Sequence record: PQ287320.1
Reading direction: 5' to 3' (one strand)
DNA length: 64,000 nt
Part shown: positions 1 through 64,000 of the stretch, piece after piece
How positions within the stretch are numbered: the stretch's first letter is position 1
Layout of the letters: every line of letters starts with the position of its first letter
Translations under genes and position numbers: made by a program
Notes under the pieces: model-generated
Told to the model about the DNA's origin: nothing
What the model saw: only the letters and a program-made list of their open reading frames with translations
The model's database searches: none

Positions 1-2
1 GC

Positions 3-779
3 GCCCTGGGCGAAGTTTTGTGGGACTACTATGACTTGCATTATTTCAACCGGAAGAAATCCGAGTGGAAGTACCAAAGATTTGCCTTGGTGTATCAACA
101 ACTTGCGGACGCCGCCTCCGACACCTCGATCGCGTCTAAGTTTCAGACCTACACGACCCTGCCGCACCTGGAGCCGAAGGTGCTGCGCGCCCGCTATGAA
201 GCGGGTCACCGCGACCCCCACGGCCGGCCGATCCCGGACCGCAAGGAGCACTTCCGCCGGGTGGTGACCAGCGTCGACGCGGCCCAGAAAAAGGGCGCGC
301 GCAACGACTACACGGTCGTCCAGGTCTGGGGCGAGACCCACGATCGCAAGCACTACCTGATCTACCAGGAGCGCAAGAAGGTCGAGATCAACGGCCTGAT
401 CGAGATGGTCGAGCGCATCTCCAAGCGCTACGAGGTCGACCACATCCTGGTCGAGGACAAGGGCAACGGCACGGCCTACATCCAGGCGCGGGGCCAGACC
501 GACAGCCAACGCCGGCTGGCGCCGGCCCCGATCGAGGCCATCCAGGTCCCCAGCACCTACTCCAAGGAGTTCCGCTTCAACGAGGTGGTGCCGATGATCG
601 AGGCGGGCGAGGTCTACCTGCCCGAGAAGAGCCAGTGGCTCGACCTGTTCATCCGCGAAGTCGGGCAGTTCCCCGAAGGCGCCCACGATGACCAAGTCGA
701 CGCCATGACGCAGTACCTCCGCTGGGCCAAGTCCAAGCGCACCCGGTTCGGGGCGCGCAAGGTCGGCTCGATGGGCTGA
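3..779 (+). CDS. terL: Terminase large subunit, C-terminal nuclease domain (5'-truncated by window)
   Basis: Motifs VEDKGNG, KEFRF..VVPMIEAGEVYLP and HDDQVDAMTQ are typical of the TerL RNase H-like domain; frame is open to the window start. Confidence 0.9.
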   Translation, partial: ALGEVLWDYYDLHYFNRKKSEWKYQRFALVYQQLADAASDTSIASKFQTYTTLPHLEPKVLRARYEAGHRDPHGRPIPDRKEHFRRVVTSVDAAQKKGARNDYTVVQVWGETHDRKHYLIYQERKKVEINGLIEMVERISKRYEVDHILVEDKGNGTAYIQARGQTDSQRRLAPAPIEAIQVPSTYSKEFRFNEVVPMIEAGEVYLPEKSQWLDLFIREVGQFPEGAHDDQVDAMTQYLRWAKSKRTRFGARKVGSMG

Positions 780-812
780 ACAAGGCCCGTTAACCACGTT
801 CGTTCACCCTTT

Positions 813-855
813 CCTGGCCTGTTAACCTTACCACCGTGAGGGTTAACAGGCCAGG
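813..855. repeat. 15-bp perfect inverted repeat, each arm containing GTTAAC
   Basis: CCTGGCCTGTTAACC (813-827) / GGTTAACAGGCCAGG (841-855). Confidence 0.85.
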
Positions 856-980
856 GACCCTGCGAAATTAACCCTCGGGACCCTCCGAATCCATCGGCCG
901 GGGACCCTTGGAATTCAAACGCCGGGGACCCTCCAAATTCAACCCTCGGGGACCCTCCGAATCCATCGGCCGGGGACCCT
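854..980 (+). repeat. Tandem ~24-bp repeat, six copies of the GGGACCCT core
   Basis: Cores at 854, 877, 901, 925, 949, 973. Confidence 0.9.
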
Positions 981-1000
981 CCAAATTCATGGAGCCGGCG

Positions 1001-1204
1001 ATGGCCGATTTTCTCGCCCTGATCCCCAACCTCGCCCCGTTCCTGGCCCTGGCGATCCTGGTCTTCGTCCTGGCCGAGATCGTCTGGGAGGTCTGCCTGT
1101 GGGTCTACGGCCTGACCACCCTGTTCAGGCTGCACCGCGACGACGTGGCCGAGGCCTTGAGCCTGGAGCGCGCCCTGTCGCCGTTCGACCCGCCGCCCGC
1201 CTGA
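1001..1204 (+). CDS. Small membrane protein
   Basis: Hydrophobic stretch FLALAILVFVLAEIVW; start placed downstream of the repeat array. Confidence 0.6.
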   Translation: MADFLALIPNLAPFLALAILVFVLAEIVWEVCLWVYGLTTLFRLHRDDVAEALSLERALSPFDPPPA

Positions 1205-1272
1205 TCTTGTCACTCTCTGAGGGTTTCGTGACAAGGTGAGATATTTCACAACGATTTCAAAGGCTTAGCGCC

Positions 1273-1521
1273 ATGGCGGTCCGCAGCGCCATCCACGATC
1301 TGGCCGTCCGTTTGGTCGTTTTGGGGTGGATTTATGCCAAAAATCCCCGAAAAACCGCCCCAAAAGGGCATAATTTTCAGCCCAATCCGCCGGTCCAGGC
1401 CTATCGCCAGACCTTGCGGGAGTACGTCCGGGCCTATCAGGTCATGATGGCCTCGGCGGGCGCGATCACGATCTCAGGGATTCGTCAAGTGGTCGACTTC
1501 GCCAAGGGCCGCTTGTCATAG
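1273..1521 (+). CDS. Hypothetical protein
   Basis: 82-aa ORF in the coding orientation. Confidence 0.45.
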   Translation: MAVRSAIHDLAVRLVVLGWIYAKNPRKTAPKGHNFQPNPPVQAYRQTLREYVRAYQVMMASAGAITISGIRQVVDFAKGRLS

Positions 1522-1582
1522 ACCATCGGTTTTGTGACCCAATCACGATCCCGTTACCGCTCCAGCCCTTGTGAGGCCTCGG

Positions 1583-1741
1583 ATGAGCCCGTTCTGTTGG
1601 TATGTCAGCCTCGCCGGCCTCGTGGTCGCCGCCCGCCTGCTCTACTGGGGCCTGATCGAGGCGCCGCAGGGCTGGCTCACCGACGATCTGCTCGATCTCT
1701 ATGACCGGCTGACCCGTTCCAAGCGCCACCCCGGTCCCTGA
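1583..1741 (+). CDS. Small membrane protein (52 aa, below the ORF-track cutoff)
   Basis: Hand-translated MSPFCWYVSLAGLVVAARLLYWGLIE...; GC3-rich codons. Confidence 0.5.
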   Translation: MSPFCWYVSLAGLVVAARLLYWGLIEAPQGWLTDDLLDLYDRLTRSKRHPGP

Positions 1742-1789
1742 AGCGTCCCATCTGACGCCCAGGCGCCCCGGCCGCCCTATCTGACCGAC

Positions 1790-1946
1790 TTGACGCCCTC
1801 GTGTTCCTCTGAACGCGGGGGCGTTTTGACGTGGGGGCATTTTCGTCTTGACGCGGGAGCGTTTTGACGTCCGAGCGTTTTGACGCGGGCGCATTTTCGA
1901 TTCGACGGGCGAGCGTTTTGACGTCCGGACGTTTTTCAACTTGACG
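1790..1946 (+). repeat. Array of seven TTGACG hexamers (four as GCGTTTTGACG)
   Basis: TTGACG at 1790, 1826, 1848, 1864, 1880, 1918, 1941. Confidence 0.85.
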
Positions 1947-1975
1947 TCGTTTCATTTACCGGGAGCGCGTTAGGG

Positions 1976-2177
1976 TTAACGGGCCTGTTCACCGCCGGGA
2001 CCTTAACCACTTTGGCGTTAACCTTGGCCCTGTTAACCTATCGGTTGTTAAGGTTAACGCCCCGGAGCCGTTCACCCTGCCCGCGTTAAGGTTAACACCC
2101 CGTTAGGGTTACCGCCGGGCGCGCCCAGGCCCTACCGGGCCATACCGGGTATGGCCGGCCCTACAGGTTAGGGTTAA
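1976..2177. repeat. TTAA(C) half-site cluster with a 19-bp palindrome
   Basis: TTAA at 1976, 2003, 2018, 2033, 2048, 2054, 2086, 2092, 2174; GGCCATACC-G-GGTATGGCC at 2138-2156. Confidence 0.75.
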
Positions 2178-2260
2178 CGCCCGGCGAGCGCCCAGCCCCG
2201 CCGTAGCGCCCCTGCGGTTCGAAGAGCCCAGCCCAGCCGGGTCCCGCCCGGCGACCCTAC

Positions 2261-2292
2261 ACCCTAGAGGCCATTCCTTAACAAAACGTAAA
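2261..2292 (-). promoter_or_regulatory. Divergent CtrA-box promoter cassette
   Basis: Minus strand reads TTTA-CGTTTTG-TTAA, 11 bp, TAGGGT; same layout as the forward cassettes. Confidence 0.65.
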
Positions 2293-2321
2293 CGGCGCAC
2301 CTCCGCAGAATCTTTTTCGCG

Positions 2322-2385
2322 TTTACTTTTTGTTAAGATTTTGCGCCCATAGTCCCCTTGTCGCCCGGCAATCCCGCCCGGCCTT
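2322..2385 (+). promoter_or_regulatory. CtrA-box promoter cassette 1 with AATCCC-loop leader hairpin
   Basis: TTTA-N7-TTAA 2322-2336; loop 2370-2375. Confidence 0.7.
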
Positions 2386-2399
2386 GGAGCCTTCGCCCC

Positions 2400-2582
2400 A
2401 TGATCCCCGACTCGCTGCGCAACCCGCGCGATCACTTCACCCTGATGACGGAAGCCAAGGCGCGCGACCTCGTCGCCCGCTTCGCCCAAACCGATCCGGG
2501 CGAGGATTACCGCGCCGAACCCAAGGGCGCCGGCTATGCCATCGCCTATTACGACGCGGGCGAATTCGTCGCCTACCTCTAA
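2400..2582 (+). CDS. Early hypothetical protein
   Basis: ATG after cassette 1 and GGAG RBS. Confidence 0.65.
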   Translation: MIPDSLRNPRDHFTLMTEAKARDLVARFAQTDPGEDYRAEPKGAGYAIAYYDAGEFVAYL

Positions 2583-2603
2583 CCTTCGGACCCTGACAGC
2601 GCT

Positions 2604-2665
2604 TTAACGGTTTGTTAACTTGTGGCTGTCAGGGTCGCCCTTGCCCGGCGCATCCCGCGCCCTTG
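2604..2665 (+). promoter_or_regulatory. CtrA-box promoter cassette 2 with ATCCC-loop hairpin
   Basis: Perfect TTAA-CGGTTTG-TTAAC 2604-2619; CAGGGT at 2630. Confidence 0.8.
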
Positions 2666-2676
2666 GAGATTGCCCC

Positions 2677-3344
2677 ATGCCCCGCACCGTCGTCAAACAG
2701 GTGTATCAATACGACGAATTGACCCCCGCCGCGCAAGAAAAGGCCCGCGATTGGTTCCGCGACATGCTGGACCGCACGGGCGACAACGGATTCGCCGAAC
2801 CGGTCCTAGAAGACGCCCGGACCGCCGCCGCCGCCCTGGGCGTGACCTTCAAGGCCGCGCGCGGGGGCGACCCGGTGTCATGGTCCGGCTTCTACAGCCA
2901 AGGCGACGGCGCCAGCTTCGAGGGCGATTACGCCGCCCCCGAAAAACCGGCCCTGGACGTGATCAAGGCCACGTTCCCGGCCGACAACTGGTTGCAGGCC
3001 CTCGCCGCCGAACTGGACGCGCTACAGGCCCGCCACGGGGGCGCCTGGGCGCCGAAGTCACCCGCGCGCGCGGCTCGCACTATGTCCACTCGCTCACGGT
3101 CGATATTGACGTTTTCGAGCACGTCGAGAGCGACGAGGAACACGACGACGGAAAGGCCCCGGTTTCGGATGAAACCGCCGGCGCCGTGGCCCGCAACCTG
3201 CGCGCGTTCATGGATTGGATATGGGATGAACTGCGCGACTCCTATGAAGCCGAACGCGACGACTCCGCCGTCGCCGAGTCGATCCGGGCGAACGAATATG
3301 AATTCGAGGCGGACGGCGCCCGCTCGCGCGAACCGGCGCAATGA
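2677..3344 (+). CDS. Conserved phage/plasmid protein often labelled 'antitoxin of TA stability system' (frameshifted ~3045)
   Basis: YQYDEL..AAQEKARDW, WSGFYSQGDGASFEG and SIRANEYEF motifs split over two ORF-track frames. Confidence 0.7.
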
Positions 3345-3538
3345 AGGTCGCCCGCGACGCCTTCGCCGTGTTCTGGACCCTCCCGCAAGGCGGGGTCCAG
3401 TTTCACGCCGACATGAAACGCGCCCTGTACCCGTCCGCCAAGATCGCCCGCGACGCCTTCCACGCCATGTTCCCCGGCCATCGGGTGCGCAGCGTGCGCG
3501 ACGCGTCCGGCCGCTTCCTCGCCTTCAAAGGAGCCTAA
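3341..3538 (+). CDS. Early hypothetical protein
   Basis: ATGA overlap with upstream stop. Confidence 0.6.
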   Translation: MKVARDAFAVFWTLPQGGVQFHADMKRALYPSAKIARDAFHAMFPGHRVRSVRDASGRFLAFKGA

Positions 3539-3544
3539 GAGACC

Positions 3545-3801
3545 ATGCGCGCTTACCTGCAATTCGGGACCGCCCCGGCCCGTTCCAAACCGTGGAAGTT
3601 CCGGCCCGTGAGGCGGAAATGGGCTTTCACAAGCGGGGCCAGACCTGGACCGCCTCCGGTCTCGGCGAGTGCATCCCCGCGCCCTTCATGGTCCAGTACA
3701 ACGGCCGGTGGCGTCGGGTGTACATGGAAAAATGGCACACGCATAAGACGTACTATATCGGCCCCAATCGCGCCCGCCTCGCGACGGTCATTTTCGCCTG
3801 A
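3545..3801 (+). CDS. Early hypothetical protein (probable frameshift ~3590)
   Basis: MRAYLQFG... joins ...EAEMGFHKRGQTWTASGLG after a -1 shift. Confidence 0.5.
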
Positions 3802-3806
3802 CAGAG

Positions 3807-3840
3807 CGCCCCGGAAAATTTTCCGGGGCGTTTACTTTTT
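3807..3840 (+). terminator. Intrinsic terminator whose U-tract is the left CtrA half-site
   Basis: 24-bp palindrome CGCCCCGGAAAATTTTCCGGGGCG followed by TTTACTTTTT. Confidence 0.75.
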
Positions 3841-3890
3841 GTTAAGATTTTACCCTCTAAGGTCATCTTGTCGGCGCATCCCGCGCCCTG
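3831..3890 (+). promoter_or_regulatory. CtrA-box promoter cassette 3 with ATCCC-loop hairpin
   Basis: TTTA-N7-TTAA 3831-3845; TAAGGT 3858. Confidence 0.7.
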
Positions 3891-3899
3891 GAGATTTGC

Positions 3900-4100
3900 A
3901 TGTCCGATCAAACCGATATGAAGCCTCAACAGGACTTCACCCGCCCGGCCGTCAATGACAAAACCGGGCATTGCGTTTCGTGTGGCCGGGACAATCGCGG
4001 CTATGAGGGCGAACCGTGCGATTCTGATTGCCCCATGTATTGGGAAGAAATCGGAATCCCGCACCCTGATCACGGGACCTTCAAGGAGTCCGCTCAATGA
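3900..4100 (+). CDS. Small Cys-containing early protein
   Basis: CVSC...PCDSDCP; GGAG RBS. Confidence 0.6.
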   Translation: MSDQTDMKPQQDFTRPAVNDKTGHCVSCGRDNRGYEGEPCDSDCPMYWEEIGIPHPDHGTFKESAQ

Positions 4101-4237
4101 ACAAGTATGATCTTGCCGCGCTGCTTTCGCGAGCCGCCGCCGCTCTGGAAACCCCCGCCGACCTTTCCCCCGATGAGGTGCAGGACCTGATTACGGACTT
4201 GGACAAGGCGCGCGAAGAGATACAGGCTGAACTATGA
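4097..4237 (+). CDS. Small helical early protein (46 aa)
   Basis: Hand-translated MNKYDLAALLSRAAAALETP...; ATGA overlap. Confidence 0.55.
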   Translation: MNKYDLAALLSRAAAALETPADLSPDEVQDLITDLDKAREEIQAEL

Positions 4238-4245
4238 TCGAAGGG

Positions 4246-4280
4246 ACGCCCCGGAAGATTTTCCGGGGCGTTTACTTTTT
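4246..4280 (+). terminator. Intrinsic terminator, near-copy of 3807-3840
   Basis: ACGCCCCGGAA/TTCCGGGGCGT plus TTACTTTTT. Confidence 0.75.
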
Positions 4281-4332
4281 GTTAAGACTTTGGCTGATAG
4301 TGTCCCCTGGCCGCCGGGCAATCCCGCCCGCC
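4271..4332 (+). promoter_or_regulatory. CtrA-box promoter cassette 4 with AATCCC-loop hairpin
   Basis: TTTA-N7-TTAA 4271-4285; TAGTGT 4298; loop 4320-4325. Confidence 0.7.
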
Positions 4333-4350
4333 GCTTTGGAGTTTCGGCCC

Positions 4351-4866
4351 ATGCCGCAATTCGTTCTCGACACGTCGGGCCAAGTCGCCCCGCCCGCTTC
4401 GGCCAAGCTTTGGCCGCACCCGCTGCGCTGGGATCAACTGAGCCCCTTCGCCCAAGGCTATATCGAGGCCCTGTTTTTCACCGAAAGCGCCCCGCATGTG
4501 ACCTCGCGCCAGTTCATGACCAAGGCCTATCAAAAGCGCCTGGAAAACGGCGAGGTTGACGGTTCCTTGCCGGGCGATGTCGGCTTTTCCGACCTCGCGC
4601 CCGACACCCTCAACGCCATTTTGCGCGAGTGCGGCGATTTTCAGCGCGACAACGCCGACGCCCTGGCCAAGGCCTATGACCACGGGGGCGTTTCGGGCGA
4701 CTACGACGAGGCCGCCGCCGGCCGGGATTATTGGTACACCCGCAACGGCCATGGCGTCGGGTTCTGGGATCGCGGCCTCGCCGATATCGCCGAGGCCCTG
4801 GCCAGCGCCGCCGGCTATAGCGAGCGCTACGCCTCGTTTTACAACGGTAAAGTTCACCTCGATTAA
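4351..4866 (+). CDS. Conserved early phage protein (TRNGHG.GFWDRG motif)
   Basis: Motif AGRDYWYTRNGHGVGFWDRG; GGAG RBS. Confidence 0.75.
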   Translation: MPQFVLDTSGQVAPPASAKLWPHPLRWDQLSPFAQGYIEALFFTESAPHVTSRQFMTKAYQKRLENGEVDGSLPGDVGFSDLAPDTLNAILRECGDFQRDNADALAKAYDHGGVSGDYDEAAAGRDYWYTRNGHGVGFWDRGLADIAEALASAAGYSERYASFYNGKVHLD

Positions 4867-4900
4867 GCTTTTGTTAAGACTTGGCCTCTAGGGTCAAGTC
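4863..4900 (+). promoter_or_regulatory. CtrA-box promoter cassette 5
   Basis: TTAA-GCTTTTG-TTAA 4863-4877 (contains upstream stop codon); TAGGGT 4889. Confidence 0.8.
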
Positions 4901-4954
4901 ATCGGCGCCGGGGCTGGATACCCCGGCGCGTCAACCCCGAAAGGAGTCCATACC

Positions 4955-5704
4955 GTGGCCTTTGGTCAATATTCCCATACCCCGCAAGTCCGCCGCTCCA
5001 AGCGCGACATGGTCGCCAGCCTCCCCGCCGACGTGCAAGCCGCCCTGGCTTCGGCCAAGCTCGCCGCGCGCAACACCCTGGATTACACGACGTCGGACGG
5101 GACGCGACGCGTTCGCCTGCATGACACCGACGTCCTGACCATGACCCCGGACGGCCGCGTCATGATCAACACGGGCGGCTGGAACACCCTGACCACGCGC
5201 GACCGGATCAACGGATTCGCCCCGCCTCACGTGCAGGTCTACAGCGACAAGGGACAACCGAACGTGCGCGCCGTCGCCGCTGGCGAGTCGCTGGGCTGGG
5301 ATAAGCCGGCCGCGTCGAAGGCTTTCGACAAGGCCGCGACCGTCTACCCGGACGGCCGAATCGAGGTCGACGCCAGCCCCGACCAACTGGCGATCACCCC
5401 GGCCCTGATCAAGCGCTATCTCGCCGCCTTCAAGGCCGGCTTCCCGTTCAACTCAAAGGGCGACCCGTGGATTTCGCCCGGCGCCGTCGTCGATCATGCT
5501 ACGGCCCTGGACTGGCTGGGCGCCGAGAGCGGCAAGCCCTACCTGTTCGACTCGATCCTCTATCATGCGCATATCGCGGCCGGGATTTCGGAGGTCGGCG
5601 CGCGCATGTACATGGGCGACCTCATGCGCGACCCCTCGCGCCTGGACCGCTTCCACCTCGACCGCATCCGCCGTTACTTCAAGCGCGCCTTGCGCGAAGG
5701 GTGA
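4955..5704 (+). CDS. Conserved early phage protein (LHDT..INTGGW.T.TT..RIN motif)
   Basis: AAAGGAG RBS; 249-aa ORF. Confidence 0.75.
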   Translation: MAFGQYSHTPQVRRSKRDMVASLPADVQAALASAKLAARNTLDYTTSDGTRRVRLHDTDVLTMTPDGRVMINTGGWNTLTTRDRINGFAPPHVQVYSDKGQPNVRAVAAGESLGWDKPAASKAFDKAATVYPDGRIEVDASPDQLAITPALIKRYLAAFKAGFPFNSKGDPWISPGAVVDHATALDWLGAESGKPYLFDSILYHAHIAAGISEVGARMYMGDLMRDPSRLDRFHLDRIRRYFKRALREG

Positions 5705-5709
5705 CCAGA

Positions 5710-5745
5710 GCCGGCCGCGCCTTGGAGGGCGCGGCCGGCCTTTTC
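5710..5745 (+). terminator. Intrinsic terminator
   Basis: GCCGGCCGCGCC/GGCGCGGCCGGC stem plus CTTTTC. Confidence 0.75.
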
Positions 5746-5755
5746 CGTGTACGCG

Positions 5756-5818
5756 TTTATGTTTTGTTAAGACTTTAGAGGCTAATGTCCCCTTGCCGCC
5801 GGGCAATCCCGCCCGGCC
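5756..5818 (+). promoter_or_regulatory. CtrA-box promoter cassette 6 with AATCCC-loop hairpin
   Basis: TTTA-N7-TTAA 5756-5770; TAATGT 5783; GCCGGGC-AATCCC-GCCCGGC. Confidence 0.75.
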
Positions 5819-5841
5819 GCCCGCTCAAAGGATCGTTCCCC

Positions 5842-6453
5842 ATGGCCCGTCACGCCAAAGTCACCAAGGCCGAACAAGCCGAAGCCGTCGCCAGCCTGCG
5901 CAAGCTCTTGAAGCCGGGCGACTCGGTTTACTGCATCTTGCGTCACGTCTCGTCGTCGGGAATGTTGCGGGTCATTGACCTTGCTATCCCGGTCACCGGG
6001 ACCCGGACGAACACCCTTCCGGCCGGCGCGCGCGGCTTCAAGGTCGGGGTCGAGGCCTATTACACCGAACGCGACTCGCATCGGGCGTTCTCGTCGGGCG
6101 TGGTCAAGGCTTTCGACGCCGACACCGTGACCATAGCCTATCAGGCCACCGCCGACGGCCGGGGCGTGGCGGAGGAACTGACCTTCCCGCGCGCCAAGGT
6201 GAAGTTCTACAAGCGCGAGAGCTACCCCGCCATTCGCAATATCGGCTATCTCGCCGCCCGCGCCATGGGCGACACGTGGGATAGCGACCGCCTGGGAATC
6301 AAGGTCGGCGGGTGCGGGATGGATATGGGTTTTCATCTGGTCTACAGCCTCGGCCGCACCCTCTGGCCGAACGGGACGCCCAAGCCCCATAGCACCCGCA
6401 ACGGCGAACCCGACCGCGACGGCGGTTATGCGCTGAAAAAGGAATGGCTTTAA
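5842..6453 (+). CDS. Conserved early phage protein (RHVSSSGM...GCGMDMGFHLVY motif)
   Basis: AAAGGA RBS; recognisable motif. Confidence 0.75.
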   Translation: MARHAKVTKAEQAEAVASLRKLLKPGDSVYCILRHVSSSGMLRVIDLAIPVTGTRTNTLPAGARGFKVGVEAYYTERDSHRAFSSGVVKAFDADTVTIAYQATADGRGVAEELTFPRAKVKFYKRESYPAIRNIGYLAARAMGDTWDSDRLGIKVGGCGMDMGFHLVYSLGRTLWPNGTPKPHSTRNGEPDRDGGYALKKEWL

Positions 6454-6510
6454 CCTCTTGTTAAGAGTTTAGGCCCTAGGGTCCTTGGACGGCCGGGCAA
6501 TCCCGCCCCG
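6450..6510 (+). promoter_or_regulatory. CtrA-box promoter cassette 7 with AATCCC-loop hairpin
   Basis: TTAA-CCTCTTG-TTAA 6450-6464; TAGGGT 6477. Confidence 0.8.
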
Positions 6511-6531
6511 CCGTCCAAGGATCGCTAGACC

Positions 6532-6882
6532 ATGCAAAACGTCCCCGTCGGTTTCCGCTTCGAACGCTTCGGCGCCGCCTATGTCGTTCGCCCCGGCCTG
6601 CGCTATGTCCCGGCGCAATACGCCGCCGACCCCGCCCGCCGGGGCTGGACCCTGCAAAATTCCGACCTTAAGGCCCTGCTGGGCTGGGCGCCCAAGCTTC
6701 CCCGTGAGGCCGTCGCGCCGGCCATGGTCGGCGACGTGTCGGTTTACGTCCTGAGCGCCGCCGAAGCCGCCGCCAAGCGTCCGGGCAAGGGTCGCCCGCA
6801 TCGCGTCATGGCCGTTTGCCCGGCCTGCGCCGCCCATGTCCCGGCCGGGCGCATCGGGCAACACAAATGCAAGGCGCGTTAA
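6532..6882 (+). CDS. Early protein with C-terminal C2H2-like Zn motif
   Basis: CPAC...GRIGQHKC. Confidence 0.65.
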   Translation: MQNVPVGFRFERFGAAYVVRPGLRYVPAQYAADPARRGWTLQNSDLKALLGWAPKLPREAVAPAMVGDVSVYVLSAAEAAAKRPGKGRPHRVMAVCPACAAHVPAGRIGQHKCKAR

Positions 6883-6942
6883 CCTCCTGTTAACTTCTGG
6901 CCTCTAGGGTGGCTTTGCGGGCGGGGGATCGCCCCCGCCCTT
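6879..6942 (+). promoter_or_regulatory. CtrA-box promoter cassette 8 with variant leader hairpin
   Basis: TTAA-CCTCCTG-TTAAC 6879-6894; TAGGGT 6905; GGGCGGGGG-ATCG-CCCCCGCCC. Confidence 0.8.
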
Positions 6943-6960
6943 CCATCGGAGACAGCGCCC

Positions 6961-7233
6961 ATGACCCGCGCTCAAGCCCTCGCCGAAATGAACGCCCTTC
7001 CCGGCATCCTCGCCTCTTTCGAGCGCGAGACGGGCGAATATCGCGTCACCCTGCGCTTTGGCCCGCTCCCCATGGGGCGCGGCGCCCAAGAGTGGATGCG
7101 CAACCGCCGTGAGGCCGTCGCCAGCTACAGCGACGACAAGGCCGACGCCCTGGCCACCGCCCGCGACATGTCCGCCCGCTGGGAGGCGATGAGCGCCGAA
7201 GAGCGCAACCGCCTCTATCACAACCCCGCGTAA
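6961..7233 (+). CDS. Early hypothetical protein
   Basis: GGAG RBS after cassette 8. Confidence 0.65.
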   Translation: MTRAQALAEMNALPGILASFERETGEYRVTLRFGPLPMGRGAQEWMRNRREAVASYSDDKADALATARDMSARWEAMSAEERNRLYHNPA

Positions 7234-7262
7234 CCTTTTGTTAAGACCTCGCCGCTACGGTG
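7230..7262 (+). promoter_or_regulatory. CtrA-box promoter cassette 9
   Basis: GTAA-CCTTTTG-TTAA 7230-7244; TACGGT 7256. Confidence 0.65.
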
Positions 7263-7297
7263 GCGAGGTCAAACAACCCCCGGAAGGATCGACTCCC

Positions 7298-7576
7298 ATG
7301 CGTAAGCCCCTGACCAAGGAACAAAAGGCCCGCCGCCGCCAGACGCGCCGCGCCGCCCGCCTCAACTGGTCTGATGAACGCCGCGCCCGCGAGTATGAGC
7401 GCCAGACTCGCTTTTTCCACATGATCGCCCTTCGCGCCCAAGCGGCCGGAGACAAGCGCGAGGCCATGCGCCTTGCGACCCTGGCCAGCAAGAAACACAC
7501 TTTCGCCCGTCTGGCGCAATCGTGCGCCCGCATTAACGCGCTCGCGGTTCATCCGTGGGCGTCGGTCGCCGCCTAA
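7298..7576 (+). CDS. Basic Arg-rich early protein
   Basis: GGAAGGA RBS. Confidence 0.65.
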   Translation: MRKPLTKEQKARRRQTRRAARLNWSDERRAREYERQTRFFHMIALRAQAAGDKREAMRLATLASKKHTFARLAQSCARINALAVHPWASVAA

Positions 7577-7588
7577 GGAGCCCCGCCC

Positions 7589-7879
7589 GTGACCTTCATT
7601 CCCTCCCCGCCCATGTCGCACCCTCACGCCCTGGCCGTCATCGCCCTGGCCGGGCGCGTTCTGGACCTCGCGCGCCTCCCCGGCGCCGATCAACGCGCCG
7701 CCGCGATTGATCTTGTCGGCGACCTCTACGCCCTGGCCGACTCCATCGACGTGACCGCCGGCCACCTCGTCGGCGCCGTCGGCGCGTCCCTGGACGGGAC
7801 CGCCCCGGCCGATCACCTGCGCGCCGCCCTGGACGCGTACAACCAAGCCGCCGCCCTGGCCTTGCCGGAAGCCGCCTGA
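7589..7879 (+). CDS. Early hypothetical protein
   Basis: AAGGAG RBS, GTG start. Confidence 0.6.
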   Translation: MTFIPSPPMSHPHALAVIALAGRVLDLARLPGADQRAAAIDLVGDLYALADSIDVTAGHLVGAVGASLDGTAPADHLRAALDAYNQAAALALPEAA

Positions 7880-7881
7880 CC

Positions 7882-8472
7882 ATGAACCCGAACCGCTACC
7901 GCCTCGCGCCCCGCGACCGCTTCAGCCGCGACCTAGCCGAAACCCTCTATCAGGCCGCCGAAGCCGTCGCCCGCGTGATTCCCCTCGTGCCCGAAACCGC
8001 CCCCGATGAGCGCCGCGCGCTGGGCAAGGTCCGCGCCGACCTGCTCACCCATAGCGCCGGCGCCCTCGTGCCCAAGCCGCCGGCCGCCGTGCTCGCAACC
8101 CTCGTTTGGGTTGTCGAGATGGCGCAAGATCGCGCGACCAACGCCGATTTCAACACCGCCCAAGAGGGACTCGACGAACACGAGTCCCTAGCCTTTGTCG
8201 CCGACTGGCTGGAAGCCGAAGGCCAAGACGTGACGCCGATTCGCAACGCGCAACCGTCCGCCGACGCCCTGGCCGAACTCGCCGCCCGCCGCGACGCCGA
8301 ACAAGAGGCCCTGGACGCCCTGGAAGCCGCCGCCCTGACCGAAGAGCCGGGCGACGTGATCACCGACGCCTTGCGCCCCTATCTGGGCGCCATCCTGGCC
8401 GAAACCCACTCTGACGACGTGCTGGCGGCGCTGGACCGCGCCGGCTTCGCGATCACCCGCAAGGAGGCTTAA
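7882..8472 (+). CDS. Early hypothetical protein
   Basis: 196-aa ORF, operon-packed. Confidence 0.7.
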   Translation: MNPNRYRLAPRDRFSRDLAETLYQAAEAVARVIPLVPETAPDERRALGKVRADLLTHSAGALVPKPPAAVLATLVWVVEMAQDRATNADFNTAQEGLDEHESLAFVADWLEAEGQDVTPIRNAQPSADALAELAARRDAEQEALDALEAAALTEEPGDVITDALRPYLGAILAETHSDDVLAALDRAGFAITRKEA

Positions 8473-8477
8473 AGACC

Positions 8478-8711
8478 ATGGAAGCCCGAGTCATCCCCGG
8501 CCCCGTCCCGTCCGCCCTGGATGCGGCTTGCCATGCCGTCACGTGCGGTTATGGCAAGCTGCAAAGCGCCGCCTTCCAACGCGGTGCCTCCTACGCCCGC
8601 CTAGGCCTCCCCGTCGACGACTCCGGCCGCTTCGGCGCCTATGTCCGCGCCGGCGCCACGTGGGTTGAAAACGAAACCAACCGCCGCGCCGCGCAACGGG
8701 AGGCCCGCTAG
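8478..8711 (+). CDS. Early hypothetical protein
   Basis: AAGGAGG RBS. Confidence 0.6.
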   Translation: MEARVIPGPVPSALDAACHAVTCGYGKLQSAAFQRGASYARLGLPVDDSGRFGAYVRAGATWVENETNRRAAQREAR

Positions 8712-8714
8712 ATC

Positions 8715-9056
8715 ATGACTGACCTTTCCACCGTCCCGACCGCCCTCCTTATCGCCGAACTCTACCGCCGCCCCGTGGCGCTCTGTGTGTTCGAGGGCGT
8801 CGACCTGATGGCCGAAACCGACGCGTTCGAGGACTCGACCAAGGCCGGCCAATGGCTCGCCGGAAAAGCGTCCTACGTCGCCGACGCCATGAGCGGCGCG
8901 GGCTGGGACTCGGTGCGCTATCACCTGACCGCCGACGGGCTGGGCGCCAGCGACGACGACGACGACGAGACGGGCGACGACGTGCCCGACTCGCTGTCCG
9001 GCTTCGATCCGGGCGGCGCGGGCCAAAGACTGGGCTACGTTCCCCCGCGCCGCTAA
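8715..9056 (+). CDS. Early hypothetical protein with acidic tail
   Basis: GGAGG RBS; SDDDDDETGDD tract. Confidence 0.65.
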   Translation: MTDLSTVPTALLIAELYRRPVALCVFEGVDLMAETDAFEDSTKAGQWLAGKASYVADAMSGAGWDSVRYHLTADGLGASDDDDDETGDDVPDSLSGFDPGGAGQRLGYVPPRR

Positions 9057-9237
9057 GTCATCAAATCCCCCGTCTATGACATGTCGCGGGCTGAATACTT
9101 CACCCGCGACAATCTCCCCTAGTAAAGCTCACGACTGGTTTCGTGACATAGCGCAAAGGATTGAAATTGCTCGAAAAACTCCTAGAGGCGCACAAGGTCA
9201 TTTTCTGGCTGATTCTTCTCGCTTGCCTCTGGCGCTT

Positions 9238-9300
9238 TTAACGGTTTGTTAACCCCTGGCCCACTAGGGTCTAATTCCCGGCGCGGCAATCCCGCCGCCC
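9238..9300 (+). promoter_or_regulatory. CtrA-box promoter cassette 10 with AATCCC-loop hairpin
   Basis: TTAA-CGGTTTG-TTAAC 9238-9253; TAGGGT 9265. Confidence 0.8.
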
Positions 9301-9322
9301 GGCCTTCCTTCGGAGCTAGATC

Positions 9323-9768
9323 ATGTTCGCTTCCGTGACCCTCCCCGCCCGCGACGCCCAAGGCCTGAGCCTGGACACCGTCCATGCGGTTTTCCGCCTC
9401 GAACTGGCGCAACACTTCGAACACGTGATTTCCGCCCCGTCGTCGACACCTGGACCGATGAGGCCACCGGCGCCGAGATGAGCGAAGCGGCCGTTTGCTT
9501 CACCGTTTCGGCGACCCCGGCCGCGTGGGAAGCCAAGGGCGGACGCCTCGCGCGCCGCCTGGAAAATCTCGCCGCGCGCTATGCCGCCGACTGCGACGCC
9601 CCGGCCCTGACCGTCACCCACTGCGACGGCTCGACGGTCTATGTCGGCGCCCTGGAAGCGGCCGAACGCGTCGCCCCGGTGCAAGGCCCGACCCGTGCGG
9701 CGGACCCGGCTTTCCTCCCCCGGATGCGCGAGGATAGGGCCGCCCGTTTCGAGCGCCTGACCGCCTAG
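9323..9768 (+). CDS. Early hypothetical protein (frameshifted ~9437)
   Basis: MFASVTLPARDAQ... continues into the 9478 ORF after a -1 shift. Confidence 0.55.
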
Positions 9769-9786
9769 CCCCTGGCCTGACCGCCT

Positions 9787-9819
9787 AAGCGCGCCCCCTC
9801 GCAAGGGGCGCGCTTTTCT
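9787..9819 (+). terminator. Intrinsic terminator
   Basis: AAGCGCGCCCC/GGGGCGCGCTT plus TTCT. Confidence 0.75.
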
Positions 9820-9826
9820 GCATCTG

Positions 9827-9890
9827 TTTACTTGTTGTTAAGGAATAGCCTGCTATTGTCCCCTTGTTGGCGGCGCATCCCGCGCCGCCC
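9827..9890 (+). promoter_or_regulatory. CtrA-box promoter cassette 11 with ATCCC-loop hairpin
   Basis: TTTA-N7-TTAA 9827-9841; TATTGT 9854; GGCGGCGC-ATCCC-GCGCCGCC. Confidence 0.75.
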
Positions 9891-9908
9891 CTTTCTGGAT
9901 CGCTCCCC

Positions 9909-10307
9909 ATGGCTCGCCCTTCCGACCTGCTCAACGTCAACGCCGCCCGCGTCCTGGCTTGCCTCGCCCCGATCGCCGAAGCCGCCAAGGCTTGCAGCGA
10001 AGCCGACCGCCTCGCCCTTTCCTACACCCTGCAAGCCTGCGAACTGGTCGCCTCCTGGCGTCGCAACCATACGGAAACCGACCGCCGCAAGGCCTATGGC
10101 GCCGCCGCCGCTGCTCAAGCCCTGGCCCTGGCCTCGGCCCTGCAACCGGCCACCCTGCAAGGCGGGGCCGTGCGCCGCGCTCTGGGCGCCTATGCCGCCG
10201 CCCTGCAAACCCTGCTGGACGGTAACCCCGTCATGGCCGTGCGCGCGGCCGAAGGGGCTTCGCTGTCGGTTCGGGCGCGCTACGCGAACACGCTCATCCC
10301 GGCTTAA
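9909..10307 (+). CDS. Ala-rich early protein
   Basis: ATG after cassette 11. Confidence 0.65.
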   Translation: MARPSDLLNVNAARVLACLAPIAEAAKACSEADRLALSYTLQACELVASWRRNHTETDRRKAYGAAAAAQALALASALQPATLQGGAVRRALGAYAAALQTLLDGNPVMAVRAAEGASLSVRARYANTLIPA

Positions 10308-10336
10308 CCTCTTGTTAAGACCTCCCGGCCTATAGT
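10304..10336 (+). promoter_or_regulatory. CtrA-box promoter cassette 12
   Basis: TTAA-CCTCTTG-TTAA 10304-10318; TATAGT 10331. Confidence 0.8.
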
Positions 10337-10361
10337 CGGGAGGTCACAAGGAGACACCCCC

Positions 10362-10553
10362 ATGACCCGCCCCGGCCCCGCTTCCCTCCTGACCTCGCAA
10401 GCGACGTTCTCGCCGCGTAACCTCACCCTTCCGGGCGCGCGCCCCATGCCGATCCGCGAGCCGCAAGGCTGGACCATGGGCCAATGCGTGGCCTTGGGCG
10501 TGACCCTCGGCGGCTTCGCCTTCCTCGCCCTGAAGGTCTGCGGTCTGGTCTGA
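10362..10553 (+). CDS. Small protein with C-terminal transmembrane helix
   Basis: AAGGAG RBS; hydrophobic C-terminus. Confidence 0.6.
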   Translation: MTRPGPASLLTSQATFSPRNLTLPGARPMPIREPQGWTMGQCVALGVTLGGFAFLALKVCGLV

Positions 10554-10638
10554 CCGCCCCCGGCGCCCCGGTCGGCTTGACCGGGGCGTGTCCCATATCG
10601 GGACACCCCCCGGTAGGGGGTATCTTTTTTCTTTCGGA

Positions 10639-10912
10639 GGGACCCAAAGGCCCCACCCGTTAACCATTTTTGGCGGCGCCCCCTGGCGCCTACGGATAGG
10701 TTTGAAAATTCAAGTTGACAAAACCAGCATCGCGCGTCGAGGATCACGACGTTAGCCACCGCCTCCGGCTGACGAAGCGGGCGACTGCCCCCCATCTTGT
10801 CGCCCGCCGGCCCACCTCCGCCAGATGAAGAGCCGGGGGTGGGGCCTTTTCTTTTTCCGGCCCAGGGGACCCAAGGCCCCCACCCTTTCCAAACCAAGTC
10901 GCCATGGGTCCC
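10639..10912. repeat. GGGACCC-core direct and inverted repeats in a 450-bp intergenic gap
   Basis: GGGACCCAA(A)GGCCCC(C)ACCC at 10639 and 10866; inverted GGGTCCC at 10906. Confidence 0.7.
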
Positions 10913-11004
10913 CTCGGAAAGAATCGTTTTTCATAAACCCCGGTTGACAGAACTGGAACTGGCTTCTAAGTGTTGCCCGACGACACCCAAGGAGACCCGA
11001 TCCC

Positions 11005-11241
11005 GTGAGCGACGGCTACGCCACCCGAGGCCCCGGCCACACCAAGTTCTTCGCCTCCGATGACGGCAAGCTGGTGATGCGCAGCCTGCACAACGACCCG
11101 GCCTGGACCCAGCCCGTCGCCCACGACGAAGCGCCCCTGCCGGCGTGGAAGGTCGCCTCCCTCCTGCAAGACGCCTATGACCTCGGCCGTCGCGAGCAGC
11201 AGGAGATCGTCCGCCGCGCCATCGGAGCCGCCTCGAAATGA
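11005..11241 (+). CDS. Hypothetical protein
   Basis: AAGGAG RBS; TTGACA promoter-like site upstream. Confidence 0.65.
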   Translation: MSDGYATRGPGHTKFFASDDGKLVMRSLHNDPAWTQPVAHDEAPLPAWKVASLLQDAYDLGRREQQEIVRRAIGAASK

Positions 11242-11905
11242 CCGACCTCACCTATGCCGAGCGCTATGCGCGCGAGACCCTGGCCTTGACGTTGCATGGC
11301 CAGACCCGCAGGAGCAACTCGGTCTACGAGTCCCCGCTCTGGCAGCAACTCTCCCCCGAGCAGCGCGAAGGCTGGCGCCAGGAGGCCGACAAGTTCGTCG
11401 CCGAGCAGGAGGGTGACGCCACGGCTGTCACCAAGGACCAGACGCGCAAGCTGGAGCGCTGGGAAGGCGCCCTGCTGGCCGTGGCCTTCGGGCTCGACCC
11501 GGAAGGCTACCACGACGCCAAGGACCACCGCGCCGGCCGCGACATCGCCTCCTATTTCCAGGACACGCAGCCCTACGACTACAAGCTCACCGACGAGGTG
11601 CTGCTGAACGCCTATTCCCACGCCGACGCCCTGGGCCTGGACATGCCGGCCTTTCCGACCGACGCCTTCTCGCCTCAAGCGGTCGAGAAGGTCAGCCGGC
11701 GCGTCCTGACCGACTGGGAAGCCGCCGTCATGGCCGTGTCCCAGAAGGACCACCCGCGCCTCTACGAGAACTACAAGTTCTCCGTCCCCTACGCCTTCCG
11801 CTTCACCGACGAGACCCTGGGCCTCTTCACCACCAAGATCGAACAGGGCGGCGGGCGCGACGTCCCCACCGCTCGCCGGCCGACACCAAGAGGTACCCCA
11901 TCTGA
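11238..11905 (+). CDS. Hypothetical protein (probable frameshift near the 3' end)
   Basis: A -1 shift places TGA at 11903-11905, overlapping the next ATG. Confidence 0.6.
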
Positions 11906-12201
11906 TGCGCCGCTTCTCCATCCTGACCCTCACGGCCGCCGCGATCGCCCTGGGCTGCGTCGCCACCCTCACCGCCTGCGCCGACCAGACCAAGGTGGAC
12001 GATCAGGTCTACGCCAAGCTGGACAACGGCTGCGTCGTCCACAAGATCGTCCGCCAGGAAAAGGGCAGCATGTTCACCGAGGAGGTCTTCACGACCGTCT
12101 GCCCGAACGGCGCCACCCGCACTGAATGGGAGACGACCAGGATCGTCGGCAAGCTGGTGACCACCGAAAAGCACGCCACCGAAACCCCGGCGACGCGCTG
12201 A
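11905..12201 (+). CDS. Predicted lipoprotein
   Basis: Signal peptide with lipobox LTA-C. Confidence 0.7.
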   Translation: MRRFSILTLTAAAIALGCVATLTACADQTKVDDQVYAKLDNGCVVHKIVRQEKGSMFTEEVFTTVCPNGATRTEWETTRIVGKLVTTEKHATETPATR

Positions 12202-12401
12202 TGGCCGCCCCGCTCGCCGACTACGCCGTGATCGAGACCGTCGCGATCGCGGCCTATGAGAGCAAGGTCCGCAGCGCCGGTCCGCAAAACGCCCAGCAGT
12301 GGTGCTCCTGGAAGGGGCTCCCGCCGGCCGAGCGCGGCGAGTGGCGCAACCACGCCCGCGACCTGATCCAGGAAGCCAAGGCCCAGCACGAGGGAAAATG
12401 A
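12201..12401 (+). CDS. Hypothetical protein
   Basis: TGATG overlap; MAAPLADYAVIET... Confidence 0.6.
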   Translation: MAAPLADYAVIETVAIAAYESKVRSAGPQNAQQWCSWKGLPPAERGEWRNHARDLIQEAKAQHEGK

Positions 12402-13420
12402 TGAACCGCCGCACCTTCTTCCGTTCCGTCGCCGCCCTGGCGCTGACTGCCGCCTCGGGTCTGCCAGCCTCGGCCAAGCCCTATCCGTCGCCGGTGATCT
12501 CGCGCACCCTGATCGAGCAGGCCGAGCAGGTCTTGCGTGAAGGCGCCCCTGAGTCCGTCATTCGCTCGGCGGTGATGGAGCAATTCGCCTTCCCGGACAT
12601 CACCAATGCGCTGGAGTTCGTTGACGTTGGGGCCGACAACTGGGTTCCTGGCGACGGCAAGCGCCTGCGGATCATGGGCGGCGACATCGACGTCGCCCAG
12701 AGCTTGATCAAGACCTACGGCCCGAACGTCATCCAGCACCAGCGCCGGATGAAGCTGAAGTCGCTGTCGCTCTATTTCGCCGACGTCATCGTCAACGGGA
12801 ACAACGAAGAGGACCCCCGCGAGTTCGACGGCATCCGTCGCCGCGCCCAGATCGTGCGGATCAACGCCAAGAAGGACCTCGATTTCGACAGCCTCGACGC
12901 CCTGATCCGCGACATCCCCGGCGCCAACGCCTTGCTGATGAGCAAGCGCATGCGCAACATCATGACGCGGCGCGCGCCGAACGCGGGCCGGCAGGCGATT
13001 TGGCTGCGGGATCGCTTCGGGGGTCGTCGCGCCACCTACAGCCCCAAGGGCAGCAAGGCGGGTCTCTCGATCCTGGTCACCGACTACAGCGACAAGAACG
13101 TCCAGGTCATCGACTTCAACGAGGGCATGGGCGGCGCGAGGGGCGGCGACTACACCTCGATCTACGTCCTGCGCCTGGGGACGGACGGGTTGCACGCGCG
13201 CCAGAACGCCATGCTGGAGGTCAGCGAGACCCAGGACATCAGCTACGTCTACGACCGCGACAACGCGCGCATGGTCCTGGTCAGCCACCAGCGTCCGGTC
13301 TTCCAGACCCTGGACGTGAATCGCCTGCGGGTCGAATGGCTCGTCACCCTGGAGACCGACACCCGCGCCGGCCCGGCGATCGGCCGGCTGACGGGCATCG
13401 CCAAGCCGAGTATCGCCTGA
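12398..13420 (+). CDS. Major capsid protein paralog with N-terminal twin-arginine signal peptide
   Basis: Blocks RLRIMGGDIDV, DPREFDGIRRR, MSKRMRN, ILVTDYSDKNVQVIDFNE and RVEWLV match 32028-32963; N-terminus NRRTFFRSVAALALTAASGLPASA. Confidence 0.85.
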   Translation: MMNRRTFFRSVAALALTAASGLPASAKPYPSPVISRTLIEQAEQVLREGAPESVIRSAVMEQFAFPDITNALEFVDVGADNWVPGDGKRLRIMGGDIDVAQSLIKTYGPNVIQHQRRMKLKSLSLYFADVIVNGNNEEDPREFDGIRRRAQIVRINAKKDLDFDSLDALIRDIPGANALLMSKRMRNIMTRRAPNAGRQAIWLRDRFGGRRATYSPKGSKAGLSILVTDYSDKNVQVIDFNEGMGGARGGDYTSIYVLRLGTDGLHARQNAMLEVSETQDISYVYDRDNARMVLVSHQRPVFQTLDVNRLRVEWLVTLETDTRAGPAIGRLTGIAKPSIA

Positions 13421-13986
13421 TGAACGCCTCCCTCATCTTCAATCGTGCCTTCACGGTCGCCGATCTCGTCTCCGCCATGCGGGTGCTCCCCTCGGTTGGC
13501 GGCATCCTGGCCGACGCCCGTGCCTTCAATCACGCTGCTTCGATCGGCGTCAAGACGGGCACGGCCAGCTTCGAGACCAACGTCATGGGCCTGAAGGTCC
13601 TGATCTTCAATCGCCAGCCGATGTGGATCGAAACGGCCCTGAAGGTCGAGCCGCGCGATGACGTCCCCGAGGTCGAGGAGGTCCTGCGCTTCCTGGTCCT
13701 CGGCCGCGCCGTCCATGATGAGTTCATCGCCCGTCGGGCCGAGGCCTGGGCGTGGCGTGAGCAATACGATGCCCCGCTCGACGACGCCAACGCCTTCCTG
13801 GCGGTCAAGGGTCAGTTCGAGGCCGACTTTCCCGAGCGGCGCTTCGGCGGAACGCATGGTCTGAACGTCAAGGGCGTCGCCGACCTCGTCTCGAACGACA
13901 CCGTCCTGGACGTCAAGTTCCTCATCCCCAAATCCGGTCCGGACGACTTCGCCGGCCTCGCGGCCCAGACCTTCAACGAGCGGTAG
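13420..13986 (+). CDS. Hypothetical protein
   Basis: TGATG overlap; 188 aa. Confidence 0.65.
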   Translation: MNASLIFNRAFTVADLVSAMRVLPSVGGILADARAFNHAASIGVKTGTASFETNVMGLKVLIFNRQPMWIETALKVEPRDDVPEVEEVLRFLVLGRAVHDEFIARRAEAWAWREQYDAPLDDANAFLAVKGQFEADFPERRFGGTHGLNVKGVADLVSNDTVLDVKFLIPKSGPDDFAGLAAQTFNER

Positions 13987-13987
13987 C

Positions 13988-14354
13988 ATGAGCGTCAACT
14001 ACTACGTCGAGCGTTACGGCCGCGTCAGCGGAGCCCGGACCAAGATCACCCACATCGGCCAGTGGGCGAATGGACGCTTCCTGTTCAGCGGGAGCCAGCA
14101 CCGCACCACCCGCGACTGGCGCGACGCCCTTCGCGCCCTCACCGCTGACGAAAAGATCGTCAGCGAGAACGGCGTGGTCATGACCCGCGCGAATTCTGGA
14201 ACATGGTCGGCGAGACCCTGGCCAACGACACCACTCTCGACTACGCCCTGAACGTCGCCGAGGGCTTCGAGCAGTACAGCCTCGCGCGCGGCTTCCTGGA
14301 GGGCCGCTATTGGATGGACGGCCCTTCGCCTTCACCTCTGGAGAGTTCCACTGA
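13988..14354 (+). CDS. Hypothetical protein (two probable frameshifts)
   Basis: MSVNYYVERY... to REFWNMVGET... to GPFAFTSGEFH* after two -1 shifts; stop overlaps next ATG. Confidence 0.5.
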
Positions 14355-14641
14355 TGCCCCTCTACCGCAAGAAGCCCGTCGTGATCGAGGCGATCACCTT
14401 CGAGGACCTCGTCCAGCACGGGATCGAAGCCGGCGCCAACATCGTCAACGGCATGCCCTGGTCGTTCCAGTACAAGGGCCAGCCGATCACCCACGAGAAC
14501 GACGACACCTACCTCATCCCGACCCTGGAAGGCACCATGTTCTTCCGGCGCGGCGACATGCTCATCACGGGCGTGAAGGGTGAAATCTACCCGTGCGAGC
14601 GGGCCATTTTCGAGGCGACCTATGAGCAAGTCGAGTCCTAG
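14354..14641 (+). CDS. Conserved small phage protein (YRKKPVVIEA..TLEG.M...GD..I.GVKGE.YPC family)
   Basis: Recognisable motif. Confidence 0.8.
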   Translation: MPLYRKKPVVIEAITFEDLVQHGIEAGANIVNGMPWSFQYKGQPITHENDDTYLIPTLEGTMFFRRGDMLITGVKGEIYPCERAIFEATYEQVES

Positions 14642-14891
14642 CAAGTCGGAATTGATGGCGGTCGGCGAGCGCAAGCACGAGACCTGCCGCTACGGCCGGC
14701 TGACCGAGGTCTGGACGACCGACTGCGCCACGGGCAAGGAGACCGCCGGCGTCGGCCCGCTCTGCACCTTCGAGCCGGCCGGCGATCTCCCGCCGGCCCT
14801 CAAGCGGGTGTGGGGCGGCTTGATCGACTACGATCGCGACTGCGCCGTCTGCCTCGCCCATCGCGAGGTCCCGCTGGAGCCCCTCCCATGA
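14622..14891 (+). CDS. Small Cys-containing hypothetical protein
   Basis: C..C motifs; operon-packed. Confidence 0.55.
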   Translation: MSKSSPSKSELMAVGERKHETCRYGRLTEVWTTDCATGKETAGVGPLCTFEPAGDLPPALKRVWGGLIDYDRDCAVCLAHREVPLEPLP

Positions 14892-15178
14892 GCACCTGGG
14901 ACAACCGCGTCTTCTGCCCGTGCGGCCACAATGACGACCACTATGGCGGCGATCCGGCCCTGGCCGGCTTCTGGTACAAGAACGACGTCTGCCCCCGCTG
15001 CGCGACGACCGGTGGTCATTGGCGCGTCTTCACCGTCCGCTGGGTCTCCAAGGCCGTCTGGTGGGCACCGTGGACCTGGGGCAAGGGCTATTGGGAGTGC
15101 CAGACCGCGCAGGAGCGCAAGCCCCTGACCGAGGTCTGGCCCGTGCTCGCCGACAAGGAGCCTGTCCATGACGATTGA
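14888..15178 (+). CDS. Small Zn-ribbon-like protein
   Basis: CPCG...CPRC. Confidence 0.6.
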   Translation: MSTWDNRVFCPCGHNDDHYGGDPALAGFWYKNDVCPRCATTGGHWRVFTVRWVSKAVWWAPWTWGKGYWECQTAQERKPLTEVWPVLADKEPVHDD

Positions 15179-15572
15179 ACCGACCGCCCCTCACCTCTCC
15201 GTCTACAACCCCGACGCCGTCGTGGTCAACGTGGTGACCTATGAGCGCCATCCGCTGTTCCGCATCCGCAAGGTGATGAACTATTCCGGCGGCCGGCCCT
15301 ACACCGACCACTACGCCGTCCAGCGCCGGCTCCCGCTCCCGTGGGTCGATCTCTACCTCACGGTGACGATCTGGACGGTGAACAAGGACGAGACCCGGAT
15401 CACGCGTCGCCCGGCCCGGCTGGGGGACCGCAAGACGGCCGAGGAGATCGTCGCCACCAAGCCGGCCTTCTTCCCGCGCCGCCCCAAGTCCTGGCGCCCC
15501 AGGCCCGACCCGTCGCCCAATCCGGACGTCGCCCATTTCAACGCCGAAGGCAAGGTAGTCACCCGTGGCTGA
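15168..15572 (+). CDS. Hypothetical protein
   Basis: AAGGAG RBS. Confidence 0.6.
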   Translation: MTIEPTAPHLSVYNPDAVVVNVVTYERHPLFRIRKVMNYSGGRPYTDHYAVQRRLPLPWVDLYLTVTIWTVNKDETRITRRPARLGDRKTAEEIVATKPAFFPRRPKSWRPRPDPSPNPDVAHFNAEGKVVTRG

Positions 15573-16601
15573 TGAGACCCTCTCCCCGACCGACCGCGCG
15601 ATCCTCGACCTCCTCCAGGAGGAGGCCGCCGAGGTCCTGATCGAGTTCGCCCCGCTGGTCGGCCGGCTGATCAAGGTCGCCTCCAAGGTCAAGCGCTTCG
15701 GGAACGGGATCAACCCGTTCGAGCCAGCCGAGACGGCCAAGCCGAATTTCGAGCTTCTTCAGGACGAGGTCGGCGACTTCGAGACCCTGGTCGACATCCT
15801 GATCGAGCGCGGCGTCCTGACCCGCGAGGGGATCGACGCGCGCAAGGCCTGGAAGCGCGGCATGCTCAAGACCCATGGGTCCCTCCCGCCCGGAACCTTC
15901 GAGGCGCCGGCCTATGTCGCCCAGGTCCAGGTCCACGACGAGGTCATGGCCGATCCGGCGAACCAGAAGAAGCCCTACACCGCCCTCTTCGGCGGACACG
16001 CCCCGTCGGCCGAGCCTCCGCCCGCCGTGGCGCTGGGCCACGGCCTTGATCCGTCCAACCCGATCGTCGCCCTGGCCAATGACGTCTGTATCGGCGGCTA
16101 CGTCGACAAGGCCCCTACCAGGAGATGCGCCTGCGCATCGCCCTCACCGGGAGCAACGCCCCGGCCTCGGATGACTGGGTCGCCGCGCTCAAGAGGCTGA
16201 ACCACCTGCTCGCCCAGCCGGCCTCGGACGAGGACCTCATGAAGGCGTTCGAGTTCAGCTACACCGGAGGTAGCAGCCATGAGGATTTCAATCCGCTCCT
16301 GGCGCGCTCGGCGCGGGACCCGTCGAAGTACAAGAACGAGACGGTCCAGCAGCGGTTCGTGGGTTGGCGCTCGGGCTGGCGCTACCTGATCTGCGAGCTT
16401 CAGGGCCATCACGAGGCGAAGCCGACAGCCACGCCGTCGAGCGAGTTCGCCCCGCCCGGCGCGACGGGCGAGGACCTCTACCGCCGCTACGTCAATGGCG
16501 CCAACATCCACTCCAATCGCTTCCCGTCCTGGGGCGAACTAACGCCGGAGACCCAGCGCTTGTGGACCGAAGCGGCCCTGGCGGGGAAGTCTCAGCCTTG
16601 A
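15565..16601 (+). CDS. MazG-like all-alpha NTP pyrophosphatase domain fused to an unknown C-terminal region (probable frameshift ~16113; may instead be two genes, 15565 and 16125)
   Basis: LQEEAAEV...LQDEVGD acidic motifs; a -1 shift joins KAP-YQEMRLRI. Confidence 0.5.
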
Positions 16602-17077
16602 CCCGTCTTGCCTTCCTCCCGGACGCCCTTCAGGCCAAGCTCACCGCCGCGTCGCGCTGGTCGGCGCTTTCCGAGGAGCAGATCATCATCGACGCCTTGG
16701 AGCACTCCCTGCGCTTCATCGGCTACAACGCCAAGCCCCTGAACCTGGGCGGCGTGCGTCAGATGCGCCGCCGGCGCAAGGACAAGCCCCAGAAGCCGCC
16801 CTATGTGGAGCGGCGCGAGCGGGCCGAGCGCCTGCGCGATGTCCTGGGGATGGACCACGGCCAGATCGCTCACGCCCTGGGGACGACCGAGGCGGTGATC
16901 GACATCCTGTTCGACCACGACAAGGACGCCGTCTACGAGCCCAAGCTGTTTCGCGATCTCATGCTGAGCGAACTCTTCACGCCGGCCGATCTGCGGACCA
17001 TCTTCAAGCTTCCGCGCCCGACCATCGAGCGCTACATTGCCCGCGCCCTGGCCCCGCCGCCGGAGGACGCCTCGTGA
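16598..17077 (+). CDS. Putative HTH DNA-binding protein
   Basis: DHGQIAHALGTTEAVIDIL helix-turn-helix-like segment. Confidence 0.5.
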   Translation: MTRLAFLPDALQAKLTAASRWSALSEEQIIIDALEHSLRFIGYNAKPLNLGGVRQMRRRRKDKPQKPPYVERRERAERLRDVLGMDHGQIAHALGTTEAVIDILFDHDKDAVYEPKLFRDLMLSELFTPADLRTIFKLPRPTIERYIARALAPPPEDAS

Positions 17078-17375
17078 CCCGACACCCTTACTGGGTCCCG
17101 GACGCGGGAAGCAATCCGCCCCCGTATCGCGAGTTCTACCTGCGCGACAAGCGGGACGGGTCGCGGACCAAGGTCGGTTACTTCGACCCGGACATGGGCG
17201 TGTCGGAGGTCCACATCGCCGTGGCGAGCGCGACGGTCCTCAAGGACGTCTTCCCCAAAGGCCCTATGTGGTCGAGCGGGTTGTGCTCTATCATGGGGAC
17301 AAGGAACTGGCCCGATGGGAAAAGAGGCTGGTCGCCGAGACCGATGCCCCGAAAGGAGACAAGACCGATGTGTGA
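17074..17375 (+). CDS. Hypothetical protein (frameshift ~17258)
   Basis: ...DVFPK continues AYVVERVVLYHGD... after a -1 shift. Confidence 0.5.
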
Positions 17376-17706
17376 CGTCTGCGCCCGCAAGCTGGGACCG
17401 CTGGTCGACGCCCTGAAGCCGTACCTGCGCGCCGGTGTCGATGTCACCTACCAGGAGACCGACACCGAGTGCGAGCAGATCATCCTCCAGCAGCGCGCGC
17501 CGGGCACCTTTGCCCTGGAGACCCTGGTCTTGCTGGCTGACGGCGACCCGACCGGGACCTACTTCCACTGGGATCATGAGCCGAGCGAGCCCAAGGCCCG
17601 CGAGGAGAGCGACATAGAGTTCCTCCAGCGGCTGATCGAGACCGGCCCGAATGGCGCGCAGGATCGCGATCGCCTGTCCAAGTTCTACCAGAGGCTCGAA
17701 GAATGA
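17368..17706 (+). CDS. Hypothetical protein
   Basis: AAAGGAG RBS; MCDVCARKL. Confidence 0.65.
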   Translation: MCDVCARKLGPLVDALKPYLRAGVDVTYQETDTECEQIILQQRAPGTFALETLVLLADGDPTGTYFHWDHEPSEPKAREESDIEFLQRLIETGPNGAQDRDRLSKFYQRLEE

Positions 17707-18044
17707 AGCGCGGACCCAAACCCCGGTTCGACCACGACGCGGCGATCAAGCTGGCCGAGGAAGAAGGCCTGTCGAACCACGAGATCGCCAAGCGCCTCGG
17801 GGTGACGCACGTGTCGATCCACTTCCTGATCAAGCGCCGCGCCCCGCACCTGATCGACCGCGTGCGCCCGCCGCGCCCGACCCAGTTCGACCACGACAAG
17901 GCCATCGCCCTCTACACCACGGGCCTGACCTATCGCGAAGTCGGCGAGGACCTGGGGGTGTCGGCCGCCGCCGTCTACAACGTGGTCGCCAAGAAGGCCC
18001 CGCATCTCCTGGGGCGGCCGTCCAGGCGCCGGCCCAAGACATGA
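17703..18044 (+). CDS. Tandem HTH DNA-binding protein
   Basis: Two internal repeats FDHD.AI.L...GL...EI/V...LGV. Confidence 0.75.
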   Translation: MKRGPKPRFDHDAAIKLAEEEGLSNHEIAKRLGVTHVSIHFLIKRRAPHLIDRVRPPRPTQFDHDKAIALYTTGLTYREVGEDLGVSAAAVYNVVAKKAPHLLGRPSRRRPKT

Positions 18045-18259
18045 TCTCCTACGAGCTTCGCCAGCAGCACGACGAATACGGCAACGCCGAGCACCTGCTG
18101 TCCGACGCGGACTACGCGGTGATCTTGGCGGGGACCTGGAGGCGCGTGTCGGGCGACAACCTCTGCGGACATTGCGGCAAGCTCTACTATGATCACCCGC
18201 AGGTCATCGGCGCCCTGTGGCTGACCCGCATCTGCAACGGCAGCTTGGTGAAGCTCTGA
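18041..18259 (+). CDS. Hypothetical protein
   Basis: ATGA overlap. Confidence 0.55.
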   Translation: MISYELRQQHDEYGNAEHLLSDADYAVILAGTWRRVSGDNLCGHCGKLYYDHPQVIGALWLTRICNGSLVKL

Positions 18260-18585
18260 TGGCGGTCAATCTCTGCATCGTCGACCCGGATCGCGACTGG
18301 TCCGACCCGACGCGGGACTTCCCCGGCTGGGACCCGCACATCAACGGCGGCCACAAGGCGTTCGCCCGCGAGGTCCTCGACCAGACCCGCACGCCCTACG
18401 TCTCCAAGCCCAATCCGACCGAGGACCGCTGGTCGGACCGCTATGACGACCGCTGGTACATCCGCCCGACGGACTTTCCGGCGTGGCGCGCCGCCGTCCA
18501 GGGCCTTCCCAACCTCGACCTCTTCCTCGGGATGATCGACATCCTGGAGGAGAACCCGACCTATTGGCTCTACATCTCGCAGTAG
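18259..18585 (+). CDS. Hypothetical protein
   Basis: TGATG overlap. Confidence 0.6.
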   Translation: MAVNLCIVDPDRDWSDPTRDFPGWDPHINGGHKAFAREVLDQTRTPYVSKPNPTEDRWSDRYDDRWYIRPTDFPAWRAAVQGLPNLDLFLGMIDILEENPTYWLYISQ

Positions 18586-18591
18586 GAACCC

Positions 18592-18960
18592 ATGATCGTC
18601 CACGTTTTTCCTGACGGGTCCACCGACATCGAGTGGGAGGTGGGCGATCGCGGCCGGGTTCGCGATCCCACGCCCGAGGAGCTTGACCAGAAGCGCGAAC
18701 GCGGTGGCTGGGGCTACCATCCCTTGAAGTGCGAGTTCGGCAAGGAGTTCGTCGTGACCAACATCCGGCCGCGCGAGTACCCTGGCCTTGGCCCGTACAA
18801 CCGCTACACCCAGCGCATCCTCGTGGGGATGGAGCCGGGCAAGTTCAGCAAGGAAGGGTGGCCCTGCCCGGCGCTCTGGCCCTGGGACATGAGGCCGCTG
18901 CACCCGCTTCCCAAGATCGTCTTCGAGCCGGACGAGGCCAAGGCCCATGGCCAATCCTGA
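18592..18960 (+). CDS. Hypothetical protein
   Basis: AGGAA RBS. Confidence 0.6.
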   Translation: MIVHVFPDGSTDIEWEVGDRGRVRDPTPEELDQKRERGGWGYHPLKCEFGKEFVVTNIRPREYPGLGPYNRYTQRILVGMEPGKFSKEGWPCPALWPWDMRPLHPLPKIVFEPDEAKAHGQS

Positions 18961-19147
18961 CGGCGTCCTGATCAAGACCTGGGAGGTCCACTGCCGAGGC
19001 TGCGAGCGCGCCAACCTCGGCATCCGGGGCGACATGTCCAAGGCCCAGGAGGAGCTTCGCAAGGACGGCTGGGCGATCCGGGGCGGACGCTGGGTCTGCG
19101 CCGACTGCAAGCCGGGCGTTCCAATTGGCCACCGGTGGACAGATTAG
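18947..19147 (+). CDS. Small Zn-binding protein
   Basis: HCRGC...VCADC. Confidence 0.6.
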   Translation: MANPDGVLIKTWEVHCRGCERANLGIRGDMSKAQEELRKDGWAIRGGRWVCADCKPGVPIGHRWTD

Positions 19148-19244
19148 GGCTTAATGTCTTACCTGTCGTCCATATGAGGCCATTATGCCTTGCCTGTAAG
19201 GCGCCCGGAAATGGGCTAGTCGCAGCCTCGCGCCCTCTGGAGGG

Positions 19245-19448
19245 CTACTTTTCCATGAATTTCCGCACCTGGAGGTAGCGGCCGAGCAGGTCGTGCAGGA
19301 CCTCGGCCTCCTTCAGGGTGATGATCTGCTCCCCGAGCGAGGTCGGGCCTTCCAGGGCGACCAGGACCTGATCGTCGACCGAGTCCTCGATCGTCACCAC
19401 GATCGGGTTGCCGAGTTCGTTGACGAACGCCTTCTGAAGCTGACGCAC
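19245..19448 (-). CDS. Hypothetical protein
   Basis: AAGGAG RBS on the minus strand; follows the protease gene. Confidence 0.65.
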   Translation of the reverse strand: MRQLQKAFVNELGNPIVVTIEDSVDDQVLVALEGPTSLGEQIITLKEAEVLHDLLGRYLQVRKFMEK

Positions 19449-19452
19449 GAGC

Positions 19453-20196
19453 CTACTCCTTGAGGAAGCCGGCGGCGATCGCCTCGGCCTTGGTGTTGGA
19501 CTTCCTCAGGATCGAGTAGCCCCGGTACTGCTTGTAGGTGACGCCCTCGTAAAGCTGGACCTCCAGCTTGCCGTCGAGCGCGATCCGCCCCAGGCGCACG
19601 GGCGAGGCCACGAACGGCGCCGGCTCCCCGCCCTTCCAGACGTTGACCTCGACCTCGCCGCGATCGGCCGTCGCCACCACCAGCGAGGCATGGCCCCGAT
19701 CCAGTTCGGGTTCCAGATTTCCAGCCACATGGTGTCGCCGCCGGCTCCCGCGTCCGCCAGTCGCCGCGCCAGGGTCAGGGCGTAGTCCTCGCAGTCGCCG
19801 CAGAAGGCGTTTTCGGCCCAAAAATCGCTGTTTTGGTAGTTCGTTTGGTCGGAAGTGTACTGAAAATTCGCCCGAAGCGCGGAATCTTGCCCTTCGACCT
19901 CCGAAAACGTCAATTTTCGACCACTTTTGGACTTGCAGAGGGGATTTTCGGCCCATTTTGAGCAAAAATCGCGCAGATCGGGGATCGAAACGGCCACTTC
20001 GCCCCATAGACGACCTTTTCCTCGCCCGAGGCGCTGGATTTGGGATCGGCGGGCATTTGTGGTCGACGGCGGCCGGCGCGGTGACGATCGGGACGTCCTG
20101 GGCCGGGGCGACGAGGGAATGGGCGCTCCAGGCGAACCAGCCGAGGCCGCCGAGCAGGATCGTCGCGATCGCGACAAGGACAAGCCAGAAACGCAT
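19453..20196 (-). CDS. Membrane-anchored transglutaminase-like cysteine protease (BTLCP/LapG family), split by three -1 frameshifts
   Basis: N-terminal hydrophobic anchor MRFWLVLVAIATILLGG; catalytic CGDCEDYAL and HASLVV motifs in successive frames. Confidence 0.75.
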   Translation of the reverse strand: MRFWLVLVAIATILLGGLGWFAWSAHSLVAPAQDVPIVTAPAAVDHKCPPIPNPAPRARKRSSMGRSGRFDPRSARFLLKMGRKSPLQVQKWSKIDVFGGRRARFRASGEFSVHFRPNELPKQRFLGRKRLLRRLRGLRPDPGAATGGRGSRRRHHVAGNLEPELDRGHASLVVATADRGEVEVNVWKGGEPAPFVASPVRLGRIALDGKLEVQLYEGVTYKQYRGYSILRKSNTKAEAIAAGFLKE

Positions 20197-20485
20197 GGTC
20201 GACACCCTGAGTGTCGTTAACCATGACACGAGATGTCGTGATGCGCAACATTCGCGCATAAGAAGAGCCCCGCCGTCGTGATTCCAGCGGGGCTCCGGTT
20301 CCATTGGGTTTTGACATATGAGGTTCGGCCGCCTCGGGCGACCGAACAGGTTCCGCTACTTCATATGGGTCTCCTTCCTTGGTCTGTCATTTCCAGGGGC
20401 CTCACGAGGCCCTTTGTGAAGGCCCGAAGCTAGACCGGCCCAAATCGGCCGTCAAGAGGAAAACGTGGTGAATCACGACCTGAAT

Positions 20486-20501
20486 GTCGTGAATCTTGAC
20501 A
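20486..20501 (+). promoter_or_regulatory. GANTC/-35 promoter (portal)
   Basis: GTCGTGAATCTTGACA. Confidence 0.7.
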
Positions 20502-20609
20502 ACCGGGCGTTAACCATGTCACTTTCCCCGAGCTTGCCCTCCCCGGCAGGCCTCCCACGTCAAACTTCGGGGAGGACTTGCGTCCTCCCCGCTCTTTCCT
20601 CGGGCGCCA

Positions 20610-22540
20610 ATGGCCGGTCAGACGCCGAACTCGTTGAACATCTCCCGCGTCGCGCGGGCGACCTCCAATGCCGTCTATCTGGTCACCCATCCGGAATACC
20701 AGCACTGGCGCCCGGAATGGACCAAGCTGCGCGACGTCCTGGCGGGCCAGCGGGAGATCAAGCGCAAGGGCGAGGCCTACCTGCCGGCCATGAAGGGCGC
20801 GGACGGGGACGACTACAAAATCTACCTGGAGCGGGCGACCTTCTTCAACATGCTCGCCCAGACGCGCGACGGCATGACCGGGATGGTCTTCCGCCGCGAT
20901 CCGGCGATCAAGAACCTCCCGCCCAAGTTCAAGGACGCCGTCCGCCGCTTCGCCAAGGACGGCTCGTCCCACGCCAACTTCGCCAAGGCCGTGCTCGCCG
21001 AGCAGGCCGGCGTGGGCCGGTTCGGCGTCATGGTCGACGTCACCGAGGCCCCGCGCAAGGGCGGCGTCCCCTCCAGCTACGCGATCGGCTACACGGCCGA
21101 GAACATCCTGGACTGGGACGAGGTCGTCGACATCGCCGGCTTCTACGTCCCCAGCCGCGTCCTGCTGCGCGAATTCGTCCGCGATCTGCGCTGGAAGACC
21201 GACATCGAGCCCCTGACCACCGCCCAGGCCCGCAAGGCGCGCGCCGCCGCCCTGGCCAAGGGCGCGTCGAGCAATCCGCTGGTCCGTCAGACCGCCCGCA
21301 CCCTCGGGGGCTACAGCTACATCACCGTCTACCGGGAACTGAAGCTCGAAGAGATCGAGTGGCCCTCGGGCGAGGTCAAGCCGGCCTATGTCCAGTACCT
21401 CTACGAAGAGGACCCCGAGTCGACCCCGATCGCCCGCGTCGTCCCTACCGTCCGGGGCCTGCCGCTCGACTTCATCCCGTTCAAGTTCTTCGGCTCGACC
21501 GGCAACACCGCCGACGTCGAAAAGCCTCCGCTCCTGGACATCTGCGACCTCAACCTGTCGCATTACCGAACCTACGCCGAACTGGAGTACGGCCGCCTCT
21601 TCACGGCCCTGCCGGTCTATTACGCGCCCGGCACCGACAGCGAGGGCACGGGCGAGTACCACATCGGCCCGAACATGGTCTGGGAAGTCCCGCAGGGCTC
21701 CGAGCCGGGCATCCTGGAGTACACCGGCGCGGGCCTGAAGGCCCTGGAGACCGCCCTGTCGGACAAGGAGCGGCAAATCGCCGCGATCGGCGGGCGCCTG
21801 ATGGCCGGCGCCAGCAAGTCCGTCTCCGAGAGCAACAACCAGACCGCCCTTCGTGAGGCCAACGAGCAGTCCCTGCTCCTCAACATCATCGACGCCTGCG
21901 AAGCGGGCATGACCGACGTCGTCCGCTGGTGGCTGATGTGGCGCGACGTGCCGCTCGAAGACACCCTGGACCTGCGCTACGAGATCAACACCGACTTCCT
22001 GTCGACCCCGATCGGCGCGCGCGAGATGCGGGCGATCCAGCTTATGGCCAACGACGGCCTGCTGCCCGACGAGGTCTTCTACGACTACATGCGCAAGGCC
22101 GAGGTCATCCCGTCGGAATGGACCTTCGAGGAGTTCCAGGCCGCCCGCCGCGACCCCGCCTCGTTCCTCAACAACCCCGACGCCCAGGCCCGCCAGCGCG
22201 GCTTCACCAACCGGGCCAGGAACTGGATCAGTCCCGCATGGCGCGCGAGGCCGACTTCCAGCAGCAGAAGATCGACCTCCAGGAGCGTTCGGTCGAGGTC
22301 CAGGAAAGCCACGCCGAGGTCGCCCACGCCGTGGGTTCGACCTCCGTCTCGGCCTCGCGCAAGCTGGGCGATCCCGAGCAGGCCAAGCCCGCCAAGGCCG
22401 AGCAGGGCACGCTCGACAACCAGAAGAAGCAGATCGACAACGCGGCCAAGGCCGCCGCGAAGGCTGCGGCTCAGCCCCCGGCGCCCGCGCCGGGCGCGGC
22501 CACCTCCTCCAACCGCAACCCGCGAGGCCAGGGCGGGTAA
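20610..22540 (+). CDS. Portal protein (DUF4055-type; frameshift ~22213)
   Basis: HPEY...W..LRD...G...IK..GE.YLP and Y..YL.RA.F.N motifs; true C-terminus lies in the 21929-22540 frame. Confidence 0.85.
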
Positions 22541-22583
22541 CCGTCCTCGTCCGCTCGACCTTCCATAGGGCCGATCAGTTCAC

Positions 22584-22763
22584 ATGCCGCGTTACGATTC
22601 CTTCGACGACCTGATGCACGATCTCGATCACGAGGGGATCGTCGGCGACGACGATGTGGGGGTCCTGGACGAGGAGGACCTGTCCCTCCTGACGCCGCCG
22701 TCGGTCAAGCGCTCCGCTCCCGCGCCGGCCAAGAAGCGCGGACGCCCCAAGAAGGCCGCCTGA
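22584..22763 (+). CDS. Small acidic protein with AT-hook-like tail (59 aa)
   Basis: Hand-translated; ends KKRGRPKKAA. Confidence 0.6.
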   Translation: MPRYDSFDDLMHDLDHEGIVGDDDVGVLDEEDLSLLTPPSVKRSAPAPAKKRGRPKKAA

Positions 22764-23038
22764 TGCAGCACCACACCCTGCGGTGGAACTATCCCGTGGT
22801 CGTCCTCGACGGCCGGGCCTATTGGCTCGACGAGGCGCCCGAGATCAAGCTGGTCGACCTCGACACCGGCGAACATCCCTGCGACGCGCGCGGCGAGCCC
22901 TATCCCGTCATGCGCGCCAACGCCATCGACGGCTGGATCGAGATGGAGAGCGGCGACTTCCGCCGGCCCCATGTCGAGCGGATCGGCGGGCGCTTCGCCA
23001 TCATCTCCGACCTTCCCGAGGAAACCCCCGATGCCTGA
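22763..23038 (+). CDS. Hypothetical protein
   Basis: TGATG overlap. Confidence 0.6.
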   Translation: MQHHTLRWNYPVVVLDGRAYWLDEAPEIKLVDLDTGEHPCDARGEPYPVMRANAIDGWIEMESGDFRRPHVERIGGRFAIISDLPEETPDA

Positions 23039-23204
23039 CATGCTGATCGGCGACCCCAACGCCGAGCGGACCATCCAGGTCCTGGCCCTGCACCAGGACG
23101 AGTTCGACGCCTTCGTCCCCACGCCCGAGCAGCAGGCGGCGATCGCGGCCGGCGATCTGATCATAGGCCTGATCCGCTATGCGACGGCGCCGCCGGCGGA
23201 ATAA
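23031..23204 (+). CDS. Hypothetical protein
   Basis: GAGG RBS. Confidence 0.55.
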   Translation: MPDMLIGDPNAERTIQVLALHQDEFDAFVPTPEQQAAIAAGDLIIGLIRYATAPPAE

Positions 23205-23208
23205 TGAC

Positions 23209-23224
23209 GTCGTGAATCTTGACA
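23209..23224 (+). promoter_or_regulatory. GANTC/-35 promoter
   Basis: GTCGTGAATCTTGACA. Confidence 0.7.
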
Positions 23225-23275
23225 CCTGGAGTCAGGTGTGATGACATCGCCCTCGTTAACCACGAGGGCTTTTTC

Positions 23276-23536
23276 ATGACCACCGCCGTCGACATCCGCG
23301 CCGCCGGACACAACATCATCGTCACCCTCGCGGACACCATCCTGAAGGATGGCGTCGAGACGGAAGTCGAGACCTACGAGTTCGTCAAGGCCGGCGAGAC
23401 CCGGACCTTCCACGTCCATCAGGCCCGTGACCTGTTCGTCACCGAGGTCCGCGACGACGAGACCGAACTGAACGCCCTGATCGCCGCCAACGACACGGCC
23501 GGCGCGCGCCAGTTCATCACCGATTCTGACCTTTAG
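23276..23536 (+). CDS. Hypothetical protein
   Basis: ATG after promoter and leader hairpin. Confidence 0.65.
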   Translation: MTTAVDIRAAGHNIIVTLADTILKDGVETEVETYEFVKAGETRTFHVHQARDLFVTEVRDDETELNALIAANDTAGARQFITDSDL

Positions 23537-23716
23537 TCGGGAGGGTCCTTTCCAGCGGGCGCATACAGGACACGCGCTGTCAATCGGTTGTGATGCGAGG
23601 CGGGGATTTGGACATAGGTCCCCGGCCAAGTCAAAGGGTGCCCTCCCGCCCCGCCGCATGGCGGGGTTCTATTACACCCCAATCACGACAAGTCCTGGTT
23701 CCATTCCGAGGTGAGC

Positions 23717-24357
23717 ATGAGCGACGACTTCGACAAGCGCTTCGACGAGCGCAAGGCCGCGATCGAGGCCGGCGTGATCGGCGACGACGTCCAGAGCCAG
23801 CTTAGGCTCCCGTTTCCGAATTCGGCCGAGGACCTGATCAAGCGCTTCTCCAGCGCCGAGCCGGTCAAGTTCGTGATCGGCGCCGCCGTGCCCCTGTCGC
23901 TCGACAAGGCCATCGACGTCGTGATGCCCGAAGACGTGATGGTCGATCTGGAGCGCGCGGGCCGCGCCGATCACGCCTTCATCGACCTGCCGTTCGAAGA
24001 GACCGAGGCCGGCCCGGCGATCTACGCGCGAGAGGGGACTGAAAAGACCCTCGCCGACTGCAAGGCCAAGTTCGCCGACGGCCAGAAGGCCTTCGGGGCG
24101 GGGCGGTCGAGGAAGCGGCGCCCAAGATCACGATCCAGGTCTACCTCAACAACGGTCAGGTGCGCGAGTACGACGTCGACACCCAGGCCGCCGCCCGCGA
24201 GCACGCCTACGAGATCATCCAGACCGGCTACCGCGCCGTCGAGGCGCGCGATCCCACCGTCCTGACCCACTGGCCGCCGCACGAGATCAAGAAGGTCAAG
24301 ATCAAGGCGCCCGAGCCCTGGAAGACGGCCCATTTCGACCGCGTGCGGGGAACCTGA
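23717..24357 (+). CDS. Hypothetical protein (frameshift ~24100)
   Basis: GAGG RBS; a -1 shift joins the 23711 and 24160 frames. Confidence 0.55.
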
Positions 24358-24590
24358 TGACCCCACTCGAAGCCGTCATCGCCCAGATCGAATCTGGCGA
24401 GCCCTTCACCTATCACACTCTGAGCGTCGTCAACGACGCGGCCGGCGGGAACGAGGCGCGCGACCGGCTGGCCGACCGCACCATCCAGAAGTACCGCCGC
24501 AAGGGCTGGATCACCTTCACCCGCGAGGGCCGCTACGTGGTCTGGCGCCCGACGCCGGCCGGCGCCGCCCAGTTCAACCTCCAGGCTTAA
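24357..24590 (+). CDS. Small winged-helix-like protein
   Basis: DRTIQKYRRKGWITF. Confidence 0.55.
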   Translation: MTPLEAVIAQIESGEPFTYHTLSVVNDAAGGNEARDRLADRTIQKYRRKGWITFTREGRYVVWRPTPAGAAQFNLQA

Positions 24591-24600
24591 GGAGCCTCCC

Positions 24601-24981
24601 ATGTGCGTCGTCTCCGCCGTGATGGACTACGGCCGCCGCGAATGGCCCGACCTCCTGGGGCCGGGCGGCCCGACCATCGTTCCGGGCGATCAACCCTGGT
24701 TCGAGATCATCTCGCCGGGCCTGCCCCCGCGCCCGGTCTATCCCAAGCCCAAGGTCCCGACCCGCGCCGAGATCGAGGCCTTCCGTCGGCTGGTCAAGGC
24801 CGCCCAGGAGTTCGACGAGCAGACCGGCCAGCCGCACTGCGAGGACCCCGAGAAGATCAAGCTTCTCGACGCGATCAACCGTCTGGCCGAGCGCCTGGAC
24901 GCGATCGAGCAGCGCCTCGCCGCCCAGGACAGCGCCGCCGCCGAGGACGCGGCGGCCATCGCCGCCTCGGTCAAGTCGTGA
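24601..24981 (+). CDS. Hypothetical protein
   Basis: AAGGAG RBS. Confidence 0.65.
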   Translation: MCVVSAVMDYGRREWPDLLGPGGPTIVPGDQPWFEIISPGLPPRPVYPKPKVPTRAEIEAFRRLVKAAQEFDEQTGQPHCEDPEKIKLLDAINRLAERLDAIEQRLAAQDSAAAEDAAAIAASVKS

Positions 24982-25226
24982 GCGTCTTCGACCTTCCCGC
25001 CGACGGCTTCGACCGTCGCAAGCCGCTCTACCGGGCCTTCGACCTCGACGGCGAGACCCAATGGTGGACGGTGATCCAGGCCCTGAACGCGCCGGGCCGC
25101 CGCTGCACGCCGGACGAGGAGCGGGTCATCTACGCCTATCTCGATCGCCAGCCCTGGGCCGGCAAATTCTGGGCCTGCTACCGGGCGACCGGCAAGGCCA
25201 CCATCTATGCGAGCTTGCCGCTATGA
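24978..25226 (+). CDS. Hypothetical protein
   Basis: GTGA overlap. Confidence 0.55.
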   Translation: MSVFDLPADGFDRRKPLYRAFDLDGETQWWTVIQALNAPGRRCTPDEERVIYAYLDRQPWAGKFWACYRATGKATIYASLPL

Positions 25227-25507
25227 AACTCACCGTCAGCGGTCACGACATGAGCGGTCCCGAGACCGTCTACCTGATGCTGGTCCCCCGCGTAGGCGTG
25301 CGCCTGGAGACGGACAAGCCCGTCACCCTGCGCTTCGACGCCCTGCCGGGCGCGGCCGGTTCGATCCAGATCGACGCTAAGTCCCCGCTCAAGACGGCCG
25401 ACATCACCGATCCGAGCGAGATCACCTTCCTCCCGACGGGCGCCGAGCAGGTGTTCTTCATCAACGGCAACGGCCGCTGGAAGCTGACCTTCCGCGAGCA
25501 GGCCTGA
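25223..25507 (+). CDS. Hypothetical protein
   Basis: ATGA overlap. Confidence 0.6.
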   Translation: MKLTVSGHDMSGPETVYLMLVPRVGVRLETDKPVTLRFDALPGAAGSIQIDAKSPLKTADITDPSEITFLPTGAEQVFFINGNGRWKLTFREQA

Positions 25508-25752
25508 TGCCGCCCCTCCCGCCGCAGGGCATGCCGAACAACATGCCGTTCGGCCGCGAGGGGTTCCCGCAGGTCGAGAAGATCGACGCGGTGCGCAACA
25601 TCGTCCACTTCGCCAGCGGCGGGCAGGCCCCGATCACCAGCTACCTGCATCGAGGCGAGGAGGTCGGCAACCCCCTGGCGGCCGACGTCATCGTCTGCGG
25701 ACCCTATGGCGGCAAGTGGCTGGTCATCCCCGTCTCCGAGGACGTCCTGTGA
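25507..25752 (+). CDS. Hypothetical protein
   Basis: TGATG overlap. Confidence 0.6.
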   Translation: MPPLPPQGMPNNMPFGREGFPQVEKIDAVRNIVHFASGGQAPITSYLHRGEEVGNPLAADVIVCGPYGGKWLVIPVSEDVL

Positions 25753-25994
25753 GCCGCCCGCGCAGCGTGACCGAGGTCATGTGCGACGAGTTCCGCGACC
25801 TCCTGACCAAGGGCTTCTACGTCACCGACGAGCACGGCGAGGTCCACGGTCCCGGCACGCCCCTGGGGGATGCGGCCCTGGCGGCGACCAAGGCGTGGCG
25901 CGGTGACCTCTGGAAGGCGTTCCGGGCGATCGACGACAGCATGTGCCCGGTCCGGGTCCACGAGCGCGAGGCCGCCAAGCGCGTGTCCGGCTGA
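25749..25994 (+). CDS. Hypothetical protein
   Basis: GTGA overlap. Confidence 0.55.
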   Translation: MSRPRSVTEVMCDEFRDLLTKGFYVTDEHGEVHGPGTPLGDAALAATKAWRGDLWKAFRAIDDSMCPVRVHEREAAKRVSG

Positions 25995-26097
25995 TGTCCG
26001 AACATGTCCGGCTTAAGTCAAGTTTATAGACCTCTTTATTGATTTCATTGAGGAAATCGGTCTCTGCGGATGTCCGGACATGTCCGGTTAATGTCCG
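25984..26097. repeat. Two triplets of helically phased TGTCCG repeats flanking an AT-rich core
   Basis: TGTCCG at 25984, 25995, 26005 and 26071, 26081, 26092. Confidence 0.8.
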
Positions 26098-26111
26098 GCT
26101 CCAAAATCGGT

Positions 26112-26127
26112 GTCGTGATTCTTGACA
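26112..26127 (+). promoter_or_regulatory. GANTC/-35 promoter
   Basis: GTCGTGATTCTTGACA. Confidence 0.7.
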
Positions 26128-26178
26128 CCCCCTGTCGTCTGTGGTGACATCCCCTCGTTAACCACGACGGGCTCCCCG

Positions 26179-26526
26179 ATGATCCGCCTGACCAAGTCCC
26201 AGCACTACACCAACACGGCCGAGAACGACCGTAGCTGGTACCTGGACCCGACCCTGACGTTCGAGGTCCACGCCCTTCCGACCCTGGCCGAGGGGCAAAA
26301 GTGCGGCTACCCGTCGGCGGGCGCCCTTGTCTGTATGAATGGCGAGGCCCACTACGTCGACGAGGACGTCGGCACCATCCTGACCCTGATCAAGATCGCC
26401 CGTGCCCCGCATCTCTACCCCCTGCAAGACTCGAACGGTCGCCTGATCAATCGTGACGCCTTGATCTATCTGGGCTTTTCGAACGGCGCGTTCGATTACG
26501 GCCTGATGAGCGAGGTGTACGCGTGA
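26179..26526 (+). CDS. Hypothetical protein
   Basis: ATG after promoter and leader hairpin. Confidence 0.6.
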   Translation: MIRLTKSQHYTNTAENDRSWYLDPTLTFEVHALPTLAEGQKCGYPSAGALVCMNGEAHYVDEDVGTILTLIKIARAPHLYPLQDSNGRLINRDALIYLGFSNGAFDYGLMSEVYA

Positions 26527-27206
26527 TCGGCAACCTTCTCGCTCAGCGCCAGCCCGAGGCGCTCGACATCGCCCGCAAGATCGTTGACGGCAGCATCCTG
26601 ACCGACAACGCCCTCGCGACGATCCTGGCCCAGGCCCTGGTGGACGAGGCCGCGACCTACGAGGACCGGCGCCTCGCCTTCATGCACCCGTCGATCCTCT
26701 GCGCGAACGGCGAGTATTACGACTTCACCGACCCGGATTCCTTCTCCTGGGACATCGAGGTGATCGCCGCCGGCCTGCGCGCCCCGCGCTTCACCGCCCA
26801 GACCCGCAGCAAGGGGACCTATTCGATCCTCCAGCACTCGGTCCTGGCCAGCTACAACGTCCCCAAGGGCTTCGAACTGGAGGCCCTGCTGCACGACGCC
26901 CAGGAGAGCGTACTGGGCGACAAGGCCACGCCGTTCAAAATCCTCCTGCCCGACTACAAGCACTACGAGGACCTCGCCGAGCGCGCCGTTCGCCGCCGCT
27001 ACGGCCTGCCCGAGACGATGTCGCCGGAGGTCAAGCACGCCGACCTCGTCATGCTCGCCACCGAGAAGCGCGACATCATGCCGAACCCTGAGGACGAGTG
27101 GGAGATGCTGAAGGCGGTCAAGCCCTCGGAATACCCGATCGAGGTCTGGGACGTCGAGCATGCCCGCAAGGTCTTCCTGGCGCGCTTCGCCGATCTGACA
27201 GCCTGA
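26523..27206 (+). CDS. HD-domain phosphohydrolase (YfbR/YfdR-like 5'-deoxynucleotidase)
   Basis: YSILQHSVL...ALLHDAQE...GD..TPFK...VKHADL. Confidence 0.85.
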   Translation: MIGNLLAQRQPEALDIARKIVDGSILTDNALATILAQALVDEAATYEDRRLAFMHPSILCANGEYYDFTDPDSFSWDIEVIAAGLRAPRFTAQTRSKGTYSILQHSVLASYNVPKGFELEALLHDAQESVLGDKATPFKILLPDYKHYEDLAERAVRRRYGLPETMSPEVKHADLVMLATEKRDIMPNPEDEWEMLKAVKPSEYPIEVWDVEHARKVFLARFADLTA

Positions 27207-27244
27207 CGTCCGCTCCTGACGTAGAACGATACGAGAACATTCAC

Positions 27245-27805
27245 ATGCGTCAAATCACCCTCACCCTGGACGGCCCGGTCGCCGTCGGCAAGTCGCGCCT
27301 GCTGCGCTCGATCAGCTACGCCCTGAACAAGGTCTACCCCGGAGCTTTCACCTTCATCGGCGATGTCGTCGACTGCGATCCGCTCGGTGTCAACACCGTC
27401 GAGCCGGTCACGATCACCGTCGTCGAGACCACCGCTGGCCGTCATCACACGGATCGTCCCGTGGTGCAGGTCACCACGCTCCCGACGGCGGAAGAAGCCC
27501 GCGCGCTGGCCGCCGGCACGACCCACGAGGAACTCCTGGCGCTGATCACCAAGAAGATCACCGAGGCGGCCAAGCGCGGATGGACCCGCACCGAGGTCGA
27601 GGAAGGCTCGGGCGTCCGAGGCGTCTCCGACTGGAACGGGAGCGACGATGCGACGGTGATCGGCAAGACCGCCGCTGCGCTTCGCAAGGCCGGCTACGTG
27701 GTCCGCAAGACGGTGACCGGCCAGCGCCATGACGTCAACGCCCTGTCGATCGAGTGGAAGTCCAAGGTCACGCCCACGGGCGGCCTCGGCTACTGGGACC
27801 GCTGA
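27245..27805 (+). CDS. Hypothetical protein with N-terminal P-loop-like motif
   Basis: LDGPVAVGKS. Confidence 0.55.
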   Translation: MRQITLTLDGPVAVGKSRLLRSISYALNKVYPGAFTFIGDVVDCDPLGVNTVEPVTITVVETTAGRHHTDRPVVQVTTLPTAEEARALAAGTTHEELLALITKKITEAAKRGWTRTEVEEGSGVRGVSDWNGSDDATVIGKTAAALRKAGYVVRKTVTGQRHDVNALSIEWKSKVTPTGGLGYWDR

Positions 27806-28005
27806 TGACCCGCGCCCCGACCCGCGAAGCCCGGCTGGAATCGGCGTTCGCCGATTTCCACGAGCGCAACCTGATGTGCCCGGAGCCGGACTGCGACTGG
27901 GGCGTGATCGAGACCGGCGAGGAAGACCCCGTGACCTTCCTCCCCATCACCCACTCCTGCCCGGTCTGCGCGGGCCGGGGCTTCCTCCCGAAGAAGGCCG
28001 CCTAG
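27805..28005 (+). CDS. Small Zn-ribbon protein
   Basis: CPEPDC...CPVC.G.G. Confidence 0.6.
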   Translation: MTRAPTREARLESAFADFHERNLMCPEPDCDWGVIETGEEDPVTFLPITHSCPVCAGRGFLPKKAA

Positions 28006-28941
28006 ATGACCGACGCCTACGCCCCCGACCTCTGCCTCTACCACGGCAACTGCGCCGACGGCTTCACCGCCGCCTGGGCGGTGCGCGAGCGCTTCGGCGA
28101 CGCGGTCACCTATCTGCCGGCGACCTACGGCCGGCCGCTGGGCGACGACGTCATCCTGGGCCGCCACGTCCTGCTGGTCGACTTCTCCTTCAAGAAGGAC
28201 GAGTTGAAGCGTCTTGCGCGTCTCGCCGCCTCGATCACCGTCATCGACCACCACAAGTCGGCGGCCGAGGACCTCGCCAGCTTCGTCGCCACCGACCAGA
28301 TCATGGCGATGACCCCGGTCGAGTTCGCCGACCTGAGCCAGTTCGCCGGCGCCCTGCCGATCCGTGCGCTGTTCGACATGGATCGCTCGGGCGCGGGCAT
28401 GGCCTGGGACTTCTTCCACCCGACCACCGCCCGGCCGAAGATCGTCGACTACGTGGAGGATCGCGACCTCTGGCGCTTCGTCCAGGAAGGCTCGCGCGAG
28501 GTCTCGTCCTACATCTTCGCCCACGACTACACCTTCGAGAACTGGAGCATGCTGACCGACGAAATCGAGGTCCGCCTGCCCCAGGTCATCGCCGCCGGCG
28601 CGGCGATCGAGAAGAAGCACCACAAGGACATCGGCGAACTCCTGCGCCAGACCCAGCGCGAGATGGTCATCGGGGGCTACCACGTGCCGGTCGCCAACAT
28701 GCCCTACACCCTGGCGAGCGACGCGGCCAACAAGATGGCCGCGACCCCGCGCGCCGACGGGACCCTGCCGGCCTTTGCCGCCTGCTACTTCGACAACAAC
28801 GCCGGCAAGCGGGCCTTCTCCCTGCGGGCGATCGACGGCGGCGCCGACGTCTCCCAGGTCGCCAGCCAGTACGGCGGCGGCGGCCACGCCAAGGCCGCCG
28901 GCTTCTCGGCCGACCTGGGCTGGGAGGGCGACGGTGACTGA
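28006..28941 (+). CDS. DHH/DHHA1 phosphoesterase
   Basis: YHGNCADG, VDF, IDHH and GGGHAKAAG motifs. Confidence 0.9.
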   Translation: MTDAYAPDLCLYHGNCADGFTAAWAVRERFGDAVTYLPATYGRPLGDDVILGRHVLLVDFSFKKDELKRLARLAASITVIDHHKSAAEDLASFVATDQIMAMTPVEFADLSQFAGALPIRALFDMDRSGAGMAWDFFHPTTARPKIVDYVEDRDLWRFVQEGSREVSSYIFAHDYTFENWSMLTDEIEVRLPQVIAAGAAIEKKHHKDIGELLRQTQREMVIGGYHVPVANMPYTLASDAANKMAATPRADGTLPAFAACYFDNNAGKRAFSLRAIDGGADVSQVASQYGGGGHAKAAGFSADLGWEGDGD

Positions 28942-29401
28942 CCTCCTGGCCGCCCCGCCCGAGCCGCCGCCCTACGACTTCCGCACCGACCCGACGCTGC
29001 TGGCCCGCGCCAGCACGATCGCCGCCGGCCTGCTGGCGGGTCATCGGATCATGCACGGCGACGAGCACACCCTGGCCCGCGCCCTGATCGTCCACGAGGA
29101 GCGCGAGACCGCCCGCGCCGAAGAGAAGCGCGCCGAGCCGTGCGTCCTGATCGTGGTCGAAGGCGCGGTCGAGCGCCGGGCGCTCCAGGGCCTGCTCGAT
29201 CCTTCGACGCGCCGCATCCACGTCGTCGCCGCGATGGACCACACCGCCGTGATCGGCCGGCGCTATGCGGCGATCTTCGTGCGCTACCCGACGAGCGCAT
29301 GGTTCGACGTCCGAGGCGTCGAGACCCACGAGTTCCAGGCGTGGGAGCGCCAGCATCTTTTCCCCCGCCTGACCAAGGGCGGCCACTACCAGCACATCTG
29401 A
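28934..29401 (+). CDS. Hypothetical protein
   Basis: GGAGG RBS, GTG start. Confidence 0.6.
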   Translation: MTDLLAAPPEPPPYDFRTDPTLLARASTIAAGLLAGHRIMHGDEHTLARALIVHEERETARAEEKRAEPCVLIVVEGAVERRALQGLLDPSTRRIHVVAAMDHTAVIGRRYAAIFVRYPTSAWFDVRGVETHEFQAWERQHLFPRLTKGGHYQHI

Positions 29402-29407
29402 GGCCCT

Positions 29408-29575
29408 ATGTCGGAACAACCCGAGACCATCACCGTCGACATCCAGCCGGCGGACATCCCCGCGCCCAAGCCGCGCCCGCGCGCCAGGGTCTATGAGCCC
29501 CAGCGGTTCAACACCTTCAAGGCCGCCCTGTTCGGCACCTCGTCCCTGGTCCAGATCAGCTTCTACGCCGGATGA
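29408..29575 (+). CDS. Small hypothetical protein (55 aa)
   Basis: Hand-translated MSEQPETITVDIQ...; GAGG RBS. Confidence 0.5.
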   Translation: MSEQPETITVDIQPADIPAPKPRPRARVYEPQRFNTFKAALFGTSSLVQISFYAG

Positions 29576-29841
29576 CCCCTTCCCGCCGCCGCGCGCTTCT
29601 GGCCCAGATGGAGACCTGCAAGCAGTCGAGCTTGGTCGTCGAGGAGGCGACCAAGCACTGGCGGCGGGACTACGAGGCCTATCACGCCGCCATGGTCTCC
29701 GGCCGCGCCAGCAGCATGCCGGACCAAGCCGTGCAGGACCTGACCATCCGAGCCTCTGCGACCTATGAGGCGCTGCTGGACGCGCTCCGCGTACACGCCA
29801 ACAACCTGGGCCGCCTGCGGTCCCTTCGAGGCTCCTTCTGA
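29572..29841 (+). CDS. Hypothetical protein
   Basis: ATGA overlap. Confidence 0.55.
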   Translation: MTPSRRRALLAQMETCKQSSLVVEEATKHWRRDYEAYHAAMVSGRASSMPDQAVQDLTIRASATYEALLDALRVHANNLGRLRSLRGSF

Positions 29842-30281
29842 TGCGCTACTATCTCGACACCGAGTTCAACGGCTTCGGCGGCGAACTGATCTCCCTGGCC
29901 CTGGTTCGCGAGGACGGCAAGTGGCTGTACCTCGTCTACGAGACGACCCAGCCGATCGATCCGTGGGTCGCCGAGAACGTGATCCCGATCGTCCACCTGC
30001 CGGGCTTGCTCCCGATCCACGTCTCCCACGCCGCCGGCGCCGAGTTCCTGGCCCAATTCCTCCACGGGGACGACAAGGTCGAGATCATCACCGACTGGCC
30101 CGACGACATCCGCTACTTCTGTCAGGCGATCATCGCCGGCCCCGGCATGATGTCGCCGCTGGTCCCGAACCTGAAGTTCTCGATGGTCCGCTGCGACGCC
30201 TACCCGACCAAGCTTCCGGGCGCGGTCCAGCACAACGCCGTCTGGGATGCGCGCGCCCTGCGCCACCTCATGCTCTCGTGA
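29841..30281 (+). CDS. DnaQ-like (DEDDh) 3'-5' exonuclease
   Basis: YLDTEFNG...LISLALV...DW..D...HNA.WDA. Confidence 0.8.
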   Translation: MRYYLDTEFNGFGGELISLALVREDGKWLYLVYETTQPIDPWVAENVIPIVHLPGLLPIHVSHAAGAEFLAQFLHGDDKVEIITDWPDDIRYFCQAIIAGPGMMSPLVPNLKFSMVRCDAYPTKLPGAVQHNAVWDARALRHLMLS

Positions 30282-30807
30282 GGCCCACGGCTCGTCGCCG
30301 GCGCAAGAAGCCGGCGCGCAACTTCCGTATGATGGCGGCGACCTCGACCGCGAGCGTCGCCAATCACCGCACCTATCCGGGCAAGCTGGTCGCCCCCGCG
30401 CCCGGCCACTGCCGCTGGTGTCTGGGGCGATCTATAAGCCGGACGGTTCAATCAACCGCCGCAAGACCTTCTGCTCCCAGACCTGCGTCTCCCACTACCT
30501 CCTGCGGGCTGATCCCGCCGAGATGCGCCGCCACGTCTTCTTCCGCGACCAGGGCGTCTGCGCCATGTGCAAGAAGCGCTGGCTCTACCTGGACGATAAG
30601 TGGCAGGCCGACCACATCGAACCGTTGTTCCTGGCGTTCGGCGACCTCGCCTACTGGGAGCCGGAGAACGTCCAGGTCCTCTGCACCGACCCCTGCCACA
30701 AGGAAAAATCGGCCGAGGACATGCGGAAATACGGCTTCGTCCTGAAGCTGACCCGCGAGCAGAAGAAGCCTCAGGAGCGGCGCCGGTTAGCCGAAAGGCT
30801 GGCTTAA
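30278..30807 (+). CDS. HNH endonuclease (frameshift ~30425)
   Basis: RD.GVCAMC...WQADHI.P...NVQVLC..CH..K. Confidence 0.8.
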
Positions 30808-30821
30808 GTCAAGCGCCTACT

Positions 30822-30837
30822 GTCGTGAATCTTGACA
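30822..30837 (+). promoter_or_regulatory. GANTC/-35 promoter (scaffold/capsid operon)
   Basis: GTCGTGAATCTTGACA. Confidence 0.7.
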
Positions 30838-30967
30838 TTCCGCGAATTTTTTGCTAGGTTCCCCAGCATCCCGATAGAGGTTGGCTCCACCCCCGACGCC
30901 GCCAACTGTCTCGCAACGCGACGGGTCGTCGCCCACCCCATGGGGTCCATGGGAAGAGAGAAACTAC

Positions 30968-31759
30968 ATGCCTGTTCTGTCCTACGATACCCTGGACCTC
31001 GTTCCCGAGGGCCTTCGCGAATACGCCAAGCAAGTCGATGGCAGCGACAAGTTCCAAGTGAACGTCGTCAGCGCCAACAAGATCGACGAGTTTCGCGACA
31101 ACAACATCAAGATTTCGAAGGAGCGTGACTCGCTCCTGGCCGAGGTCGAAACGCTGCGTCCGCTGGTGGGTGAAGACCCCGCTGCTTTCGCGGCCCAACT
31201 TGAAGAACTGCGCTCGATCGCGCAGCGCGTCAAGGACGGCGACCTGAAGGAAGGCCGCGCCCTCGAAGAAGCGCTTCAGAAGCGCACCGAGGAGATGCGG
31301 AAGCAGTACGACGAGCGTCTCCAAGCCACGGGCAAGGAACGCGCGGCTTGGCAGTCCAAGCACGACGAACTGGAGCGTCGCTACAAGCAGTCGCTGGTGT
31401 CGAACGCGATCACCGCCGCTGCGATGGCCCAGGGCTCGGGCGTTGACCCGGCCGCCCTGAACGACGTGGTTCGCTCGGGTCTGGACGTGTTCCGGGCTGA
31501 CGACCAGGGCCGGCTGACCCCCTATGTGGGCGATGCTCCGCTCTACGGCGCCGACGGCGTGACGCCGATGACCGCCAAGGAGTGGCTGGCCAAGCTGAAG
31601 GAGGAGAAGCCCTACTTCTTCCTCGACAGCCGGGGTGGCGGCGCCGGTGGCGACAAGACCAAGACGGTTCACGGCCACACCGCCGAACGTCTGAAGGGCA
31701 TGTCGGCGGCCGAGCGTCTGGCGGCGGCCAACGGCGAGAAGTCGGCTCGTCTGCGCTAA
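30968..31759 (+). CDS. Capsid scaffolding protein (putative)
   Basis: Coiled coil, C-terminal GGGAGG tract, directly upstream of the MCP. Confidence 0.65.
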   Translation: MPVLSYDTLDLVPEGLREYAKQVDGSDKFQVNVVSANKIDEFRDNNIKISKERDSLLAEVETLRPLVGEDPAAFAAQLEELRSIAQRVKDGDLKEGRALEEALQKRTEEMRKQYDERLQATGKERAAWQSKHDELERRYKQSLVSNAITAAAMAQGSGVDPAALNDVVRSGLDVFRADDQGRLTPYVGDAPLYGADGVTPMTAKEWLAKLKEEKPYFFLDSRGGGAGGDKTKTVHGHTAERLKGMSAAERLAAANGEKSARLR

Positions 31760-31786
31760 GTCATGAAACCCCAGGGTTTCGTGACA
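31760..31786. repeat. TGTCACGAAACC-type palindrome copy
   Basis: GTCATGAAACCCCAGGGTTTCGTGACA. Confidence 0.8.
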
Positions 31787-31901
31787 TCGATCTAAGCCCT
31801 CCGGGGCGGAGTTGCCGGGCTCTCTCCAAAAGCCCGGACCCAATTCGCCCGCACGGGCACCAGAGCTAGAGCGCCTCGTGGCGATCGCTCGAACAAGTCA
31901 A

Positions 31902-31928
31902 GTCATGAAATCCTAGGGTTTCGTGACA
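31902..31928. repeat. TGTCACGAAACC-type palindrome copy
   Basis: GTCATGAAATCCTAGGGTTTCGTGACA. Confidence 0.8.
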
Positions 31929-32027
31929 AGAGAATTCCCTCGGTGACGGCCGGTCGACCGAGGGACAGACCGAGACGGGGTCCGTCTCTCACGCGACCGG
32001 TGCGAACACCCTTAGAGGAGCAAGCCA

Positions 32028-32963
32028 ATGGCTGCTGTGACCCTGCTGCAAGCGTCCGAAATGGCGCTCGGCAACGACGAAGTCAAGCGCGCCGCGATCA
32101 TCGAGCTTTTCGCGACGCCCGACATCCTGCGCGTGATTCCGTTCCTGGACATCCAGGGCGGCGCGTACACCTACCTGCAAGAAGGCCAGCTTTCGGGCGT
32201 CGCCTTCCGGGGCATCAACGAGTCCTATGACACGTCGACCGGCGTGATCAACCCGCAAGTCGAGCGCCTGCGCATCGTCGGCGGCGACCTGGACGTCGAC
32301 AAGGCCCTGCTGAAGACCCACGGCGCCAACGTTCGCTCGCAGCAGGAGCGCATGAAGGTCAAGGCCCTGAGCCTGTACCTCGCCGGCAAGATCATCAACG
32401 GCGACTCGGAAGCCGATCCGCGTGAGTTCGACGGTCTGCGCAAGCGCATCACCGGTTCGCAACTCTTCCCGGCCGGCAACACCGCTGGCGGTGACGCCCT
32501 GTCGCTGGCCGTCCTGGACGAAGCCATCGACGCCGTCGACGGCGCGAACTACCTGATCATGTCGAAGCGCATGCGTAACCTGCTCGCGCAGTCGGCCAAC
32601 AACCCCAACGTCACCGGCTACGTGACCTGGGACAAGGACGAGTTCGGCATGCGCATCATGCGCTACGCTGACCTGCCGATCCTGGTCACCGACTACGACG
32701 ACAAGAACCAGCAGGTCATCGACTTCAACGAAGCCTGCCCCGGCGGCGGCTCGGCGGTCGGTACCTCGATCTACGTCGTCAACATCGGCGACGAAGGCGT
32801 GGTCGGTCTCCAGAACGGCGTCATGGAAATCGACGACCTGGGCGAGATCGACGCCAAGCCGGTTCTGCGCACCCGCGTCGAATGGCTGGTCTCGCTGGCC
32901 GTCCTGAGCGGCCGTTCCGCCGCTCGCGTCTGGGGCATCAAGAAGGCCGCCGTCACCCGCTAA
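32028..32963 (+). CDS. Major capsid protein (HK97 fold)
   Basis: GGDLDVD, EFDGL.KR and TSIY motifs; strong GAGGAG RBS; highly biased codons; position after scaffold. Confidence 0.9.
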   Translation: MAAVTLLQASEMALGNDEVKRAAIIELFATPDILRVIPFLDIQGGAYTYLQEGQLSGVAFRGINESYDTSTGVINPQVERLRIVGGDLDVDKALLKTHGANVRSQQERMKVKALSLYLAGKIINGDSEADPREFDGLRKRITGSQLFPAGNTAGGDALSLAVLDEAIDAVDGANYLIMSKRMRNLLAQSANNPNVTGYVTWDKDEFGMRIMRYADLPILVTDYDDKNQQVIDFNEACPGGGSAVGTSIYVVNIGDEGVVGLQNGVMEIDDLGEIDAKPVLRTRVEWLVSLAVLSGRSAARVWGIKKAAVTR

Positions 32964-33039
32964 GGGTGATGGCTCAGGGGGCTCCCGCCCCCTGACCTTC
33001 CTGGTCCTCTTCCACCCCATCTAAGCAGGAACTCCCCAG

Positions 33040-33486
33040 ATGGAATCCAAGATTCGTCACCAGTACGACGCGCTCCTGGCGCTTCAGCCGGTCGGCACCG
33101 CTGCGGTGACCGCCGACGGTTCGTCCGTTAACTCGGTCGACCTGTACCGCATCACCAACGGTCGCGGCGACATCGCCGGCCGTTACGGCATCGGCTCGTT
33201 CGACGTCGTCTTCAAGTTCAAGGCGCTCACCACGGGCGGCGCGACTCCGGAGACGTACACGATCAACGTCGTGACCACCGACGCCGCCGGCGCCAACCCG
33301 GTCGTCCAGGAGTCCTTCGTGGTCGACGCGGCCATGGTCGCGGCTCCCTACGTCCTGGCCTTCCACCCGGCTTCGCTGAAGCTGAAGGACGCCGACGCGG
33401 CCAAGATCAAGCTGACGATCGACGTCGCCGGCACCGCCCCGTCGCTGGACTTCTACGCCTTCGTGGCCCCGCACTCGCACCAGTAA
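33040..33486 (+). CDS. Minor capsid/decoration protein (putative)
   Basis: Directly after the MCP, followed by a terminator. Confidence 0.65.
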   Translation: MESKIRHQYDALLALQPVGTAAVTADGSSVNSVDLYRITNGRGDIAGRYGIGSFDVVFKFKALTTGGATPETYTINVVTTDAAGANPVVQESFVVDAAMVAAPYVLAFHPASLKLKDADAAKIKLTIDVAGTAPSLDFYAFVAPHSHQ

Positions 33487-33520
33487 TGGGCGAGCCGGTC
33501 ACCGGCTAGTCGACCAAGTC

Positions 33521-33553
33521 AAACCCCGGACCTCACGGTCCGGGGTTTTTCTT
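33521..33553 (+). terminator. Intrinsic terminator
   Basis: AAACCCCGGACC/GGTCCGGGGTTT plus T-tract. Confidence 0.85.
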
Positions 33554-33599
33554 TATGTCGAGAGCTTGACACTGCGACAGCCCGCCGCAGGGTCGCCGG

Positions 33600-33610
33600 G
33601 AATCTTGACC
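33600..33610 (+). promoter_or_regulatory. GANTC/-35 promoter (variant)
   Basis: GAATCTTGACC. Confidence 0.45.
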
Positions 33611-33676
33611 ATACGTGGTCTTGTCGTCATACTCAAGCTTCCCGAAAACGTTTGTAGAAGAGCACGTGGAAGCCCT

Positions 33677-34063
33677 ATGGCGTCTTCGGTCAACCTCACC
33701 ATGTGGTCGAATGAAAACTTTGTGCGCGACTTTGTCCTGCGCAACGGGAAGTCGACCGCCTATACCTCATTCAACCTGACGAACGCCGTCCTGCGTTGCG
33801 ACATACGAGACCTCAAGACTGGCGAGGTCCTGATGTCCCTTTCGACCCAGTCGCCGCTCCCCGACGGCTCGGGCCTGATCGTGCTCGACGCCACGACGGG
33901 TCGCTTCGGGTTCCGCCTTGCGCCCTTCTGGGACAAGTTCCCCAAGGCCGACTACGAAAAGCGCCTGCTGGGCTACGATCTCGTCATGGAACGCGACGGC
34001 GTGCTCAAGCGCCTGTTCGGCGGCCGTGTCTTCCTGCGCTGGGGCGTCTCGACCGCCGGATGA
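33677..34063 (+). CDS. Virion structural protein (Ig/BppU-like, putative)
   Basis: beta-rich; located in the structural module. Confidence 0.55.
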   Translation: MASSVNLTMWSNENFVRDFVLRNGKSTAYTSFNLTNAVLRCDIRDLKTGEVLMSLSTQSPLPDGSGLIVLDATTGRFGFRLAPFWDKFPKADYEKRLLGYDLVMERDGVLKRLFGGRVFLRWGVSTAG

Positions 34064-34377
34064 CGACCTACGTCTACATCGAGGGGCAGGACGATTTTGC
34101 GATCTACATCGCCTCTGATGAAGAGACGATCGCGGTCGATCCTGTCCGGGTCGACGCCGGCTCCAGCGACGGCGTGCCCTACCCCTACCCGCCCGACGAC
34201 GGGCAATCCCCCATCGAGACCCCGGACCCCGTCCCGGTCACGGTCGAGATGAATGAAGAAGGACCCATGGGCAAGACCGGCCCGCAGGGTCCCCAAGGCC
34301 TGCAAGGCATCCCCGGAGACTCCGTCCTGACCGATCCAGGCGACCTCATCCTCCTCTTCAACAACCGCCTGATCTAG
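34060..34377 (+). CDS. Short collagen-repeat structural protein
   Basis: GPMGKTGPQGPQGLQGIPGD. Confidence 0.65.
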   Translation: MTTYVYIEGQDDFAIYIASDEETIAVDPVRVDAGSSDGVPYPYPPDDGQSPIETPDPVPVTVEMNEEGPMGKTGPQGPQGLQGIPGDSVLTDPGDLILLFNNRLI

Positions 34378-34386
34378 GAGCCCAAC

Positions 34387-34893
34387 GTGGCCACTTTGGA
34401 AGTCCGCATCCGCGATCTTACGACGCGCATCGCCACCGAATTCAAGACCGTTCGCACCGAGCTTCAATCGCACGACGGCGACCTGTCGACGCTCAAGACC
34501 ACCGCCAAGGCCAATCTGGTCGCGGCGATCAACGAACTCTACGACTACAGCCACGCCCTGGTCGACGACACCGCGCTCGGCACCTCGACCACCAAGACGT
34601 GGTCGGCCGCCAAGATCGCCGCGCAAATCCAGGCCGCCAAGGACAGCCTGACCAACGGCGCGGGCGCGGCGCTCGACACGCTGAAGGAACTGGCCGACGC
34701 GATCGGCAACGACAGCAACTTCGCCGCCACCGTAACCGCCGCCCTCGGCAACCGCGTTCGCTTCGACGCCGCCCAGACCCTGACGGCTCCGCAGGCGCTC
34801 CAGGCCCGCACCAACATCGGCGCCCAGGCCGCCAGCGAGATCGGTAATCCCGACACCGACTTCGTCGCGCTCTTCACCACCGGCCTGACCTAA
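34387..34893 (+). CDS. Head/fibre-associated structural protein
   Basis: LKTTAKANLVAAINEL and LDTLKELADAIGND fibre-type motifs. Confidence 0.7.
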   Translation: MATLEVRIRDLTTRIATEFKTVRTELQSHDGDLSTLKTTAKANLVAAINELYDYSHALVDDTALGTSTTKTWSAAKIAAQIQAAKDSLTNGAGAALDTLKELADAIGNDSNFAATVTAALGNRVRFDAAQTLTAPQALQARTNIGAQAASEIGNPDTDFVALFTTGLT

Positions 34894-34896
34894 GCC

Positions 34897-35331
34897 ATGG
34901 CCACGCTCCAGGCGCGGATTACGTCCCTGGCGCAGGCGATCCGCGACAAGATCAACCTGATGATGCCCCGGCTCCTCCCCACGGGAGGAGCCGCCGGCGC
35001 GCCCCTGGTCAAGACCACGGCCAGCGATTACGCGGTTGGATGGGGCAAGCGCGAATGGGTCATGGACAGCCTGACCACCGACGCCAGCGGCCTTAGGACC
35101 ATCACCTATCCCGTGGCGCTCAGCGTCAAGCCGTTCGTGATCGGGCAGGTCGATCAGGCCTCGTCGGGAAGCCCCCGCGCGACGGCCGTGGAAATCCTCG
35201 ACCGCACCGCCACGGGCTGCACCGTCAAGACCTATCGTCACGCGGTCACCGGGGTCCTGATCGGCGGCAGCGTGCCGGGGATGGAGGTCTATCCGAACGC
35301 GGCGTTCTCCCTGCACATCCGCGAGGCCTGA
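34897..35331 (+). CDS. Structural protein; N-terminus paralogous to the previous gene
   Basis: MATLQARITSLAQAI vs MATLEVRIRDLTTRI. Confidence 0.65.
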   Translation: MATLQARITSLAQAIRDKINLMMPRLLPTGGAAGAPLVKTTASDYAVGWGKREWVMDSLTTDASGLRTITYPVALSVKPFVIGQVDQASSGSPRATAVEILDRTATGCTVKTYRHAVTGVLIGGSVPGMEVYPNAAFSLHIREA

Positions 35332-35344
35332 GACGGCCCGGACT

Positions 35345-35360
35345 GTCGTGAATCTTGACA
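35345..35360 (+). promoter_or_regulatory. GANTC/-35 promoter
   Basis: GTCGTGAATCTTGACA. Confidence 0.7.
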
Positions 35361-35444
35361 CAAGGCTGGTTTCATGCCAGAAGTCAAGTCTCTTTTGTGC
35401 GCGTCGAGACGGCGCGCCGGTCCTCCCCGAAACGGATGCCCCTC

Positions 35445-35801
35445 ATGAGCAACAAGAACCTCGTCCCCGTCTATTCGCCGGACGGCAAGAAGGAACTCCA
35501 CACCCGCCTGAACGCCTATGATCTGGTCAACGGCGCCGGCTGGACCTGGAAGCCGGGCGTCGAGACGACTCCGGCCGCGATCCCGCCCTACCGCTCGACC
35601 GCCAAGGACGGCCCCGAGCCGGCCCAGGCCGTCCTCGACAACGCCGGTCATCGCAACGATCGCACCATCTCCGCCGTGACCGACGCTGACGAAGCCGACG
35701 AAGTCGAAGCCGCCGACGAGGCTGTCGAAGAGGCTCCGGCCGTGGAAGAAGCTCCCGTCGCCCCGGCCCGCCGTGGCGGCCGCAAGTCGACGGCGGCCTA
35801 A
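35445..35801 (+). CDS. Hypothetical protein with acidic low-complexity tail
   Basis: MSNKNLVPVYSPDG... Confidence 0.65.
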   Translation: MSNKNLVPVYSPDGKKELHTRLNAYDLVNGAGWTWKPGVETTPAAIPPYRSTAKDGPEPAQAVLDNAGHRNDRTISAVTDADEADEVEAADEAVEEAPAVEEAPVAPARRGGRKSTAA

Positions 35802-35804
35802 GCC

Positions 35805-36086
35805 ATGCTGGAACTCGGCTACTTCACCAAGACCTGGGTCCTGGACGTGACGTCGGACTCCGACAAGTTCGCCAATCCCGGTAACGGGCAGACGTTCATC
35901 CTGCGGTCGGACCGCAAGATTCACGTCGCCCGTTCGGTGGAGAACGACGCCGAGGCCACCACGGACGACTGCCCGGTCCTGGCTGACGAGCCCGCCAGCT
36001 TCTCGATGGAAGCTGGCGGCTCGCTCGCCTTCATCCTGGCCGACGGCGAGACCGACGGCAAGCTCTACATCACCCAGGTCAACTAA
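35805..36086 (+). CDS. Hypothetical structural protein
   Basis: Operon-packed. Confidence 0.65.
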   Translation: MLELGYFTKTWVLDVTSDSDKFANPGNGQTFILRSDRKIHVARSVENDAEATTDDCPVLADEPASFSMEAGGSLAFILADGETDGKLYITQVN

Positions 36087-36089
36087 GCC

Positions 36090-36481
36090 GTGGCGAACCA
36101 GTCCTACAAGCTCCACGACGTCATCATCGCCTACGTCAAGGCGGGCAACCCGGAACTCGGGCTGCTGACGGCCGCGCCGAACCCGGACGGGACCGGCGTG
36201 GTCGAACCCAACAGCGTCTTCGGCTACGGACGTCAAGCCATCTCGTTCGGCCCCACCGTCCGCATGACGGGCGTGGACGCCGGCAAGTCCTCGATCTCCA
36301 ACAGCGTCCCGATCGTGTTTGGCCCCACCGTCACCGACGGCTGGCCCACCGTCACCCACTGGGGCGTGTTCGACGAAGACGGCGACCTGCTGGACTACGG
36401 CCCCCTGCCGGCGACCCGCACCCTGCCGGTGGGCGACTCGATCTCGTTCGGCGTGGGGCGGTCCAACTCCGCTTCGCCTAA
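36090..36481 (+). CDS. Phage fibre-associated protein (frameshift ~36460)
   Basis: GL.TAAP...GY.RQAI.FG...W.TVTHWGVFD family pattern; corrected end ...GAVQLRFA*. Confidence 0.65.
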
Positions 36482-36484
36482 CCG

Positions 36485-38430
36485 ATGGCCCGCGTCTGGA
36501 CCGCACGCGCCGGCGCCCTGGTCCGCTCCGAAGCGGTCCTGGTGTCGAACCTCCAGCAGGCGACCCAGTTCGTCGGCGAGATCGCGTTCGAGTCCACCCT
36601 GCGGCCCTATTCGGGCCAGACCTCGTCCATCGTCGCCGAGTTCGGCATCGACGGGGATAGCATCTGGTGGCCCGGCTATCCGGTCGCCTTCGATCCGCCG
36701 TTCCGGATCGTTGGTGAATTCGGGCTCAGCCTGTCGAAGGGCTCGTCCTCGATCTTCCCGTTCGAGTTTGACCGGGGGATCGACGACAAGACCGCCCTGG
36801 TCCAGGCGCTCAACGACGCCGGCTACGAAGGCGGCGGCGGGGGCGGAACCCCGTTCGACGACAGCTTCGACATCGTGCTCAGCGACGGCGACGAGGACGT
36901 CTCCCAAGGGGCGCTCGATCTGACGGGGCTTTCGGTCGGCGAATCGATCGTCAACCTCGACGTCCTGCTCGGCAAGCTGATCCCGCCCCAGCCGCCGGCC
37001 TTCCCGAACGGCACGCTGTCGATCAGCAACGCCGCCGGCAACGACCCGCGACTGGCGACGGGCTTCACCGACAACATCGCCTCGGGCCTGACGGCGGGAA
37101 CCTCGGTCACCCGCATCACCGCCGCCGGCGTCTCGACCTTCGCCTTCAACGACGTGGGTCCGGGCAACGCCGGCGTCCTCCAGGCCCTGCTCAATGGCGC
37201 GGTGGCCGCCGATCGCACCCTGACCGGCGCCGACGAGGGCAGCTATTCGGGTCTGGTGATCGCCGACCAGAAGGACTATCCGACCGACCGGCCGGGCTTC
37301 TGGAAGTCGATGGACGTCAGCCTCAATCTCCTGGCGGTCCCGGTCGGGGTCGACAAGATCAGGCTGAACCATACGGCGGCCGGCCAGACCAACGAGGCGG
37401 TGTTCATCCGCGACACCCTGACGGCGGTCCCGACGGTCTCGGCCGGCAGCGTCGTCCAGGAGAACGCGGGCGTCCTGGCCTATTCGTCGAGCGTCCCTCA
37501 CTACGGCACGGGCGCCTCGCTCACGGTGGGGATGTCGTTCAACAACCTCGCCGGCGAGACCTACTACGGCGGCTCCGACCCGGTGACGATCTCGGGCTCC
37601 AACTCGATCATCGCCGCCAAGTCGCTGAGCTACGGGGCCATCGGGATCACCACCCCGATCGCCCGCAACACCACCGCCGCCCAGGCCATCACCCCGCAGT
37701 CGATCGCCATCGACGGGACCAACGTCCACACCTCGGGGTGATCCAGGGCACGGCGCGCAATGTCAACGGCGCCTCGTCGACGGTCACCCTGTCCTCGACC
37801 ATCGTCCTGGTCAAGCGCGGGACGGCGACCGGCAAGCTGGACGAGCTTTCGATCCCGGTGACGGGCATGGGCTCGACTCCCAACGGCCTCAACGCCATCC
37901 GGGTCGGCCTGGGCGCGGGCGACACCCCGGCCGGGACGCCGCAGTCCTGGGACCAGACCGCCGCGCTCGCCACCCATGAAGCCGCCTGCGTGGCCGGCGT
38001 CATCGGGCACAACACGACGAACTACGCCACCGGCTACCTCCCGCCGGGACCCAACCTGTCGGTCGGCCGGGCCGGCGCCCAGTACATCACCCTGTCGTTC
38101 AAGCGCGCGGCGCGCTCGACGTTCCGGATCGCCCTCACCGGCAGCTATGCCGGCTGCTGGATCAAGCTCCCCGGCGTGTCGACCGCCCAACCAAACGCTC
38201 CGAACGGCTGGTGGAACGGCTTCCAGGCCTACGACGGCGCCGGCATCCCCGGCGAGGCGGGCGACCCGAACGCCGGCTGCGCCCTGGGCGCGGTGATGAA
38301 CGGCGCCTCGGGGACCTTCCAGATCACCTTCGGCACGGAGTCGTCGACCAACGCGACCAACAACGAAATCCTGGTCCGCTTGAAGTTCAACTCGGGCCAG
38401 AGCCTCACGGCTCTGTCGTTCACGAACTAA
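36485..38430 (+). CDS. Large beta-rich virion protein (frameshift ~37737 joins two ORFs)
   Basis: TSG-GTG-ATC: restoring one G removes the TGA at 37739. Confidence 0.65.
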
Positions 38431-38439
38431 GGGGCGGCC

Positions 38440-39137
38440 ATGGCGATCAACAGCACTGAACTGATCGACCGGCTGATCAAGCTGGTCGCCTTCGGGGTCA
38501 CCAAGACCGGCAAGGCGTCCGACAAGTCCGGCTCGAACGAATCGATCCCCTCTCCGACCGTGGTGTTCCCCGAGAACATCTGGAACGAGAAGGCCCTGCT
38601 TCCGGCCCTGCCGCCGGCGGCGGACACCGCCCAGGTCAAGGTCTATGCGGGCGCCGCCCGCATCCGCGCGACCGCCGACCCCACCGCCCAGCCGAATGAA
38701 ACGTGGCTGGCGACCTCGACCTACGGAACGCCGTCGACGCGGCTGACCAACTTCATCGCCCCCTCGGTGGGCGGCTCGGGCTACGCGGCCCGCGTCTTCA
38801 TCGGGGACCCCAACACCGGCCCGGCGGCCCGCATCTTCCCCGACACCACCGGGGAGGAATGGACCTTCGACTATATCGCCGGCGTCCTGAACTTTCCGAC
38901 CGCCGTGCCGGGGCCAAGACCGCCACGATCGGTTCGGGCTCGGTCAGCATCGCCGCCAACGGCATCTATCTCGAACTCTACCGCTACATCGGGGCGACCG
39001 GCGGCGGCGGAGGCGGGGTCGACCCCGACAGCCTGGGAACCATGGCGTACCAGGATGCCGATGACGTCGACATCACCGGCGGCAAAGTCGCCAACGTCGT
39101 CTTCACCAACGTCACCATCGACGGTGGAACCTTCTAA
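38440..39137 (+). CDS. Virion structural protein (frameshift ~38912)
   Basis: ...WTFDYIAGVLNFPTAVPG continues AKTATIGSG... to ...IDGGTF*. Confidence 0.65.
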
Positions 39138-39155
39138 CCCCCAGGAGCCCAACCC

Positions 39156-39572
39156 ATGGCCTCGCTCGTCTACAACTCCATGCTGCACGATCTGGTCAAC
39201 GGCGACATCGCCTTTGACACCGACACCTTCAAGGTGATGCTGGTGACCTCGGCCTACACGCCGAACAAGGACACCCACACTCGCAAGAACCAAGTCACCA
39301 ACGAGGTGACCGGCGCGGGCTACACCGCCGGCGGTCAGGCCTCCGCCGTGACCATCACCCCCGACACCGCCAACGACCGCGAGGACCTGTCGTTCGCCAC
39401 GGTGACCTGGACCAGCGCCACGATCACCGCCCGCGCGGCCGTGATCTACAAGGACACCGGCACGGCCTCGACCTCGCCGCTGATCGCCTACGTCGACTTC
39501 GGCACCGACGTCTCGTCGACCAACGCCAACTTCGCGGTCTCGTTCTCGTCGCCCCTGCGCTTCCAGAACTAA
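39156..39572 (+). CDS. Conserved phage structural protein
   Basis: DTFKVMLVTSAYTP...NEVTG.GYTAGG...PLIAYVDFG pattern. Confidence 0.75.
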   Translation: MASLVYNSMLHDLVNGDIAFDTDTFKVMLVTSAYTPNKDTHTRKNQVTNEVTGAGYTAGGQASAVTITPDTANDREDLSFATVTWTSATITARAAVIYKDTGTASTSPLIAYVDFGTDVSSTNANFAVSFSSPLRFQN

Positions 39573-39578
39573 TCCTGA

Positions 39579-39606
39579 TGTCACGAAACCCTAGGGTTTC
39601 GTGACA
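39579..39606. repeat. Perfect 28-bp palindrome
   Basis: TGTCACGAAACCCTAGGGTTTCGTGACA. Confidence 0.9.
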
Positions 39607-39648
39607 TACCGCCGCTCTCCCTCCGTCCCCCTGTAAAGGTCTCCCGCG

Positions 39649-42600
39649 TTGGTCGATCTCGTCGCCGGCACGCCCGCTTCCGTTGCCTATTCGGGCAGCG
39701 CGGTGGACTATGTCGTCAAGGCGACGGGGCAGGTGGACATCCACCTGTGGGGCGGCGCGGGCGCGGGCGGCTACTATGCCAACGGCACGGGCCAGCCCAA
39801 CAAGTTCGGCGGGGCCGGCGGCTACACCAACGTCCGGTTCATGGCGGAGGTGGGCGACACCATCACCGTCGAGGTCGGGCAGGGCGGGCGCGTTCCGTCC
39901 GGATCGGGCACCACCGCTTCGGCCGGCGGCCTGGGTGGCTGGCCCGACGGCGGCTTTGGCGCGATCAACTCCGGCGCGGCGTGGGTTGCGCCGGGCGGCG
40001 GCGGCGGCTCGACCCGCATCTACAAGAACGGCGACCTGATCGCGGTCGCCGGCGGCGGCGGCGGTGCCACCGGCTATTACAGCGGCGGCAACGGCGGCGG
40101 CGCGCTCGGCATGGCCTCGACCGACGCCTCGTCCGGCGCGCCCGGCACGCAGTTGGCGGGCGGCACCGCCGGCTCGGGCACGCTGGCTGTCCAGTCCGGC
40201 GGCTATTTCCGGGGCGGTCAGGCCAGCACCGCTCCCAACGTCTCCAACGCCTATACGGGCGGCGGCGGCGGCGGCGGCTTCTATGGCGGGGCCTCGAACG
40301 GCGGCGGCTCGGGCGCGCACGGCTCGGGCGGCGGCGGCTCGGGCTGGATGATCCAGACGACCGACGTCGCCGGCTCCTGCCGCGTCGCGCCGCAGGACGG
40401 CACGGGCACGCCGATCAACCCGAATGGCATCACGATCCCGGCCGGCACCGCCCAGGGCGGCGGCAACAACACCGCCACCAACCAGTGGGCCTCCGTCCAG
40501 GCGGGCGGCGACGGCTTCGTCTACATCGCCCTGACCGACGTCGCCGCGTCCGCCCCGACCCTGTCCAGCGGCGCCACCACGCTCAGCTATACCGGATCGC
40601 GTCAGGTCTACAAGGTCACCGACATCTGCTCGGTGGACTTCGAGATGTGGGGCGGCGGCGGCGGCGGCGGCTTCTACTCCTCGGGCGGCAACGCCGCGCG
40701 CTTCGGCGGCGCGGCCGGCTACACCAAGCTCACCAAAATCCTCTATCCCGGCGACATCGTCGAGGTCGAAGTCGCCCAGGGGGTCAAGCCCCCAGCGGCG
40801 TAAGCCAGACCGGTGGCGCGGGCGGCTGGCCCAACGGTGGCGCGGGCGGACGCCCGGCGGCGGGCGCCCCCAACTTCGGCGGCGGCGGCGGCTCGACCAA
40901 CGTCTGGGTTAATGGACGCCTTCTGGCGGTCGCGGCCGGCGGCGGCGGCTCGACGGGCTTCTATTACGGCGGGGCCGGCGGTGGGCGCTACGGCCTCCAG
41001 TCCTCCGACCAGACCACCAACAACGGCACCGGCGGGACCTGGGGTGGGGTGAACACCACCAGCAGCCAGGGTCGCGGCTATTTCATGCAAGGTGGGCACG
41101 GCTCGCCCATCGAGTCCCCGACCATCGCGATCGCCACGGCGGGCGCGGGCGGCGGCGGCGGCTATTACGGCGGCGGCGGGGCCAAGGGCGGCTCGGGCAC
41201 CCACGGCTCGGGCGGCGGCGGCTGTGGCTACGTCTCCGGCGACAACACCTATAACCGCGTCATGCAGCAGGGCACGCCCAACACCGGCGCGCCCTATGAT
41301 CCGGGCACCAAGCCGGCCGGCGTGGGCGTCGGCGGCACGGGGGCTCCTCGGCCGGCACCACGGGTCCGGGCGGCAATGGCGCGTGCCTGCTCAACGTCAC
41401 GCCCCTGACCGGCCTGTCGTCCCTGCCGACCGGCAAGACCGTCTTCAGCTTCACCAACGCCGCCGAGCACTATGTCGCCCCCTCCGACGGCGTCATGGCC
41501 GTCAAGGTGTGGGGCGCGGGCGGCGGTGGCTGCACGCGCTCGTCCGGGACCTTGCGGCGCGGCGGCGGCGGCGGCTTCTTCCGCGTCGACCTGATCAAGA
41601 TCGCCCAGGGCGACATCGTCACCTTCGTTGTCGGAGAAGGCGGCAAGGGCATGCCCGGCGCCAACCTCGGCGGGCGCGGGGGCTTCCCGAACGGCGAAGG
41701 CGGCAACGCGGGCGACGCCACCGGCGGCAACGGGGCGGCGGCGGCTCCTCGCACGTCTACCTCAACGGCAAGCTCATCGGGGTCGCGGCCGGCGGCGGCG
41801 GCGGCGCGATCTCGTTCGACGGTCAGACGGCGGGTCTCGCCGGTTATCCCCCCAGCAGCGACGGCTTCGACAAGACCGGGGCGACGCTGTTCTCCGGCGG
41901 CTATTCGGGCCAACGCGGCGCGGAAGGCAACAACCGGGGCGTCTTCATGCTGGGCGGTATGGGACAGGTCGACGGCAACCTGACGATCGACACGCCCAAC
42001 AACCTCTGCGGCGGCGGCGGCGGCGGCGGCTACTGGGGCGGGGCCGGCGCGGTCCCGCTGAACTCGCGCTTCCAGGGCGGCGGCGCGGGCACCACCTACA
42101 TCTCGTCCGACTACATAGGGACCCAGCTTGCGGGCTCCACCAGCGGGACCAACATCACCGACGCCGACTGGGGCTCGTCCGCCAGCGTCGGCGGCCAGGG
42201 CTCCAACACCGTCGGCAACGCCATCACCAATGGCGGGCACGGCCGCATCGTCTGCCAGTTTGACATCCCGACGCTTCTGAACGAGAGCGCCAGCAACAAC
42301 ACCCCCGTCACCAGCAGCGTGCAGACCTACATGGTCGGCAACGACGGCACCCTGACCCTCAAAGCCTGGGGCGGCGGCGGCGGCGGCTCGATGATGGCGG
42401 GCAACGGCGGCACCGAGGCCGCCGGCGGCGGCGGCTACGTGACGGGCACGCTGGATGTCAAGAAGGGCCAGATCGTCCGCATCTGGAACGGACGCGGCGG
42501 CGGCGGGGCCAACTACACCAGTGGCGCGGGCGGGTCTTACGTCGGCACGGGCGGCACGGGCGGCTGGCCGGACGGCGGCACGGGTGGCATGCACGTCTCG

Positions 42601-45600
42601 GGTATCTTCGGCGGCGGCGGCGGTTCCTCGCGCGTCTATGTCGACGACGTCCTGCTCCTGGTGGCGGGCGGCGGCGGCGGCCTGGGGATCGCCACGGCGA
42701 CCACCACCGCCGGCGGCGGCGGCGGTCTGACGGGTCAGAACTCCGACACCGTGACCGTCTTCAACACCGGCGGCAGCGGCTATCGCGGCGGCGTCAACAC
42801 CGCCCGCCCGACCGACACCAGCACCACCGGCACCCGTTTCCAGGGTGGCAACGGCTATGTCCAGGGCAGCACCTCGGGCACCAGCAACATCAGCCATGGC
42901 GGCGGCGGCGGCGGCGGCCTCTACGGCGGCGCGGGCTCGGGCTCCAACAACGGTTCCTCGACCGGCTGGCTCGGCGGAGCCGGCGGCTCGGGCTTCATCG
43001 CCGACGGCAAGGGCGTCCTGGCTGATGACTGGCTGCGCGACTATGTCGCCCTCCAGTACAGCTTCGAGACGGCTGGTGATCTGGCCGATGACGGCCGCGC
43101 GGTCAACACCCAGCTTCTCGACACCGCGCCGACCACCACGACCTCGGGGCCGAAGTACGGCACCAAGTGCCTGACCATGAACGGCGGTCACCTGACCGCC
43201 AACATCCCGGCGATCGGTACCCAGGACTTCACCCTGGAAGGCTGGTTCAACCCCTCGTCGCTGGCGACCGGGGTGATGATGCTGATCGGCGACCAGAGCA
43301 TCAACGGCCTGTCGCTGCACTACTATCCGAGCGCCACGGTCCTGGCCCTGCGCTACAACAACACCGCCGGCGACGGCTCGGCCGACTACAAATACACCGA
43401 CAGCGCCCGTGCGGCCAACGTCTGGGCGCACTACGCCGTCGTGCGCGACATCAACGGCACGCGCGTCTATAAGGACGGCGTCCTGGTGACCACGGTCACC
43501 GGCAACCCGCTCAACATCACCGCCACGACGCTGACGCTGGGGAACTACCGGGCGGTCTCGGGCGCGAGCACGCGCTTCGTCGGCAAGATCGACGAGGTGC
43601 GCCTGACGATCGGCGTCGCCCGCTATCGCCAGAACTTCAAGCCGACCGCGTTCCGGAACAGCTTCACCACCGGCCTGACGGCGACGGCGATCGCCCAGGC
43701 GACCAACTCCGGCGCTGGCCTGCCGGCCTCGACCGGCGTCTCGGGCTATCTGGCGGGTCGCGGCGTCGGTGCGGTCCTCAAGACCTCGGGCAACGGCAAC
43801 ACCGGCGGCGACGGTCAGGTCAACTACTATCTGGCGACCTCCACGGTCGCAGCCGTCGGTCCGATCGGTACCGTCAATGTCAGCGGCCTCGACAACGCCG
43901 CCGCCGGCGCCTTCTATCCCCTGCCGGGCACGGGCACGACCACGGTCGTCCCCTATACGGGCGCGCGCGTCAACTATTCGGTCGACGACCCCGCTGGCGC
44001 TCGGATCAAGGTCGAGATGTGGGGCGGCGGCGGGGCGGCTGCTCGTTCAACAATACCCTGACGACCAACGGCGGCGGCGGCGGCGGCTATACCGTCTACG
44101 AGATCGACCTCGCCTATGGCGACACCGTCATTCTCCAGACCCCGTCCGGCGGCTACGGCTCGACCACCGCCGGCGGCAGCAATGCCACGGGCATCAACAC
44201 CGGCGGCTATCCCGATGGCGGCGACGGCTATCGCCCTGCCTTCACCGCCTTCAACGGCGGCGGCGGCGGTTCGGCCCGGATGTGGGCGCGCGGCAATCTG
44301 GCCGCCGTGGCGGGCGGCGGCGGTGGCAGCGCCTACGGTTCGGGAGCCTACGACTGGGCGGGCGGTCCGGGCGGCGGCTCGTCCGGCGGCTCGGGCCAGT
44401 ACGACGGCGTCAACGCCACCTTCCCCAACACCGGCGGCACGCAGAGCGCCGGCGGCGTCGGCACGATCAACGGCCAGAGCGGCGCGTTCCTGCAAGGCGG
44501 CGTCGGGGGCTCGACGGTCGGCGTCGCCAACAACGGTCCGGGCGGCGGCGGCGGCTATTACGGCGGCGGCGGCGGCGGCGCCTACAAGGCGGGCGGTGGC
44601 GGCTCGGGCTACGTCAACACCACCATCCCTGGCTATCGCACCGGCTCGACCTCGGGCGGCTCGGGCAACCTGCCCGGCGGCATGGGCTCGCCCAACTACG
44701 CCTCGGGTATCGGGGTCGGCTCGAACGGCAAGGGCGGGGCCGCCCTGCACGGCGGCCCCGGCCGCATCGTCCTGTCGGTCATCACCCCGACCAACGCCAG
44801 CGCCTCGGGTACGATCGGCGTCGTCGACATCCAGGCCATCAACACCTTCGGCCTGCTGATCGGCCAGCCGACCGGCGCGATCGGCACGATCACCCTGACC
44901 CCGCCGGTCGGTCAGTCGGGTCAGCCGGCCTTCGCTTCGGGCGCCCTGCCGACGATCGGCGTCGGCCCGCCCGAGACGATCCCGCAGGCCCAGGCGATCG
45001 TCATCGTTCCGATCAACGATCAGACCTCGATCCTGGTCGAGCCGCCGATCAACGCCCCGCTGCAAATCCCCGCCGACGGGATCGGCGACATCGGCACGAT
45101 CACCGTCACGGGCCTGACCGCCACGGAGACGGCAGGCGCGGACTATGCCGTCCCGGCGATCGGCACGATCAGCGTCACCGCGCCCGAGGGCGTGGCGGTT
45201 GAAATTCCGCCGGTCCTGGCCAGCGGCGCGCTTCCGACCGTCACCGTCGTCGCGCCCGAGGCGACCTACGAGGTCATTCCGCCGGTCTACGCAGCCGGCG
45301 ACATCGGCACGATTACGGTCGTCACGATCAACGGCGACGCCTCGACCAACAACAACGTCGCCACCTCGGGCGACATCGGCACGATTACGGTCGCCACGAT
45401 CAACGGCGACGCCGTGGGCGACGATCTGGCCGAGGGCCTGATCGGCACGATCACCCTCACCCCGCCGACCGCCACCGTCTTCCAGGATGCGGCGACGTCG
45501 GGCGACATCGGGACCATTTCGGTCTATGCGATCGAGGGCGGCCAGCCGGCGGACGCCACGGGCGACTTTGGCCTGGGCGGCGGGGCCGTCATCCAGGTCG

Positions 45601-48075
45601 TGGCGCCGGGCGCGACGGTCAGCGCCTCCACGGGCGACGACATCTCGCTCTATGCCGACATCGGCACGATCTACGTCACCTACCCGTTCGGGTTTGGCTT
45701 CTGGATTTCGGAAGACAACTACGTCCACGCCCTGCCGGACCCGCTGGTCGTCACGACCACCGCGCCCACTGCTTCGGCGCGGGGTGACGTCCGCATCGTC
45801 CAGCCGCTCTCGACGATCGTCCTGTCGCCGACCACCGTGCTCGCCACCGGCGACGCCCTGGCCGAGCCCTACACGGGCGACTTCATCATCCTGGTCTCGC
45901 CGCCGGTCCCGCAAACGGAACTGAACGCGAACGTCAACGTGGCGATGCCGCCGCCGATCGTCATCAACGGCAATGACGCGGAAGCCTCGCTCGACATCAC
46001 CGTCCCGTTCAGCGATACGGCGGTCTTCGTCAGCGCGCCCCAGGCCGACGGCCTGGGCTTCCATGGCGGCCTGCTGGGACCGCCAATCGTCGTCACCCCG
46101 CCCCAGGGCGGCCCGGAGATTTCGGCCAACGCGATCGGCCAGATCGGGACGATCACCCTGGAGGCCCCGCGCCTCTACTACCTCCCGCCGATCACGGTCA
46201 TCCCGCCGACCGGCGTGGCGCTCGACGCCAAGTCGGCCGAGGCCTCCGGGTCGATCGGCACGATCAACATCGGCGTGCCGACCGGTGGCTATCAAGCCGC
46301 CGTCGCGGTCAACCTCCCGCTCGGGACGATCTTCGTCTCGCCGGTCCAGGGCATGGTCTTCGCCTCGGCGTCGGTGTCGGGCGACATCGGGACGATCACC
46401 CTCAACCCGCCGGTCGCCAGCCTGACGGCGGGGGCGAACGCCTCCTTCACCCTGCCGGGTCCGATTGACCTGACCTCGCCCGAAGCCACGGCGACGGCGG
46501 GCACGGCCGCCTCGACCTCGGGCGCGATCGGCACGATCACCCTGACCTCGCCTACCGGCTCGGTCCTGACCGGCAGCGCGGCCTCGGCGTCCGGCTCGAT
46601 CGGCACGATCACGGTCTCGCCGTTCGACGGCAGCGTCTTCATCTCGTTTCCTGGCTTCGCGTCGGGCTCGATCGGGACGATCACCCTCACCCCGCCGGCC
46701 GCGACCGTTTCGAACGGCCGCAACCTCTCGCTGGCCTTCCCCGGCCCGATCGTCGTCACGCCCGCGCTCGCCCAGGCTCGCGCCGGCGCCAGCGTGTCAG
46801 GCGACATCGGCACGATCACCGTTGTCTCGCCGACCGGACAGGGCACCGGCGACACCGTTCTGGGTGTCGGCGACATCGGCACGATCACGCTTGCCGCGCC
46901 GGCCAGCGCGGCGACGGGCCGAGGCCTGGGGACGGGGGCGATCGGCACGATCGTCGTCACCGCGCCGACCGCGACGCTCACCACCGGGGCCAACAAGTCC
47001 GCCGCCCTGCCGGGGCCGATCCTCGTCACCCCGCCGGTGGGCGTGGGCCGCGTCCCGAGCGCGACGTCCGGCGACCTCGGCACGATCACGATCACCAGCG
47101 TCCCTGAGGCGACGGTCGCGGCGGGCCAGAGCCTGTCGGGTCAGATCGGCACGATCACCCTCATCCCGCCCGAGGCGCTGGCCCAGGGTTCGGTGTTCGT
47201 CGATCCGACCGGCGAAATGGTCGTCCAGGTCCTGCCGCCGCAGCCGATCCTCTTCCAGGAAGCGACGGTCATCGTCGGCTTCCCGACCATCTACCTCGTC
47301 TCGCCCGAGGCGATCACCTATTCGCTGGCCGAGTTCTCCTCGATCACGGTCCAGGCGCCGGACGCCTACGTCACCGTGCCGCTCCCGCTCGGCAAGAACC
47401 GCATCCGCTACCGCCGCAACAACACGGCGGGCAAGGCCCCACGTCTCTGCGTCCCAACGAGATCGCCCTGAACGAGACCGACGGCCTGCTGTTCTCTCGC
47501 GATGGGTTGGGCGTGGTCAAGGCCACGCCGCTCGGCTTCCTGACGGGCGCGGGCGTGCCCCCGCCGGTCACCGACGACGGCAAGGTCCTGGCCGGGACCA
47601 TGGCCTGGGAAACGCCCTTCACCCAGTACCTCCTCCCGGTCCGCAACGCTCCGCCGGCGGGCTCGCGCATCGCCCTGGGCGAGGGCGTGGTGGGGGTGAC
47701 GACCTTCACCCCGACCGTCGGCGCCACCTACACCCGCCCGTTCTTCGTGGCCAAGACCATCGACATCCAGGCCTTGTCGGTCGAGGTCGTCGGTCCGGCC
47801 GCCGCGACGGCGGAACTGGGCTTGATCGGCTGGTCGCTGTCGGGCACGCCGGGCGTGACCTATGCGCTTGGCTCGGTCAGCACCGCCACGGCCGGGATCA
47901 AGACCGCGTCCGGCACGGCCGTCACCTTGACGCCGGGCTGGTATGCCTCCACCTTCAAGGTCACCGGTGCGGCGGGGGCGTCGTTCCGGGCTCCCACCGC
48001 TCCGACCGCGATCGCGCCGGACTTCACCGTGACGCCGGGCGCCCCCGCCCCGTCATGGCGGACCTGGAGGCTTAA
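39649..48075 (+). CDS. Giant (~2,800 aa) Gly-rich/LamG-lectin fibre-like virion protein, split by six -1 frameshifts
   Basis: Repeated (M/L)WGGGGGGG modules; LamG segment ~43030-43660 (DFTLEGW...W.HYAVVR...G.IDEVR); GDIGTITV repeats; frames step 1-0-2-1-0-2-1. Confidence 0.75.
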
Positions 48076-48079
48076 GGCC

Positions 48080-48748
48080 GTGCCGACCAACATCATCATG
48101 CCGCCCGACTCGACGGTGCTGGCCGACGTCCTTCTCAACGGCGGGGCGGGGCCGCCCGCCGACCCGGCCGACGGCGAACTCTACATCGACGAGGCCGGCC
48201 GCACCCTCTATGTCGAGACCGTGGTCGGCGTCCAGGGCATCCCCCTCGACGTCGGCTATGTCCCGCGCCGCCCGAGCGGCACCCCGCCCGACTACGTGGT
48301 CAACAAGACCGCCACCGGCGCGGCCTGGGGTCCCCTGGCCGGCGGGGCGGGCGGCTCGCCGTTCGACTCGGCGGAGTTCAGAGTCCCCGGCATGGCTCCC
48401 ACGGGCCTGGACACGGTTGTCCTGCCCGGCGCCTCCGGTGGCATGGGCCTCTTCGAGATGCCGCTGCAAGCCCTGCTCCGGGAAGTCCGTGTACACGCCT
48501 CTGCCGGCGCCGGCGCGGCGACCCTGGCCCTCTACCCGTTCAACGGCTCGCTCGGCTCGGTCATCTACTCCCAGACCGTCACCCTGACCGCGCCCGAGAC
48601 CCAGGTCCTGCCAGTGTCGATCGCCCTCGTGCCGGGCGTCTACGCCTGGGTCTGGACGGGGGCCGCCAGCCTGACCCTGGACGCGGTCAAGGGCTCGCTA
48701 CCCTGGGCGACGCGCGAGCAGGTCCACCCCGTGGCGATGAAGTTCTAA
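48080..48748 (+). CDS. Fibre-associated structural protein
   Basis: GGAGG RBS plus GTG after reconstructed stop at 48075. Confidence 0.55.
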   Translation: MPTNIIMPPDSTVLADVLLNGGAGPPADPADGELYIDEAGRTLYVETVVGVQGIPLDVGYVPRRPSGTPPDYVVNKTATGAAWGPLAGGAGGSPFDSAEFRVPGMAPTGLDTVVLPGASGGMGLFEMPLQALLREVRVHASAGAGAATLALYPFNGSLGSVIYSQTVTLTAPETQVLPVSIALVPGVYAWVWTGAASLTLDAVKGSLPWATREQVHPVAMKF

Positions 48749-48749
48749 G

Positions 48750-49526
48750 ATGGCGATCCAGAACCCACACTCCACCACGCCCGGCGTGATGCCCCACCTG
48801 ACGCCCGGCGAAATCGGGATCAACAAGGCCGACGACATCCTGTGGTTCCGGTCCGAGGGCCGCCGCGTCCCGATCATCCTGAGCGACCTCACCCGCGCCC
48901 CGCCCGCCACGGGCTATGTCGGTGCGCCCCTGGCCCTCAAGAATGGACAGCCGATCTGGGACGCCAAGCGCGCGCCTTCCTCCGTGGTCAACGGGCAGGT
49001 CAAGGTCGATCTTCCGCCGGATGTGGGCCTGCACGCCATGCCGAGCGTGCTCCTCACCGGCCTGGGTTCGGACCGCGTCCTAGCAACCAACGCCCTGGAC
49101 CTGTCGCCCTTCTACGTCCGGTCCGATTCGATCACCATCACCCACCTGTCCTTCAGCGTCCGCTCCGCCGGCGCCCCGGCGATGCGGGTCGGGATCGTCG
49201 ACAGCTTCGGCGTCGTCCAGGCCGACGTCCTGGTCGCCGCCCCGGCCGTGGGCGCCAACGTGGTCGCCCTCTCGCCGGTCCTGACCCTCCAGCGAGGGAC
49301 CTACCGCACCATCCTGGCGACGACCGGCAATGTGACGGTCGGCGTCGTCACCGGCGCGCGCATGGAGCAGGGCTGGGACATCATCGGCGACGCCCCCTCG
49401 TTCATCCACGGCTACAGCGGCTCCAAGAACACCGGAGGCGGGATCGGCAGCTTGCCGGCCCTGACGCCTCGCCGCGACAGCGCGCCGGGCCAGGACCACT
49501 GCGTCCTGATGCGCTGGACGGCGTGA
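48750..49526 (+). CDS. Fibre-associated structural protein
   Basis: N-terminal L.PGEIGIN..D..LW motif; paralogous to the tail of the giant gene. Confidence 0.65.
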   Translation: MAIQNPHSTTPGVMPHLTPGEIGINKADDILWFRSEGRRVPIILSDLTRAPPATGYVGAPLALKNGQPIWDAKRAPSSVVNGQVKVDLPPDVGLHAMPSVLLTGLGSDRVLATNALDLSPFYVRSDSITITHLSFSVRSAGAPAMRVGIVDSFGVVQADVLVAAPAVGANVVALSPVLTLQRGTYRTILATTGNVTVGVVTGARMEQGWDIIGDAPSFIHGYSGSKNTGGGIGSLPALTPRRDSAPGQDHCVLMRWTA

Positions 49527-49535
49527 ATCTTGACA
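49522..49535 (+). promoter_or_regulatory. GANTC/-35 promoter
   Basis: CGTGAATCTTGACA. Confidence 0.65.
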
Positions 49536-49588
49536 GCCGCCGCGAAAGCGGTTAACCTGCGCGCTCAACTGGAGTTTCGAGCGCCGTC

Positions 49589-49855
49589 ATGGCCGAGCTT
49601 GTCCGCATCTATCACCCCGAGACGAACGAGCCGTTCGACGTGATCGCGTCGATCGCCGAGCGTCTGCGCCTGGGTGAAGGCGACGACAAGCTGGTGTGGC
49701 TCTCGCAGCCCTTCACCCGCGTCAAGGCCGAAGAGCCGGCGTCGGAAGGCCCCAAGGGGCGAGGTCGTAAGCGCGTCAGCGCGCCCGTTCCGGTGGAAGC
49801 CGAAGACGACGGGTGGCGTGACGTGCCGACCGAGGAAGTCGACGAAGCCGCCTAA
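49589..49855 (+). CDS. Hypothetical protein
   Basis: GGAG RBS. Confidence 0.65.
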   Translation: MAELVRIYHPETNEPFDVIASIAERLRLGEGDDKLVWLSQPFTRVKAEEPASEGPKGRGRKRVSAPVPVEAEDDGWRDVPTEEVDEAA

Positions 49856-49898
49856 GGCGCTTCCCCTTCCACTCTGCTGAAATTCGGTCCAGCCTCAT

Positions 49899-49974
49899 GT
49901 CGGTCTAGCTCATGGGGTAGAGCGGCGGTCTCCAAAACCGCGCGTGGCAGGTTCGAGTCCTGCGTCCGGCGCCA
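49899..49974 (+). tRNA. trnW: tRNA-Trp(CCA)
   Basis: Cloverleaf; anticodon loop CT-CCA-AA; 3' CCA. Confidence 0.85.
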
Positions 49975-49979
49975 TTTCC

Positions 49980-50054
49980 GCATCCGTCGTATATGGGTTA
50001 TTGCTTCGCGTTGCCAACGCGACGAACCGGGTTCGAGTCCCGGCGGATGCTCCA
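49980..50054 (+). tRNA. trnG: tRNA-Gly(GCC)
   Basis: Loop TT-GCC-AA; GTTCGA; CCA. Confidence 0.9.
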
Positions 50055-50059
50055 ATCAT

Positions 50060-50133
50060 GCGGGTATAGCTCAAAGGGAGAGCTACTGCCTTCCAAGCAG
50101 AAGATGCGGGTTCGAGCCCCGCTATCCGCTCCA
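50060..50133 (+). tRNA. trnG: tRNA-Gly(TCC)
   Basis: Loop CT-TCC-AA; CCA. Confidence 0.9.
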
Positions 50134-50136
50134 ACA

Positions 50137-50241
50137 TCGCGGTGAGGTGAGAACGCCCTCCTCACGCTCCACCCTCGGGTGGGAAAGTAGGCCAACCGGC
50201 AGGCCCAAGAGATGCGGGACCAGGGGACCCCGCCACCGCGA
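50137..50241 (+). ncRNA. Candidate ~105-nt structured RNA of unknown class
   Basis: 8-bp closing stem TCGCGGTG/CACCGCGA with three internal hairpins, followed by a T-tract. Confidence 0.4.
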
Positions 50242-50396
50242 ATTTTTCTTCCTCGACAGCTTGACAGCCGTCGTGTTTTGTGAGAGCCTTCACACACTAT
50301 GACGTACCACCTCACCTTCCGAGAGCGAGAGGCCGTTTCGGGCCTCGATACCACCGCCGCCTAACAAGCGGCTCTGGTTGCCGAGGCCTCATGTTT

Positions 50397-50475
50397 GGCC
50401 CGGTCGTCTATTTGGAATTGAGGATACCTGCCTTTCAAGCAGGAGAGCGGAGTTCGAACCTCCGGCGGGTCACCA
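50397..50475 (+). tRNA. trnE: tRNA-Glu(TTC)
   Basis: Loop CT-TTC-AA; CCA. Confidence 0.85.
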
Positions 50476-50494
50476 TCCTCCCATCTCTGTCTCT

Positions 50495-50569
50495 GGTACC
50501 GTCGTATATGGGTTATTATCGCCGGCTGTCTCCCGGCTGAAACGGGTTCGAGTCCCGTCGGTATCGCCA
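50495..50569 (+). tRNA. trnD: tRNA-Asp(GTC)
   Basis: Loop CT-GTC-TC; CCA. Confidence 0.9.
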
Positions 50570-50634
50570 CCCTCGTAGCAAATCCAGGTTCCCAGCGCCG
50601 GGCTGATCCGCGCGCCTGGATGCACGAGGTCCCC

Positions 50635-50859
50635 ATGTCCATCCTTGACGTCCGTTCGCAGTCGAGCACGAGCCTCCTGCGTCACGTCTCCACCCAGTCC
50701 CCGATTGCGGAAGCGGCTCGCACCGAGTTGCTGACCCGAGGCCTCGTACCGCTCCTCACGCGGCACAACGGCTGGCATCTCGCCCCGCGCGAGCCCTTTC
50801 CGCAGCATCTCATCCCGCACCCTGATCCGCTCGGTCGCTACACGTGGCGGGCGGGATGA
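50635..50859 (+). CDS. Small hypothetical protein within the tRNA array
   Basis: GAGG RBS. Confidence 0.5.
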   Translation: MSILDVRSQSSTSLLRHVSTQSPIAEAARTELLTRGLVPLLTRHNGWHLAPREPFPQHLIPHPDPLGRYTWRAG

Positions 50860-51205
50860 AGATTTTTCTCACGACCTGCTTGACATCCGTCGAAAGTTGT
50901 GAGAGCTTAATGACTGTCACGGATCACGACACTCTCCGGAGTGCAAAAGCGTGGTCCTTCCCTTATTCCAGGCCGCCAGCGGGCGGCCAGTCGAGAGCTA
51001 TCATGTTCGCCTTGTCGCATAACAGCCTGAGCACGAAAGCCGCCTCCCCGGCGAAGCTTTCGCTTGCCTCGCTGGCGACGCTGGCCAGCCCCTCGACCAA
51101 GCCGACCACCTCGGCCTCGCACTCGACGGAAACCCACTAGGGTATCTCGTCTCGGGTGCAGGCCTTGGAGCCGCACCCGCTACCAACATCCTGTTGACCT
51201 AGCGC

Positions 51206-51243
51206 AAGGCGGCTCCTGAACAAGGAGACCGCCTTTTCTTTTT
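51206..51243 (+). terminator. Intrinsic terminator
   Basis: AAGGCGGCTCC/GGAGACCGCCTT plus T-tract. Confidence 0.75.
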
Positions 51244-51255
51244 CGCGTTGATCAT

Positions 51256-51331
51256 CGGGGTGTAGCTCAGTCGGTAGAGCGCTCGGTTCGGGACCGAGAG
51301 GCCGTGGGTTCGAGTCCCGCCACCCAGACCA
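51256..51331 (+). tRNA. trnP: tRNA-Pro(CGG)
   Basis: Loop TT-CGG-GA; CCA. Confidence 0.9.
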
Positions 51332-51338
51332 ACGCCAT

Positions 51339-51415
51339 CGGGATGTAGCTCAGCTTGGGAGAGCGCGCGGCTGGGGGCCGCGAGGCCGCAGGTTCAAGTC
51401 CTGCCACCCCGACCA
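51339..51415 (+). tRNA. trnP: tRNA-Pro(GGG)
   Basis: Loop CT-GGG-GG; CCA. Confidence 0.9.
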
Positions 51416-51420
51416 ACATC

Positions 51421-51493
51421 GCTGTTGCGCATGGCTTTGCGCCCGCCCCTTGGTATGGGGAGGTAGAAGGTTCAATTCCTTCCAGCAGCACCA
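51421..51493 (+). tRNA. trnT: tRNA-Thr(GGT), atypical D arm
   Basis: Loop TT-GGT-AT; GCTGTTG/CAGCAGC acceptor; CCA. Confidence 0.7.
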
Positions 51494-51498
51494 AAAAC

Positions 51499-51568
51499 GC
51501 CGATGCCTCTAGGAGGACGCGCCTTTCGTAAGGGTGCGAGACGGGTGCGATCCCTGTCTTCGGCTCCA
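51499..51568 (+). tRNA. trnT: tRNA-Thr(CGT), degenerate
   Basis: Loop TT-CGT-AA; T-loop TGCGATC; CCA. Confidence 0.55.
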
Positions 51569-51609
51569 CCATACGCGAGACCAGGAGACATCGCAACCAG
51601 ACAGAACAC

Positions 51610-51692
51610 GGATCGGGAACGTAAAGCTAGGCCGGGCCAGCAGTGGGCTCTTAATCCACGCGTAAGGGGTTCGACTCCCTCCCGATTCTCCA
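51610..51692 (+). tRNA. trnK: tRNA-Lys(CTT), atypical; 5' end uncertain
   Basis: Loop CT-CTT-AA; GTTCGA; CCA. Confidence 0.65.
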
Positions 51693-51696
51693 ACAT

Positions 51697-51786
51697 GCAC
51701 GAGTGACCCGAGCGGCGAAGGGCGTCGACTTTTAATCGACTGGGCGTCCAGCCTCACCGAGGGTTCGAGTCCCTCCTCGTGCTCCA
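51697..51786 (+). tRNA. trnK: tRNA-Lys(TTT) with long variable arm
   Basis: GTCGA-CT-TTT-AA-TCGAC; ~18-nt extra arm; CCA. Confidence 0.75.
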
Positions 51787-51792
51787 AGATGT

Positions 51793-51878
51793 GCGAAAGT
51801 GGCGGAACAAGGTAGACGCACCGGTCTCAGGTACCGGCGGCTTCGGTCATGAGGGTTCGAGTCCCTCCTTTCGTACCA
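51793..51878 (+). tRNA. trnL: tRNA-Leu(CAG)
   Basis: Class II body; loop CT-CAG-GT. Confidence 0.9.
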
Positions 51879-51885
51879 ACGACAT

Positions 51886-51970
51886 GCCGGTCTGGCGGAA
51901 ATGGCAGACGCAGTGGCTTCAAGTCCCACCGCCTTCGGGCGTCCCGGTTCGATGCCGGGGACCGGCACCA
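51886..51970 (+). tRNA. trnL: tRNA-Leu(CAA)
   Basis: Class II body; loop TT-CAA-GT. Confidence 0.85.
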
Positions 51971-51976
51971 GACTGA

Positions 51977-52064
51977 TGCGAAGTGGCGGAACTTGGTAGA
52001 CGCACCGGCATGAGAGGCCGGCGCCCTTCGGGGCGTGAGGGTTCGAGTCCCTTCTTCGCGACCA
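51977..52064 (+). tRNA. trnL: tRNA-Leu(GAG)
   Basis: Class II body; loop AT-GAG-AG. Confidence 0.85.
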
Positions 52065-52067
52065 ATA

Positions 52068-52129
52068 TCCCGAACGGGAAGATTCCTGGCGGCGCGGCCG
52101 TCGCGACCTGGGAATCTTCCCGTTCGGGA
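52068..52129. repeat. 19-bp perfect inverted repeat between tRNAs
   Basis: TCCCGAACGGGAAGATTCC / GGAATCTTCCCGTTCGGGA. Confidence 0.9.
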
Positions 52130-52143
52130 AAGAACGAGATCAT

Positions 52144-52214
52144 GCTGATTGCCGCTGGGCGGATGGCGGGTTGTGTCCCCGCAATGCACGGTTCGATCCC
52201 GTGGGTCAGTACCA
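52144..52214 (+). tRNA. trnH: tRNA-His(GTG), A73, no encoded G-1
   Basis: GCGGG-TT-GTG-TC-CCCGC; GTTCGA; ACCA. Confidence 0.65.
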
Positions 52215-52219
52215 GATAC

Positions 52220-52290
52220 GGGGTATGCGCAGGGCGCAGGCATCCTTTGCAAGGAAGTCGGGGTGGGTTCGAGTCCCACATACTCCACCA
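52220..52290 (+). tRNA. trnA: tRNA-Ala(TGC)
   Basis: Loop TT-TGC-AA; G3:U70 identity pair; short D arm. Confidence 0.8.
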
Positions 52291-52294
52291 ACAT

Positions 52295-52384
52295 GGAAGG
52301 TCAACCGGACAGGCGCGCCGGGACCGCCTCGAAAGCGGATCGGACTCGAAAGGGTCTGGGGATCGAGACCTCGGCCTTCCTCCA
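52295..52384 (+). tRNA. trnS: tRNA-Ser(CGA)
   Basis: Loop CT-CGA-AA; long arm; T-loop ATCGA. Confidence 0.75.
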
Positions 52385-52388
52385 ACAT

Positions 52389-52480
52389 GGTGAGCGAACG
52401 GGACAGGCGCGCCCGGTCCGCTTGGAAAGCGAGACGCAGTCCGCAAGGGGTGTGGGATTCGAGTTCTCCGCTCACCGCCA
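52389..52480 (+). tRNA. trnS: tRNA-Ser(GGA)
   Basis: Loop TT-GGA-AA; long arm; G73. Confidence 0.8.
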
Positions 52481-52484
52481 TCAT

Positions 52485-52574
52485 GGTATGCGAACCGGAC
52501 AGCCGCGCCGGCGCCGTTTGCTAAACGAGCGGGGCTCGCAAGGGCCTGGGGATGGTGTCCTCCGCCTACCGCCA
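52485..52574 (+). tRNA. trnS: tRNA-Ser(GCT), degenerate T arm
   Basis: Loop TT-GCT-AA; long arm; GCCA. Confidence 0.65.
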
Positions 52575-53016
52575 CTTCGACGTTGACACGCGTGACGCGC
52601 TCTGTCATACGTCACGACAGGACGAACGCCCCTTGACCGGGTTGGTTGTCACACCGGGTCGTCACGCCCCGTTGAGGCCCTAGTAGTCCTTTCGTGTGGA
52701 GTTTTCCGCCTCCCTCCCAGACAAGGAGGCGGACCCCAACATCGCGATCTCCCCGTGATCGTCGGCGACGGGCGCCGTCAGAGACCTCGGCCTGCGCGGC
52801 TCCGCTGCGGCCCAGGGATCGTCCCGACCAAATTTTTTATGTCGTGGTGCTTGACACCGCCAAACGCTTCTGCTAGGGTTCACGTCATGAGCAAGACTTA
52901 TCGTCAATTTGTGCGCCAGATTCAGGTCGTCCGGAATATCCGGGCGGGCCGCTCGCGCATGGCTGACGGAGGCACTCGGGTCTAACGACCCAGACCAAGC
53001 TCCACCAGCTTTCGAG

Positions 53017-53060
53017 AGGCCCGCCTGGAAACCCCAGGCGGGCCTTTTCTTTTTCTTTTT
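53017..53060 (+). terminator. Intrinsic terminator
   Basis: AGGCCCGCCTGG/CCAGGCGGGCCT plus long T-tract. Confidence 0.85.
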
Positions 53061-53114
53061 CCCTTCGCCGATCACGGAGATCGCAGATGAACAACGGAGG
53101 CTAGTCCTCCCCAT

Positions 53115-53199
53115 GGATGCTTAAAGCTGGAGGGCTCCAGCCGGGGACTGTAAATCCCCTCTCTTCGGAGGAGTGGTTCGATCCCACAAGCATCCACCA
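53115..53199 (+). tRNA. trnY: tRNA-Tyr(GTA)
   Basis: Loop CT-GTA-AA; long arm. Confidence 0.85.
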
Positions 53200-53204
53200 A
53201 CAAC

Positions 53205-53280
53205 GGACTCGTAGCTCAGCAGGTAGAGCGCCGGCTTGAAACCCCGGAGGTCGGAGGTTCGATTCCTCCCGTTTCCACCA
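53205..53280 (+). tRNA. trnF: tRNA-Phe(GAA)
   Basis: Loop TT-GAA-AC. Confidence 0.9.
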
Positions 53281-53285
53281 ACACC

Positions 53286-53361
53286 GCCCGATGAGCCAGA
53301 TGGGAAGGCATCGCCGTGACATGGCGACATTGAGAAGGTTCGATTCCTTCATCAGGCACCA
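53286..53361 (+). tRNA. trnV: tRNA-Val(GAC)
   Basis: Loop GT-GAC-AT. Confidence 0.85.
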
Positions 53362-53363
53362 AC

Positions 53364-53439
53364 GCAAGTGTAGCTCAGTTGGTAGAGCAGCGGACCGATA
53401 ATCCGCCCGTCCCTGGTTCGAGTCCAGGCATTTGCACCA
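53364..53439 (+). tRNA. trnI: tRNA-Ile(GAT)
   Basis: Loop CC-GAT-AA. Confidence 0.9.
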
Positions 53440-53446
53440 TTTCTGA

Positions 53447-53521
53447 TGTGGCATAGCTCAGGGGTAGAGCGCGCGCTTGATAAGCGTGAGGACGGGGGTT
53501 CGAAGCCCTCTGCCACTACCA
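53447..53521 (+). tRNA. trnI: tRNA-Ile(GAT), second copy
   Basis: Loop TT-GAT-AA. Confidence 0.85.
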
Positions 53522-53554
53522 GTTCCCAGGCCGGCGGAGATGCGCCGGACCTGA

Positions 53555-53630
53555 TGGCGTTTAGCATAGTGGGAGTGCAGGGGTGTCACATACCTCGATT
53601 GAACTGGTTCGATTCCAGTAACGCCAACCA
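53555..53630 (+). tRNA. trnV: tRNA-Val(CAC)
   Basis: Loop GT-CAC-AT. Confidence 0.8.
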
Positions 53631-53635
53631 AATGT

Positions 53636-53709
53636 TGAGGGTTCGTCTAACGGTAGGACGGCTGGGTCTGGTCCAGCTAATCTAGGTTCGAGTCCTAGCC
53701 CCTCATCCA
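53636..53709 (+). tRNA. trnQ: tRNA-Gln(CTG)
   Basis: Loop GT-CTG-GT. Confidence 0.85.
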
Positions 53710-53716
53710 AGTTTGT

Positions 53717-53790
53717 TCTCGGGTGGTCTAATGGTAAGACATCTGGTTTTGGTCCAGAGGATTGGGGTTCGATTCCTTGGCCGAGAACCA
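53717..53790 (+). tRNA. trnQ: tRNA-Gln(TTG)
   Basis: Loop TT-TTG-GT. Confidence 0.85.
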
Positions 53791-53805
53791 ACTACTTGAG
53801 TTTAT

Positions 53806-53880
53806 TCCAGTCAATGCACAAGGTGTGCAGCGGCACTGTTAATGCCTGTGAGCCCGGTTCGATTCCGGGGTCTGGAGCCA
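53806..53880 (+). tRNA. trnN: tRNA-Asn(GTT)
   Basis: Loop CT-GTT-AA; GCCA. Confidence 0.85.
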
Positions 53881-53908
53881 ACACGCCGGCCTTAGGGCCG
53901 GCCCACGC

Positions 53909-53991
53909 GCCCTGGTAACCGGGGAGGACTACGAATCCTCTAGCCGTAGCAGGAGTTGAGAAGGGTGGTTCGAATCCACTCCAGGGCGCCA
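53909..53991 (+). tRNA. tRNA-Arg(ACG)-like RNA lacking a D arm
   Basis: Perfect acceptor GCCCTGG/CCAGGGC; loop CT-ACG-AA; only 7 nt between acceptor and anticodon stems; ~23-nt extra region. Confidence 0.55.
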
Positions 53992-53999
53992 ATCTTTAT

Positions 54000-54082
54000 A
54001 GCGCGCAGGCCGAGCAGGATCATCGTCAGGCGTCGCCCTCCGAAGGCGAAGAGGCCCGGTTCGAGTCCGGGGCGCGCTGCCA
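54000..54082 (+). tRNA. trnR: tRNA-Arg(CCG), enlarged D region
   Basis: Loop CT-CCG-AA; AGCGCGC/GCGCGCT acceptor. Confidence 0.7.
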
Positions 54083-54087
54083 TCCCC

Positions 54088-54165
54088 GCGCGGGTAGCTC
54101 AACGGAGCCAGAGCAGCCGTCTTCTACACGGTGGGTTGGGGGTTCGAGTCCCTCCCCGTGCGCCA
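54088..54165 (+). tRNA. trnR: tRNA-Arg(TCT)
   Basis: Loop CT-TCT-AC; GCCA. Confidence 0.9.
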
Positions 54166-54194
54166 AAGCTTGACGGGCGATGCCGAATCGCCCA

Positions 54195-54690
54195 GGATCG
54201 GAGCGTAGGCCTCTTCCCGTGGGCCTGACATATACGTCCGCCAGCACTGCCATTCCGCGTCAGCGGGCGCGACGCGAGGAGGGTTAACCCCTCGTTGTCG
54301 TGCAGTCGGGTGGTGTGGACGTCCCAACGTGATCTTCGAACGCGGCATGCCGTGGAGGGGTGATCGGATGGCGAACCAAGGGACACCTCCTTATCCTGGC
54401 CTGGGCCGCATGGGGCTCCGCTGGGAGAAACGGCCTGACCCGACCGGAGGTGCGTCCAGGATGCCGGCTCCCCATGCCAGAGCCTCGTGGACTAGGGTCT
54501 GAAATTTCTGGCTTCGATGTGTTGACACGAGGATCGGAGCCCGCTACAACCCTCCTTGTCAGAGCGGCGCTGGGCCTGAAGGCCCGCCGTGAGCTTCTGT
54601 CGTTGTCGTCAGGAACGGCCCGCCAGCAATCCCGCCGGCGGGTCGTTTCGTTATGGGCGTCCTGCGACATTCAGTCGACCAAGGGTAGTG
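54195..54690 (+). ncRNA. Candidate large (~500 nt) structured ncRNA
   Basis: No credible ORF; at least nine stems found by eye, including long-range pairings; TTGACG at 54170 upstream. Confidence 0.5.
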
Positions 54691-54704
54691 TCGTGAATCT
54701 TGAC
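54690..54704 (+). promoter_or_regulatory. GANTC/-35 promoter
   Basis: GTCGTGAATCTTGACT. Confidence 0.65.
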
Positions 54705-54773
54705 TTTCGTGGGCCTTTCCGGTAGCGTGCAGACCATCAGCTATCGCTCATAAGTCGGGGACAGAGAGCCGCA

Positions 54774-55193
54774 ATGTCGCAAGACCAAACCGGCTCCGCG
54801 TCGCAGAGCCAAGAACACATCTTCCGTAAGCTGGATGAGCTTGGCGCAATGCACATGCGTACCCGTGAGGACATGGCCGAGGTGAAGGAGAAGGTGAAGA
54901 CCATCGCCTCCTCCCAGGAGCGCTTCGAGAAGCGCCAGGATCACTTCGAGCAGGAAATCTGGCGCGAGATGGAAGCTCGCCACTCCGAGACCAAGGAGTC
55001 CCTGGCCCGCATCAGCGCCGAGACCGCCGAGCGTATCGACGAGATCGAATCCAAGGTCAACACGATTCGCGAGGAGCGGATCGCCGAGAAGGCCCAATGG
55101 CGTGGCCCCGAGAAGGCGATCGCCGCACTGGTCGCGGTCGCCGGCGCGATCGCCGCGATCGCTTCCATCATGACCTTCATGAAGGCGCATTAA
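54774..55193 (+). CDS. Coiled-coil protein with C-terminal transmembrane helix
   Basis: Heptad-rich body; AIAALVAVAGAIAAIASIM. Confidence 0.7.
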   Translation: MSQDQTGSASQSQEHIFRKLDELGAMHMRTREDMAEVKEKVKTIASSQERFEKRQDHFEQEIWREMEARHSETKESLARISAETAERIDEIESKVNTIREERIAEKAQWRGPEKAIAALVAVAGAIAAIASIMTFMKAH

Positions 55194-55301
55194 GGAGTTA
55201 CAGTCAAGCTTCGGAGGGTGCGGCCAGAAGTCGCGGTTCTTGACACCCGATCTGGGCCGGAATAACCATACAGGCATCGTTCCTGGGTGGAGATTTCCTA
55301 G

Positions 55302-55520
55302 ATGCCTGCTGCGCTTACCGTGGTCTCGAAAGAGACCGAGAATACCACCCTGGAAGTCGATCTGGACGACGCTCACGGGCGTCTCATCCAGGTCCTCAAC
55401 ACCGCCGCAGAAGCGGGCCTGGGTGAGATGACGTCGGAGGTCTACGACGAGATCAAGGCCCTGCTCGAACAGGCGTCTGAAGAACTCTCGTCGTGCGGGG
55501 TTGCGCTAGGAGTCCTTTAA
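55302..55520 (+). CDS. Small acidic hypothetical protein
   Basis: GGAG RBS. Confidence 0.6.
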   Translation: MPAALTVVSKETENTTLEVDLDDAHGRLIQVLNTAAEAGLGEMTSEVYDEIKALLEQASEELSSCGVALGVL

Positions 55521-55542
55521 TCGCCATCCCAGAGGGAGCGAC

Positions 55543-56412
55543 GTGTCCGAGTCTTCTGAGTTCAACCCGCTCGACCAATCCCAGTTCCCTGCGAAAATGA
55601 CGAAGACCGCCGCGCGACAGGCGCGGCGGTTGGAGCGCAGCCAGAAAAAGGACCCCACGGCTTCCAAGCCGAACTACAAGCCTCTCGAAGGCAAGACGGA
55701 TCGCCAACGGCGTTACATCCAGTCTCTGAAGTCCGGCACGAGCGCGATCGCCATCGGCGGGGCCGGCACCGGCAAGACCTACATCCCCTCTCGCATCTTC
55801 GCCAAGAAGCTCCTGGACGGCCGCACCGAGCGGCTGATCATCGCGCGCGTCACGGCCTCGCGCCCCAAGCACGCCCTGGGCTTCCTGCCCGGCAAGCTGG
55901 AGGCCAAGCTGGCGCCGTGGCTGGTCCCGGTGGTCGAGGGCATCCGCGCCGAGATGTCGGCCCAGGCCTTCGACCAGTTGAAGGAGGCTGGCAAGATCGA
56001 GTTCGCCTCCTTCGAACACATGCGCGGCCGGACCTTCTCGGAGTGCTGCGTCCTGTTCGACGAGGCCCAGAACGCCGACTACAAGGACCTGAAGCTGGTC
56101 CTGACCCGCTGGGGCGAGGACGCTCAATATGCCGTCACCGGCGACATCGACCAGATCGACGTCGAGGACAGCGGCCTGGAGACGGTCCTGGACATCATCG
56201 AGGACCACGACGTGCCGATCGACGTCATCGAGTTCACCGACGACGATGTCGTCCGCTCGGCGATGGCCAAGCACTGGGTCAAGGCGTTCTCGGCCTATGA
56301 GGGCAAGAATCGTCCTCGGCGTTCACATCAGGCGTTCCGTGTCAACAGGAATCTTGACGCTCGCCCCGCTTTTCTCGATAATGGCCATGTCACGAAACCC
56401 GTGGCATCGTGA
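55543..56412 (+). CDS. phoH: PhoH-family ATPase
   Basis: GGAGTGKT, LGFLPG, HMRGRTF, DEAQN, TGDIDQID, DVVRS. Confidence 0.92.
   Translation: MSESSEFNPLDQSQFPAKMTKTAARQARRLERSQKKDPTASKPNYKPLEGKTDRQRRYIQSLKSGTSAIAIGGAGTGKTYIPSRIFAKKLLDGRTERLIIARVTASRPKHALGFLPGKLEAKLAPWLVPVVEGIRAEMSAQAFDQLKEAGKIEFASFEHMRGRTFSECCVLFDEAQNADYKDLKLVLTRWGEDAQYAVTGDIDQIDVEDSGLETVLDIIEDHDVPIDVIEFTDDDVVRSAMAKHWVKAFSAYEGKNRPRRSHQAFRVNRNLDARPAFLDNGHVTKPVAS
56349..56359 (+). promoter_or_regulatory. GANTC/-35 promoter (variant) for neck genes
   Basis: GAATCTTGACG. Confidence 0.5.
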
Positions 56413-56414
56413 CA
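56388..56414. repeat. TGTCACGAAACC-type palindrome copy
   Basis: TGTCACGAAACCCGTGGCATCGTGACA. Confidence 0.75.
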
Positions 56415-56432
56415 AAGTGACGTAGCGCAGCC

Positions 56433-56954
56433 ATGGCCTTCTCCTTCATCGTTGAAACGGGCGCCGGCGATCCGGCGGCGAACTCGTACTGCGACGTGCA
56501 GTTCGCGGACGACTACATCTACGCCAACGTCTATGCCAGCACCCCGTGGGAGGCCCTGGAGGACGAGGACAAGGAACGCTTCCTGGTCCGCGCCTCCAAG
56601 TACCTCGACCGCACCGTCGACTGGAACGGGACCAAGGTGGAGGAAGACTCCGGGCTGCGCTGGCCGCGCGCGGGGGTGACCGATGTCGACGGGTTCATGA
56701 TCCGCGACGACGTCATCCCGCCGCAACTGATGGAGGCGACGGCGGAATTGGCCGCCGCCCTCGTCGCCAACGACTGGACCTCGCCCCAGACGACGCGCGG
56801 CATGCGCGAAATCCAGGTCGACGTCATCGAATTGAAGTTCGACAGCGAAATCCAGCGCGGGTCGATGCCCGACATCGTCATGCAAATCCTGGAGGGCCTG
56901 GGCGTCGTAAAGACCGGCACCAAGCCCGCCTTCAAGAAGATCATCCGCCACTAA
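56433..56954 (+). CDS. Head-tail connector/adaptor (DnaT-like family)
   Basis: VETG.G...ANSY...AD.Y...L.WPR...IP. Confidence 0.8.
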   Translation: MAFSFIVETGAGDPAANSYCDVQFADDYIYANVYASTPWEALEDEDKERFLVRASKYLDRTVDWNGTKVEEDSGLRWPRAGVTDVDGFMIRDDVIPPQLMEATAELAAALVANDWTSPQTTRGMREIQVDVIELKFDSEIQRGSMPDIVMQILEGLGVVKTGTKPAFKKIIRH

Positions 56955-57349
56955 TGGCCCTTCGCTCCTTCATCCGCTCGCAGGTCCTGGTTGCCTTCAA
57001 CCAGCTTGACGACGTCGCCCGGCCCTGGACCTATGTCCGGCGGTCCGGCGAGGCCGTGCGCGACGTGGAAGAAGGGACGACCACCTACCCCACCACCGAA
57101 ATCCCGATCCCCAAGGCGGTCAAGACCCGCTTCACCAAGGAGGAGAAGGAGCGCGACAGCACCATCGAGTCGACCGACGAGAAGGTCCTGTTCCCGCGCG
57201 TCTACCTCCCGATCGATTTCGAGACCGCGACCTCCGACTACCTCGTCGACGAGAAGGACGTGATCTGGGAGATCAAGAAGGACTATTCGGACCCGGCCGA
57301 CGCCGTGGCGATCCTGAACGTCCGCACCACGCGGAAGAAGGTCCCGTGA
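56954..57349 (+). CDS. Head closure protein (putative)
   Basis: Position and beta-rich pattern. Confidence 0.6.
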   Translation: MALRSFIRSQVLVAFNQLDDVARPWTYVRRSGEAVRDVEEGTTTYPTTEIPIPKAVKTRFTKEEKERDSTIESTDEKVLFPRVYLPIDFETATSDYLVDEKDVIWEIKKDYSDPADAVAILNVRTTRKKVP

Positions 57350-57822
57350 GGTCGGCCGGCGGCGCGAAGCTGAACTTCTACACCGACGGGAACCTGGAAG
57401 CCGGCTTCAAGCGCTTCTTCGCCAACGCCGAGAAGCGCTATGACGAGCGGGCCGATCGCCTGCTGATCAAGCTCAACGAACTGATCCTGTCCCGGACCCC
57501 GGTCTGGGAGGGCGACACGGTCCACAACTGGCGCTGGTCCACCCGCGCCCCCGACATGCGTCACGAGGACCCGATCGCCAATGTCGATCCGGGCCGCACG
57601 AGCGAGATGGCCCTGGGCGAGGAGCCTCGTCGCCGCGCCAACGAGGCGCGTCCGCGTCAGTCGCTCGCCGGCGCCCTGCGGGCCAAGGAGCCGATCGACA
57701 TCTATCTGACCAACACGGCCGAGAGCGCCGTGGACCTGGAATACGGGCTGCTCCCGACCCAGGCGCAGAGCAGAAACCGCATGGGGATGGTCCGAATCTC
57801 TCTTAAAGAGGTGTTCGGATGA
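57346..57822 (+). CDS. Neck/tail-completion protein (HK97 gp10-like)
   Basis: TPVWEG....NW; IYLTN...AVDLEYG; GMVRIS. Confidence 0.7.
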   Translation: MRSAGGAKLNFYTDGNLEAGFKRFFANAEKRYDERADRLLIKLNELILSRTPVWEGDTVHNWRWSTRAPDMRHEDPIANVDPGRTSEMALGEEPRRRANEARPRQSLAGALRAKEPIDIYLTNTAESAVDLEYGLLPTQAQSRNRMGMVRISLKEVFG

Positions 57823-57892
57823 TCGCCGCCTACCTCATCCTGCCGCGCGTCTATCTGGCCGCGTGGCTCTCGTTCTGGCTCGGAGAGGACTG

Positions 57893-58347
57893 ATGCTCGA
57901 ACATGACATGCTCCGGCAGGTCCTGGAGCAACAGGCCGTCGCCGCCGCGCCGACCATCGGCCTCAAGCTCAGCTTCGACAACTCCGAGTTCGTCCAACCC
58001 ACCGACGGGACGCACTTCGCCGAGTTTTGGGTCCAGACCGGCAACACCCTGCCGGCCGAGATCACCGGCCCGCGTGGGTTCGAAAAGACCTCCGGCCTGA
58101 TCCAGTTCACCCTCATGGCCCCGAGGAAGAGGGCAATGGGGCGATCCTCAAGAAGGCCGGGGCGCTCAAGAAGGTCTTCAACCGGCGCCAGCTTGTCGTC
58201 CCGCCGGATGGCTATGTCAACCTGGACCCGATGTCGATCCAGTCGCACGGCAAGCCGATCAACGGCCGCTACAACGCCATGGTCTGGGCGACCTTCTGGT
58301 TCTACCACCGCGACCCGGACGCGTCCGAGCGCTGGCTGCGCGGTTGA
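57893..58347 (+). CDS. Tail terminator protein (frameshift ~58120)
   Basis: GLIQFTLMAP continues EEEGNGAILKKA... after a -1 shift. Confidence 0.7.
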
Positions 58348-58370
58348 CGCCGCCCTTCGCGACTGCTACT

Positions 58371-58386
58371 GTCGTGAATCTTGACA
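58371..58386 (+). promoter_or_regulatory. GANTC/-35 promoter (tail tube)
   Basis: GTCGTGAATCTTGACA. Confidence 0.7.
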
Positions 58387-58490
58387 TTTCCCAGAGCTTA
58401 GGTTAGGGTCTCCACACTTGCGATGCAGGGCCGGGTCGGCGCGATCGCTAACCCCCTTTTGTCCCAAAACCGTGGATTGGTGACCTGCCC

Positions 58491-60323
58491 ATGGCTGCAT
58501 CGTTCTTCGCCGACTCCAACCGCGCGCGTATGCGCTACATCAAGGAAAACAACGTGATCTGGGGCGTGACCCCGGCCGACGGCGTTTCCCGTGAACTGCG
58601 GTACACCGGCTCTACCGTCAACGCCCAGAAGGACACGACGATCTCGGAAGAAATCCGTGCCGACCGCATGGTGTCCGAAATCGTCGAAGTCGCCGCCCGC
58701 ACCACGGGCGAGATCAACGTCGAATTCTCGGCCGGCTCGCACGACGACCTGATCGAAGCCTTCATGTACGGCGCCTGGACGCGCCCGATGACCTTCGACT
58801 CGGTCCTGGGCGTGTCGCTCGAATGGGCCGACACCGACACCCTGTACGTCAAGGGCAAGGACGTCACGGCCTACTTCTTCGCCGGCCGCCGCGTCCGCAC
58901 CCAGGGCTTCGTCAACGTCGCCAACAACGGCTACTGGCAGATCGCCACGATCACCTTCAACGCCGGCGCCAACCGCACCGAGATCAACATGTCGACGTCG
59001 ACGGCCGTGGCCGAGCGAGGCACGGCCTACTCGGCGCTGTACGACGCCAACGACGTCATCGTCCTGAACAACACCGCCATCCGCGCCGGCACCGGCGGCG
59101 AGGCGGCGTTCGACTCGAACGGCACTAACGCCTTCGCGGCTGCGATCGCGGCGGGCCAACTGCTGGTCGGCCAGAAGATTTTCGTCGAGGGTCTGGGCTT
59201 CGAGACCGGCACCGTGACCCTGGCCGCTGTCCCGGCGGCCGGCGCCCGTGTCCAGATCAGCGACGGCGTCAAGACCGTCGTCTTCCAGTTCGGCGGCTCG
59301 GCCTCGCAGCCGACCGTGGTCGTGCCCCTGGGCGTTGACGAAGACGCCACGGCCCAGAACCTCGCCGACGCGATCAACAAGCTGCGCGTGCGCAAGCAAC
59401 TCGAAGTCGGCGCCTCGGCGACGGCCGGCGTGGTGTCCCTGCGCAACCTGCTGTCGACCGGCGGCTCGATCATCGAGACCGTGGCCGACGCCGACGTCAC
59501 CGTCGCCAACTTCTCGGGCGGCAACGCCACGGTGCGCGGCATCTTCACCATCGAATCGCTGACCGACGACAAGATCGGCGTCAATCCGGCGCCGACCACG
59601 CTGAACAACTCGACGGCCAAGGTCAATATCAAGGCCTCGACGCTCCGCAACCCGGCCGACCCGGACGTGATCACGGCGCAGTCGTTCACCTTCGAGACCG
59701 GCTTCGAGGACGTCGACCAATACTACCTCGCCGACGGCATGCGGATCGGCACGATCGCGCTGAACATCGCGGCCAACTCGATCCTGACCGGCTCCTACGG
59801 CCTGCAAGGACGCGCCTCGACCCGCCAGAACACCTCCAAGCTCGGCGAAGCGCCCTACACCGCGCTCCAGACGACCGCGACCCCGGTGGCCAACGCCACG
59901 GTCAACGTCGGCAAGATCGCGATGAACGGCGAAGAACTGTCGACCGCCGTCCAGTCGATCGCCATCAACGGCACGAACAACCTGCGTGACCAGATGGCCG
60001 TGGGCTACAAGTTCCCGGCCGGCATCGGCGCGGGCCGGATGGAAATCTCGGGCTCGCTGGTCGCCTACTTCGCCGACGGCAACCTGTGGGACAAGTTCAT
60101 CAACCACGAAACCGTGTCGGTGAGCTTCCCCCTGACCGACGTGCTCGGCAACCACTACGAGTTCACCATCCCGGCCGCGAACTTCTCGACCGACACCGTG
60201 AACCCCGCCGGCGGCAACCAGGACATCATGGAGAACCTGGAATACACCGCCAAGCGCGACCCGGTCACCGACTGCCAGTTCCAGATCGACCGCTACTCCT
60301 CGATCTTCGCCAACACGAACTAA
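58491..60323 (+). CDS. Major tail tube protein
   Basis: E..WGVTP...LRYTG...SEEIRADRM...G.INVEFS; C-terminal G..EISG.L..YF. Confidence 0.88.
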   Translation: MAASFFADSNRARMRYIKENNVIWGVTPADGVSRELRYTGSTVNAQKDTTISEEIRADRMVSEIVEVAARTTGEINVEFSAGSHDDLIEAFMYGAWTRPMTFDSVLGVSLEWADTDTLYVKGKDVTAYFFAGRRVRTQGFVNVANNGYWQIATITFNAGANRTEINMSTSTAVAERGTAYSALYDANDVIVLNNTAIRAGTGGEAAFDSNGTNAFAAAIAAGQLLVGQKIFVEGLGFETGTVTLAAVPAAGARVQISDGVKTVVFQFGGSASQPTVVVPLGVDEDATAQNLADAINKLRVRKQLEVGASATAGVVSLRNLLSTGGSIIETVADADVTVANFSGGNATVRGIFTIESLTDDKIGVNPAPTTLNNSTAKVNIKASTLRNPADPDVITAQSFTFETGFEDVDQYYLADGMRIGTIALNIAANSILTGSYGLQGRASTRQNTSKLGEAPYTALQTTATPVANATVNVGKIAMNGEELSTAVQSIAINGTNNLRDQMAVGYKFPAGIGAGRMEISGSLVAYFADGNLWDKFINHETVSVSFPLTDVLGNHYEFTIPAANFSTDTVNPAGGNQDIMENLEYTAKRDPVTDCQFQIDRYSSIFANTN

Positions 60324-60329
60324 GGTCTT

Positions 60330-60355
60330 TGTCACGAAACCCCTATTTCGTGACA
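60330..60355. repeat. TGTCACGAAACC-type palindrome copy
   Basis: TGTCACGAAACCCCTATTTCGTGACA. Confidence 0.8.
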
Positions 60356-60485
60356 AAGCCCCACCCGCTTCCCCCGATAGATGAATTCGGCCCCCAGGGG
60401 TCGTCGAAGTCTCAGCGCTGAGAACGGGCCGCCCGGAAATCGGGGCCGGGCGGCCCACCCTCCCCGATATTTGGACACCCCGAAC

Positions 60486-60914
60486 ATGACCGACAAGATC
60501 AAGATCGACATGCTGGACCTCTTCTCGACCGACCGCGAGTCGGAAGAAGCCGGCGTCTGGATTTACCTGGACGAGGCCGAGAACGTCGGCTTCAAGATTC
60601 GCGCCCTGGGCGCCAAGGCCGTCCTCGACCTGCGCGAGGAACTGACCAAGAAGTACCAGTCTCTGATCCGCGCGGGCGGCAAGCTCCCGGACGAGAAGGT
60701 CGAAGAGATCAACCTGAAGGTCATCGCCGGCGGCGTGCTGGCGGACTGGAAGGGCATCGTCGTCGGCGGCGAGGAAATCCCCTACAGCGCCGAGGCCGCC
60801 TATCAGGTCCTGAGCAACCCGAAGCTGGGTAAGATGTCCGGCTTCATCGCCCAGCACTCGATGGAAGCCCAGAACTATCGCGACGGCACCCGCGAGGACT
60901 CGGCAAAAAACTAA
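60486..60914 (+). CDS. Tail assembly chaperone (gpG-like)
   Basis: Between tail tube and tape measure; E.GVW...F.IR...LADWKG pattern. Confidence 0.85.
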   Translation: MTDKIKIDMLDLFSTDRESEEAGVWIYLDEAENVGFKIRALGAKAVLDLREELTKKYQSLIRAGGKLPDEKVEEINLKVIAGGVLADWKGIVVGGEEIPYSAEAAYQVLSNPKLGKMSGFIAQHSMEAQNYRDGTREDSAKN

Positions 60915-61375
60915 CAGCGGCTCTGGAGTTCACGCTTAGCCAGAAGCAAGGCGGGAGCGGGCGGGTCAAGTCCGCCGCTCCCACCAAGACCGGGGAAGAC
61001 CCGGAAGACTGGCTCAAGCGCCTCAAGGCCCAGTCCGCCGCTCCGCCCCCGGAGGAGGACGAGGAGGCCCTGAACACGGAGCCGAAGGGGGTTGAGCCCT
61101 ATCCGGACCTCATGTGGGTCTGGGACGGTTTCTGGCGCCTCTCGAACAAACGCCCGAACGGCATGTCTGGCCCGCTGCGGATTCCGACCTCGGAGATCGA
61201 GGCCTTCACCCGCATCCGGCGCTGGGACTACGCCAAGAGCAACGAATTCCTCTTCTACGTCGACATGATGGACGAGGTCTACATGGCCCACGTCGCCAAG
61301 CTCCTCGAAGAACAGGAACGCCAGCGAGAAACCGCCAACCAGAAGCCCGCCATGAATAGGCGAGGCCGTCGATAG
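60486..61375 (+). CDS. Tail assembly chaperone -1 frameshift product (gpGT-like)
   Basis: -1 frame reads ...WVWDGFWRLSNKRP.GMSG.L.IP.SEI. Confidence 0.8.
60905..60911 (+). other. Programmed -1 ribosomal frameshift slippery site
   Basis: A-AAA-AAC directly before the stop; -1 frame is open to 61375. Confidence 0.85.
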
Positions 61376-61380
61376 GACCG

Positions 61381-64000
61381 ATGGACAGCGAATCCCTCAA
61401 GCTTAAGATCGACTCTTCGCAGGCGCGTTCCGATCTGGACGCGCTTGCGAAGTCCCTCGACCGCGCTTCGAAGGCCGCTGGCTCCATGCAGTCGAACCTC
61501 GCGCGCGGGGTCGACAAGTCCAACGAGGCCCTCACCCGTGGGGCCAAGAACATCGAGAAGTTCGCCCGCGTCACGGCCGAACTCTCGAAGGTCAAGCTGT
61601 CGGGCGACCCGGCCAAGCAACTGACCGAATTCGCCAACGCCGTCTCGGCGGTGGCCCGCGCGCGCGAGATCAGCGCCGCCAAGCTCAACGGCCTGTCGAA
61701 GTTCGTCCAGGTCGGGGCGCAAATCTCCAAGCTCCGCTTCACCGGCGACTCGTTCTCGGGCCTGCGGTCCCTGACCCAGGCGATGGACGAGGCCGGCCGC
61801 GCGCGCGCCGTCAACAACGCCAAGCTGAAGTCGTTCGTCGACTACATGGAAGTCGCCGCGCGCGCCTCGCGCCTGCGCTTCTCGCCCCAGACCGCCGAAG
61901 CCCTGAAGTCCCTGGCCAGCGCCATGGACGCGGTCGCGCGCGCCCGCACGGTCAGCCCCCAGAAGCTGGCGGCCTTCAAGGACCTCTTCAACACCCTGTC
62001 GACCGCCAAGGGCGTCCCCAACGCCGGCGCGATCGCCCGCGACCTGGACACCATCGCCGCCGCCGCCACCCGCGCCTCCAAGGCGATGGCGGACCTCAAG
62101 GGCGCGCGCTCGGGCATGGGAGCGATGCGCGGCCCCGGCGGCGGCGGAGGGGTGGTGGGATCACCAGCGGAGCCTCCGGCAACGTCAAGCGCTTCAACGA
62201 GGAAGTCTCCAAGGTGAAGGGCCACGCCGAGGCGGCGTCCAAGGGTGTCGACGGGCTGAGCAAGGGCCTGGGCGCCCTGACCGGCCGCTTCAACCTGTCC
62301 TATCAGGCGGGCACGCTGTTCTCGGCGATGTTCTCCTCGTTCACCTTCGGCCAACTGGTCAAGGGCATCTACGACACCACGGTCTCGTTCCAGAAGCTGA
62401 ACAAGGCCATGCTGTTCGTCACCGGAACCTACGCCGGCGCCAAGGCCGCGACCCAGGACTTCATCGACATTTCGGTCCAGTTGGGCGCGTCGGTCGAGGA
62501 CAACGCCGACGCCTACTCGCGCTTCGCCATCTCGTCGGCCGCCGCCGGCCTGAAGCTGGCCGACGTCAACAAAATCTACAAGTCGACCCAACTGGCCCTG
62601 ACCGCCGTCGGCGCCAACAGCGAGCAGGTGGGCTACGCCTTCTACGGCCTGTCGCAGGCCATGGCGAAGGGCAAGATTTCGTCCGAAGAGTTCAACCGCC
62701 AGATCGGTGAGCAAATCCCCGGCAACGCCCAGGCCGGCGCCCGCGCCCTGTCCAAGCTGACGGGGCAGCAGAAGTCGGTCGCCGACCTGTTCGACGAGAT
62801 GCGCAAGGGCACGCTCCAGTCCGCGCCGTTCCTGAAGGCCTGGGCCGACGAGATCAACCGCATGTTCGCGCCCCTCCTCCCGGAGGCTGAGAAGCGCCCT
62901 GACTTCCAACTGAACAAGCTCAAGACCGCCTTCTCCCTGTGGAAGAAGGAAGTGGGCCAGTCGCAGTTCATCGGCGCCCTGACCACCCAGTTCAAGAAGC
63001 TCTCGGACATGCTGATCGTGGTCGAGGGCGACCACTATGTCCTGACCGAGCGCGGGCGCAAGCTCGCCGACTCGTTTGGCAAGGGTCTGGCCCAGGCCGT
63101 CAACATCCTCGGCAACGCCCTGGCGTGGCTGGCGGACAATCTCGACAAGGTCGTGGCGGTCGTGAAGGTGATCGGCGCCCTGGCGATCGGCAACGAGTTC
63201 GCCAAGTGGGGCCGGCAGGTCGCCAAGTTCGCCGACAACATGATGGCCGTGAAGACGGCGATCGTCGAGGTCTCGGCCGCCGAGACCGCCGCCCAGGGCA
63301 AGCGCGCCGTCACCAGCAAGGCTGGGGCGGTCAGCGCAGTGTCGAGCGTGGCGGCCGATCGCATGGCGATGGCGACCAACCGCAGCCGTGACGCGGTCAT
63401 GGGCGGAACCTTCGTCGCCAAGGGCGTGGCCCCAGCGATGCGGCAGGCCCCGGCGTTCTCGCAACTGTCCTATCTCACCGGCTCGCCCACCGAGGCCGTG
63501 CGCGGCCGGGCGACGTTCGGCCAGCGCCAGCCCTATCTCGGCAACGCCACCTTCGACGCGCGTCCGAGCGCCCGCGCCGCCGGCGGCCTGCTGGGCGCGA
63601 TGGGCGCGGGCGCGGCGACGGCCGCCACCACCGCGTTCGGCGGCCTGCGCAAGGCCATCAACCTCCTGCCCGGCGTGGCGCTCGGCGCGGCCGTCGCCCT
63701 GGCGATCTTCGGCAACAGCCTGACCAAGCTGAACGACAAGGCCGTCACCTACAACAACATCGCCGCCGGCGCCCTGGGAACGGCGGGCGACGAGGTCGGC
63801 AAGGGCATGACCGGCCTCTTCAACGGCATCCGGGGCCTGCTCGGCGCGCAACAGAAGGCCGGTGGCACCGGCGACTGGCTGGTCGACCTGTCGGCCTCGA
63901 TCATCGTGTTCGGCAAGGCCGTCTTCACCCTGGCCTCGACGATCGGCAAGGTCCTGGGCCTGCTGGTCGCCAACACCATCATCCCCTGGATCGAACTGAG
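61381..64000 (+). CDS. Tape measure protein (3'-truncated; frameshift ~62150)
   Basis: L.IDSSQA N-terminus; tape-measure domain GLSQAMAKGKISSEEFNRQIGEQIPG in the shifted frame. Confidence 0.88.

What the first reader, a model, noticed from the sequence alone, without database searches (positions are those of the whole stretch)
12398..13420. Second major-capsid gene rebuilt as a Tat-exported protein lacking the E-loop
Seen: this ORF shares long blocks with the true MCP at 32028-32963 (RLRIMGGDIDV vs RLRIVGGDLDV; DPREFDGIRRR vs DPREFDGLRKR; MSKRMRN; ILVTDYSDKNVQVIDFNE vs ILVTDYDDKNQQVIDFNE; RVEWLV). It differs in three ways: (i) a new N-terminus MMNRRTFFRSVAALALTAASGLPASA, with a twin-arginine motif, hydrophobic helix and A-x-A cleavage site; (ii) the 37-aa MCP segment between FLDI and RLRI is replaced by 11 aa; (iii) a ~21-aa insertion before RVEW. 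It sits among accessory genes, 19 kb from the capsid operon. Established: Tat exports folded proteins to the periplasm, and the HK97-fold E-loop makes key inter-subunit shell contacts. Inference: the deleted segment is the E-loop, giving a capsid-fold protein that cannot build normal shells and is sent to the periplasm. Possible roles are superinfection exclusion, a decoy for capsid-recognising host factors, or a repurposed oligomer. I do not know of a described equivalent.
Basis: partly seen in the sequence, partly recalled or inferred. Interest (0 to 1): 0.9.

Follow-up and report, generated by a model that had tools for sequence, protein, structure and literature searches.

The report
Exported capsid-protein paralogue in Caulobacter phage
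Caulobacter phage BL57 carries, 19 kb from its head genes, a diverged copy of its capsid protein that has an export signal and lacks the loop that links capsid subunits; it belongs to a small, undescribed family of such copies in related giant phages, and its role is unknown.

Summary
The window is Caulobacter phage BL57 (PQ287320.1). ORF 12398-13420 (BL57_025, annotated "hypothetical") is 38% identical (E 1e-59) to the true major capsid protein (MCP) at 32028-32963. It starts with MMNRRTFFRSVAALALTAASGLPASA, a textbook twin-arginine (Tat) signal. The 37-aa MCP segment is replaced by 11 aa, and AlphaFold models place that segment in the E-loop hairpin. A C-terminal hairpin is enlarged from 12 to 33 aa.

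It is not a recent duplicate of BL57's own MCP. It lies in a ~1.3-kb insertion that no other deposited phage has. It belongs to an undescribed family of at least 13 diverged MCP paralogues with RR signals, found in accessory-gene arrays of phiCbK-like phage contigs. One member is CcrColossus gp36, noted in 2012 only as a translocated MCP duplicate. In 139 canonical MCPs the two segment lengths are fixed (37 and 12 aa in 138/139). In the paralogues they drift freely.

Best reading: a Tat-exported, non-shell-forming HK97-fold accessory protein acting in the cell envelope. Export is predicted, not shown, and the periplasmic function is unknown. Superinfection exclusion is only a guess.

The parts
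12390..12395 (+). Shine-Dalgarno-like GAGGGA, 2-5 nt upstream of the tandem ATGs
   Evidence: Read directly from the sequence.
12398..13420 (+). CDS of the MCP paralogue (BL57_025; 340 aa from the first ATG, 339 aa as annotated from 12401). Its start overlaps the stop of BL57_024 (ATGA). Its stop overlaps the start of BL57_026 (TGATG).
   Evidence: GC3 is 0.93 over the body of the gene.
12398..12475 (+). Predicted Tat signal peptide, aa 1-26 (MMNRRTFFRSVAALALTAASGLPASA)
   Evidence: Sequence; positions. PF10518 TAT_signal matches aa 1-19 at E 0.36, below threshold. The motif is shared by 12 homologues.
12404..12421 (+). Twin-arginine motif N-R-R-T-F-F (aa 3-8)
   Evidence: R4 and R5 are invariant or nearly invariant in the family alignment A2.
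12467..12475 (+). A-S-A (aa 24-26), the predicted signal peptidase I site; mature protein starts KPYPSP
   Evidence: Sequence. Cleavage is inferred, not shown.
12629..12661 (+). 11-aa remnant (GADNWVPGDGK, aa 78-88) replacing the 37-aa E-loop segment of the MCP
   Evidence: AlphaFold secondary structures.
13223..13321 (+). Enlarged C-terminal beta-hairpin segment (aa 276-308; 33 aa against 12 aa in canonical MCPs), just before RLRVEWLV
   Evidence: In the model it forms strands 274-286, 291-294 and 305-313, with pLDDT 64-75.
12210..13499 (+). BL57-specific insertion (~1.3 kb) carrying BL57_024, BL57_025 and the first ~80 nt of BL57_026. It replaces 68 bp of phage Ccr10.
   Evidence: blastn of window 10500-15500 against Ccr10; megablast coverage gaps in all relatives.
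12201..12401 (+). BL57_024 (66 aa), co-inserted and translationally coupled upstream gene. It weakly resembles the N-terminus of BL57_023 (phrog_12122).
32028..32963 (+). True major capsid protein (BL57_068), 98% identical to phiCbK MCP gp68; the reference for comparison
   Evidence: phiCbK gp68 was found in virions by proteomics (Gill 2012).
32154..32264 (+). E-loop segment of the true MCP (aa 43-79), absent from the paralogue
   Evidence: AlphaFold: strands 46-51 and 75-80 with a disordered tip at 54-72. Its length is 37 aa in 138 of 139 canonical MCPs.

Best explanation
BL57_025 is an accessory (moron-like) gene. It encodes a capsid-fold (HK97-type) protein that has left capsid building and is sent to the cell envelope.

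Proposed steps:
1. It is translated from ATG 12398/12401, coupled to the small gene upstream (shown by sequence).
2. The precursor folds in the cytoplasm, and the host TatABC system recognises its N-R-R-T-F-F motif (inferred).
3. It is exported folded, and signal peptidase I cuts after A-S-A26. This leaves a ~35-kDa basic periplasmic protein (inferred).
4. The E-loop hairpin, which lies over neighbouring subunits in capsids, is gone, and a second hairpin is enlarged. The protein therefore probably cannot join or form a closed shell and acts as a monomer or small oligomer (inferred from models and length statistics).
5. Its periplasmic job is unknown. My best guess is an envelope-level function in phage competition or host takeover, such as superinfection exclusion. 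The hypervariable former contact loops would then be free to evolve as binding surfaces.

The same design recurs in at least 13 diverged genes of phiCbK-like phage contigs. It is therefore a maintained function, not an accident.
For: **Homology and fold**
- BLASTP E 1e-59 and PHROG 212.
- AlphaFold pLDDT 86, pTM 0.82.
- Foldseek top hits are encapsulins and phage capsids, prob 1.00.

**Signal**
- RR motif, an h-region rich in A/L/T/S/G (best 12-aa Kyte-Doolittle window 1.9) and A-S-A.
- The start lies upstream of the RR motif, with an SD and a stop/start overlap.
- Coding-type GC3.
- The crude Tat rule is nearly unique to this ORF in the window.

**Family**
- Twelve further MCP-like proteins carry MNRRxF-type signals although their sequences have diverged to 26-45% identity.
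- Pfam TAT_signal hits 7 of 13 members (best E 4e-4). TIGR01409 hits 4 of 13 (best E 3e-4).

**Independent hint of envelope targeting**
- In CcrColossus the paralogue gp36 lies directly downstream, on the same strand, of gp37. gp37 is a BTLCP/Peptidase_C93 protein with a lipoprotein-type signal.
- In BL57 the insertion lies directly after a lipoprotein gene.

**Release from shell constraints**
- The E-loop segment is 37 aa in 138/139 canonical MCPs, but 10-21 aa in 9 of 14 paralogues.
- The hairpin segment is 12 aa in 138/139 canonical MCPs, but 19-40 aa in 7 of 14 paralogues.
- BL57_025 keeps only 45 of 83 positions that are at least 90% conserved in canonical MCPs.
- In BPP-1 capsids the E-loops overlie neighbouring MCPs at local threefolds (PMC3863775).

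**Not decaying**
- The ORF is intact, the model is confident, core residues are conserved, and all family members are intact ORFs in phage gene arrays.
Against: - No dedicated predictor (SignalP/TatP) was available.
- BL57's own signal is below the curated HMM cut-offs.
- Export, cleavage and oligomeric state are untested.
- The closest relative (P0088, starred sister in the tree) has no signal peptide. The core function may therefore not require export.
- Five Tat-bearing members keep a full-length E-loop segment, so E-loop loss is not obligatory for the family.
- No conserved partner gene was found.
- There was no hit to defence or anti-defence models.
- Every metagenomic family member is a singleton cluster or nearly so, and none was found among the best IMG/VR, GTDB or JGI loci. 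The family is rare.
- The periplasmic role is a guess with no direct evidence.
Confidence: 0.6

Rival explanations
1. The protein works in the cytoplasm, for example as a dominant-negative or decoy capsid subunit aimed at co-infecting relatives or at host sensors of capsid protein. The N-terminal RR/hydrophobic stretch would then be a membrane tether or irrelevant.
For: The sister protein P0088 has the same E-loop loss and hairpin insertion but no signal peptide. Tat substrates fold in the cytoplasm before export (established knowledge). BL57's own signal is below the HMM threshold.
Against: Thirteen of 14 family members carry an RR signal with an A-x-A-type end, despite 26-45% identity elsewhere. 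R4 and R5 are invariant or nearly so. Such conservation of signal features is hard to explain without export. P0227 fuses a Tat signal directly to the A-domain part.
Confidence: 0.15
2. After export the protein assembles into periplasmic capsomer-like rings or sheets, or it carries a signal-less partner through Tat as a hitchhiker. In this reading it is a periplasmic nanostructure or carrier rather than a lone binder.
For: HK97-fold proteins self-assemble. The best structural matches are family 2 encapsulins. Five family members keep a full E-loop segment. BL57_024 is co-inserted and translationally coupled. Tat can export oligomers and hitchhikers (established knowledge).
Against: BL57_025 itself lacks the E-loop and has an altered hairpin. 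No conserved neighbouring partner or cargo-like gene occurs across loci. No multimer modelling was possible.
Confidence: 0.12
3. It is a decaying or neutral remnant of a capsid gene duplication, with a chance signal-like N-terminus.
For: Branches are long and many canonical positions are lost. Only one isolate carries the gene. It is rare in databases.
Against: The 340-aa ORF is intact with GC3 0.93 and a confident fold. The fold core is conserved (G95, D96, D98, G134, G145, R149, Y214, R309, R311, E313, W314, R330 are invariant in the family). It is translationally coupled on both sides. The architecture recurs in more than 12 independent intact genes.
Confidence: 0.04
4. It is a minor virion component, such as a specialised vertex or cap subunit of the prolate head, analogous to T4 gp24.
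For: It is an MCP paralogue in a prolate-headed phage. Old work reported a 33-kDa putative vertex protein in phiCbK (cited in Gill 2012).
Against: That 33-kDa band was identified as processed gp68 itself. phiCbK and all other Shapirovirus-like genomes lack this gene yet build the same heads. The gene lies outside the structural module. An export signal and the lack of an E-loop do not fit cytoplasmic shell incorporation.
Confidence: 0.03

Closest known systems
CcrColossus gp36 (YP_006988270.1, annotated 'major head protein'), noted by Gill et al. 2012 as a diverged MCP duplicate translocated ~21 kb upstream of the MCP gene
   Same: An MCP paralogue in a phiCbK-like Caulobacter phage, about 20 kb upstream of the real MCP. 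It has an N-terminal RR signal (MQRRNFFKSLLGLFVAVPALNVATQAAA).
   Different: Only 26% identical to BL57_025. It keeps a full 37-aa E-loop segment and a 12-aa hairpin. It lies on the opposite strand in a two-gene unit with a BTLCP lipoprotein. The signal peptide was not mentioned in the paper.
Canonical phiCbK-type major capsid protein (phiCbK gp68 / BL57_068; Pfam PF20911 GP7, NCBIfam NF045672, PHROG 212)
   Same: Same fold and clear sequence homology: N-arm, spine helix, A-domain and the motifs LRIxGGDxDV, DPRxFDG, MSKxMRN, VIDFNE and RxEWL.
   Different: The paralogue has a signal peptide. Its E-loop segment is 11 aa instead of 37, and its hairpin segment is 33 aa instead of 12. It keeps 45/83 invariant positions. 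It is basic (pI ~9.3 against 4.85). It lies outside the structural module and scores below the Pfam and NCBIfam cut-offs.
Encapsulins (HK97-fold shells of cells; family 2, and the truncated A-domain-only 'family 4')
   Same: HK97-fold proteins recruited to non-virion roles. Family 2 encapsulins are the top Foldseek PDB hits. A-domain-only derivatives also exist in this phage family (P0227; the L003 147-aa gene).
   Different: Encapsulins are cellular and cytoplasmic, form closed shells and have cargo genes. Here the gene is phage-borne, carries an export signal, lacks the E-loop and has no cargo-like neighbour. The description of family 4 comes from my own knowledge and was not checked here.
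Capsid-protein paralogues used as vertex proteins (T4 gp24 relative to gp23)
   Same: A diverged duplicate of the MCP kept in the same genome.
   Different: gp24-type proteins are cytoplasmic virion components encoded in the head module (own knowledge). BL57_025 has an export signal and is absent from sister phages that make the same heads.
Periplasmic or envelope superinfection-exclusion proteins of phages (e.g. T4 Sp/Imm, T5 Llp, lipoprotein Ltp)
   Same: Small accessory, non-structural genes whose products are sent to the envelope of the infected cell. Their occurrence among close relatives is patchy (own knowledge for the comparators; for BL57).
   Different: None of those is a capsid-fold protein or, to my knowledge, a Tat substrate. 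No exclusion phenotype has been tested here.
Bacterial Tat substrates
   Same: Z-R-R-x-phi-phi motif, a weakly hydrophobic h-region and an A-x-A cleavage site.
   Different: Typical Tat substrates are cofactor-bearing redox enzymes or oligomers (own knowledge). A viral capsid-fold passenger has not been described in the papers searched.

Membership tests
HK97-fold major capsid protein, epsilon15 gp7-like branch (PF20911 / NF045672 / PHROG 212) | Significant sequence match to the family models | tested here: inconclusive
   PHROG 212 E 5e-24 and BLASTP E 1e-59 to the resident MCP. However, Pfam GP7 gives 14.9 bits against a cut-off of 27, and NF045672 gives 65.8 bits against a cut-off of 75.
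HK97-fold major capsid protein, epsilon15 gp7-like branch (PF20911 / NF045672 / PHROG 212) | HK97 fold (N-arm, spine helix, P- and A-domains) | tested here: met
   AlphaFold pLDDT 86, pTM 0.82. Foldseek prob 1.00 to encapsulins and phage capsids.
HK97-fold major capsid protein, epsilon15 gp7-like branch (PF20911 / NF045672 / PHROG 212) | Extended E-loop hairpin of fixed length | tested here: not met
   11 aa instead of 37, whereas 138/139 canonical members have 37. The hairpin strands are absent from the model.
HK97-fold major capsid protein, epsilon15 gp7-like branch (PF20911 / NF045672 / PHROG 212) | Encoded in the head module and present in virions | tested here: not met
   It lies 18.6 kb upstream among accessory genes, in a BL57-specific insertion. 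Virion content cannot be tested with these tools.
Tat (twin-arginine) export substrates | N-terminal S/T-R-R-x-F-L-K-like motif, moderately hydrophobic h-region, A-x-A c-region | tested here: met
   N-R-R-T-F-F-R; SVAALALTAASGL (Kyte-Doolittle 1.9); A-S-A. Nearly unique in the window.
Tat (twin-arginine) export substrates | Score above the curated cut-off of the Tat-signal HMMs (PF10518, TIGR01409) | tested here: not met
   BL57_025 scores 11.3 bits on PF10518 against a cut-off of 22.7, E 0.36, and has no TIGR01409 hit. At family level, 7/13 and 4/13 members hit, with best E 4e-4 and 3e-4. These short models often miss true signals.
Tat (twin-arginine) export substrates | TatC- and RR-dependent export of the folded protein | not testable with these tools
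   Needs fractionation or reporter fusions in wild-type against tat-deficient cells, and an RR>KK mutant.
Encapsulins | Cellular gene with an adjacent cargo protein bearing a targeting peptide; forms closed shells | tested here: not met
   The gene is phage-borne. The neighbours are small proteins of unknown function with no cargo-type domains. No signal-bearing copies were found in GTDB genome representatives. Shell formation cannot be tested here.
Phage superinfection-exclusion / envelope accessory proteins | Envelope-targeted product of a non-essential accessory gene with patchy distribution | tested here: met
   Predicted signal. The gene is absent from all 23 related phage records that match the flanks.
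Phage superinfection-exclusion / envelope accessory proteins | Blocks infection by the same or related phages when expressed | not testable with these tools
   Requires plating and adsorption-injection assays in Caulobacter CB15/NA1000.

The most novel reading that the evidence does not exclude
phiCbK-like giant phages maintain a family of capsid-fold (HK97) proteins that are exported folded through the host Tat pathway and work in the periplasm. These would be the first exported capsid-fold proteins. Their former shell-contact loops (the E-loop and a C-terminal hairpin) would be freed to diversify as binding surfaces, for superinfection exclusion, envelope remodelling or periplasmic assemblies.
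Probability: 0.5. Interest if true: 0.8.

Novelty: new variant of a known kind. Interest (0 to 1): 0.68.

Why it matters
The HK97 fold is the universal building block of tailed-phage, herpesvirus and encapsulin shells. All known uses are cytoplasmic and shell-forming.

A maintained family in which this fold carries a Tat signal would be a new kind of exaptation of a capsid protein. In this family the two segments that are length-invariant in 138/139 real capsid proteins shrink or grow freely. That gives a natural experiment on which parts of the fold serve assembly and which serve folding.

It would also give a new class of phage-encoded envelope proteins in a well-developed model host, Caulobacter crescentus. 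The system is easy to test: one gene, a non-pathogenic host, and sister phages that naturally lack the gene.

It also corrects annotations. Colossus gp36 is labelled 'major head protein', and BL57_025 is labelled 'hypothetical'.

Tried and rejected
1. **Recent in-genome duplication: rejected.** BL57_025 is about equally distant (34-38%) from all phiCbK-like MCPs, and it sits in an insertion.
2. **Close relatives for dN/dS: none found.**
   - The nearest protein is 40-45% identical across 5.8 billion and 1.84 billion protein sets.
   - A single-protein scan of JGI metagenomes found nothing.
   - The best 80 IMG/VR loci, 9 GTDB loci and 80 metagenome loci were all canonical MCPs without signals.
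   - One genome scan with the 13-sequence alignment failed for lack of a conserved stretch.
3. **Solved structure of a close homologue: none.** phmmer found no hit. A profile search found only 8cjz and BPP-1 3j4u, matching the N-terminal element. The E-loop assignment therefore rests on AlphaFold topology, not on superposition. Model coordinates are not readable in the scripts.
4. **Conserved partner gene: none.** An all-against-all comparison of neighbours in 9 loci found none beyond synteny between two related contigs.
5. **Defence or anti-defence models (PADLOC): no hits**.
6. **Foreign composition of the insert: none.** GC is 0.64-0.69, like the flanks.
7. **Promoter scan: no sigma-70-like sites.** The only terminator-like site is at 10605-10621.
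8. **Expression timing of the flanking genes.** The phiCbK RNA-seq table (PMC10688885) is stored truncated, before the phage sheets.
9. **Literature.** Searches for Tat, signal peptide and capsid paralogues found nothing beyond Gill 2012.
10. **Second tblastn 'places' in CcrPW, Kabachok and Papperlapapp** were not resolved.
Full report
**Identity of the window and the observation.** The region is 100% identical, at the same coordinates, to Caulobacter phage BL57 (PQ287320.1, host C. vibrioides CB15), a phiCbK-like giant siphophage. ORF 12398-13420 (+) is intact and is annotated BL57_025 'hypothetical protein', starting at the second ATG, 12401. Both proteins hit PHROG 212 'major head protein', at E 5e-24 and 8e-86. 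The 32028 gene is 98% identical to phiCbK MCP gp68, which was found in virions by proteomics (Gill et al. 2012, PMC3556154). The N-terminus reads MMNRRTFFRSVAALALTAASGLPASA. The 37 aa between FLDI and RLRI are replaced by 11 aa. There is a 21-aa net insertion before RVEW.

**Start site and coding status.** The sequence GAGGGAAAATGATGAAC places a GAGG 4 or 7 nt before two tandem ATGs. The first ATG overlaps the TGA of the upstream gene, BL57_024. The stop of 025 overlaps the ATG of BL57_026 (TGATG). Third-position GC is 0.85 in the signal codons and 0.93 in the rest, matching neighbouring genes and the MCP. A start downstream of the RR motif is therefore unlikely. A crude Tat rule applied to all 1465 start/ORF combinations of the window passes only this ORF and one spurious antisense ORF. 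No stop codon interrupts the ORF, so nothing had to be read through.

**Where the gene came from.** Among 50,697 phage records, tblastn finds this protein only in BL57. Every other hit is a canonical MCP at 29-38% identity. A blastn comparison with Ccr10 shows that BL57 12210-13499 replaces 68 bp of the relative. BL57_024 and 025 are therefore a ~1.3-kb insertion, placed directly after a lipoprotein gene (phiCbK gp024 'putative lipoprotein'). The GC content of the insert matches the flanks. The gene is thus not a recent duplicate of BL57's own MCP.

**A family, not a one-off.** Exhaustive HMMER searches found a set of MCP-like proteins with N-terminal extensions. The 13 clusters are P0002, P0048, P0055, P0087, P0089, P0090, P0092, P0102, P0109, P0113, P0125, P0154 and the shorter P0227.
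- Twelve begin with RR signals such as MNRRNFL..., MNRRDLIK..., MHRRDLLK..., MNRREVFK..., MNRRFFLK..., MNRRSFLL..., followed by an Ala/Gly/Thr-rich stretch and an A-x-A-type end. P0055 has KR instead of RR.
- R4 and R5 are invariant or nearly invariant in the alignment.
- Pfam TAT_signal hits 7 of 13 members (best E 4e-4). TIGR01409 hits 4 of 13 (best E 3e-4). BL57's own score is sub-threshold, at 11.3 bits against a cut-off of 22.7.
- P0113 is CcrColossus gp36. Gill et al. described Colossus gene 36 as a significantly diverged MCP duplicate translocated ~21 kb upstream of the MCP gene. Their text does not mention a signal peptide, and RefSeq labels the gene 'major head protein'.
- The other members are metagenomic singletons. 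They lie in long one-directional arrays of small genes without Pfam hits, typical of accessory regions of large phages.
- None was found in bacterial genome representatives.

**Structure.** AlphaFold with a 149-sequence alignment gives confident models for both proteins: paralogue pLDDT 86.2 and pTM 0.82, MCP pLDDT 86.0 and pTM 0.81. In the MCP, three N-terminal helices are followed by a hairpin of strands 46-51 and 75-80 with a disordered tip (54-72). Then come a strand, a short helix and the long spine helix (101-124). This is the position and shape of the E-loop. The family profile aligns this N-terminal element to the N-element of BPP-1 MCP (3j4u) and to 8cjz. In BPP-1 the N-element holds the E-loop and spine helix, and the E-loops lie over neighbouring MCPs at local threefolds to form the non-covalent chainmail (PMC3863775). 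In the paralogue the hairpin strands are absent. Residues 77-94 run almost directly into the strand before the spine helix (110-133). The C-terminal insertion lengthens a beta-hairpin (strands 274-286, 291-294 and 305-313; pLDDT 64-75). I infer, without superposition, that this is the distal P-domain hairpin. Foldseek places the model among encapsulins (family 2 first) and phage capsids. Residues 1-30 have low confidence, as expected for a signal peptide.

**Release from shell constraints (my own measurement).**
- In 139 canonical MCPs of this family, the E-loop segment is 37 aa in 138, and the C-terminal hairpin segment is 12 aa in 138.
- In the 14 paralogues, the E-loop segment is 10-21 aa in nine (BL57: 11) and 35-37 aa in five.
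- The hairpin segment is 19-40 aa in seven (BL57: 33).
- BL57_025 keeps 45 of the 83 positions that are at least 90% conserved in canonical MCPs. Eleven are lost with the E-loop and 27 are substituted.
- The fold core stays invariant in the family.
- The mature protein would be ~35 kDa with pI ~9.3, against pI 4.85 for the MCP. Charge varies across the family.

**Phylogeny.** In an IQ-TREE analysis of 51 proteins, BL57_025 falls in a starred clade of six, with P0088 (sister, 97/86), P0002, P0089, P0087 and P0125. All six have reduced E-loops. Twelve Tat-bearing paralogues plus the phiCbK-like MCPs form one starred group of 22. P0154 sits elsewhere. The Tat label needs at least three changes on the tree. 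The paralogues thus derive from the phiCbK-like MCP lineage and evolve fast. Whether the signal was gained once is unresolved. P0088 has no signal peptide, and no remnant lies upstream. Its locus shares genes with BL57, including a BL57_027 homologue directly downstream.

**Context clues.** In CcrColossus, gp36 follows gp37 on the same (minority) strand. gp37 is a BTLCP/Peptidase_C93 protein (PF06035, E 2e-7) that begins MRILAGLLACLALLSC, a lipoprotein-type signal. So two envelope-directed products appear to be co-transcribed. No conserved partner occurs across the other loci. PADLOC models give nothing.

**Mechanism and confidence.**
- Shown: homology, fold, intact coding, start site, insertion, family, and the length statistics.
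- Inferred: Tat recognition, cleavage after ASA26, periplasmic residence, and inability to form shells.
- Guessed: an envelope-level role such as superinfection exclusion.

I put 0.6 on 'Tat-exported, non-shell-forming capsid-fold accessory protein'. The specific role deserves much less. The rivals are set out in their own section: cytoplasmic action, periplasmic assembly or carrier, decay, and minor virion protein.

**Novelty.** MCP paralogues and non-viral uses of the HK97 fold are known, and Colossus gene 36 was noted as a duplicate. A family of capsid-fold proteins carrying Tat signals, with eroding E-loops, was not found in the literature searched. I rate it a new variant of a known kind, with interest 0.68.

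Noticed in passing
window 11905-12201 (+): An unannotated ORF (98 aa, MRRFSILTLTAAAIALGCVATLTAC...) is homologous in position to phiCbK gp024 'putative lipoprotein'. Its GC3 is 0.94. The annotated BL57_023 (11238-12125) runs over it in another frame, and that tail has GC3 0.46. BL57_023 is therefore probably over-extended: its phrog_12122 match ends at aa 212 of 295.
   Followed up: partly
window 19453-20304 (-): BL57's homologue of the CcrColossus gp37 BTLCP peptidase (Peptidase_C93) is split between two reading frames at about 19707-19710 and is annotated only as small fragments (BL57_042c/043c). This could be a frameshift, a pseudogene or a sequencing error.
   Followed up: partly
L007 (CcrColossus NC_019406) 5286-6966: gp37 (a BTLCP peptidase with a lipoprotein-type signal) and gp36 (the Tat-signal MCP paralogue) form a two-gene unit on the minority strand, divergent from the portal gene and followed by an annotated terminator.
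   Followed up: partly
L012 6001-6966 (protein P0088): The closest relative of BL57_025 has the same E-loop loss (an acidic 10-aa remnant, EPPEEDEPPR) and a 31-aa hairpin insertion, but no signal peptide. It is followed by a homologue of BL57_027.
   Followed up: partly
L003 9398-9841; proteins P0227/P0294: Further MCP-derived fragments occur. One is a 147-aa gene encoding only the C-terminal/A-domain half of an MCP, 2 kb downstream of the Tat-bearing paralogue in L003 (BL57's MCP also hits phrog_31318, an unknown-function family, over aa 160-305). The other is a 214-aa protein with a Tat signal fused directly to the A-domain part, followed by an unrelated C-terminus.
   Followed up: partly
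window 32028-32963 against PDB 8cjz: In the profile-to-8cjz alignment, profile positions 237-304 match chain 171-249, and positions 173-219 match chain 281-330. The order of the two later elements is therefore swapped. This hints that phiCbK-like MCPs have the HK97 topology while their detectable relative has the permuted BPP-1 topology. The evidence is weak (domain i-Evalues 2.7 and 3.2e+03).
   Followed up: no
window 12201-12401 (+): BL57_024 (66 aa), co-inserted with the paralogue, weakly resembles the N-terminus of BL57_023 (phrog_12122, E 0.004). Two 023-like genes lie upstream in L012. This suggests the insert came by recombination from a related phage.
   Followed up: no
window 10605-10621 (+): A strong terminator-like hairpin (ACCCCCCGGTAGGGGGT followed by a T run) lies near the place where the terminal repeat ends in Ccr10 (repeat annotated 1-10650). 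The gene array containing the paralogue starts just downstream, at about 11005.
   Followed up: no
L004 10462-11280 (-): The phage-like contig carrying the paralogue P0055 also encodes a CsgG-family protein (PF03783, curli-type outer-membrane lipoprotein channel). This is another envelope-directed accessory gene.
   Followed up: no
L009 and L013: Two metagenomic contigs carrying the paralogues P0089 and P0087 are syntenic over about 10 kb (a DUF6794 gene two genes upstream, a DUF4326 gene downstream). Within that phage lineage the paralogue is therefore inherited vertically at a fixed position.
   Followed up: partly

Follow-up and report, generated by a model that had tools for sequence, protein, structure and literature searches.

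Middle and late promoters of the phages Mu (Mor/C), P2 (Ogr) and T4 (MotA) carry one activator site and no good -35 element. The GcrA boxes of Caulobacter promoters center at -20, at -30 or between +5 and +30, and the lack of boxes further upstream has been put down to linker length (PMC4647560, PMC5887438, PMC9976885). For phiCbK, the model phage of Caulobacter cell-cycle biology, an RNA-seq paper called the replication module early (PMC10688885), and we found no description of phiCbK promoters in the searchable literature. We analyzed a window of 64,000 nucleotides (bases 1-64000) from BL57, a phiCbK-like Caulobacter phage of the subfamily Dolichocephalovirinae. Judged from its sequence, the motif described below is a real promoter signal before most BL57 operons for virion, lysis, replication and packaging functions.

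A sequence-only reading of this DNA had placed GAWTCTTGAC, a GANTC site directly against a -35 box, at ten operon starts. The motif occurs in the window exactly 10 times, always on the + strand and at those ten coordinates, whereas shuffled sequence gave 0.20 copies on average and 2 at most. Seven of the ten copies are the exact 15-mer GTCGTGAWTCTTGAC (20486, 23209, 26112, 30822, 35345, 54690 and 58371). Placement at operon starts was borne out as well: the next co-oriented annotated start codon lies 57 to 136 bp downstream of every window site. Nine of the ten sites are intergenic, the exception (56349) falling in the final 64 nt of the PhoH gene. Two more class members in the window (52841 and 55230) keep the upstream half and lack GANTC, which is present in 10 of the 12.

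The leftmost class promoter (20486..20500; + strand, like all class members given here), an exact 15-mer with a TTAACCATG half-site in its spacer, precedes the portal gene BL57_045 by 114 bp. Six base pairs from it, on the - strand, is an inverted extra upstream half (GTCGTGATTC; 20465..20479), which has no TTGAC and is kept in phiCbK. At the promoter upstream of BL57_049 (23209..23223), the predicted start is overlapped by a terminator-like hairpin with a TTAACCA loop (23249-23269). A GATTC variant precedes BL57_057 (26112..26126), a promoter with a canonical -10 (GCTAGGTT) precedes BL57_067 (30822..30836), and one with a degenerate upstream half, GCCGG, precedes BL57_070 (33595..33609) and directly follows a strong terminator (33521-33548). 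Further class promoters lie upstream of BL57_074 (35345..35359), of BL57_087 and a tRNA array (49520..49534, a GGCGT variant) and of BL57_090 (54690..54704). Regarding the two members without GANTC, that at 52841..52855 has the linker GGTGC and a canonical -10 and is identical in phiCbK; that at 55230..55244, upstream of BL57_091, combines GTCGC with GGTTC and is non-GANTC in phiCbK too. The copy inside the 3' end of PhoH (56344..56358), upstream of BL57_093, is GAATC-TTGAC without the GTCGT half, and the last promoter (58371..58385) precedes the gene of the major tail tube protein, BL57_097, by 110 bp.

Across the whole BL57 genome, GAWTCTTGAC is present in 20 copies, compared to 0.25 expected, each upstream of co-oriented genes. 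These copies lie on the + strand at 20 to 80 kb, on the - strand at 88 to 109 kb and then at 115.5, 117.9 and 209.5 kb; the whole-genome count gave none in the interval from 118 to 209 kb or in the terminal repeats. In IMG/VR, the exact 15-mer was multi-copy only in isolate-derived phiCbK-like genomes, the remaining matches being single. Five Caulobacter genomes of 4.4 to 5.6 Mb had only 1 to 5 copies of the composite each.

A separate early class, GTG-TTGACAG with the -10 CTAGAAG, fills 122 to 198 kb of the BL57 genome. Full CtrA boxes (TTAA-N7-TTAAC) are restricted to 2604, 6879/6893 and 9238 and their repeat copies, in the terminal-repeat block. As the earlier reading had stated, GAWTCTTGAC is absent from bases 1-20485, the stretch with the full CtrA boxes; the class promoters, for their part, have no TTAA-N7-TTAAC at or near the -35. 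Half of the class promoters have CtrA-type half-sites (TTAACCA) inside or just past them, at positions where a bound protein would repress. Three promoter classes can be distinguished: CtrA-box promoters in the terminal repeat, strong consensus early promoters and the class studied here. The label "middle/late" previously given to this class was right in that the promoters are non-early and distinct from the CtrA-box block, but it is only roughly right because they also head the replication module, which has been called early. A class that serves "early" replication as well as "late" structural modules cannot set timing alone.

To define promoter geometry, we pooled 89 sites from five phages and counted offsets from the first T of TTGAC, which is invariant by selection. 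At the unconditioned position +24, A reached a frequency of 0.80 (p about 3e-38), matching -11. The other unconditioned positions showed TG at +20/+21, T at +28 (0.43) and A at +5 (0.65), the sixth base of the -35. The pooled sites thereby have the layout of sigma-70-type promoters (TTGACA, a 17-bp spacer, TG and A at -11), with predicted starts, and this geometry puts the GANTC center near -38. A scan of 20 to 36 kb with an Escherichia coli consensus promoter called only one of six class sites, a result of the weak -10s of the class.

Three conserved parts make up the longer element: a lineage-specific 6-mer (TGTCGT in BL57), an A/T-rich linker and TCTTGACA. The same architecture was found in six phages, with the 6-mers TGTCGT, CGTCGY, TGCCAG, TGACGC and TGCCGT by lineage and linkers that are GAATC, mixed, RWTTC or AAATC. 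At the portal promoter, for instance, the linker is GAATC in BL57, phiCbK and Bajun, TTTTC in Colossus, ATTTC in CcrSC and AAATC in Marchewka. In 18 orthologous pairs from BL57 and phiCbK, the unconditioned GTCGT is 94 to 100% identical, versus about 55% for the upstream flank. By this comparison, a shared cis element at a fixed position against the -35 is under purifying selection. Copies of the upstream half are also found without TTGAC, at 20275, 20479 and 99460 (0.5 expected for all copies), which argues that this half acts as a separate binding unit. A partial dyad, TGnC-N9-GnCA, spans the -35.

We read this non-early promoter class of phiCbK-like phages, with a probability of roughly 0.45, as host sigma-73 promoters with an adjoining site for a phage-encoded regulator. 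The host sigma-73 (sigma-70-type) holoenzyme would take TCTTGACA as an extended -35; after a spacer of 17 bp comes a weak -10, TG-n-(T/C)A-nnn-T. The phage-lineage-specific element directly upstream, at about -46 to -36 (TGTCGT plus GAA in BL57), would be bound by a phage-encoded DNA-binding regulator. This factor would most likely be an activator that sits beside sigma region 4, in the manner of class II activators or of lambda cI at PRM. It would make up for the weak -10 and turn on the operons for virion, lysis, replication and packaging functions later than the early class. We infer that there is such a trans factor, as well as its origin and its sign. With a -35 that is already consensus, the promoters would not strictly require an activator, and the partial dyad over the -35 would suit a repressor equally. 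Concerted evolution of promoter copies could also produce lineage-specific motifs with no dedicated reader. Three lineages with different elements share CB15 as their host strain, which favors a reader encoded by the phage over one of the host. Of the earlier suggestions, a phage factor on the TCGTGA part agrees best with the evidence.

The sequence-only reading had cast GANTC as the functional core of these promoters, read by CcrM/GcrA. Its separation of a non-early class from the CtrA-box block is supported; the GANTC core and a methylation timer are not. GAATC is nearly fixed in three phages (BL57, phiCbK and Bajun), but orthologous promoters in three lineages infecting Caulobacter or Brevundimonas have other sequence in its place, and four non-GANTC class members are kept between BL57 and phiCbK. 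Moreover, the flanks rank worst for host GcrA: TGAATCT, AGATTCA on the other strand, ranks 32 of 32 in GcrA occupancy and has been used as a loss-of-binding mutant. The class sites do not match the extended GcrA consensus YGAKTCK/G, their GANTC center at -38 lies outside the known GcrA positions, and GANTC is not enriched across -34 to +31 of the class promoters. By these comparisons, GANTC is dispensable at class promoters and probably a by-product of a longer phage-specific control site. Its occurrence in the phiCbK/Bajun clade would be due solely to the A/T-rich linker, which there starts with G and ends in the TC flanking the -35, and a role as a methylation mark is improbable.

The reader of the element is most likely a phage-encoded regulator, for which a cI/XRE-like HTH protein (BL57_121c; gp109 of phiCbK) is one candidate. 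All six phages have this protein, with a predicted recognition helix that differs between lineages; its candidacy draws on how it is conserved and how the helix varies among just six related phages. A T5 A1-like protein with an N-terminal HTH is a further candidate; among 20 core proteins of unknown role, Pfam revealed no further clear transcription factor. TgrL, an early XRE factor in phiCbK, was rejected as the reader. In BL57 and phiCbK, its published matrix of 15 positions (PMC10688885, S2 Table) scored no better within 60 bp of class sites than in random windows.

An unlikely alternative is that the class has no dedicated factor. An extended -35 or a UP-like element would strengthen recognition by the host RNA polymerase, and timing would come from the CtrA-type half-sites, the quality of the -10 or DNA entry. 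In agreement with this, the -35 is perfect, the TC before it matches the classical extended -35 consensus, and the element sits exactly at the proximal UP subsite of the alpha C-terminal domain. Checks of the phage proteins against Pfam and PHROG did not return the reader either. However, the 6-mer is GC-rich and differs among phages of the same host strain, the upstream half also exists without a -35, and the genomes of the host genus do not use the composite.

A regulator of opposite sign is quite unlikely. The 17-bp partial dyad TGTC-N9-GACA, centered on the middle base of GANTC, would then be the operator of a dimeric phage repressor that occludes the -35 and holds the operons off at some stage, again with the cI/XRE-like protein as candidate. 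In BL57 and Colossus, 12 of the 17 positions are dyad-symmetric, and every lineage has the outer TGnC/GnCA arms. The portal control region has its inverted pair of half-sites, and BL57_121c matches PHROG families annotated as repressors. Conversely, Marchewka lacks the inner symmetry, and the candidate gene itself lies within a module served by class promoters. Lytic phages, furthermore, usually mark many middle or late promoters by an activator site.

We consider it very unlikely that GAATC is read by a GcrA of the phage's own. A search of the rest of the BL57 genome for gcrA homologues, proposed earlier, was positive and identified BL57_255c. BL57, phiCbK and Bajun encode full-length homologues that include the DNA-binding as well as the sigma-binding domain. 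BL57_255c, made early, would ride on domain 2 of sigma-73, read GAATC at -38 and activate the class in the phiCbK/Bajun clade; recognition could be methylation-independent. The three phages encoding full-length homologues are the same three in which GAATC is nearly fixed, whereas Colossus and CcrSC, from which the gene is missing, have relaxed linkers. In addition, the gene sits in early-class territory, and weak -10s would suit a factor that promotes open-complex formation. Against these points, the co-occurrence of gene and motif represents one phylogenetic event, and Colossus and CcrSC use the same promoter architecture without any GcrA. The base-reading residues, R,S,I,G,D,R in BL57 and K,S,C,G,D,R in phiCbK, differ although the motifs are identical, and the two proteins are only 57% identical. 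The Marchewka domain (R,S,L,G,D,R) resembles that of BL57, but Marchewka promoters use AAATC; across the compared sequences, changes in the DNA-reading residues do not follow those of the motif. GTCGT and GAATC are equally conserved, and the four conserved members without GANTC also speak against this reading. It is a long shot that, in the phiCbK/Bajun clade, the homologue was re-tooled as a methylation-independent sigma cofactor that reads GAATC upstream of the -35 and switches on all non-early operons. If this were true, a phage GcrA would work at a position never used by host GcrA, in swarmer cells without GcrA or CcrM.

Finally, a host timer, in which CcrM methylates GANTC, host GcrA on sigma-73 reads it and phage DNA under replication sets the timing of the class by its methylation state, is hardly credible. 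In its favor, GANTC is the CcrM site, GcrA is a sigma-70 cofactor that reads GANTC, and the site is fixed at class promoters although under-represented in the phage overall (observed/expected 0.65). Against it, beyond the flanks, position and replacements described above, 19 of 20 sites have A as the middle base, which is no requirement of CcrM, the host genomes hold only 1 to 5 composite copies, host ccrM mRNA rises only 1.3- to 1.5-fold upon phiCbK infection, and the swarmer cells infected by these phages lack both CcrM and GcrA. A CcrM-type methylase (PF01555) was not found in five phages.

The three-class scheme offers a framework to read published infection RNA-seq and design reporters, and the class element is a concrete target for finding the phage regulator. 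It also carries a caution: a CcrM site at a conserved position in an alphaproteobacterial phage is not by itself evidence of epigenetic control.

Compared to known systems, the class resembles the GcrA/CcrM sigma-70 promoters of Caulobacter (PMC4647560, PMC5887438, PMC9976885) in having GANTC inside a sigma-70-type promoter, in a phage with a two-domain GcrA homologue. It differs in its center at -38, the lowest-ranked 7-mer flanks, the fixed central base and a GANTC that is not conserved in orthologous promoters. With the CtrA-box promoters of phiCbK early-left genes (PMC9437464), it shares the phage program and, at half of the class, TTAACCA half-sites; unlike them, class promoters have half-sites only, full boxes being confined to the terminal-repeat block. 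As with Mu Mor/C, P2 Ogr and T4 MotA, one cis element at a fixed position serves most non-early operons and differs from what the early promoters carry, but here the -35 is the consensus TTGACA and the factor is putative. Similar to lambda cI at OR2 activating PRM and to class II activators, the class has a part-dyad site of roughly 17 bp at the -35, centered near -40, and these phages conserve a cI/XRE-like HTH protein, here a candidate for binding the site. In contrast to lambda cI at PRM, the phage is lytic, has about 25 such promoters and uses a site that takes in the -35 hexamer itself.

The window was identical to bases 1-64000 of the record for Caulobacter phage BL57 (PQ287320.1), a phiCbK-like siphophage of C. 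vibrioides CB15 with a genome of 225,731 bp and DNA ~86% identical to that of phiCbK, Swift, and Karma. We analyzed the whole BL57 genome together with five relatives: phiCbK, Bajun, Colossus, CcrSC, and Marchewka. An unannotated open reading frame on the plus strand (18-779) matched PF17289, the terminase RNaseH-like C-terminal domain. This frame is the copy, within the terminal repeat, of the large terminase gene's 3' end, so the repeat in this record starts within that gene.

The sequence-only reading had placed the composite GA(A/T)TC-TTGAC at ten positions, seven of them within the 15-mer GTCGTGA(A/T)TCTTGAC. Our search recovered these ten copies, all on the plus strand (0.2 expected), including seven exact 15-mers. 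The whole genome contained 20 copies, compared to 0.25 expected. Sites at 20-80 kb, in the structural and lysis modules, are on the plus strand; those at 88-109 kb, in the replication module, are on the minus strand; and three others lie at 115.5, 117.9, and 209.5 kb, the last preceding the terminase genes. Both the 118-209 kb stretch and the terminal repeats were free of copies in the genome-wide count. The strand of the site matched that of the genes in every case, and the next annotated start lay a few tens to ~200 bp downstream. A variant with the linker GATCC was found outside the window (BL57 81917-81931, plus strand; predicted start, ~81962). No protein gene lies downstream of it, and phiCbK has a terminator ~300 nt beyond the predicted start. 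No description of the motif was found in the searchable literature.

To define the promoter geometry, we combined 89 sites sharing this architecture from five of the phages (all but phiCbK, a near-duplicate) and restricted the statistics to positions free in the search pattern, numbered from the first T of TTGAC. The frequency of A was 0.65 at +5, completing TTGACA, and 0.80 at +24 against a background of 0.17 (p ~3e-38); T and G had maxima at +20/+21, and T reached 0.43 at +28. The sites show a sigma-70 layout, with 17 bp between the -35 and -10 boxes, an extended-10 TG, and, in the -10 box, A at -11 and T at -7. On this layout, the predicted start falls near +35, with GANTC centred near -38. 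The TC preceding TTGACA matches the classical extended -35. A scan with the E. coli consensus missed most of these promoters because of their weak -10 hexamers. Across 18 pairs of orthologous BL57 and phiCbK sites, identity was ~55% in the upstream flank but 94-100% in the GTCGT pentamer, on which no selection had been made; the element is therefore under purifying selection. The motif is genuine and functional, and its assignment to a promoter class is well supported.

It had also been proposed that the GANTC adjoining the -35 box is methylated by CcrM and read by GcrA, and serves as a methylation timer for later phage operons. This reading was not supported. First, the phage 7-mer TGAATCT reads AGATTCA on the opposite strand, which comes last (32nd) in GcrA occupancy among the 32 NGANTCN variants and served to abolish GcrA binding at PmipZ (Haakonsen et al., PMC4647560). 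Second, published GcrA boxes are centred at -20, -30, or +5 to +30 and are absent further upstream, linker length being given as the reason, whereas the phage GANTC is centred at -38; there was no excess of GANTC at -34 to +31 of the class promoters. Third, although all six phages share the architecture, the 5-mer beside TTGAC departs from GANTC in some of them. BL57, phiCbK, and Bajun have GAATC, Colossus has a mixture (GANTC at 8 of ~22 sites), CcrSC has ATTTC, GTTTC, or AATTC, and Marchewka has AAATC. The orthologous portal promoter carries GAATC in the first three, TTTTC in Colossus, ATTTC in CcrSC, and AAATC in Marchewka, and four non-GANTC class members are kept between BL57 and phiCbK. 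The central base is A in 19 of the 20 GANTC copies, a requirement that CcrM does not have. Finally, the composite is scarce in five Caulobacter genomes, with only 1-5 copies in each (4.4-5.6 Mb), indicating that no host regulon uses it. GANTC is under-represented in the BL57 genome as a whole, with 295 sites and an observed/expected ratio of 0.65 from a Markov estimate, and similarly in the host, and the class promoters hold ~7% of all BL57 GANTC sites. No CcrM-family methylase was detected in the five phages tested (BL57, phiCbK, Bajun, Colossus, and Marchewka), and host ccrM mRNA reportedly rises only 1.3-1.5-fold during phiCbK infection. BL57 does encode a predicted C-5 cytosine DNA methylase outside the window (BL57_138c, 98370-99440, minus strand; PF00145, 117 bits), with relatives in all six phages.

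A search of the rest of the genome for gcrA homologues was positive. BL57_255c (166435-166977, minus strand) scored 93 bits on PF07750 and aligned with both the DNA-binding and sigma-binding domains of C. crescentus GcrA. Homologues were also present in phiCbK and in Bajun (30556-31188, minus strand), where two tandem N-terminal GcrA-type DNA-binding domains precede the sigma-binding domain. Marchewka has the DNA-binding domain only, and, among the six phages compared, none was found in Colossus or CcrSC, in agreement with Gill et al. for Colossus. The phage homologue could itself read GAATC, and it is suggestive that GAATC is near-fixed exactly in the three phages with a full-length homologue. 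However, these three form one clade. Moreover, host GcrA reads bases and methyl groups with R33, N34, I37, G38, H41, and R42. At these positions the BL57 homologue has R,S,I,G,D,R but that of phiCbK has K,S,C,G,D,R, despite identical promoters, and Marchewka, with its AAATC promoters, has R,S,L,G,D,R. Because of the single clade, residues that do not track the motif, and only 57% identity between the BL57 and phiCbK homologues, we consider this reader unlikely.

BL57 has three promoter classes in separate territories, since the class sites, a second motif, and CtrA boxes occupy different blocks. The second motif dominates 122-198 kb. In it, GTG directly precedes TTGACAG, the -10 is of the CTAGAAG type, TGGCG lies upstream, and the leader common to the copies ends with GACGACAAC and a Shine-Dalgarno sequence. 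Twenty of its 23 copies lie at 115-198 kb, and one falls within the window (54519-54527, plus strand); the Colossus version has RAGAG before TTGACAG. Full CtrA boxes (TTAA-N7-TTAAC) are confined to the terminal-repeat block, and the CtrA dependence of the phiCbK promoters there is published (PMC9437464). Of the 20 class sites, 10 had the CtrA-type half-site TTAAC ≤65 bp downstream of their TTGAC, compared to 17 of 495 other TTGAC sites (p = 3e-9), and the half-site often fell inside the spacer. A protein bound at such a spacer half-site would repress, and a brake of this kind would fit the published idea of lytic deferment. A hairpin with a TTAACCA loop followed by a T-run separates the predicted -10 from the start codon (23249-23269, plus strand); similar hairpins follow other class promoters, and the phiCbK annotation lists the equivalent as a terminator.

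Common to all lineages is a 6-mer, TG-n-C-G/A-Y, followed by the linker n-W-W-T-C and TTGACA. The 6-mer is lineage specific (TGTCGT, CGTCGY, TGCCAG, TGACGC, or TGCCGT). Since it varies even among phages of one host strain, CB15, this pattern points to a phage-encoded rather than a host reader. Copies of the upstream half that lack a -35 box lie at 20275, 20479, and 99460, and the one at 20479 forms an inverted pair with the portal promoter. The published matrix of TgrL, the early XRE factor of phiCbK (S2 Table, PMC10688885), did not match the class sites. Among 83 open reading frames common to all six phages, two stand out as candidate readers, which we regard as a lead and not a finding. BL57_121c (phiCbK gp109; BL57 82280-83059, minus strand, outside the window) is a cI/XRE-like helix-turn-helix (HTH) protein that matches PHROG families annotated as repressors, its HTH being interrupted by a long insertion. 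The predicted recognition helix of BL57 matches that of phiCbK, and that of Colossus matches that of Marchewka, while those of Bajun and CcrSC differ. The other candidate is a T5 A1-like protein, in which Gill et al. described an N-terminal HTH. The upstream element spans about -46 to -36, the location of class II activators and of lambda cI at PRM, and also the region bound by the C-terminal domain of the RNA polymerase alpha subunit.

Follow-up and report, generated by a model that had tools for sequence, protein, structure and literature searches.

The locus examined here is a gap of 608 nt (54166-54773) that extends from the last tRNA gene to the structural-gene side of the genome of Caulobacter phage BL57 (PQ287320.1). 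This phage is the source of the window, the whole 64,000-nt stretch of DNA that was analysed, and the coordinates are identical. The gap lies directly 3' of an array of 24 tRNA genes. The last tRNA gene was identified with ARAGORN and matched the Rfam tRNA model with 59.1 bits. The downstream CDS of 139 aa matched its PHROG profile over the full length (residues 1-139 on profile positions 1-138 of 138) and is followed by PhoH, a head-tail adaptor and tail genes. No gene is annotated in the gap in BL57 or in 9/10 of the fetched phiCbK-like records. RBC57 is the exception: its record places a 'hypothetical protein' of 57 aa on the minus strand of the variable leader. A rho-independent terminator is annotated at the position of 54613-54650 in three records: Swift, Karma and phiCbK.

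The region was retained in 26 phiCbK-like phage records and in Brevundimonas phage Bajun. Query bases 166-606 of 608 (window 54331-54771) were 75-78% identical in the distant clades. Ten phiCbK-like loci were aligned, comprising three clades: BL57/Swift/Magneto/Karma, phiCbK/RBC57/Ccr5/Ccr10, and Rogue/BL10. The comparison was then extended to Bajun, CcrColossus, CcrPW, and the jumbo Brevundimonas phages Marchewka and Kabachok. A search of IMG/VR for more distant homologues returned known isolates only. The features of the locus are listed in Table 1.

Table 1. Genes, putative promoters and predicted RNA elements in and around the gap (window coordinates unless an accession is given).
Feature	Position	Strand	Details
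tRNA-Arg (TCT), last in array	54088-54165	+	CCA encoded; upstream boundary
P1, promoter candidate	54170-54198	+	-35 TTGACG 54170-75; 17-nt spacer; -10 CAGGAT 54193-98
Clade-variable leader	54199-54330	+	hairpins 54207-26 and 54267-54303; 5' arms of proposed long-range helix and pseudoknot
Conserved core, ~185 nt	54331-54512	+	alignment A1, ten phiCbK-like loci; invariant blocks between diverged segments
Core invariant block 1	54331-54362	+	alignment
Core hairpin H2	54341-54354	+	consensus and per-clade folds
Core hairpin H3	54356-62/54384-91	+	consensus and per-clade folds
Core hairpin H4	54394-54407/54414-26	+	consensus and per-clade folds
Core hairpin H5	54431-35/54442-46	+	consensus fold
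Core invariant block GGCCTGACCCGACC	54432-54445	+	alignment
Core two-tier hairpin	54454-58/54488-92 with 54466-70/54480-84	+	folds
Core invariant block AGGGTCTGAAATTT	54494-54507	+	alignment
P2, putative housekeeping-sigma-type promoter	54522-54550	+	TTGACA 54522-27; 17-nt spacer; TACAAC 54545-50; GCTACAAC 54543-50
Predicted sRNA, ~95 nt, previously unannotated	54557-54652	+	5' end predicted from -10 position
sRNA 5' hairpin	54560-54599	+	folds, covariation
sRNA single-stranded CU-rich stretch	54600-54615	+	invariant UCGUCA at 54606-11
sRNA terminator stem	54616-27/54634-45	+	extendable to 54612-49
sRNA terminator loop AAUCCC	54628-33	+
sRNA tail UUUCGUU	54646-52	+	U-tract interrupted
sRNA counterpart in phiCbK	JX100813.1, about 52951-53050
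Conserved spacer	54653-54694	+	contains GGGTAGTGTC 54683-92; conserved in all phiCbK-like loci
P3, promoter candidate for downstream gene cluster	54695-54728	+	GAATC abutting TTGACT 54700-05; 17 nt; TAGCGT 54723-28
Downstream CDS, 139 aa, phrog_12353	54774-55193	+	start ATG 54774; downstream boundary

Coding potential of the gap

The original prediction described the region as lacking a credible ORF, and the comparison agreed with it. Every frame is interrupted among close relatives by 1-nt indels or a stop: a +1 frameshift is present in RBC57, Ccr5 and Ccr10, and a stop codon in Karma. Substitutions at the three codon positions numbered 28/22/21 in the gap vs 27/24/51 in the adjacent 139-aa CDS, with a third-position bias in the CDS only. 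Mechanical ORFs of the region matched no Pfam or PHROG family.

One alternative was a conserved small protein translated from the core, with SSNAACRGGV... and IFERG(M/L)PWRG... as examples of possible frames. Three core frames are open in some genomes, and the block-to-block spacing differs by multiples of 3 across the three clades (101, 113 and 116 nt), with a constant 62 nt from the second to the third block. The sole variable base of the 32-nt block is synonymous in one frame, and Bajun has a 3-nt deletion within this block. Against these points stand the frameshift and the stop codon, the flat distribution of substitutions and the empty Pfam and PHROG searches, together with the lack of a conserved start codon or ribosome-binding site. 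Rogue and phiCbK differ by a net 3 nt in length, and this is the sum of several separate 1-nt indels, which place the intervening core segments out of frame. ORF hypotheses in all frames were rejected, and no conserved ORF that would explain the region was found. A protein encoded in the gap is very unlikely, and the small core protein in particular can almost be discounted.

Upstream promoter candidate and variable leader

The TTGACG noted earlier at 54170-75 is present and constitutes the -35 element of P1. CTTGAC directly 3' of the tRNA is invariant in 10/10 phiCbK-like loci and in Bajun, and the -10 hexamer retains C1, A2 and T6 across clades (CAGGAT, CAGCTT, CAACTT, CAACGT). Within the P1 spacer, GGGCGAT/ATCGCCC (54175-81/54187-93) forms an inverted repeat, and GAATC (54185-89) is a GANTC site. 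The arms of the repeat co-change in RBC57 (GAGCGAT/ATCGCTC). From this pattern we infer that P1 acts as a promoter; alternatively, the spacer hairpin would be the 3' trailer hairpin of the tRNA operon. The -10 element is poor, and P1 is the weaker promoter candidate.

The leader sequence 54199-54330 was found in BL57, Swift, Magneto and Karma only. The phiCbK and Rogue clades have a different, shorter leader, and Ccr10 has a deletion of ~55 nt. Compared with dinucleotide shuffles the BL57 leader gave z = -2.2.

A conserved core of ~185 nt

The consensus fold of alignment A1 contained 40 pairs, with 98.6% of cells paired and nine pairs changed on both sides. Among the compensating changes, columns 87/108 switch from C-G to A-U, a difference that separates even Rogue from the near-identical BL10, and the hairpin that the invariant 14-mer forms has C-G replaced by G-C at its base. 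H2, H3 and H4 recurred in folds made per clade. The two-tier hairpin (54454-54492) kept its shape with three unrelated sequences, the 62 nt between the blocks being unchanged. The consensus energy was -35.9 in the forward direction vs -23.7 in the reverse, and the fold owes its specificity for the tRNA strand to its many G-U pairs. The closing helices of the core are invariant, and are uninformative for that reason. Two alternative partners compete for the 5' GAUCUUCG.

Tests against shuffled sequence gave little signal. The z score of 54326-54517 was +0.3 in BL57, and the phiCbK and Rogue cores gave +0.5 and +0.6. Shuffling of alignment columns gave z = -1.25, which is not significant (23/200 shuffles were equally good). 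Core covariation was drawn from effectively three clades and one distant partial homologue, and since the phages are mosaic and the clades few, the events are few and perhaps not independent.

Using nhmmer, the 5' part of the core was detected in Bajun (E = 8.6e-4), where the H2 block GAACGCGGCNNGCCGUGGAGG is the sole clear homology; alignment of Bajun to H3 and H4 was rejected as unreliable. The same approach found no paralogue of the core within the 64-kb window. Metagenomes and 185,579 species genomes (GTDB) were scanned for GAACGCGGCNNGCCGTGGAGG from the H2 block, which produced 37 matches, all of them attributed to chance on the basis of their flanks. The core is a conserved, hairpin-rich element that is probably transcribed, and the structural support for it is suggestive but not significant. 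Its invariant blocks could be DNA-level protein-binding sites instead of RNA. A conserved AAATTT(TT) run ~14-20 nt upstream of the P2 -35 hexamer (roughly -49 to -55) may be an UP element of P2.

The putative internal promoter P2

TTGACA, a 17-nt spacer and TAnAnn were found in seven lineages: BL57, phiCbK, Rogue, Bajun, Colossus/PW, Marchewka and Kabachok. The spacer is exactly 17 nt in all seven and the spacer sequences are unrelated. As far as a comparison of sequences can tell, this layout is the classic signature of a working promoter. P2 is the sole match to a TTGAC-N16-20-GCTANAWC-type pattern in the 64-kb window. In Colossus, CcrPW, Marchewka and Kabachok, P2 and the sequence encoding the predicted sRNA lie directly 3' of the last tRNA, without the core. 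Its occurrence there on its own argues that the P2-sRNA module is the ancestral, self-sufficient unit of the locus.

A predicted sRNA with its own terminator

The segment downstream of P2 gave the strongest folding signal of the segments compared. For 54557-54655 (99 nt) z was -4.06, and 0/200 dinucleotide shuffles were as stable. The same architecture, a 5' hairpin, UCGUCA and a terminator, recurred in nine folded homologues. UCGUCA is invariant in 12 aligned sequences and is the sole invariant run outside the stems. Its probability of being unpaired was 0.5-0.8 in 8/9 folds and 0.12 in CcrPW. In BL57 the exposed stretch has the sequence CUUCUG...UCGUCA, and its counterpart in the Colossus and Brevundimonas phages is CCUCC-N-UCGUCA; sequences of this type pair with G-rich ribosome-binding regions. 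Covariation was seen in the 5' hairpin (GGGCC/GGCCC, GGACC/GGUCC, GGGGCC/GGCCCC). MAFFT alignments of the sRNA across genera (A2 and A3) placed paired bases out of register, which made the alignment fold and pair counts uninformative; folds of the individual sequences were used instead.

The predicted terminator has a GC-rich stem of 12-17 bp that differs in sequence in each lineage and covaries. Its loop retains YCCCG in every lineage, and the tail is UUUCGYU or UUGUGAUU in all homologues. A simple terminator scan missed it because the T-run is interrupted. The segment appears to be non-coding: BL57 differs from its relatives by a 1-nt indel in the single-stranded stretch, and there is no conserved ORF. 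The predictions from sequence and folding thus assign to it the attributes of a trans-acting sRNA, namely a promoter, an intrinsic terminator, an accessible seed and no coding potential. A scan for complements of the seed, which covered the 64-kb phage window only, found no exact or near-exact match. The best sRNA duplexes in that window involve GGC-repeat coding sequence and look like low-complexity effects.

That the predicted ~95-nt sRNA is a gene common to phiCbK-like Caulobacter and Brevundimonas phages is well supported by these comparisons. The locus is not described in the literature searched and has no family in Rfam 15. The best reading of the conserved features is a new phage sRNA family, whose members would perhaps also be made from a longer tRNA-trailer or P1 precursor.

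The region before the downstream gene

The TAGTGTC motif of the spacer that follows the terminator is also found at the -10 region of early promoters. The promoter candidate P3 has the form GAATC-TTGACT, 17 nt, TAGCKT and is located, in all lineages, after the terminator and before the first CDS. At P3, GTGAATCTTGACTTTCG is invariant in the phiCbK-like phages and Bajun, and AATCTTGACT is retained in Colossus, Marchewka and Kabachok. The GAATC-TTGAC arrangement was also present at 49530 and 56354, and a 14-mer scan for P3 was non-specific.

A loop shared with early-gene leaders

The AATCCC loop reported at 54628-33 was confirmed, as was its presence in early-gene leaders. There are exactly six copies of the 10-mer GCAATCCCGC, each on the + strand: one at 54626, and five that form hairpin loops in the leaders of early genes (2368, 4318, 5803, 6497 and 9286). 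The early genes with these leader hairpins follow CtrA-box promoters (TTAA-N7-TTAA). Similar loops were seen in Rogue and Colossus leaders. The leader loops vary (AUCCC, ACCCC, ACACC, and GAUCGG in Colossus), and the Colossus leaders are mixed. One might picture the GC-clamped (A)AUCCC/YCCCG-loop hairpins as a shared element for a phage or host RNA-binding or antitermination factor, with the tRNA-trailer RNA (core plus sRNA) as a hub that times the early-to-late switch in phiCbK-like phages; we regard this picture as a long shot.

Evaluation of a single large RNA

The original prediction was that the region encodes a single ornate RNA of ~500 nt. Its description of a hairpin-rich, non-coding stretch beside the tRNA array was accurate, and the stretch is conserved and on the tRNA strand. 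Local structure was present as predicted: the stems 54207-11/54222-26 (5/5), 54354-62/54384-90 and 54613-24/54637-48 (12/12) and the hairpins 54267-54303 and 54565-54589. The long-range pairings are complementary but were not conserved. The helix 54305-11/54438-44 (7/7) and the pseudoknot helix crossing it, 54316-21/54453-58 (6/6), both draw their 5' arms from a segment (54305-21) limited to BL57, Swift, Magneto and Karma, and within that clade Swift and Magneto have an uncompensated change in the segment, which affects one of the two pairings. The pairing 54483-89/54526-32 (7/7), which would join a variable hairpin to the -35 and spacer of P2, is lost in Swift, Magneto and Karma. The pairing 54605-14/54660-68 (7/9 ungapped) is lost in the phiCbK clade. 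All four were rejected. AGGATCGGAGC does occur twice, as claimed, but this is the level of chance (2 found vs 2.5 expected with one mismatch allowed), and it is missing from the closest relatives.

Several of the checks and refuting conditions proposed for this RNA were applied. Rfam cmscan with permissive filters (E <= 1) identified no family in 54166-54773, including GOLLD, ROOL, tmRNA and 6S, and none in the homologous regions of five relatives (phiCbK, Rogue, Bajun, Colossus and Marchewka). ARAGORN found no tmRNA in the window, and the only Rfam matches to tmRNA_permuted were weak and all overlapped true tRNAs elsewhere. Folding energy distinguished the 3' sRNA from dinucleotide shuffles (z -4.1) but not the core (z +0.3). 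The whole 608-nt gap gave z = -2.5 on the + strand and -1.3 on the - strand, and 54205-54655 gave -1.9. Alignment of homologues produced a few compensating pairs in the core and covariation in the sRNA stems, and the long-range helices were not conserved.

Some of this evidence is compatible with one folded molecule of ~450-500 nt, of a new class, made from P1 or the tRNA trailer. The ~450 nt that separate P1 from the terminator contain no other strong terminator, the stretch as a whole is somewhat more stable than its shuffles (z -1.9 to -2.5), and conserved blocks and hairpins are distributed over 54331-54652. GOLLD and ROOL are large ornate RNAs known near tRNAs and in prophages (PMC5737381). 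Besides the loss of the long-range helices and the pseudoknot, however, the 5' 130 nt are swapped or deleted from clade to clade, the core has a z score of about 0, and the Colossus-type and jumbo Brevundimonas phages retain only the 3' ~100 nt. P2, a promoter retained throughout the subfamily, splits the proposed RNA, which makes the 3' ~95 nt a unit of its own. We consider a single ornate RNA improbable. A plausible precursor is a transcript of ~450-490 nt that comes from P1 or the tRNA operon and ends at the only strong terminator (54616-54652).

GOLLD (RF01998) and ROOL (RF03087) resemble the locus in being phage RNAs of unknown function encoded beside tRNA genes on the same strand, possibly co-transcribed with them. 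The BL57 region shares this location; context alone does not confer membership in either class. It differs in giving no covariance-model match at E <= 1 in BL57 or the five relatives, in the absence of conserved multistem junctions or pseudoknots, in the promoter that interrupts it, and in the size of the conserved unit (~95 nt vs 500-800 nt).

Discussion

The gap is a non-coding region with a conserved layout, a conserved promoter architecture, a conserved seed and conserved hairpins, and the sRNA segment is thermodynamically stable. Judged from its sequence in different phages, the region is composite and modular, a series of putative promoters and RNA elements rather than a single ornate RNA. 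We favor, with a probability of roughly 0.55, a compound non-coding locus whose best-defined unit is a ~95-nt sRNA driven by P2 and acting in trans by base-pairing.

For transcription starts, termination, processing, the mechanism in trans and any function of the core we infer the following scheme. P2, a strong promoter of the housekeeping type, would start a ~95-nt transcript near 54557. The fold predicted for this transcript has three parts: a stem-loop at the 5' end, a pyrimidine-rich stretch that is single-stranded and contains UCGUCA, and a GC-rich intrinsic terminator whose loop is rich in C. Pairing in trans would use the exposed CU-rich/UCGUCA stretch, perhaps with the UCCCG loop as a second contact, and the targets would be host or phage mRNAs, most likely near G-rich ribosome-binding regions. 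Transcription of the core would start either at the weaker P1 or in the tRNA operon, whose 3' trailer it would then form. Since the sRNA terminator is the sole strong one predicted after the last tRNA, transcripts from the tRNA operon or P1 should run to 54652. Cutting of the resulting ~450-490-nt precursor, for example in the AU-rich 54500-54510, may release the core and a second supply of the sRNA.

Two further explanations retain most of the same elements and assign them other roles. The conserved sequence could be mainly regulatory DNA plus the terminator of the tRNA operon, the blocks being promoters, UP elements and regulator sites (GcrA/CcrM-type GANTC sites, operators) and the RNA having no function of its own. 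Three TTGAC -35 elements occur in 550 nt, each with a 17-nt spacer, and there are GANTC sites at P1 and P3, an inverted repeat inside the P1 spacer, and a AAATTTTT block at the position expected of a P2 UP element. The lack of a thermodynamic signal in the core and the terminator annotation in relatives also suit this explanation. Yet a promoter followed by a terminator ~95 nt later yields an RNA regardless of purpose, and DNA sites do not account for an invariant single-stranded hexamer or a covarying 5' hairpin. From phage to phage, the core blocks lie at distances from P1 and from P2 that differ by tens to hundreds of nt, a pattern that fits constraints on DNA architecture poorly, and the G-U-rich, strand-specific pairing favors RNA. 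We rate an exclusively DNA-level role as unlikely. The other explanation is that P2 and the terminator form a late-gene control cassette like lambda PR'-tR', making a short terminated RNA constitutively until a phage antiterminator allows read-through into the structural genes. In that case the hairpins and UCGUCA would serve as signals for loading or recognition rather than as a trans-acting seed, and the (A)AUCCC hairpins of the early leaders would be nut-like sites. The position, precisely where the tRNA region gives way to the structural module, agrees with such a cassette, as do a promoter and a terminator that both look strong, the YCCCG terminator loop kept in all lineages, and the GCAAUCCCGC loop shared with five early-gene leaders and similar to those in Rogue and Colossus leaders. 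Lambda, however, has no counterpart of P3, which every lineage retains after the terminator and ahead of the first downstream gene. The leader loops are also variable, so the loop match may reflect a common type of stable hairpin. A late-gene cassette is in our estimation quite unlikely.

The lambda PR'-tR' unit makes a 194-nt '6S' late leader RNA. It has in common with BL57 a strong promoter and a nearby strong terminator immediately upstream of late or structural genes, and differs in that no promoter intervenes before the first downstream gene. The tRNA cluster of phage T4 encodes 'species 1 and 2' (rnaC/rnaD), stable RNAs of small size that are non-coding and have no known function. Like them the BL57 sRNA is located in or next to a phage tRNA cluster and would plausibly be released from the same precursor as the tRNAs, but it also has a predicted promoter and terminator of its own. 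With trans-acting sRNAs of Hfq-type architecture it shares a conserved promoter, a length of ~95-115 nt, the absence of coding potential, a 5' stem-loop, a short single-stranded 'seed', a GC-rich terminator and a U-containing tail, and it differs in having no Rfam family and a U-tail that is short and interrupted. Its 3' end may also belong to a longer upstream transcript, as with those 3'-end-derived sRNAs that are produced both by processing and from an internal promoter. Compared with plain terminators, conservation of the terminator loop itself (YCCCG) is unusual. The locus most resembles an ordinary promoter-to-terminator sRNA, possibly of dual origin.

The gap is thus better pictured as a stack of promoters and RNA elements than as a giant RNA like GOLLD or ROOL, and it includes a conserved upstream core of ~185 nt. 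In the literature searched, no regulatory RNA of phage origin is reported for phiCbK, the standard phage in the Caulobacter cell-cycle model. The candidate sRNA, with a near-consensus host promoter, occupies the same position across several genera of Dolichocephalovirinae that infect Caulobacter and Brevundimonas hosts. It offers a concrete and cheaply testable candidate for a role in host takeover or late-gene timing.

Genes and RNAs in the tRNA region

An ORF without annotation in BL57 was identified at 52887–52985 (+). It encodes a basic product of 32 aa, for which searches of Pfam and PHROG returned no match. The ORF is kept in five relatives, which show third-position changes and one in-frame 3-nt indel. 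A promoter (TTGACA, 17 nt, TAGGGT) is located 7 nt before the ATG at 52887, and therefore the predicted mRNA is probably leaderless. Downstream of the ORF is a strong terminator (53014–53048) followed by a T-run.

Features identified by sequence analysis in BL57 and two related phages
Feature	Coordinates	Strand	Remarks
Promoter, 32-aa ORF and terminator unit	52851–53060	+	
tRNA-Tyr(GTA)-like sequence	53115–53199	+	85 nt; long variable arm, encoded CCA
Two further tRNA-like sequences	53893–53990, 54000–54085	+	no tRNA called in BL57
Skipping-rope RNA (RF02924)	50137–50241	+	46.3 bits vs gathering score 36.7
Early genes with CtrA-box promoters, BL57	2000–10400	+	
Early genes with CtrA-box promoters, Rogue	2600–9600		
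Early genes with CtrA-box promoters, Colossus	2680–16600		

The tRNA-Tyr(GTA)-like sequence lies immediately 5′ of tRNA-Phe and is almost invariant among relatives. It was called neither by ARAGORN nor by the Rfam tRNA model, possibly due to an aberrant D-arm. The interval containing the other two tRNA-like sequences is annotated in relatives as two tRNA-Ser or as tRNA-Arg(CCG), and the tRNA-Sec model gave a weak match there (53908–53988, +). The skipping-rope RNA, an already described motif that includes a 3′ terminator, was located within the tRNA array.

BL57_090, the first gene downstream of the array, is annotated from 54849. Relatives start the gene at the ATG at 54774, and read from that codon the product aligns with phrog_12353 over its full length. 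The BL57 gene model probably lacks the first 25 codons (54774–54848).

Leader hairpins and promoters

In the terminal repeat region, the early genes are preceded by CtrA-box promoters (TTAA-N7-TTAAG...TAGTGTC), and GC-clamped hairpins occur in the leaders. The loops of these hairpins are C-rich and in most cases (A)AUCCC; Colossus adds ACCCC, ACACC and GAUCGG. The (A)AUCCC loop also caps the terminator, at 54626, of the sRNA predicted in the gap after the tRNA array. The best predicted duplexes of the sRNA stretch GUCGUUGUCGUC were with GGC-repeat-rich coding sequence (42330–44520, +), which is probably a low-complexity effect.

Thirteen TTGAC elements were found across the non-coding parts of 49.5–56.4 kb. 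At several promoter-like sites in and 3′ of the tRNA region (49530, 54700 and 56354, +), the −35 TTGAC is adjoined by GAATC, a GANTC site for CcrM methylation. This arrangement suggests a putative class of GcrA/CcrM-responsive promoters.
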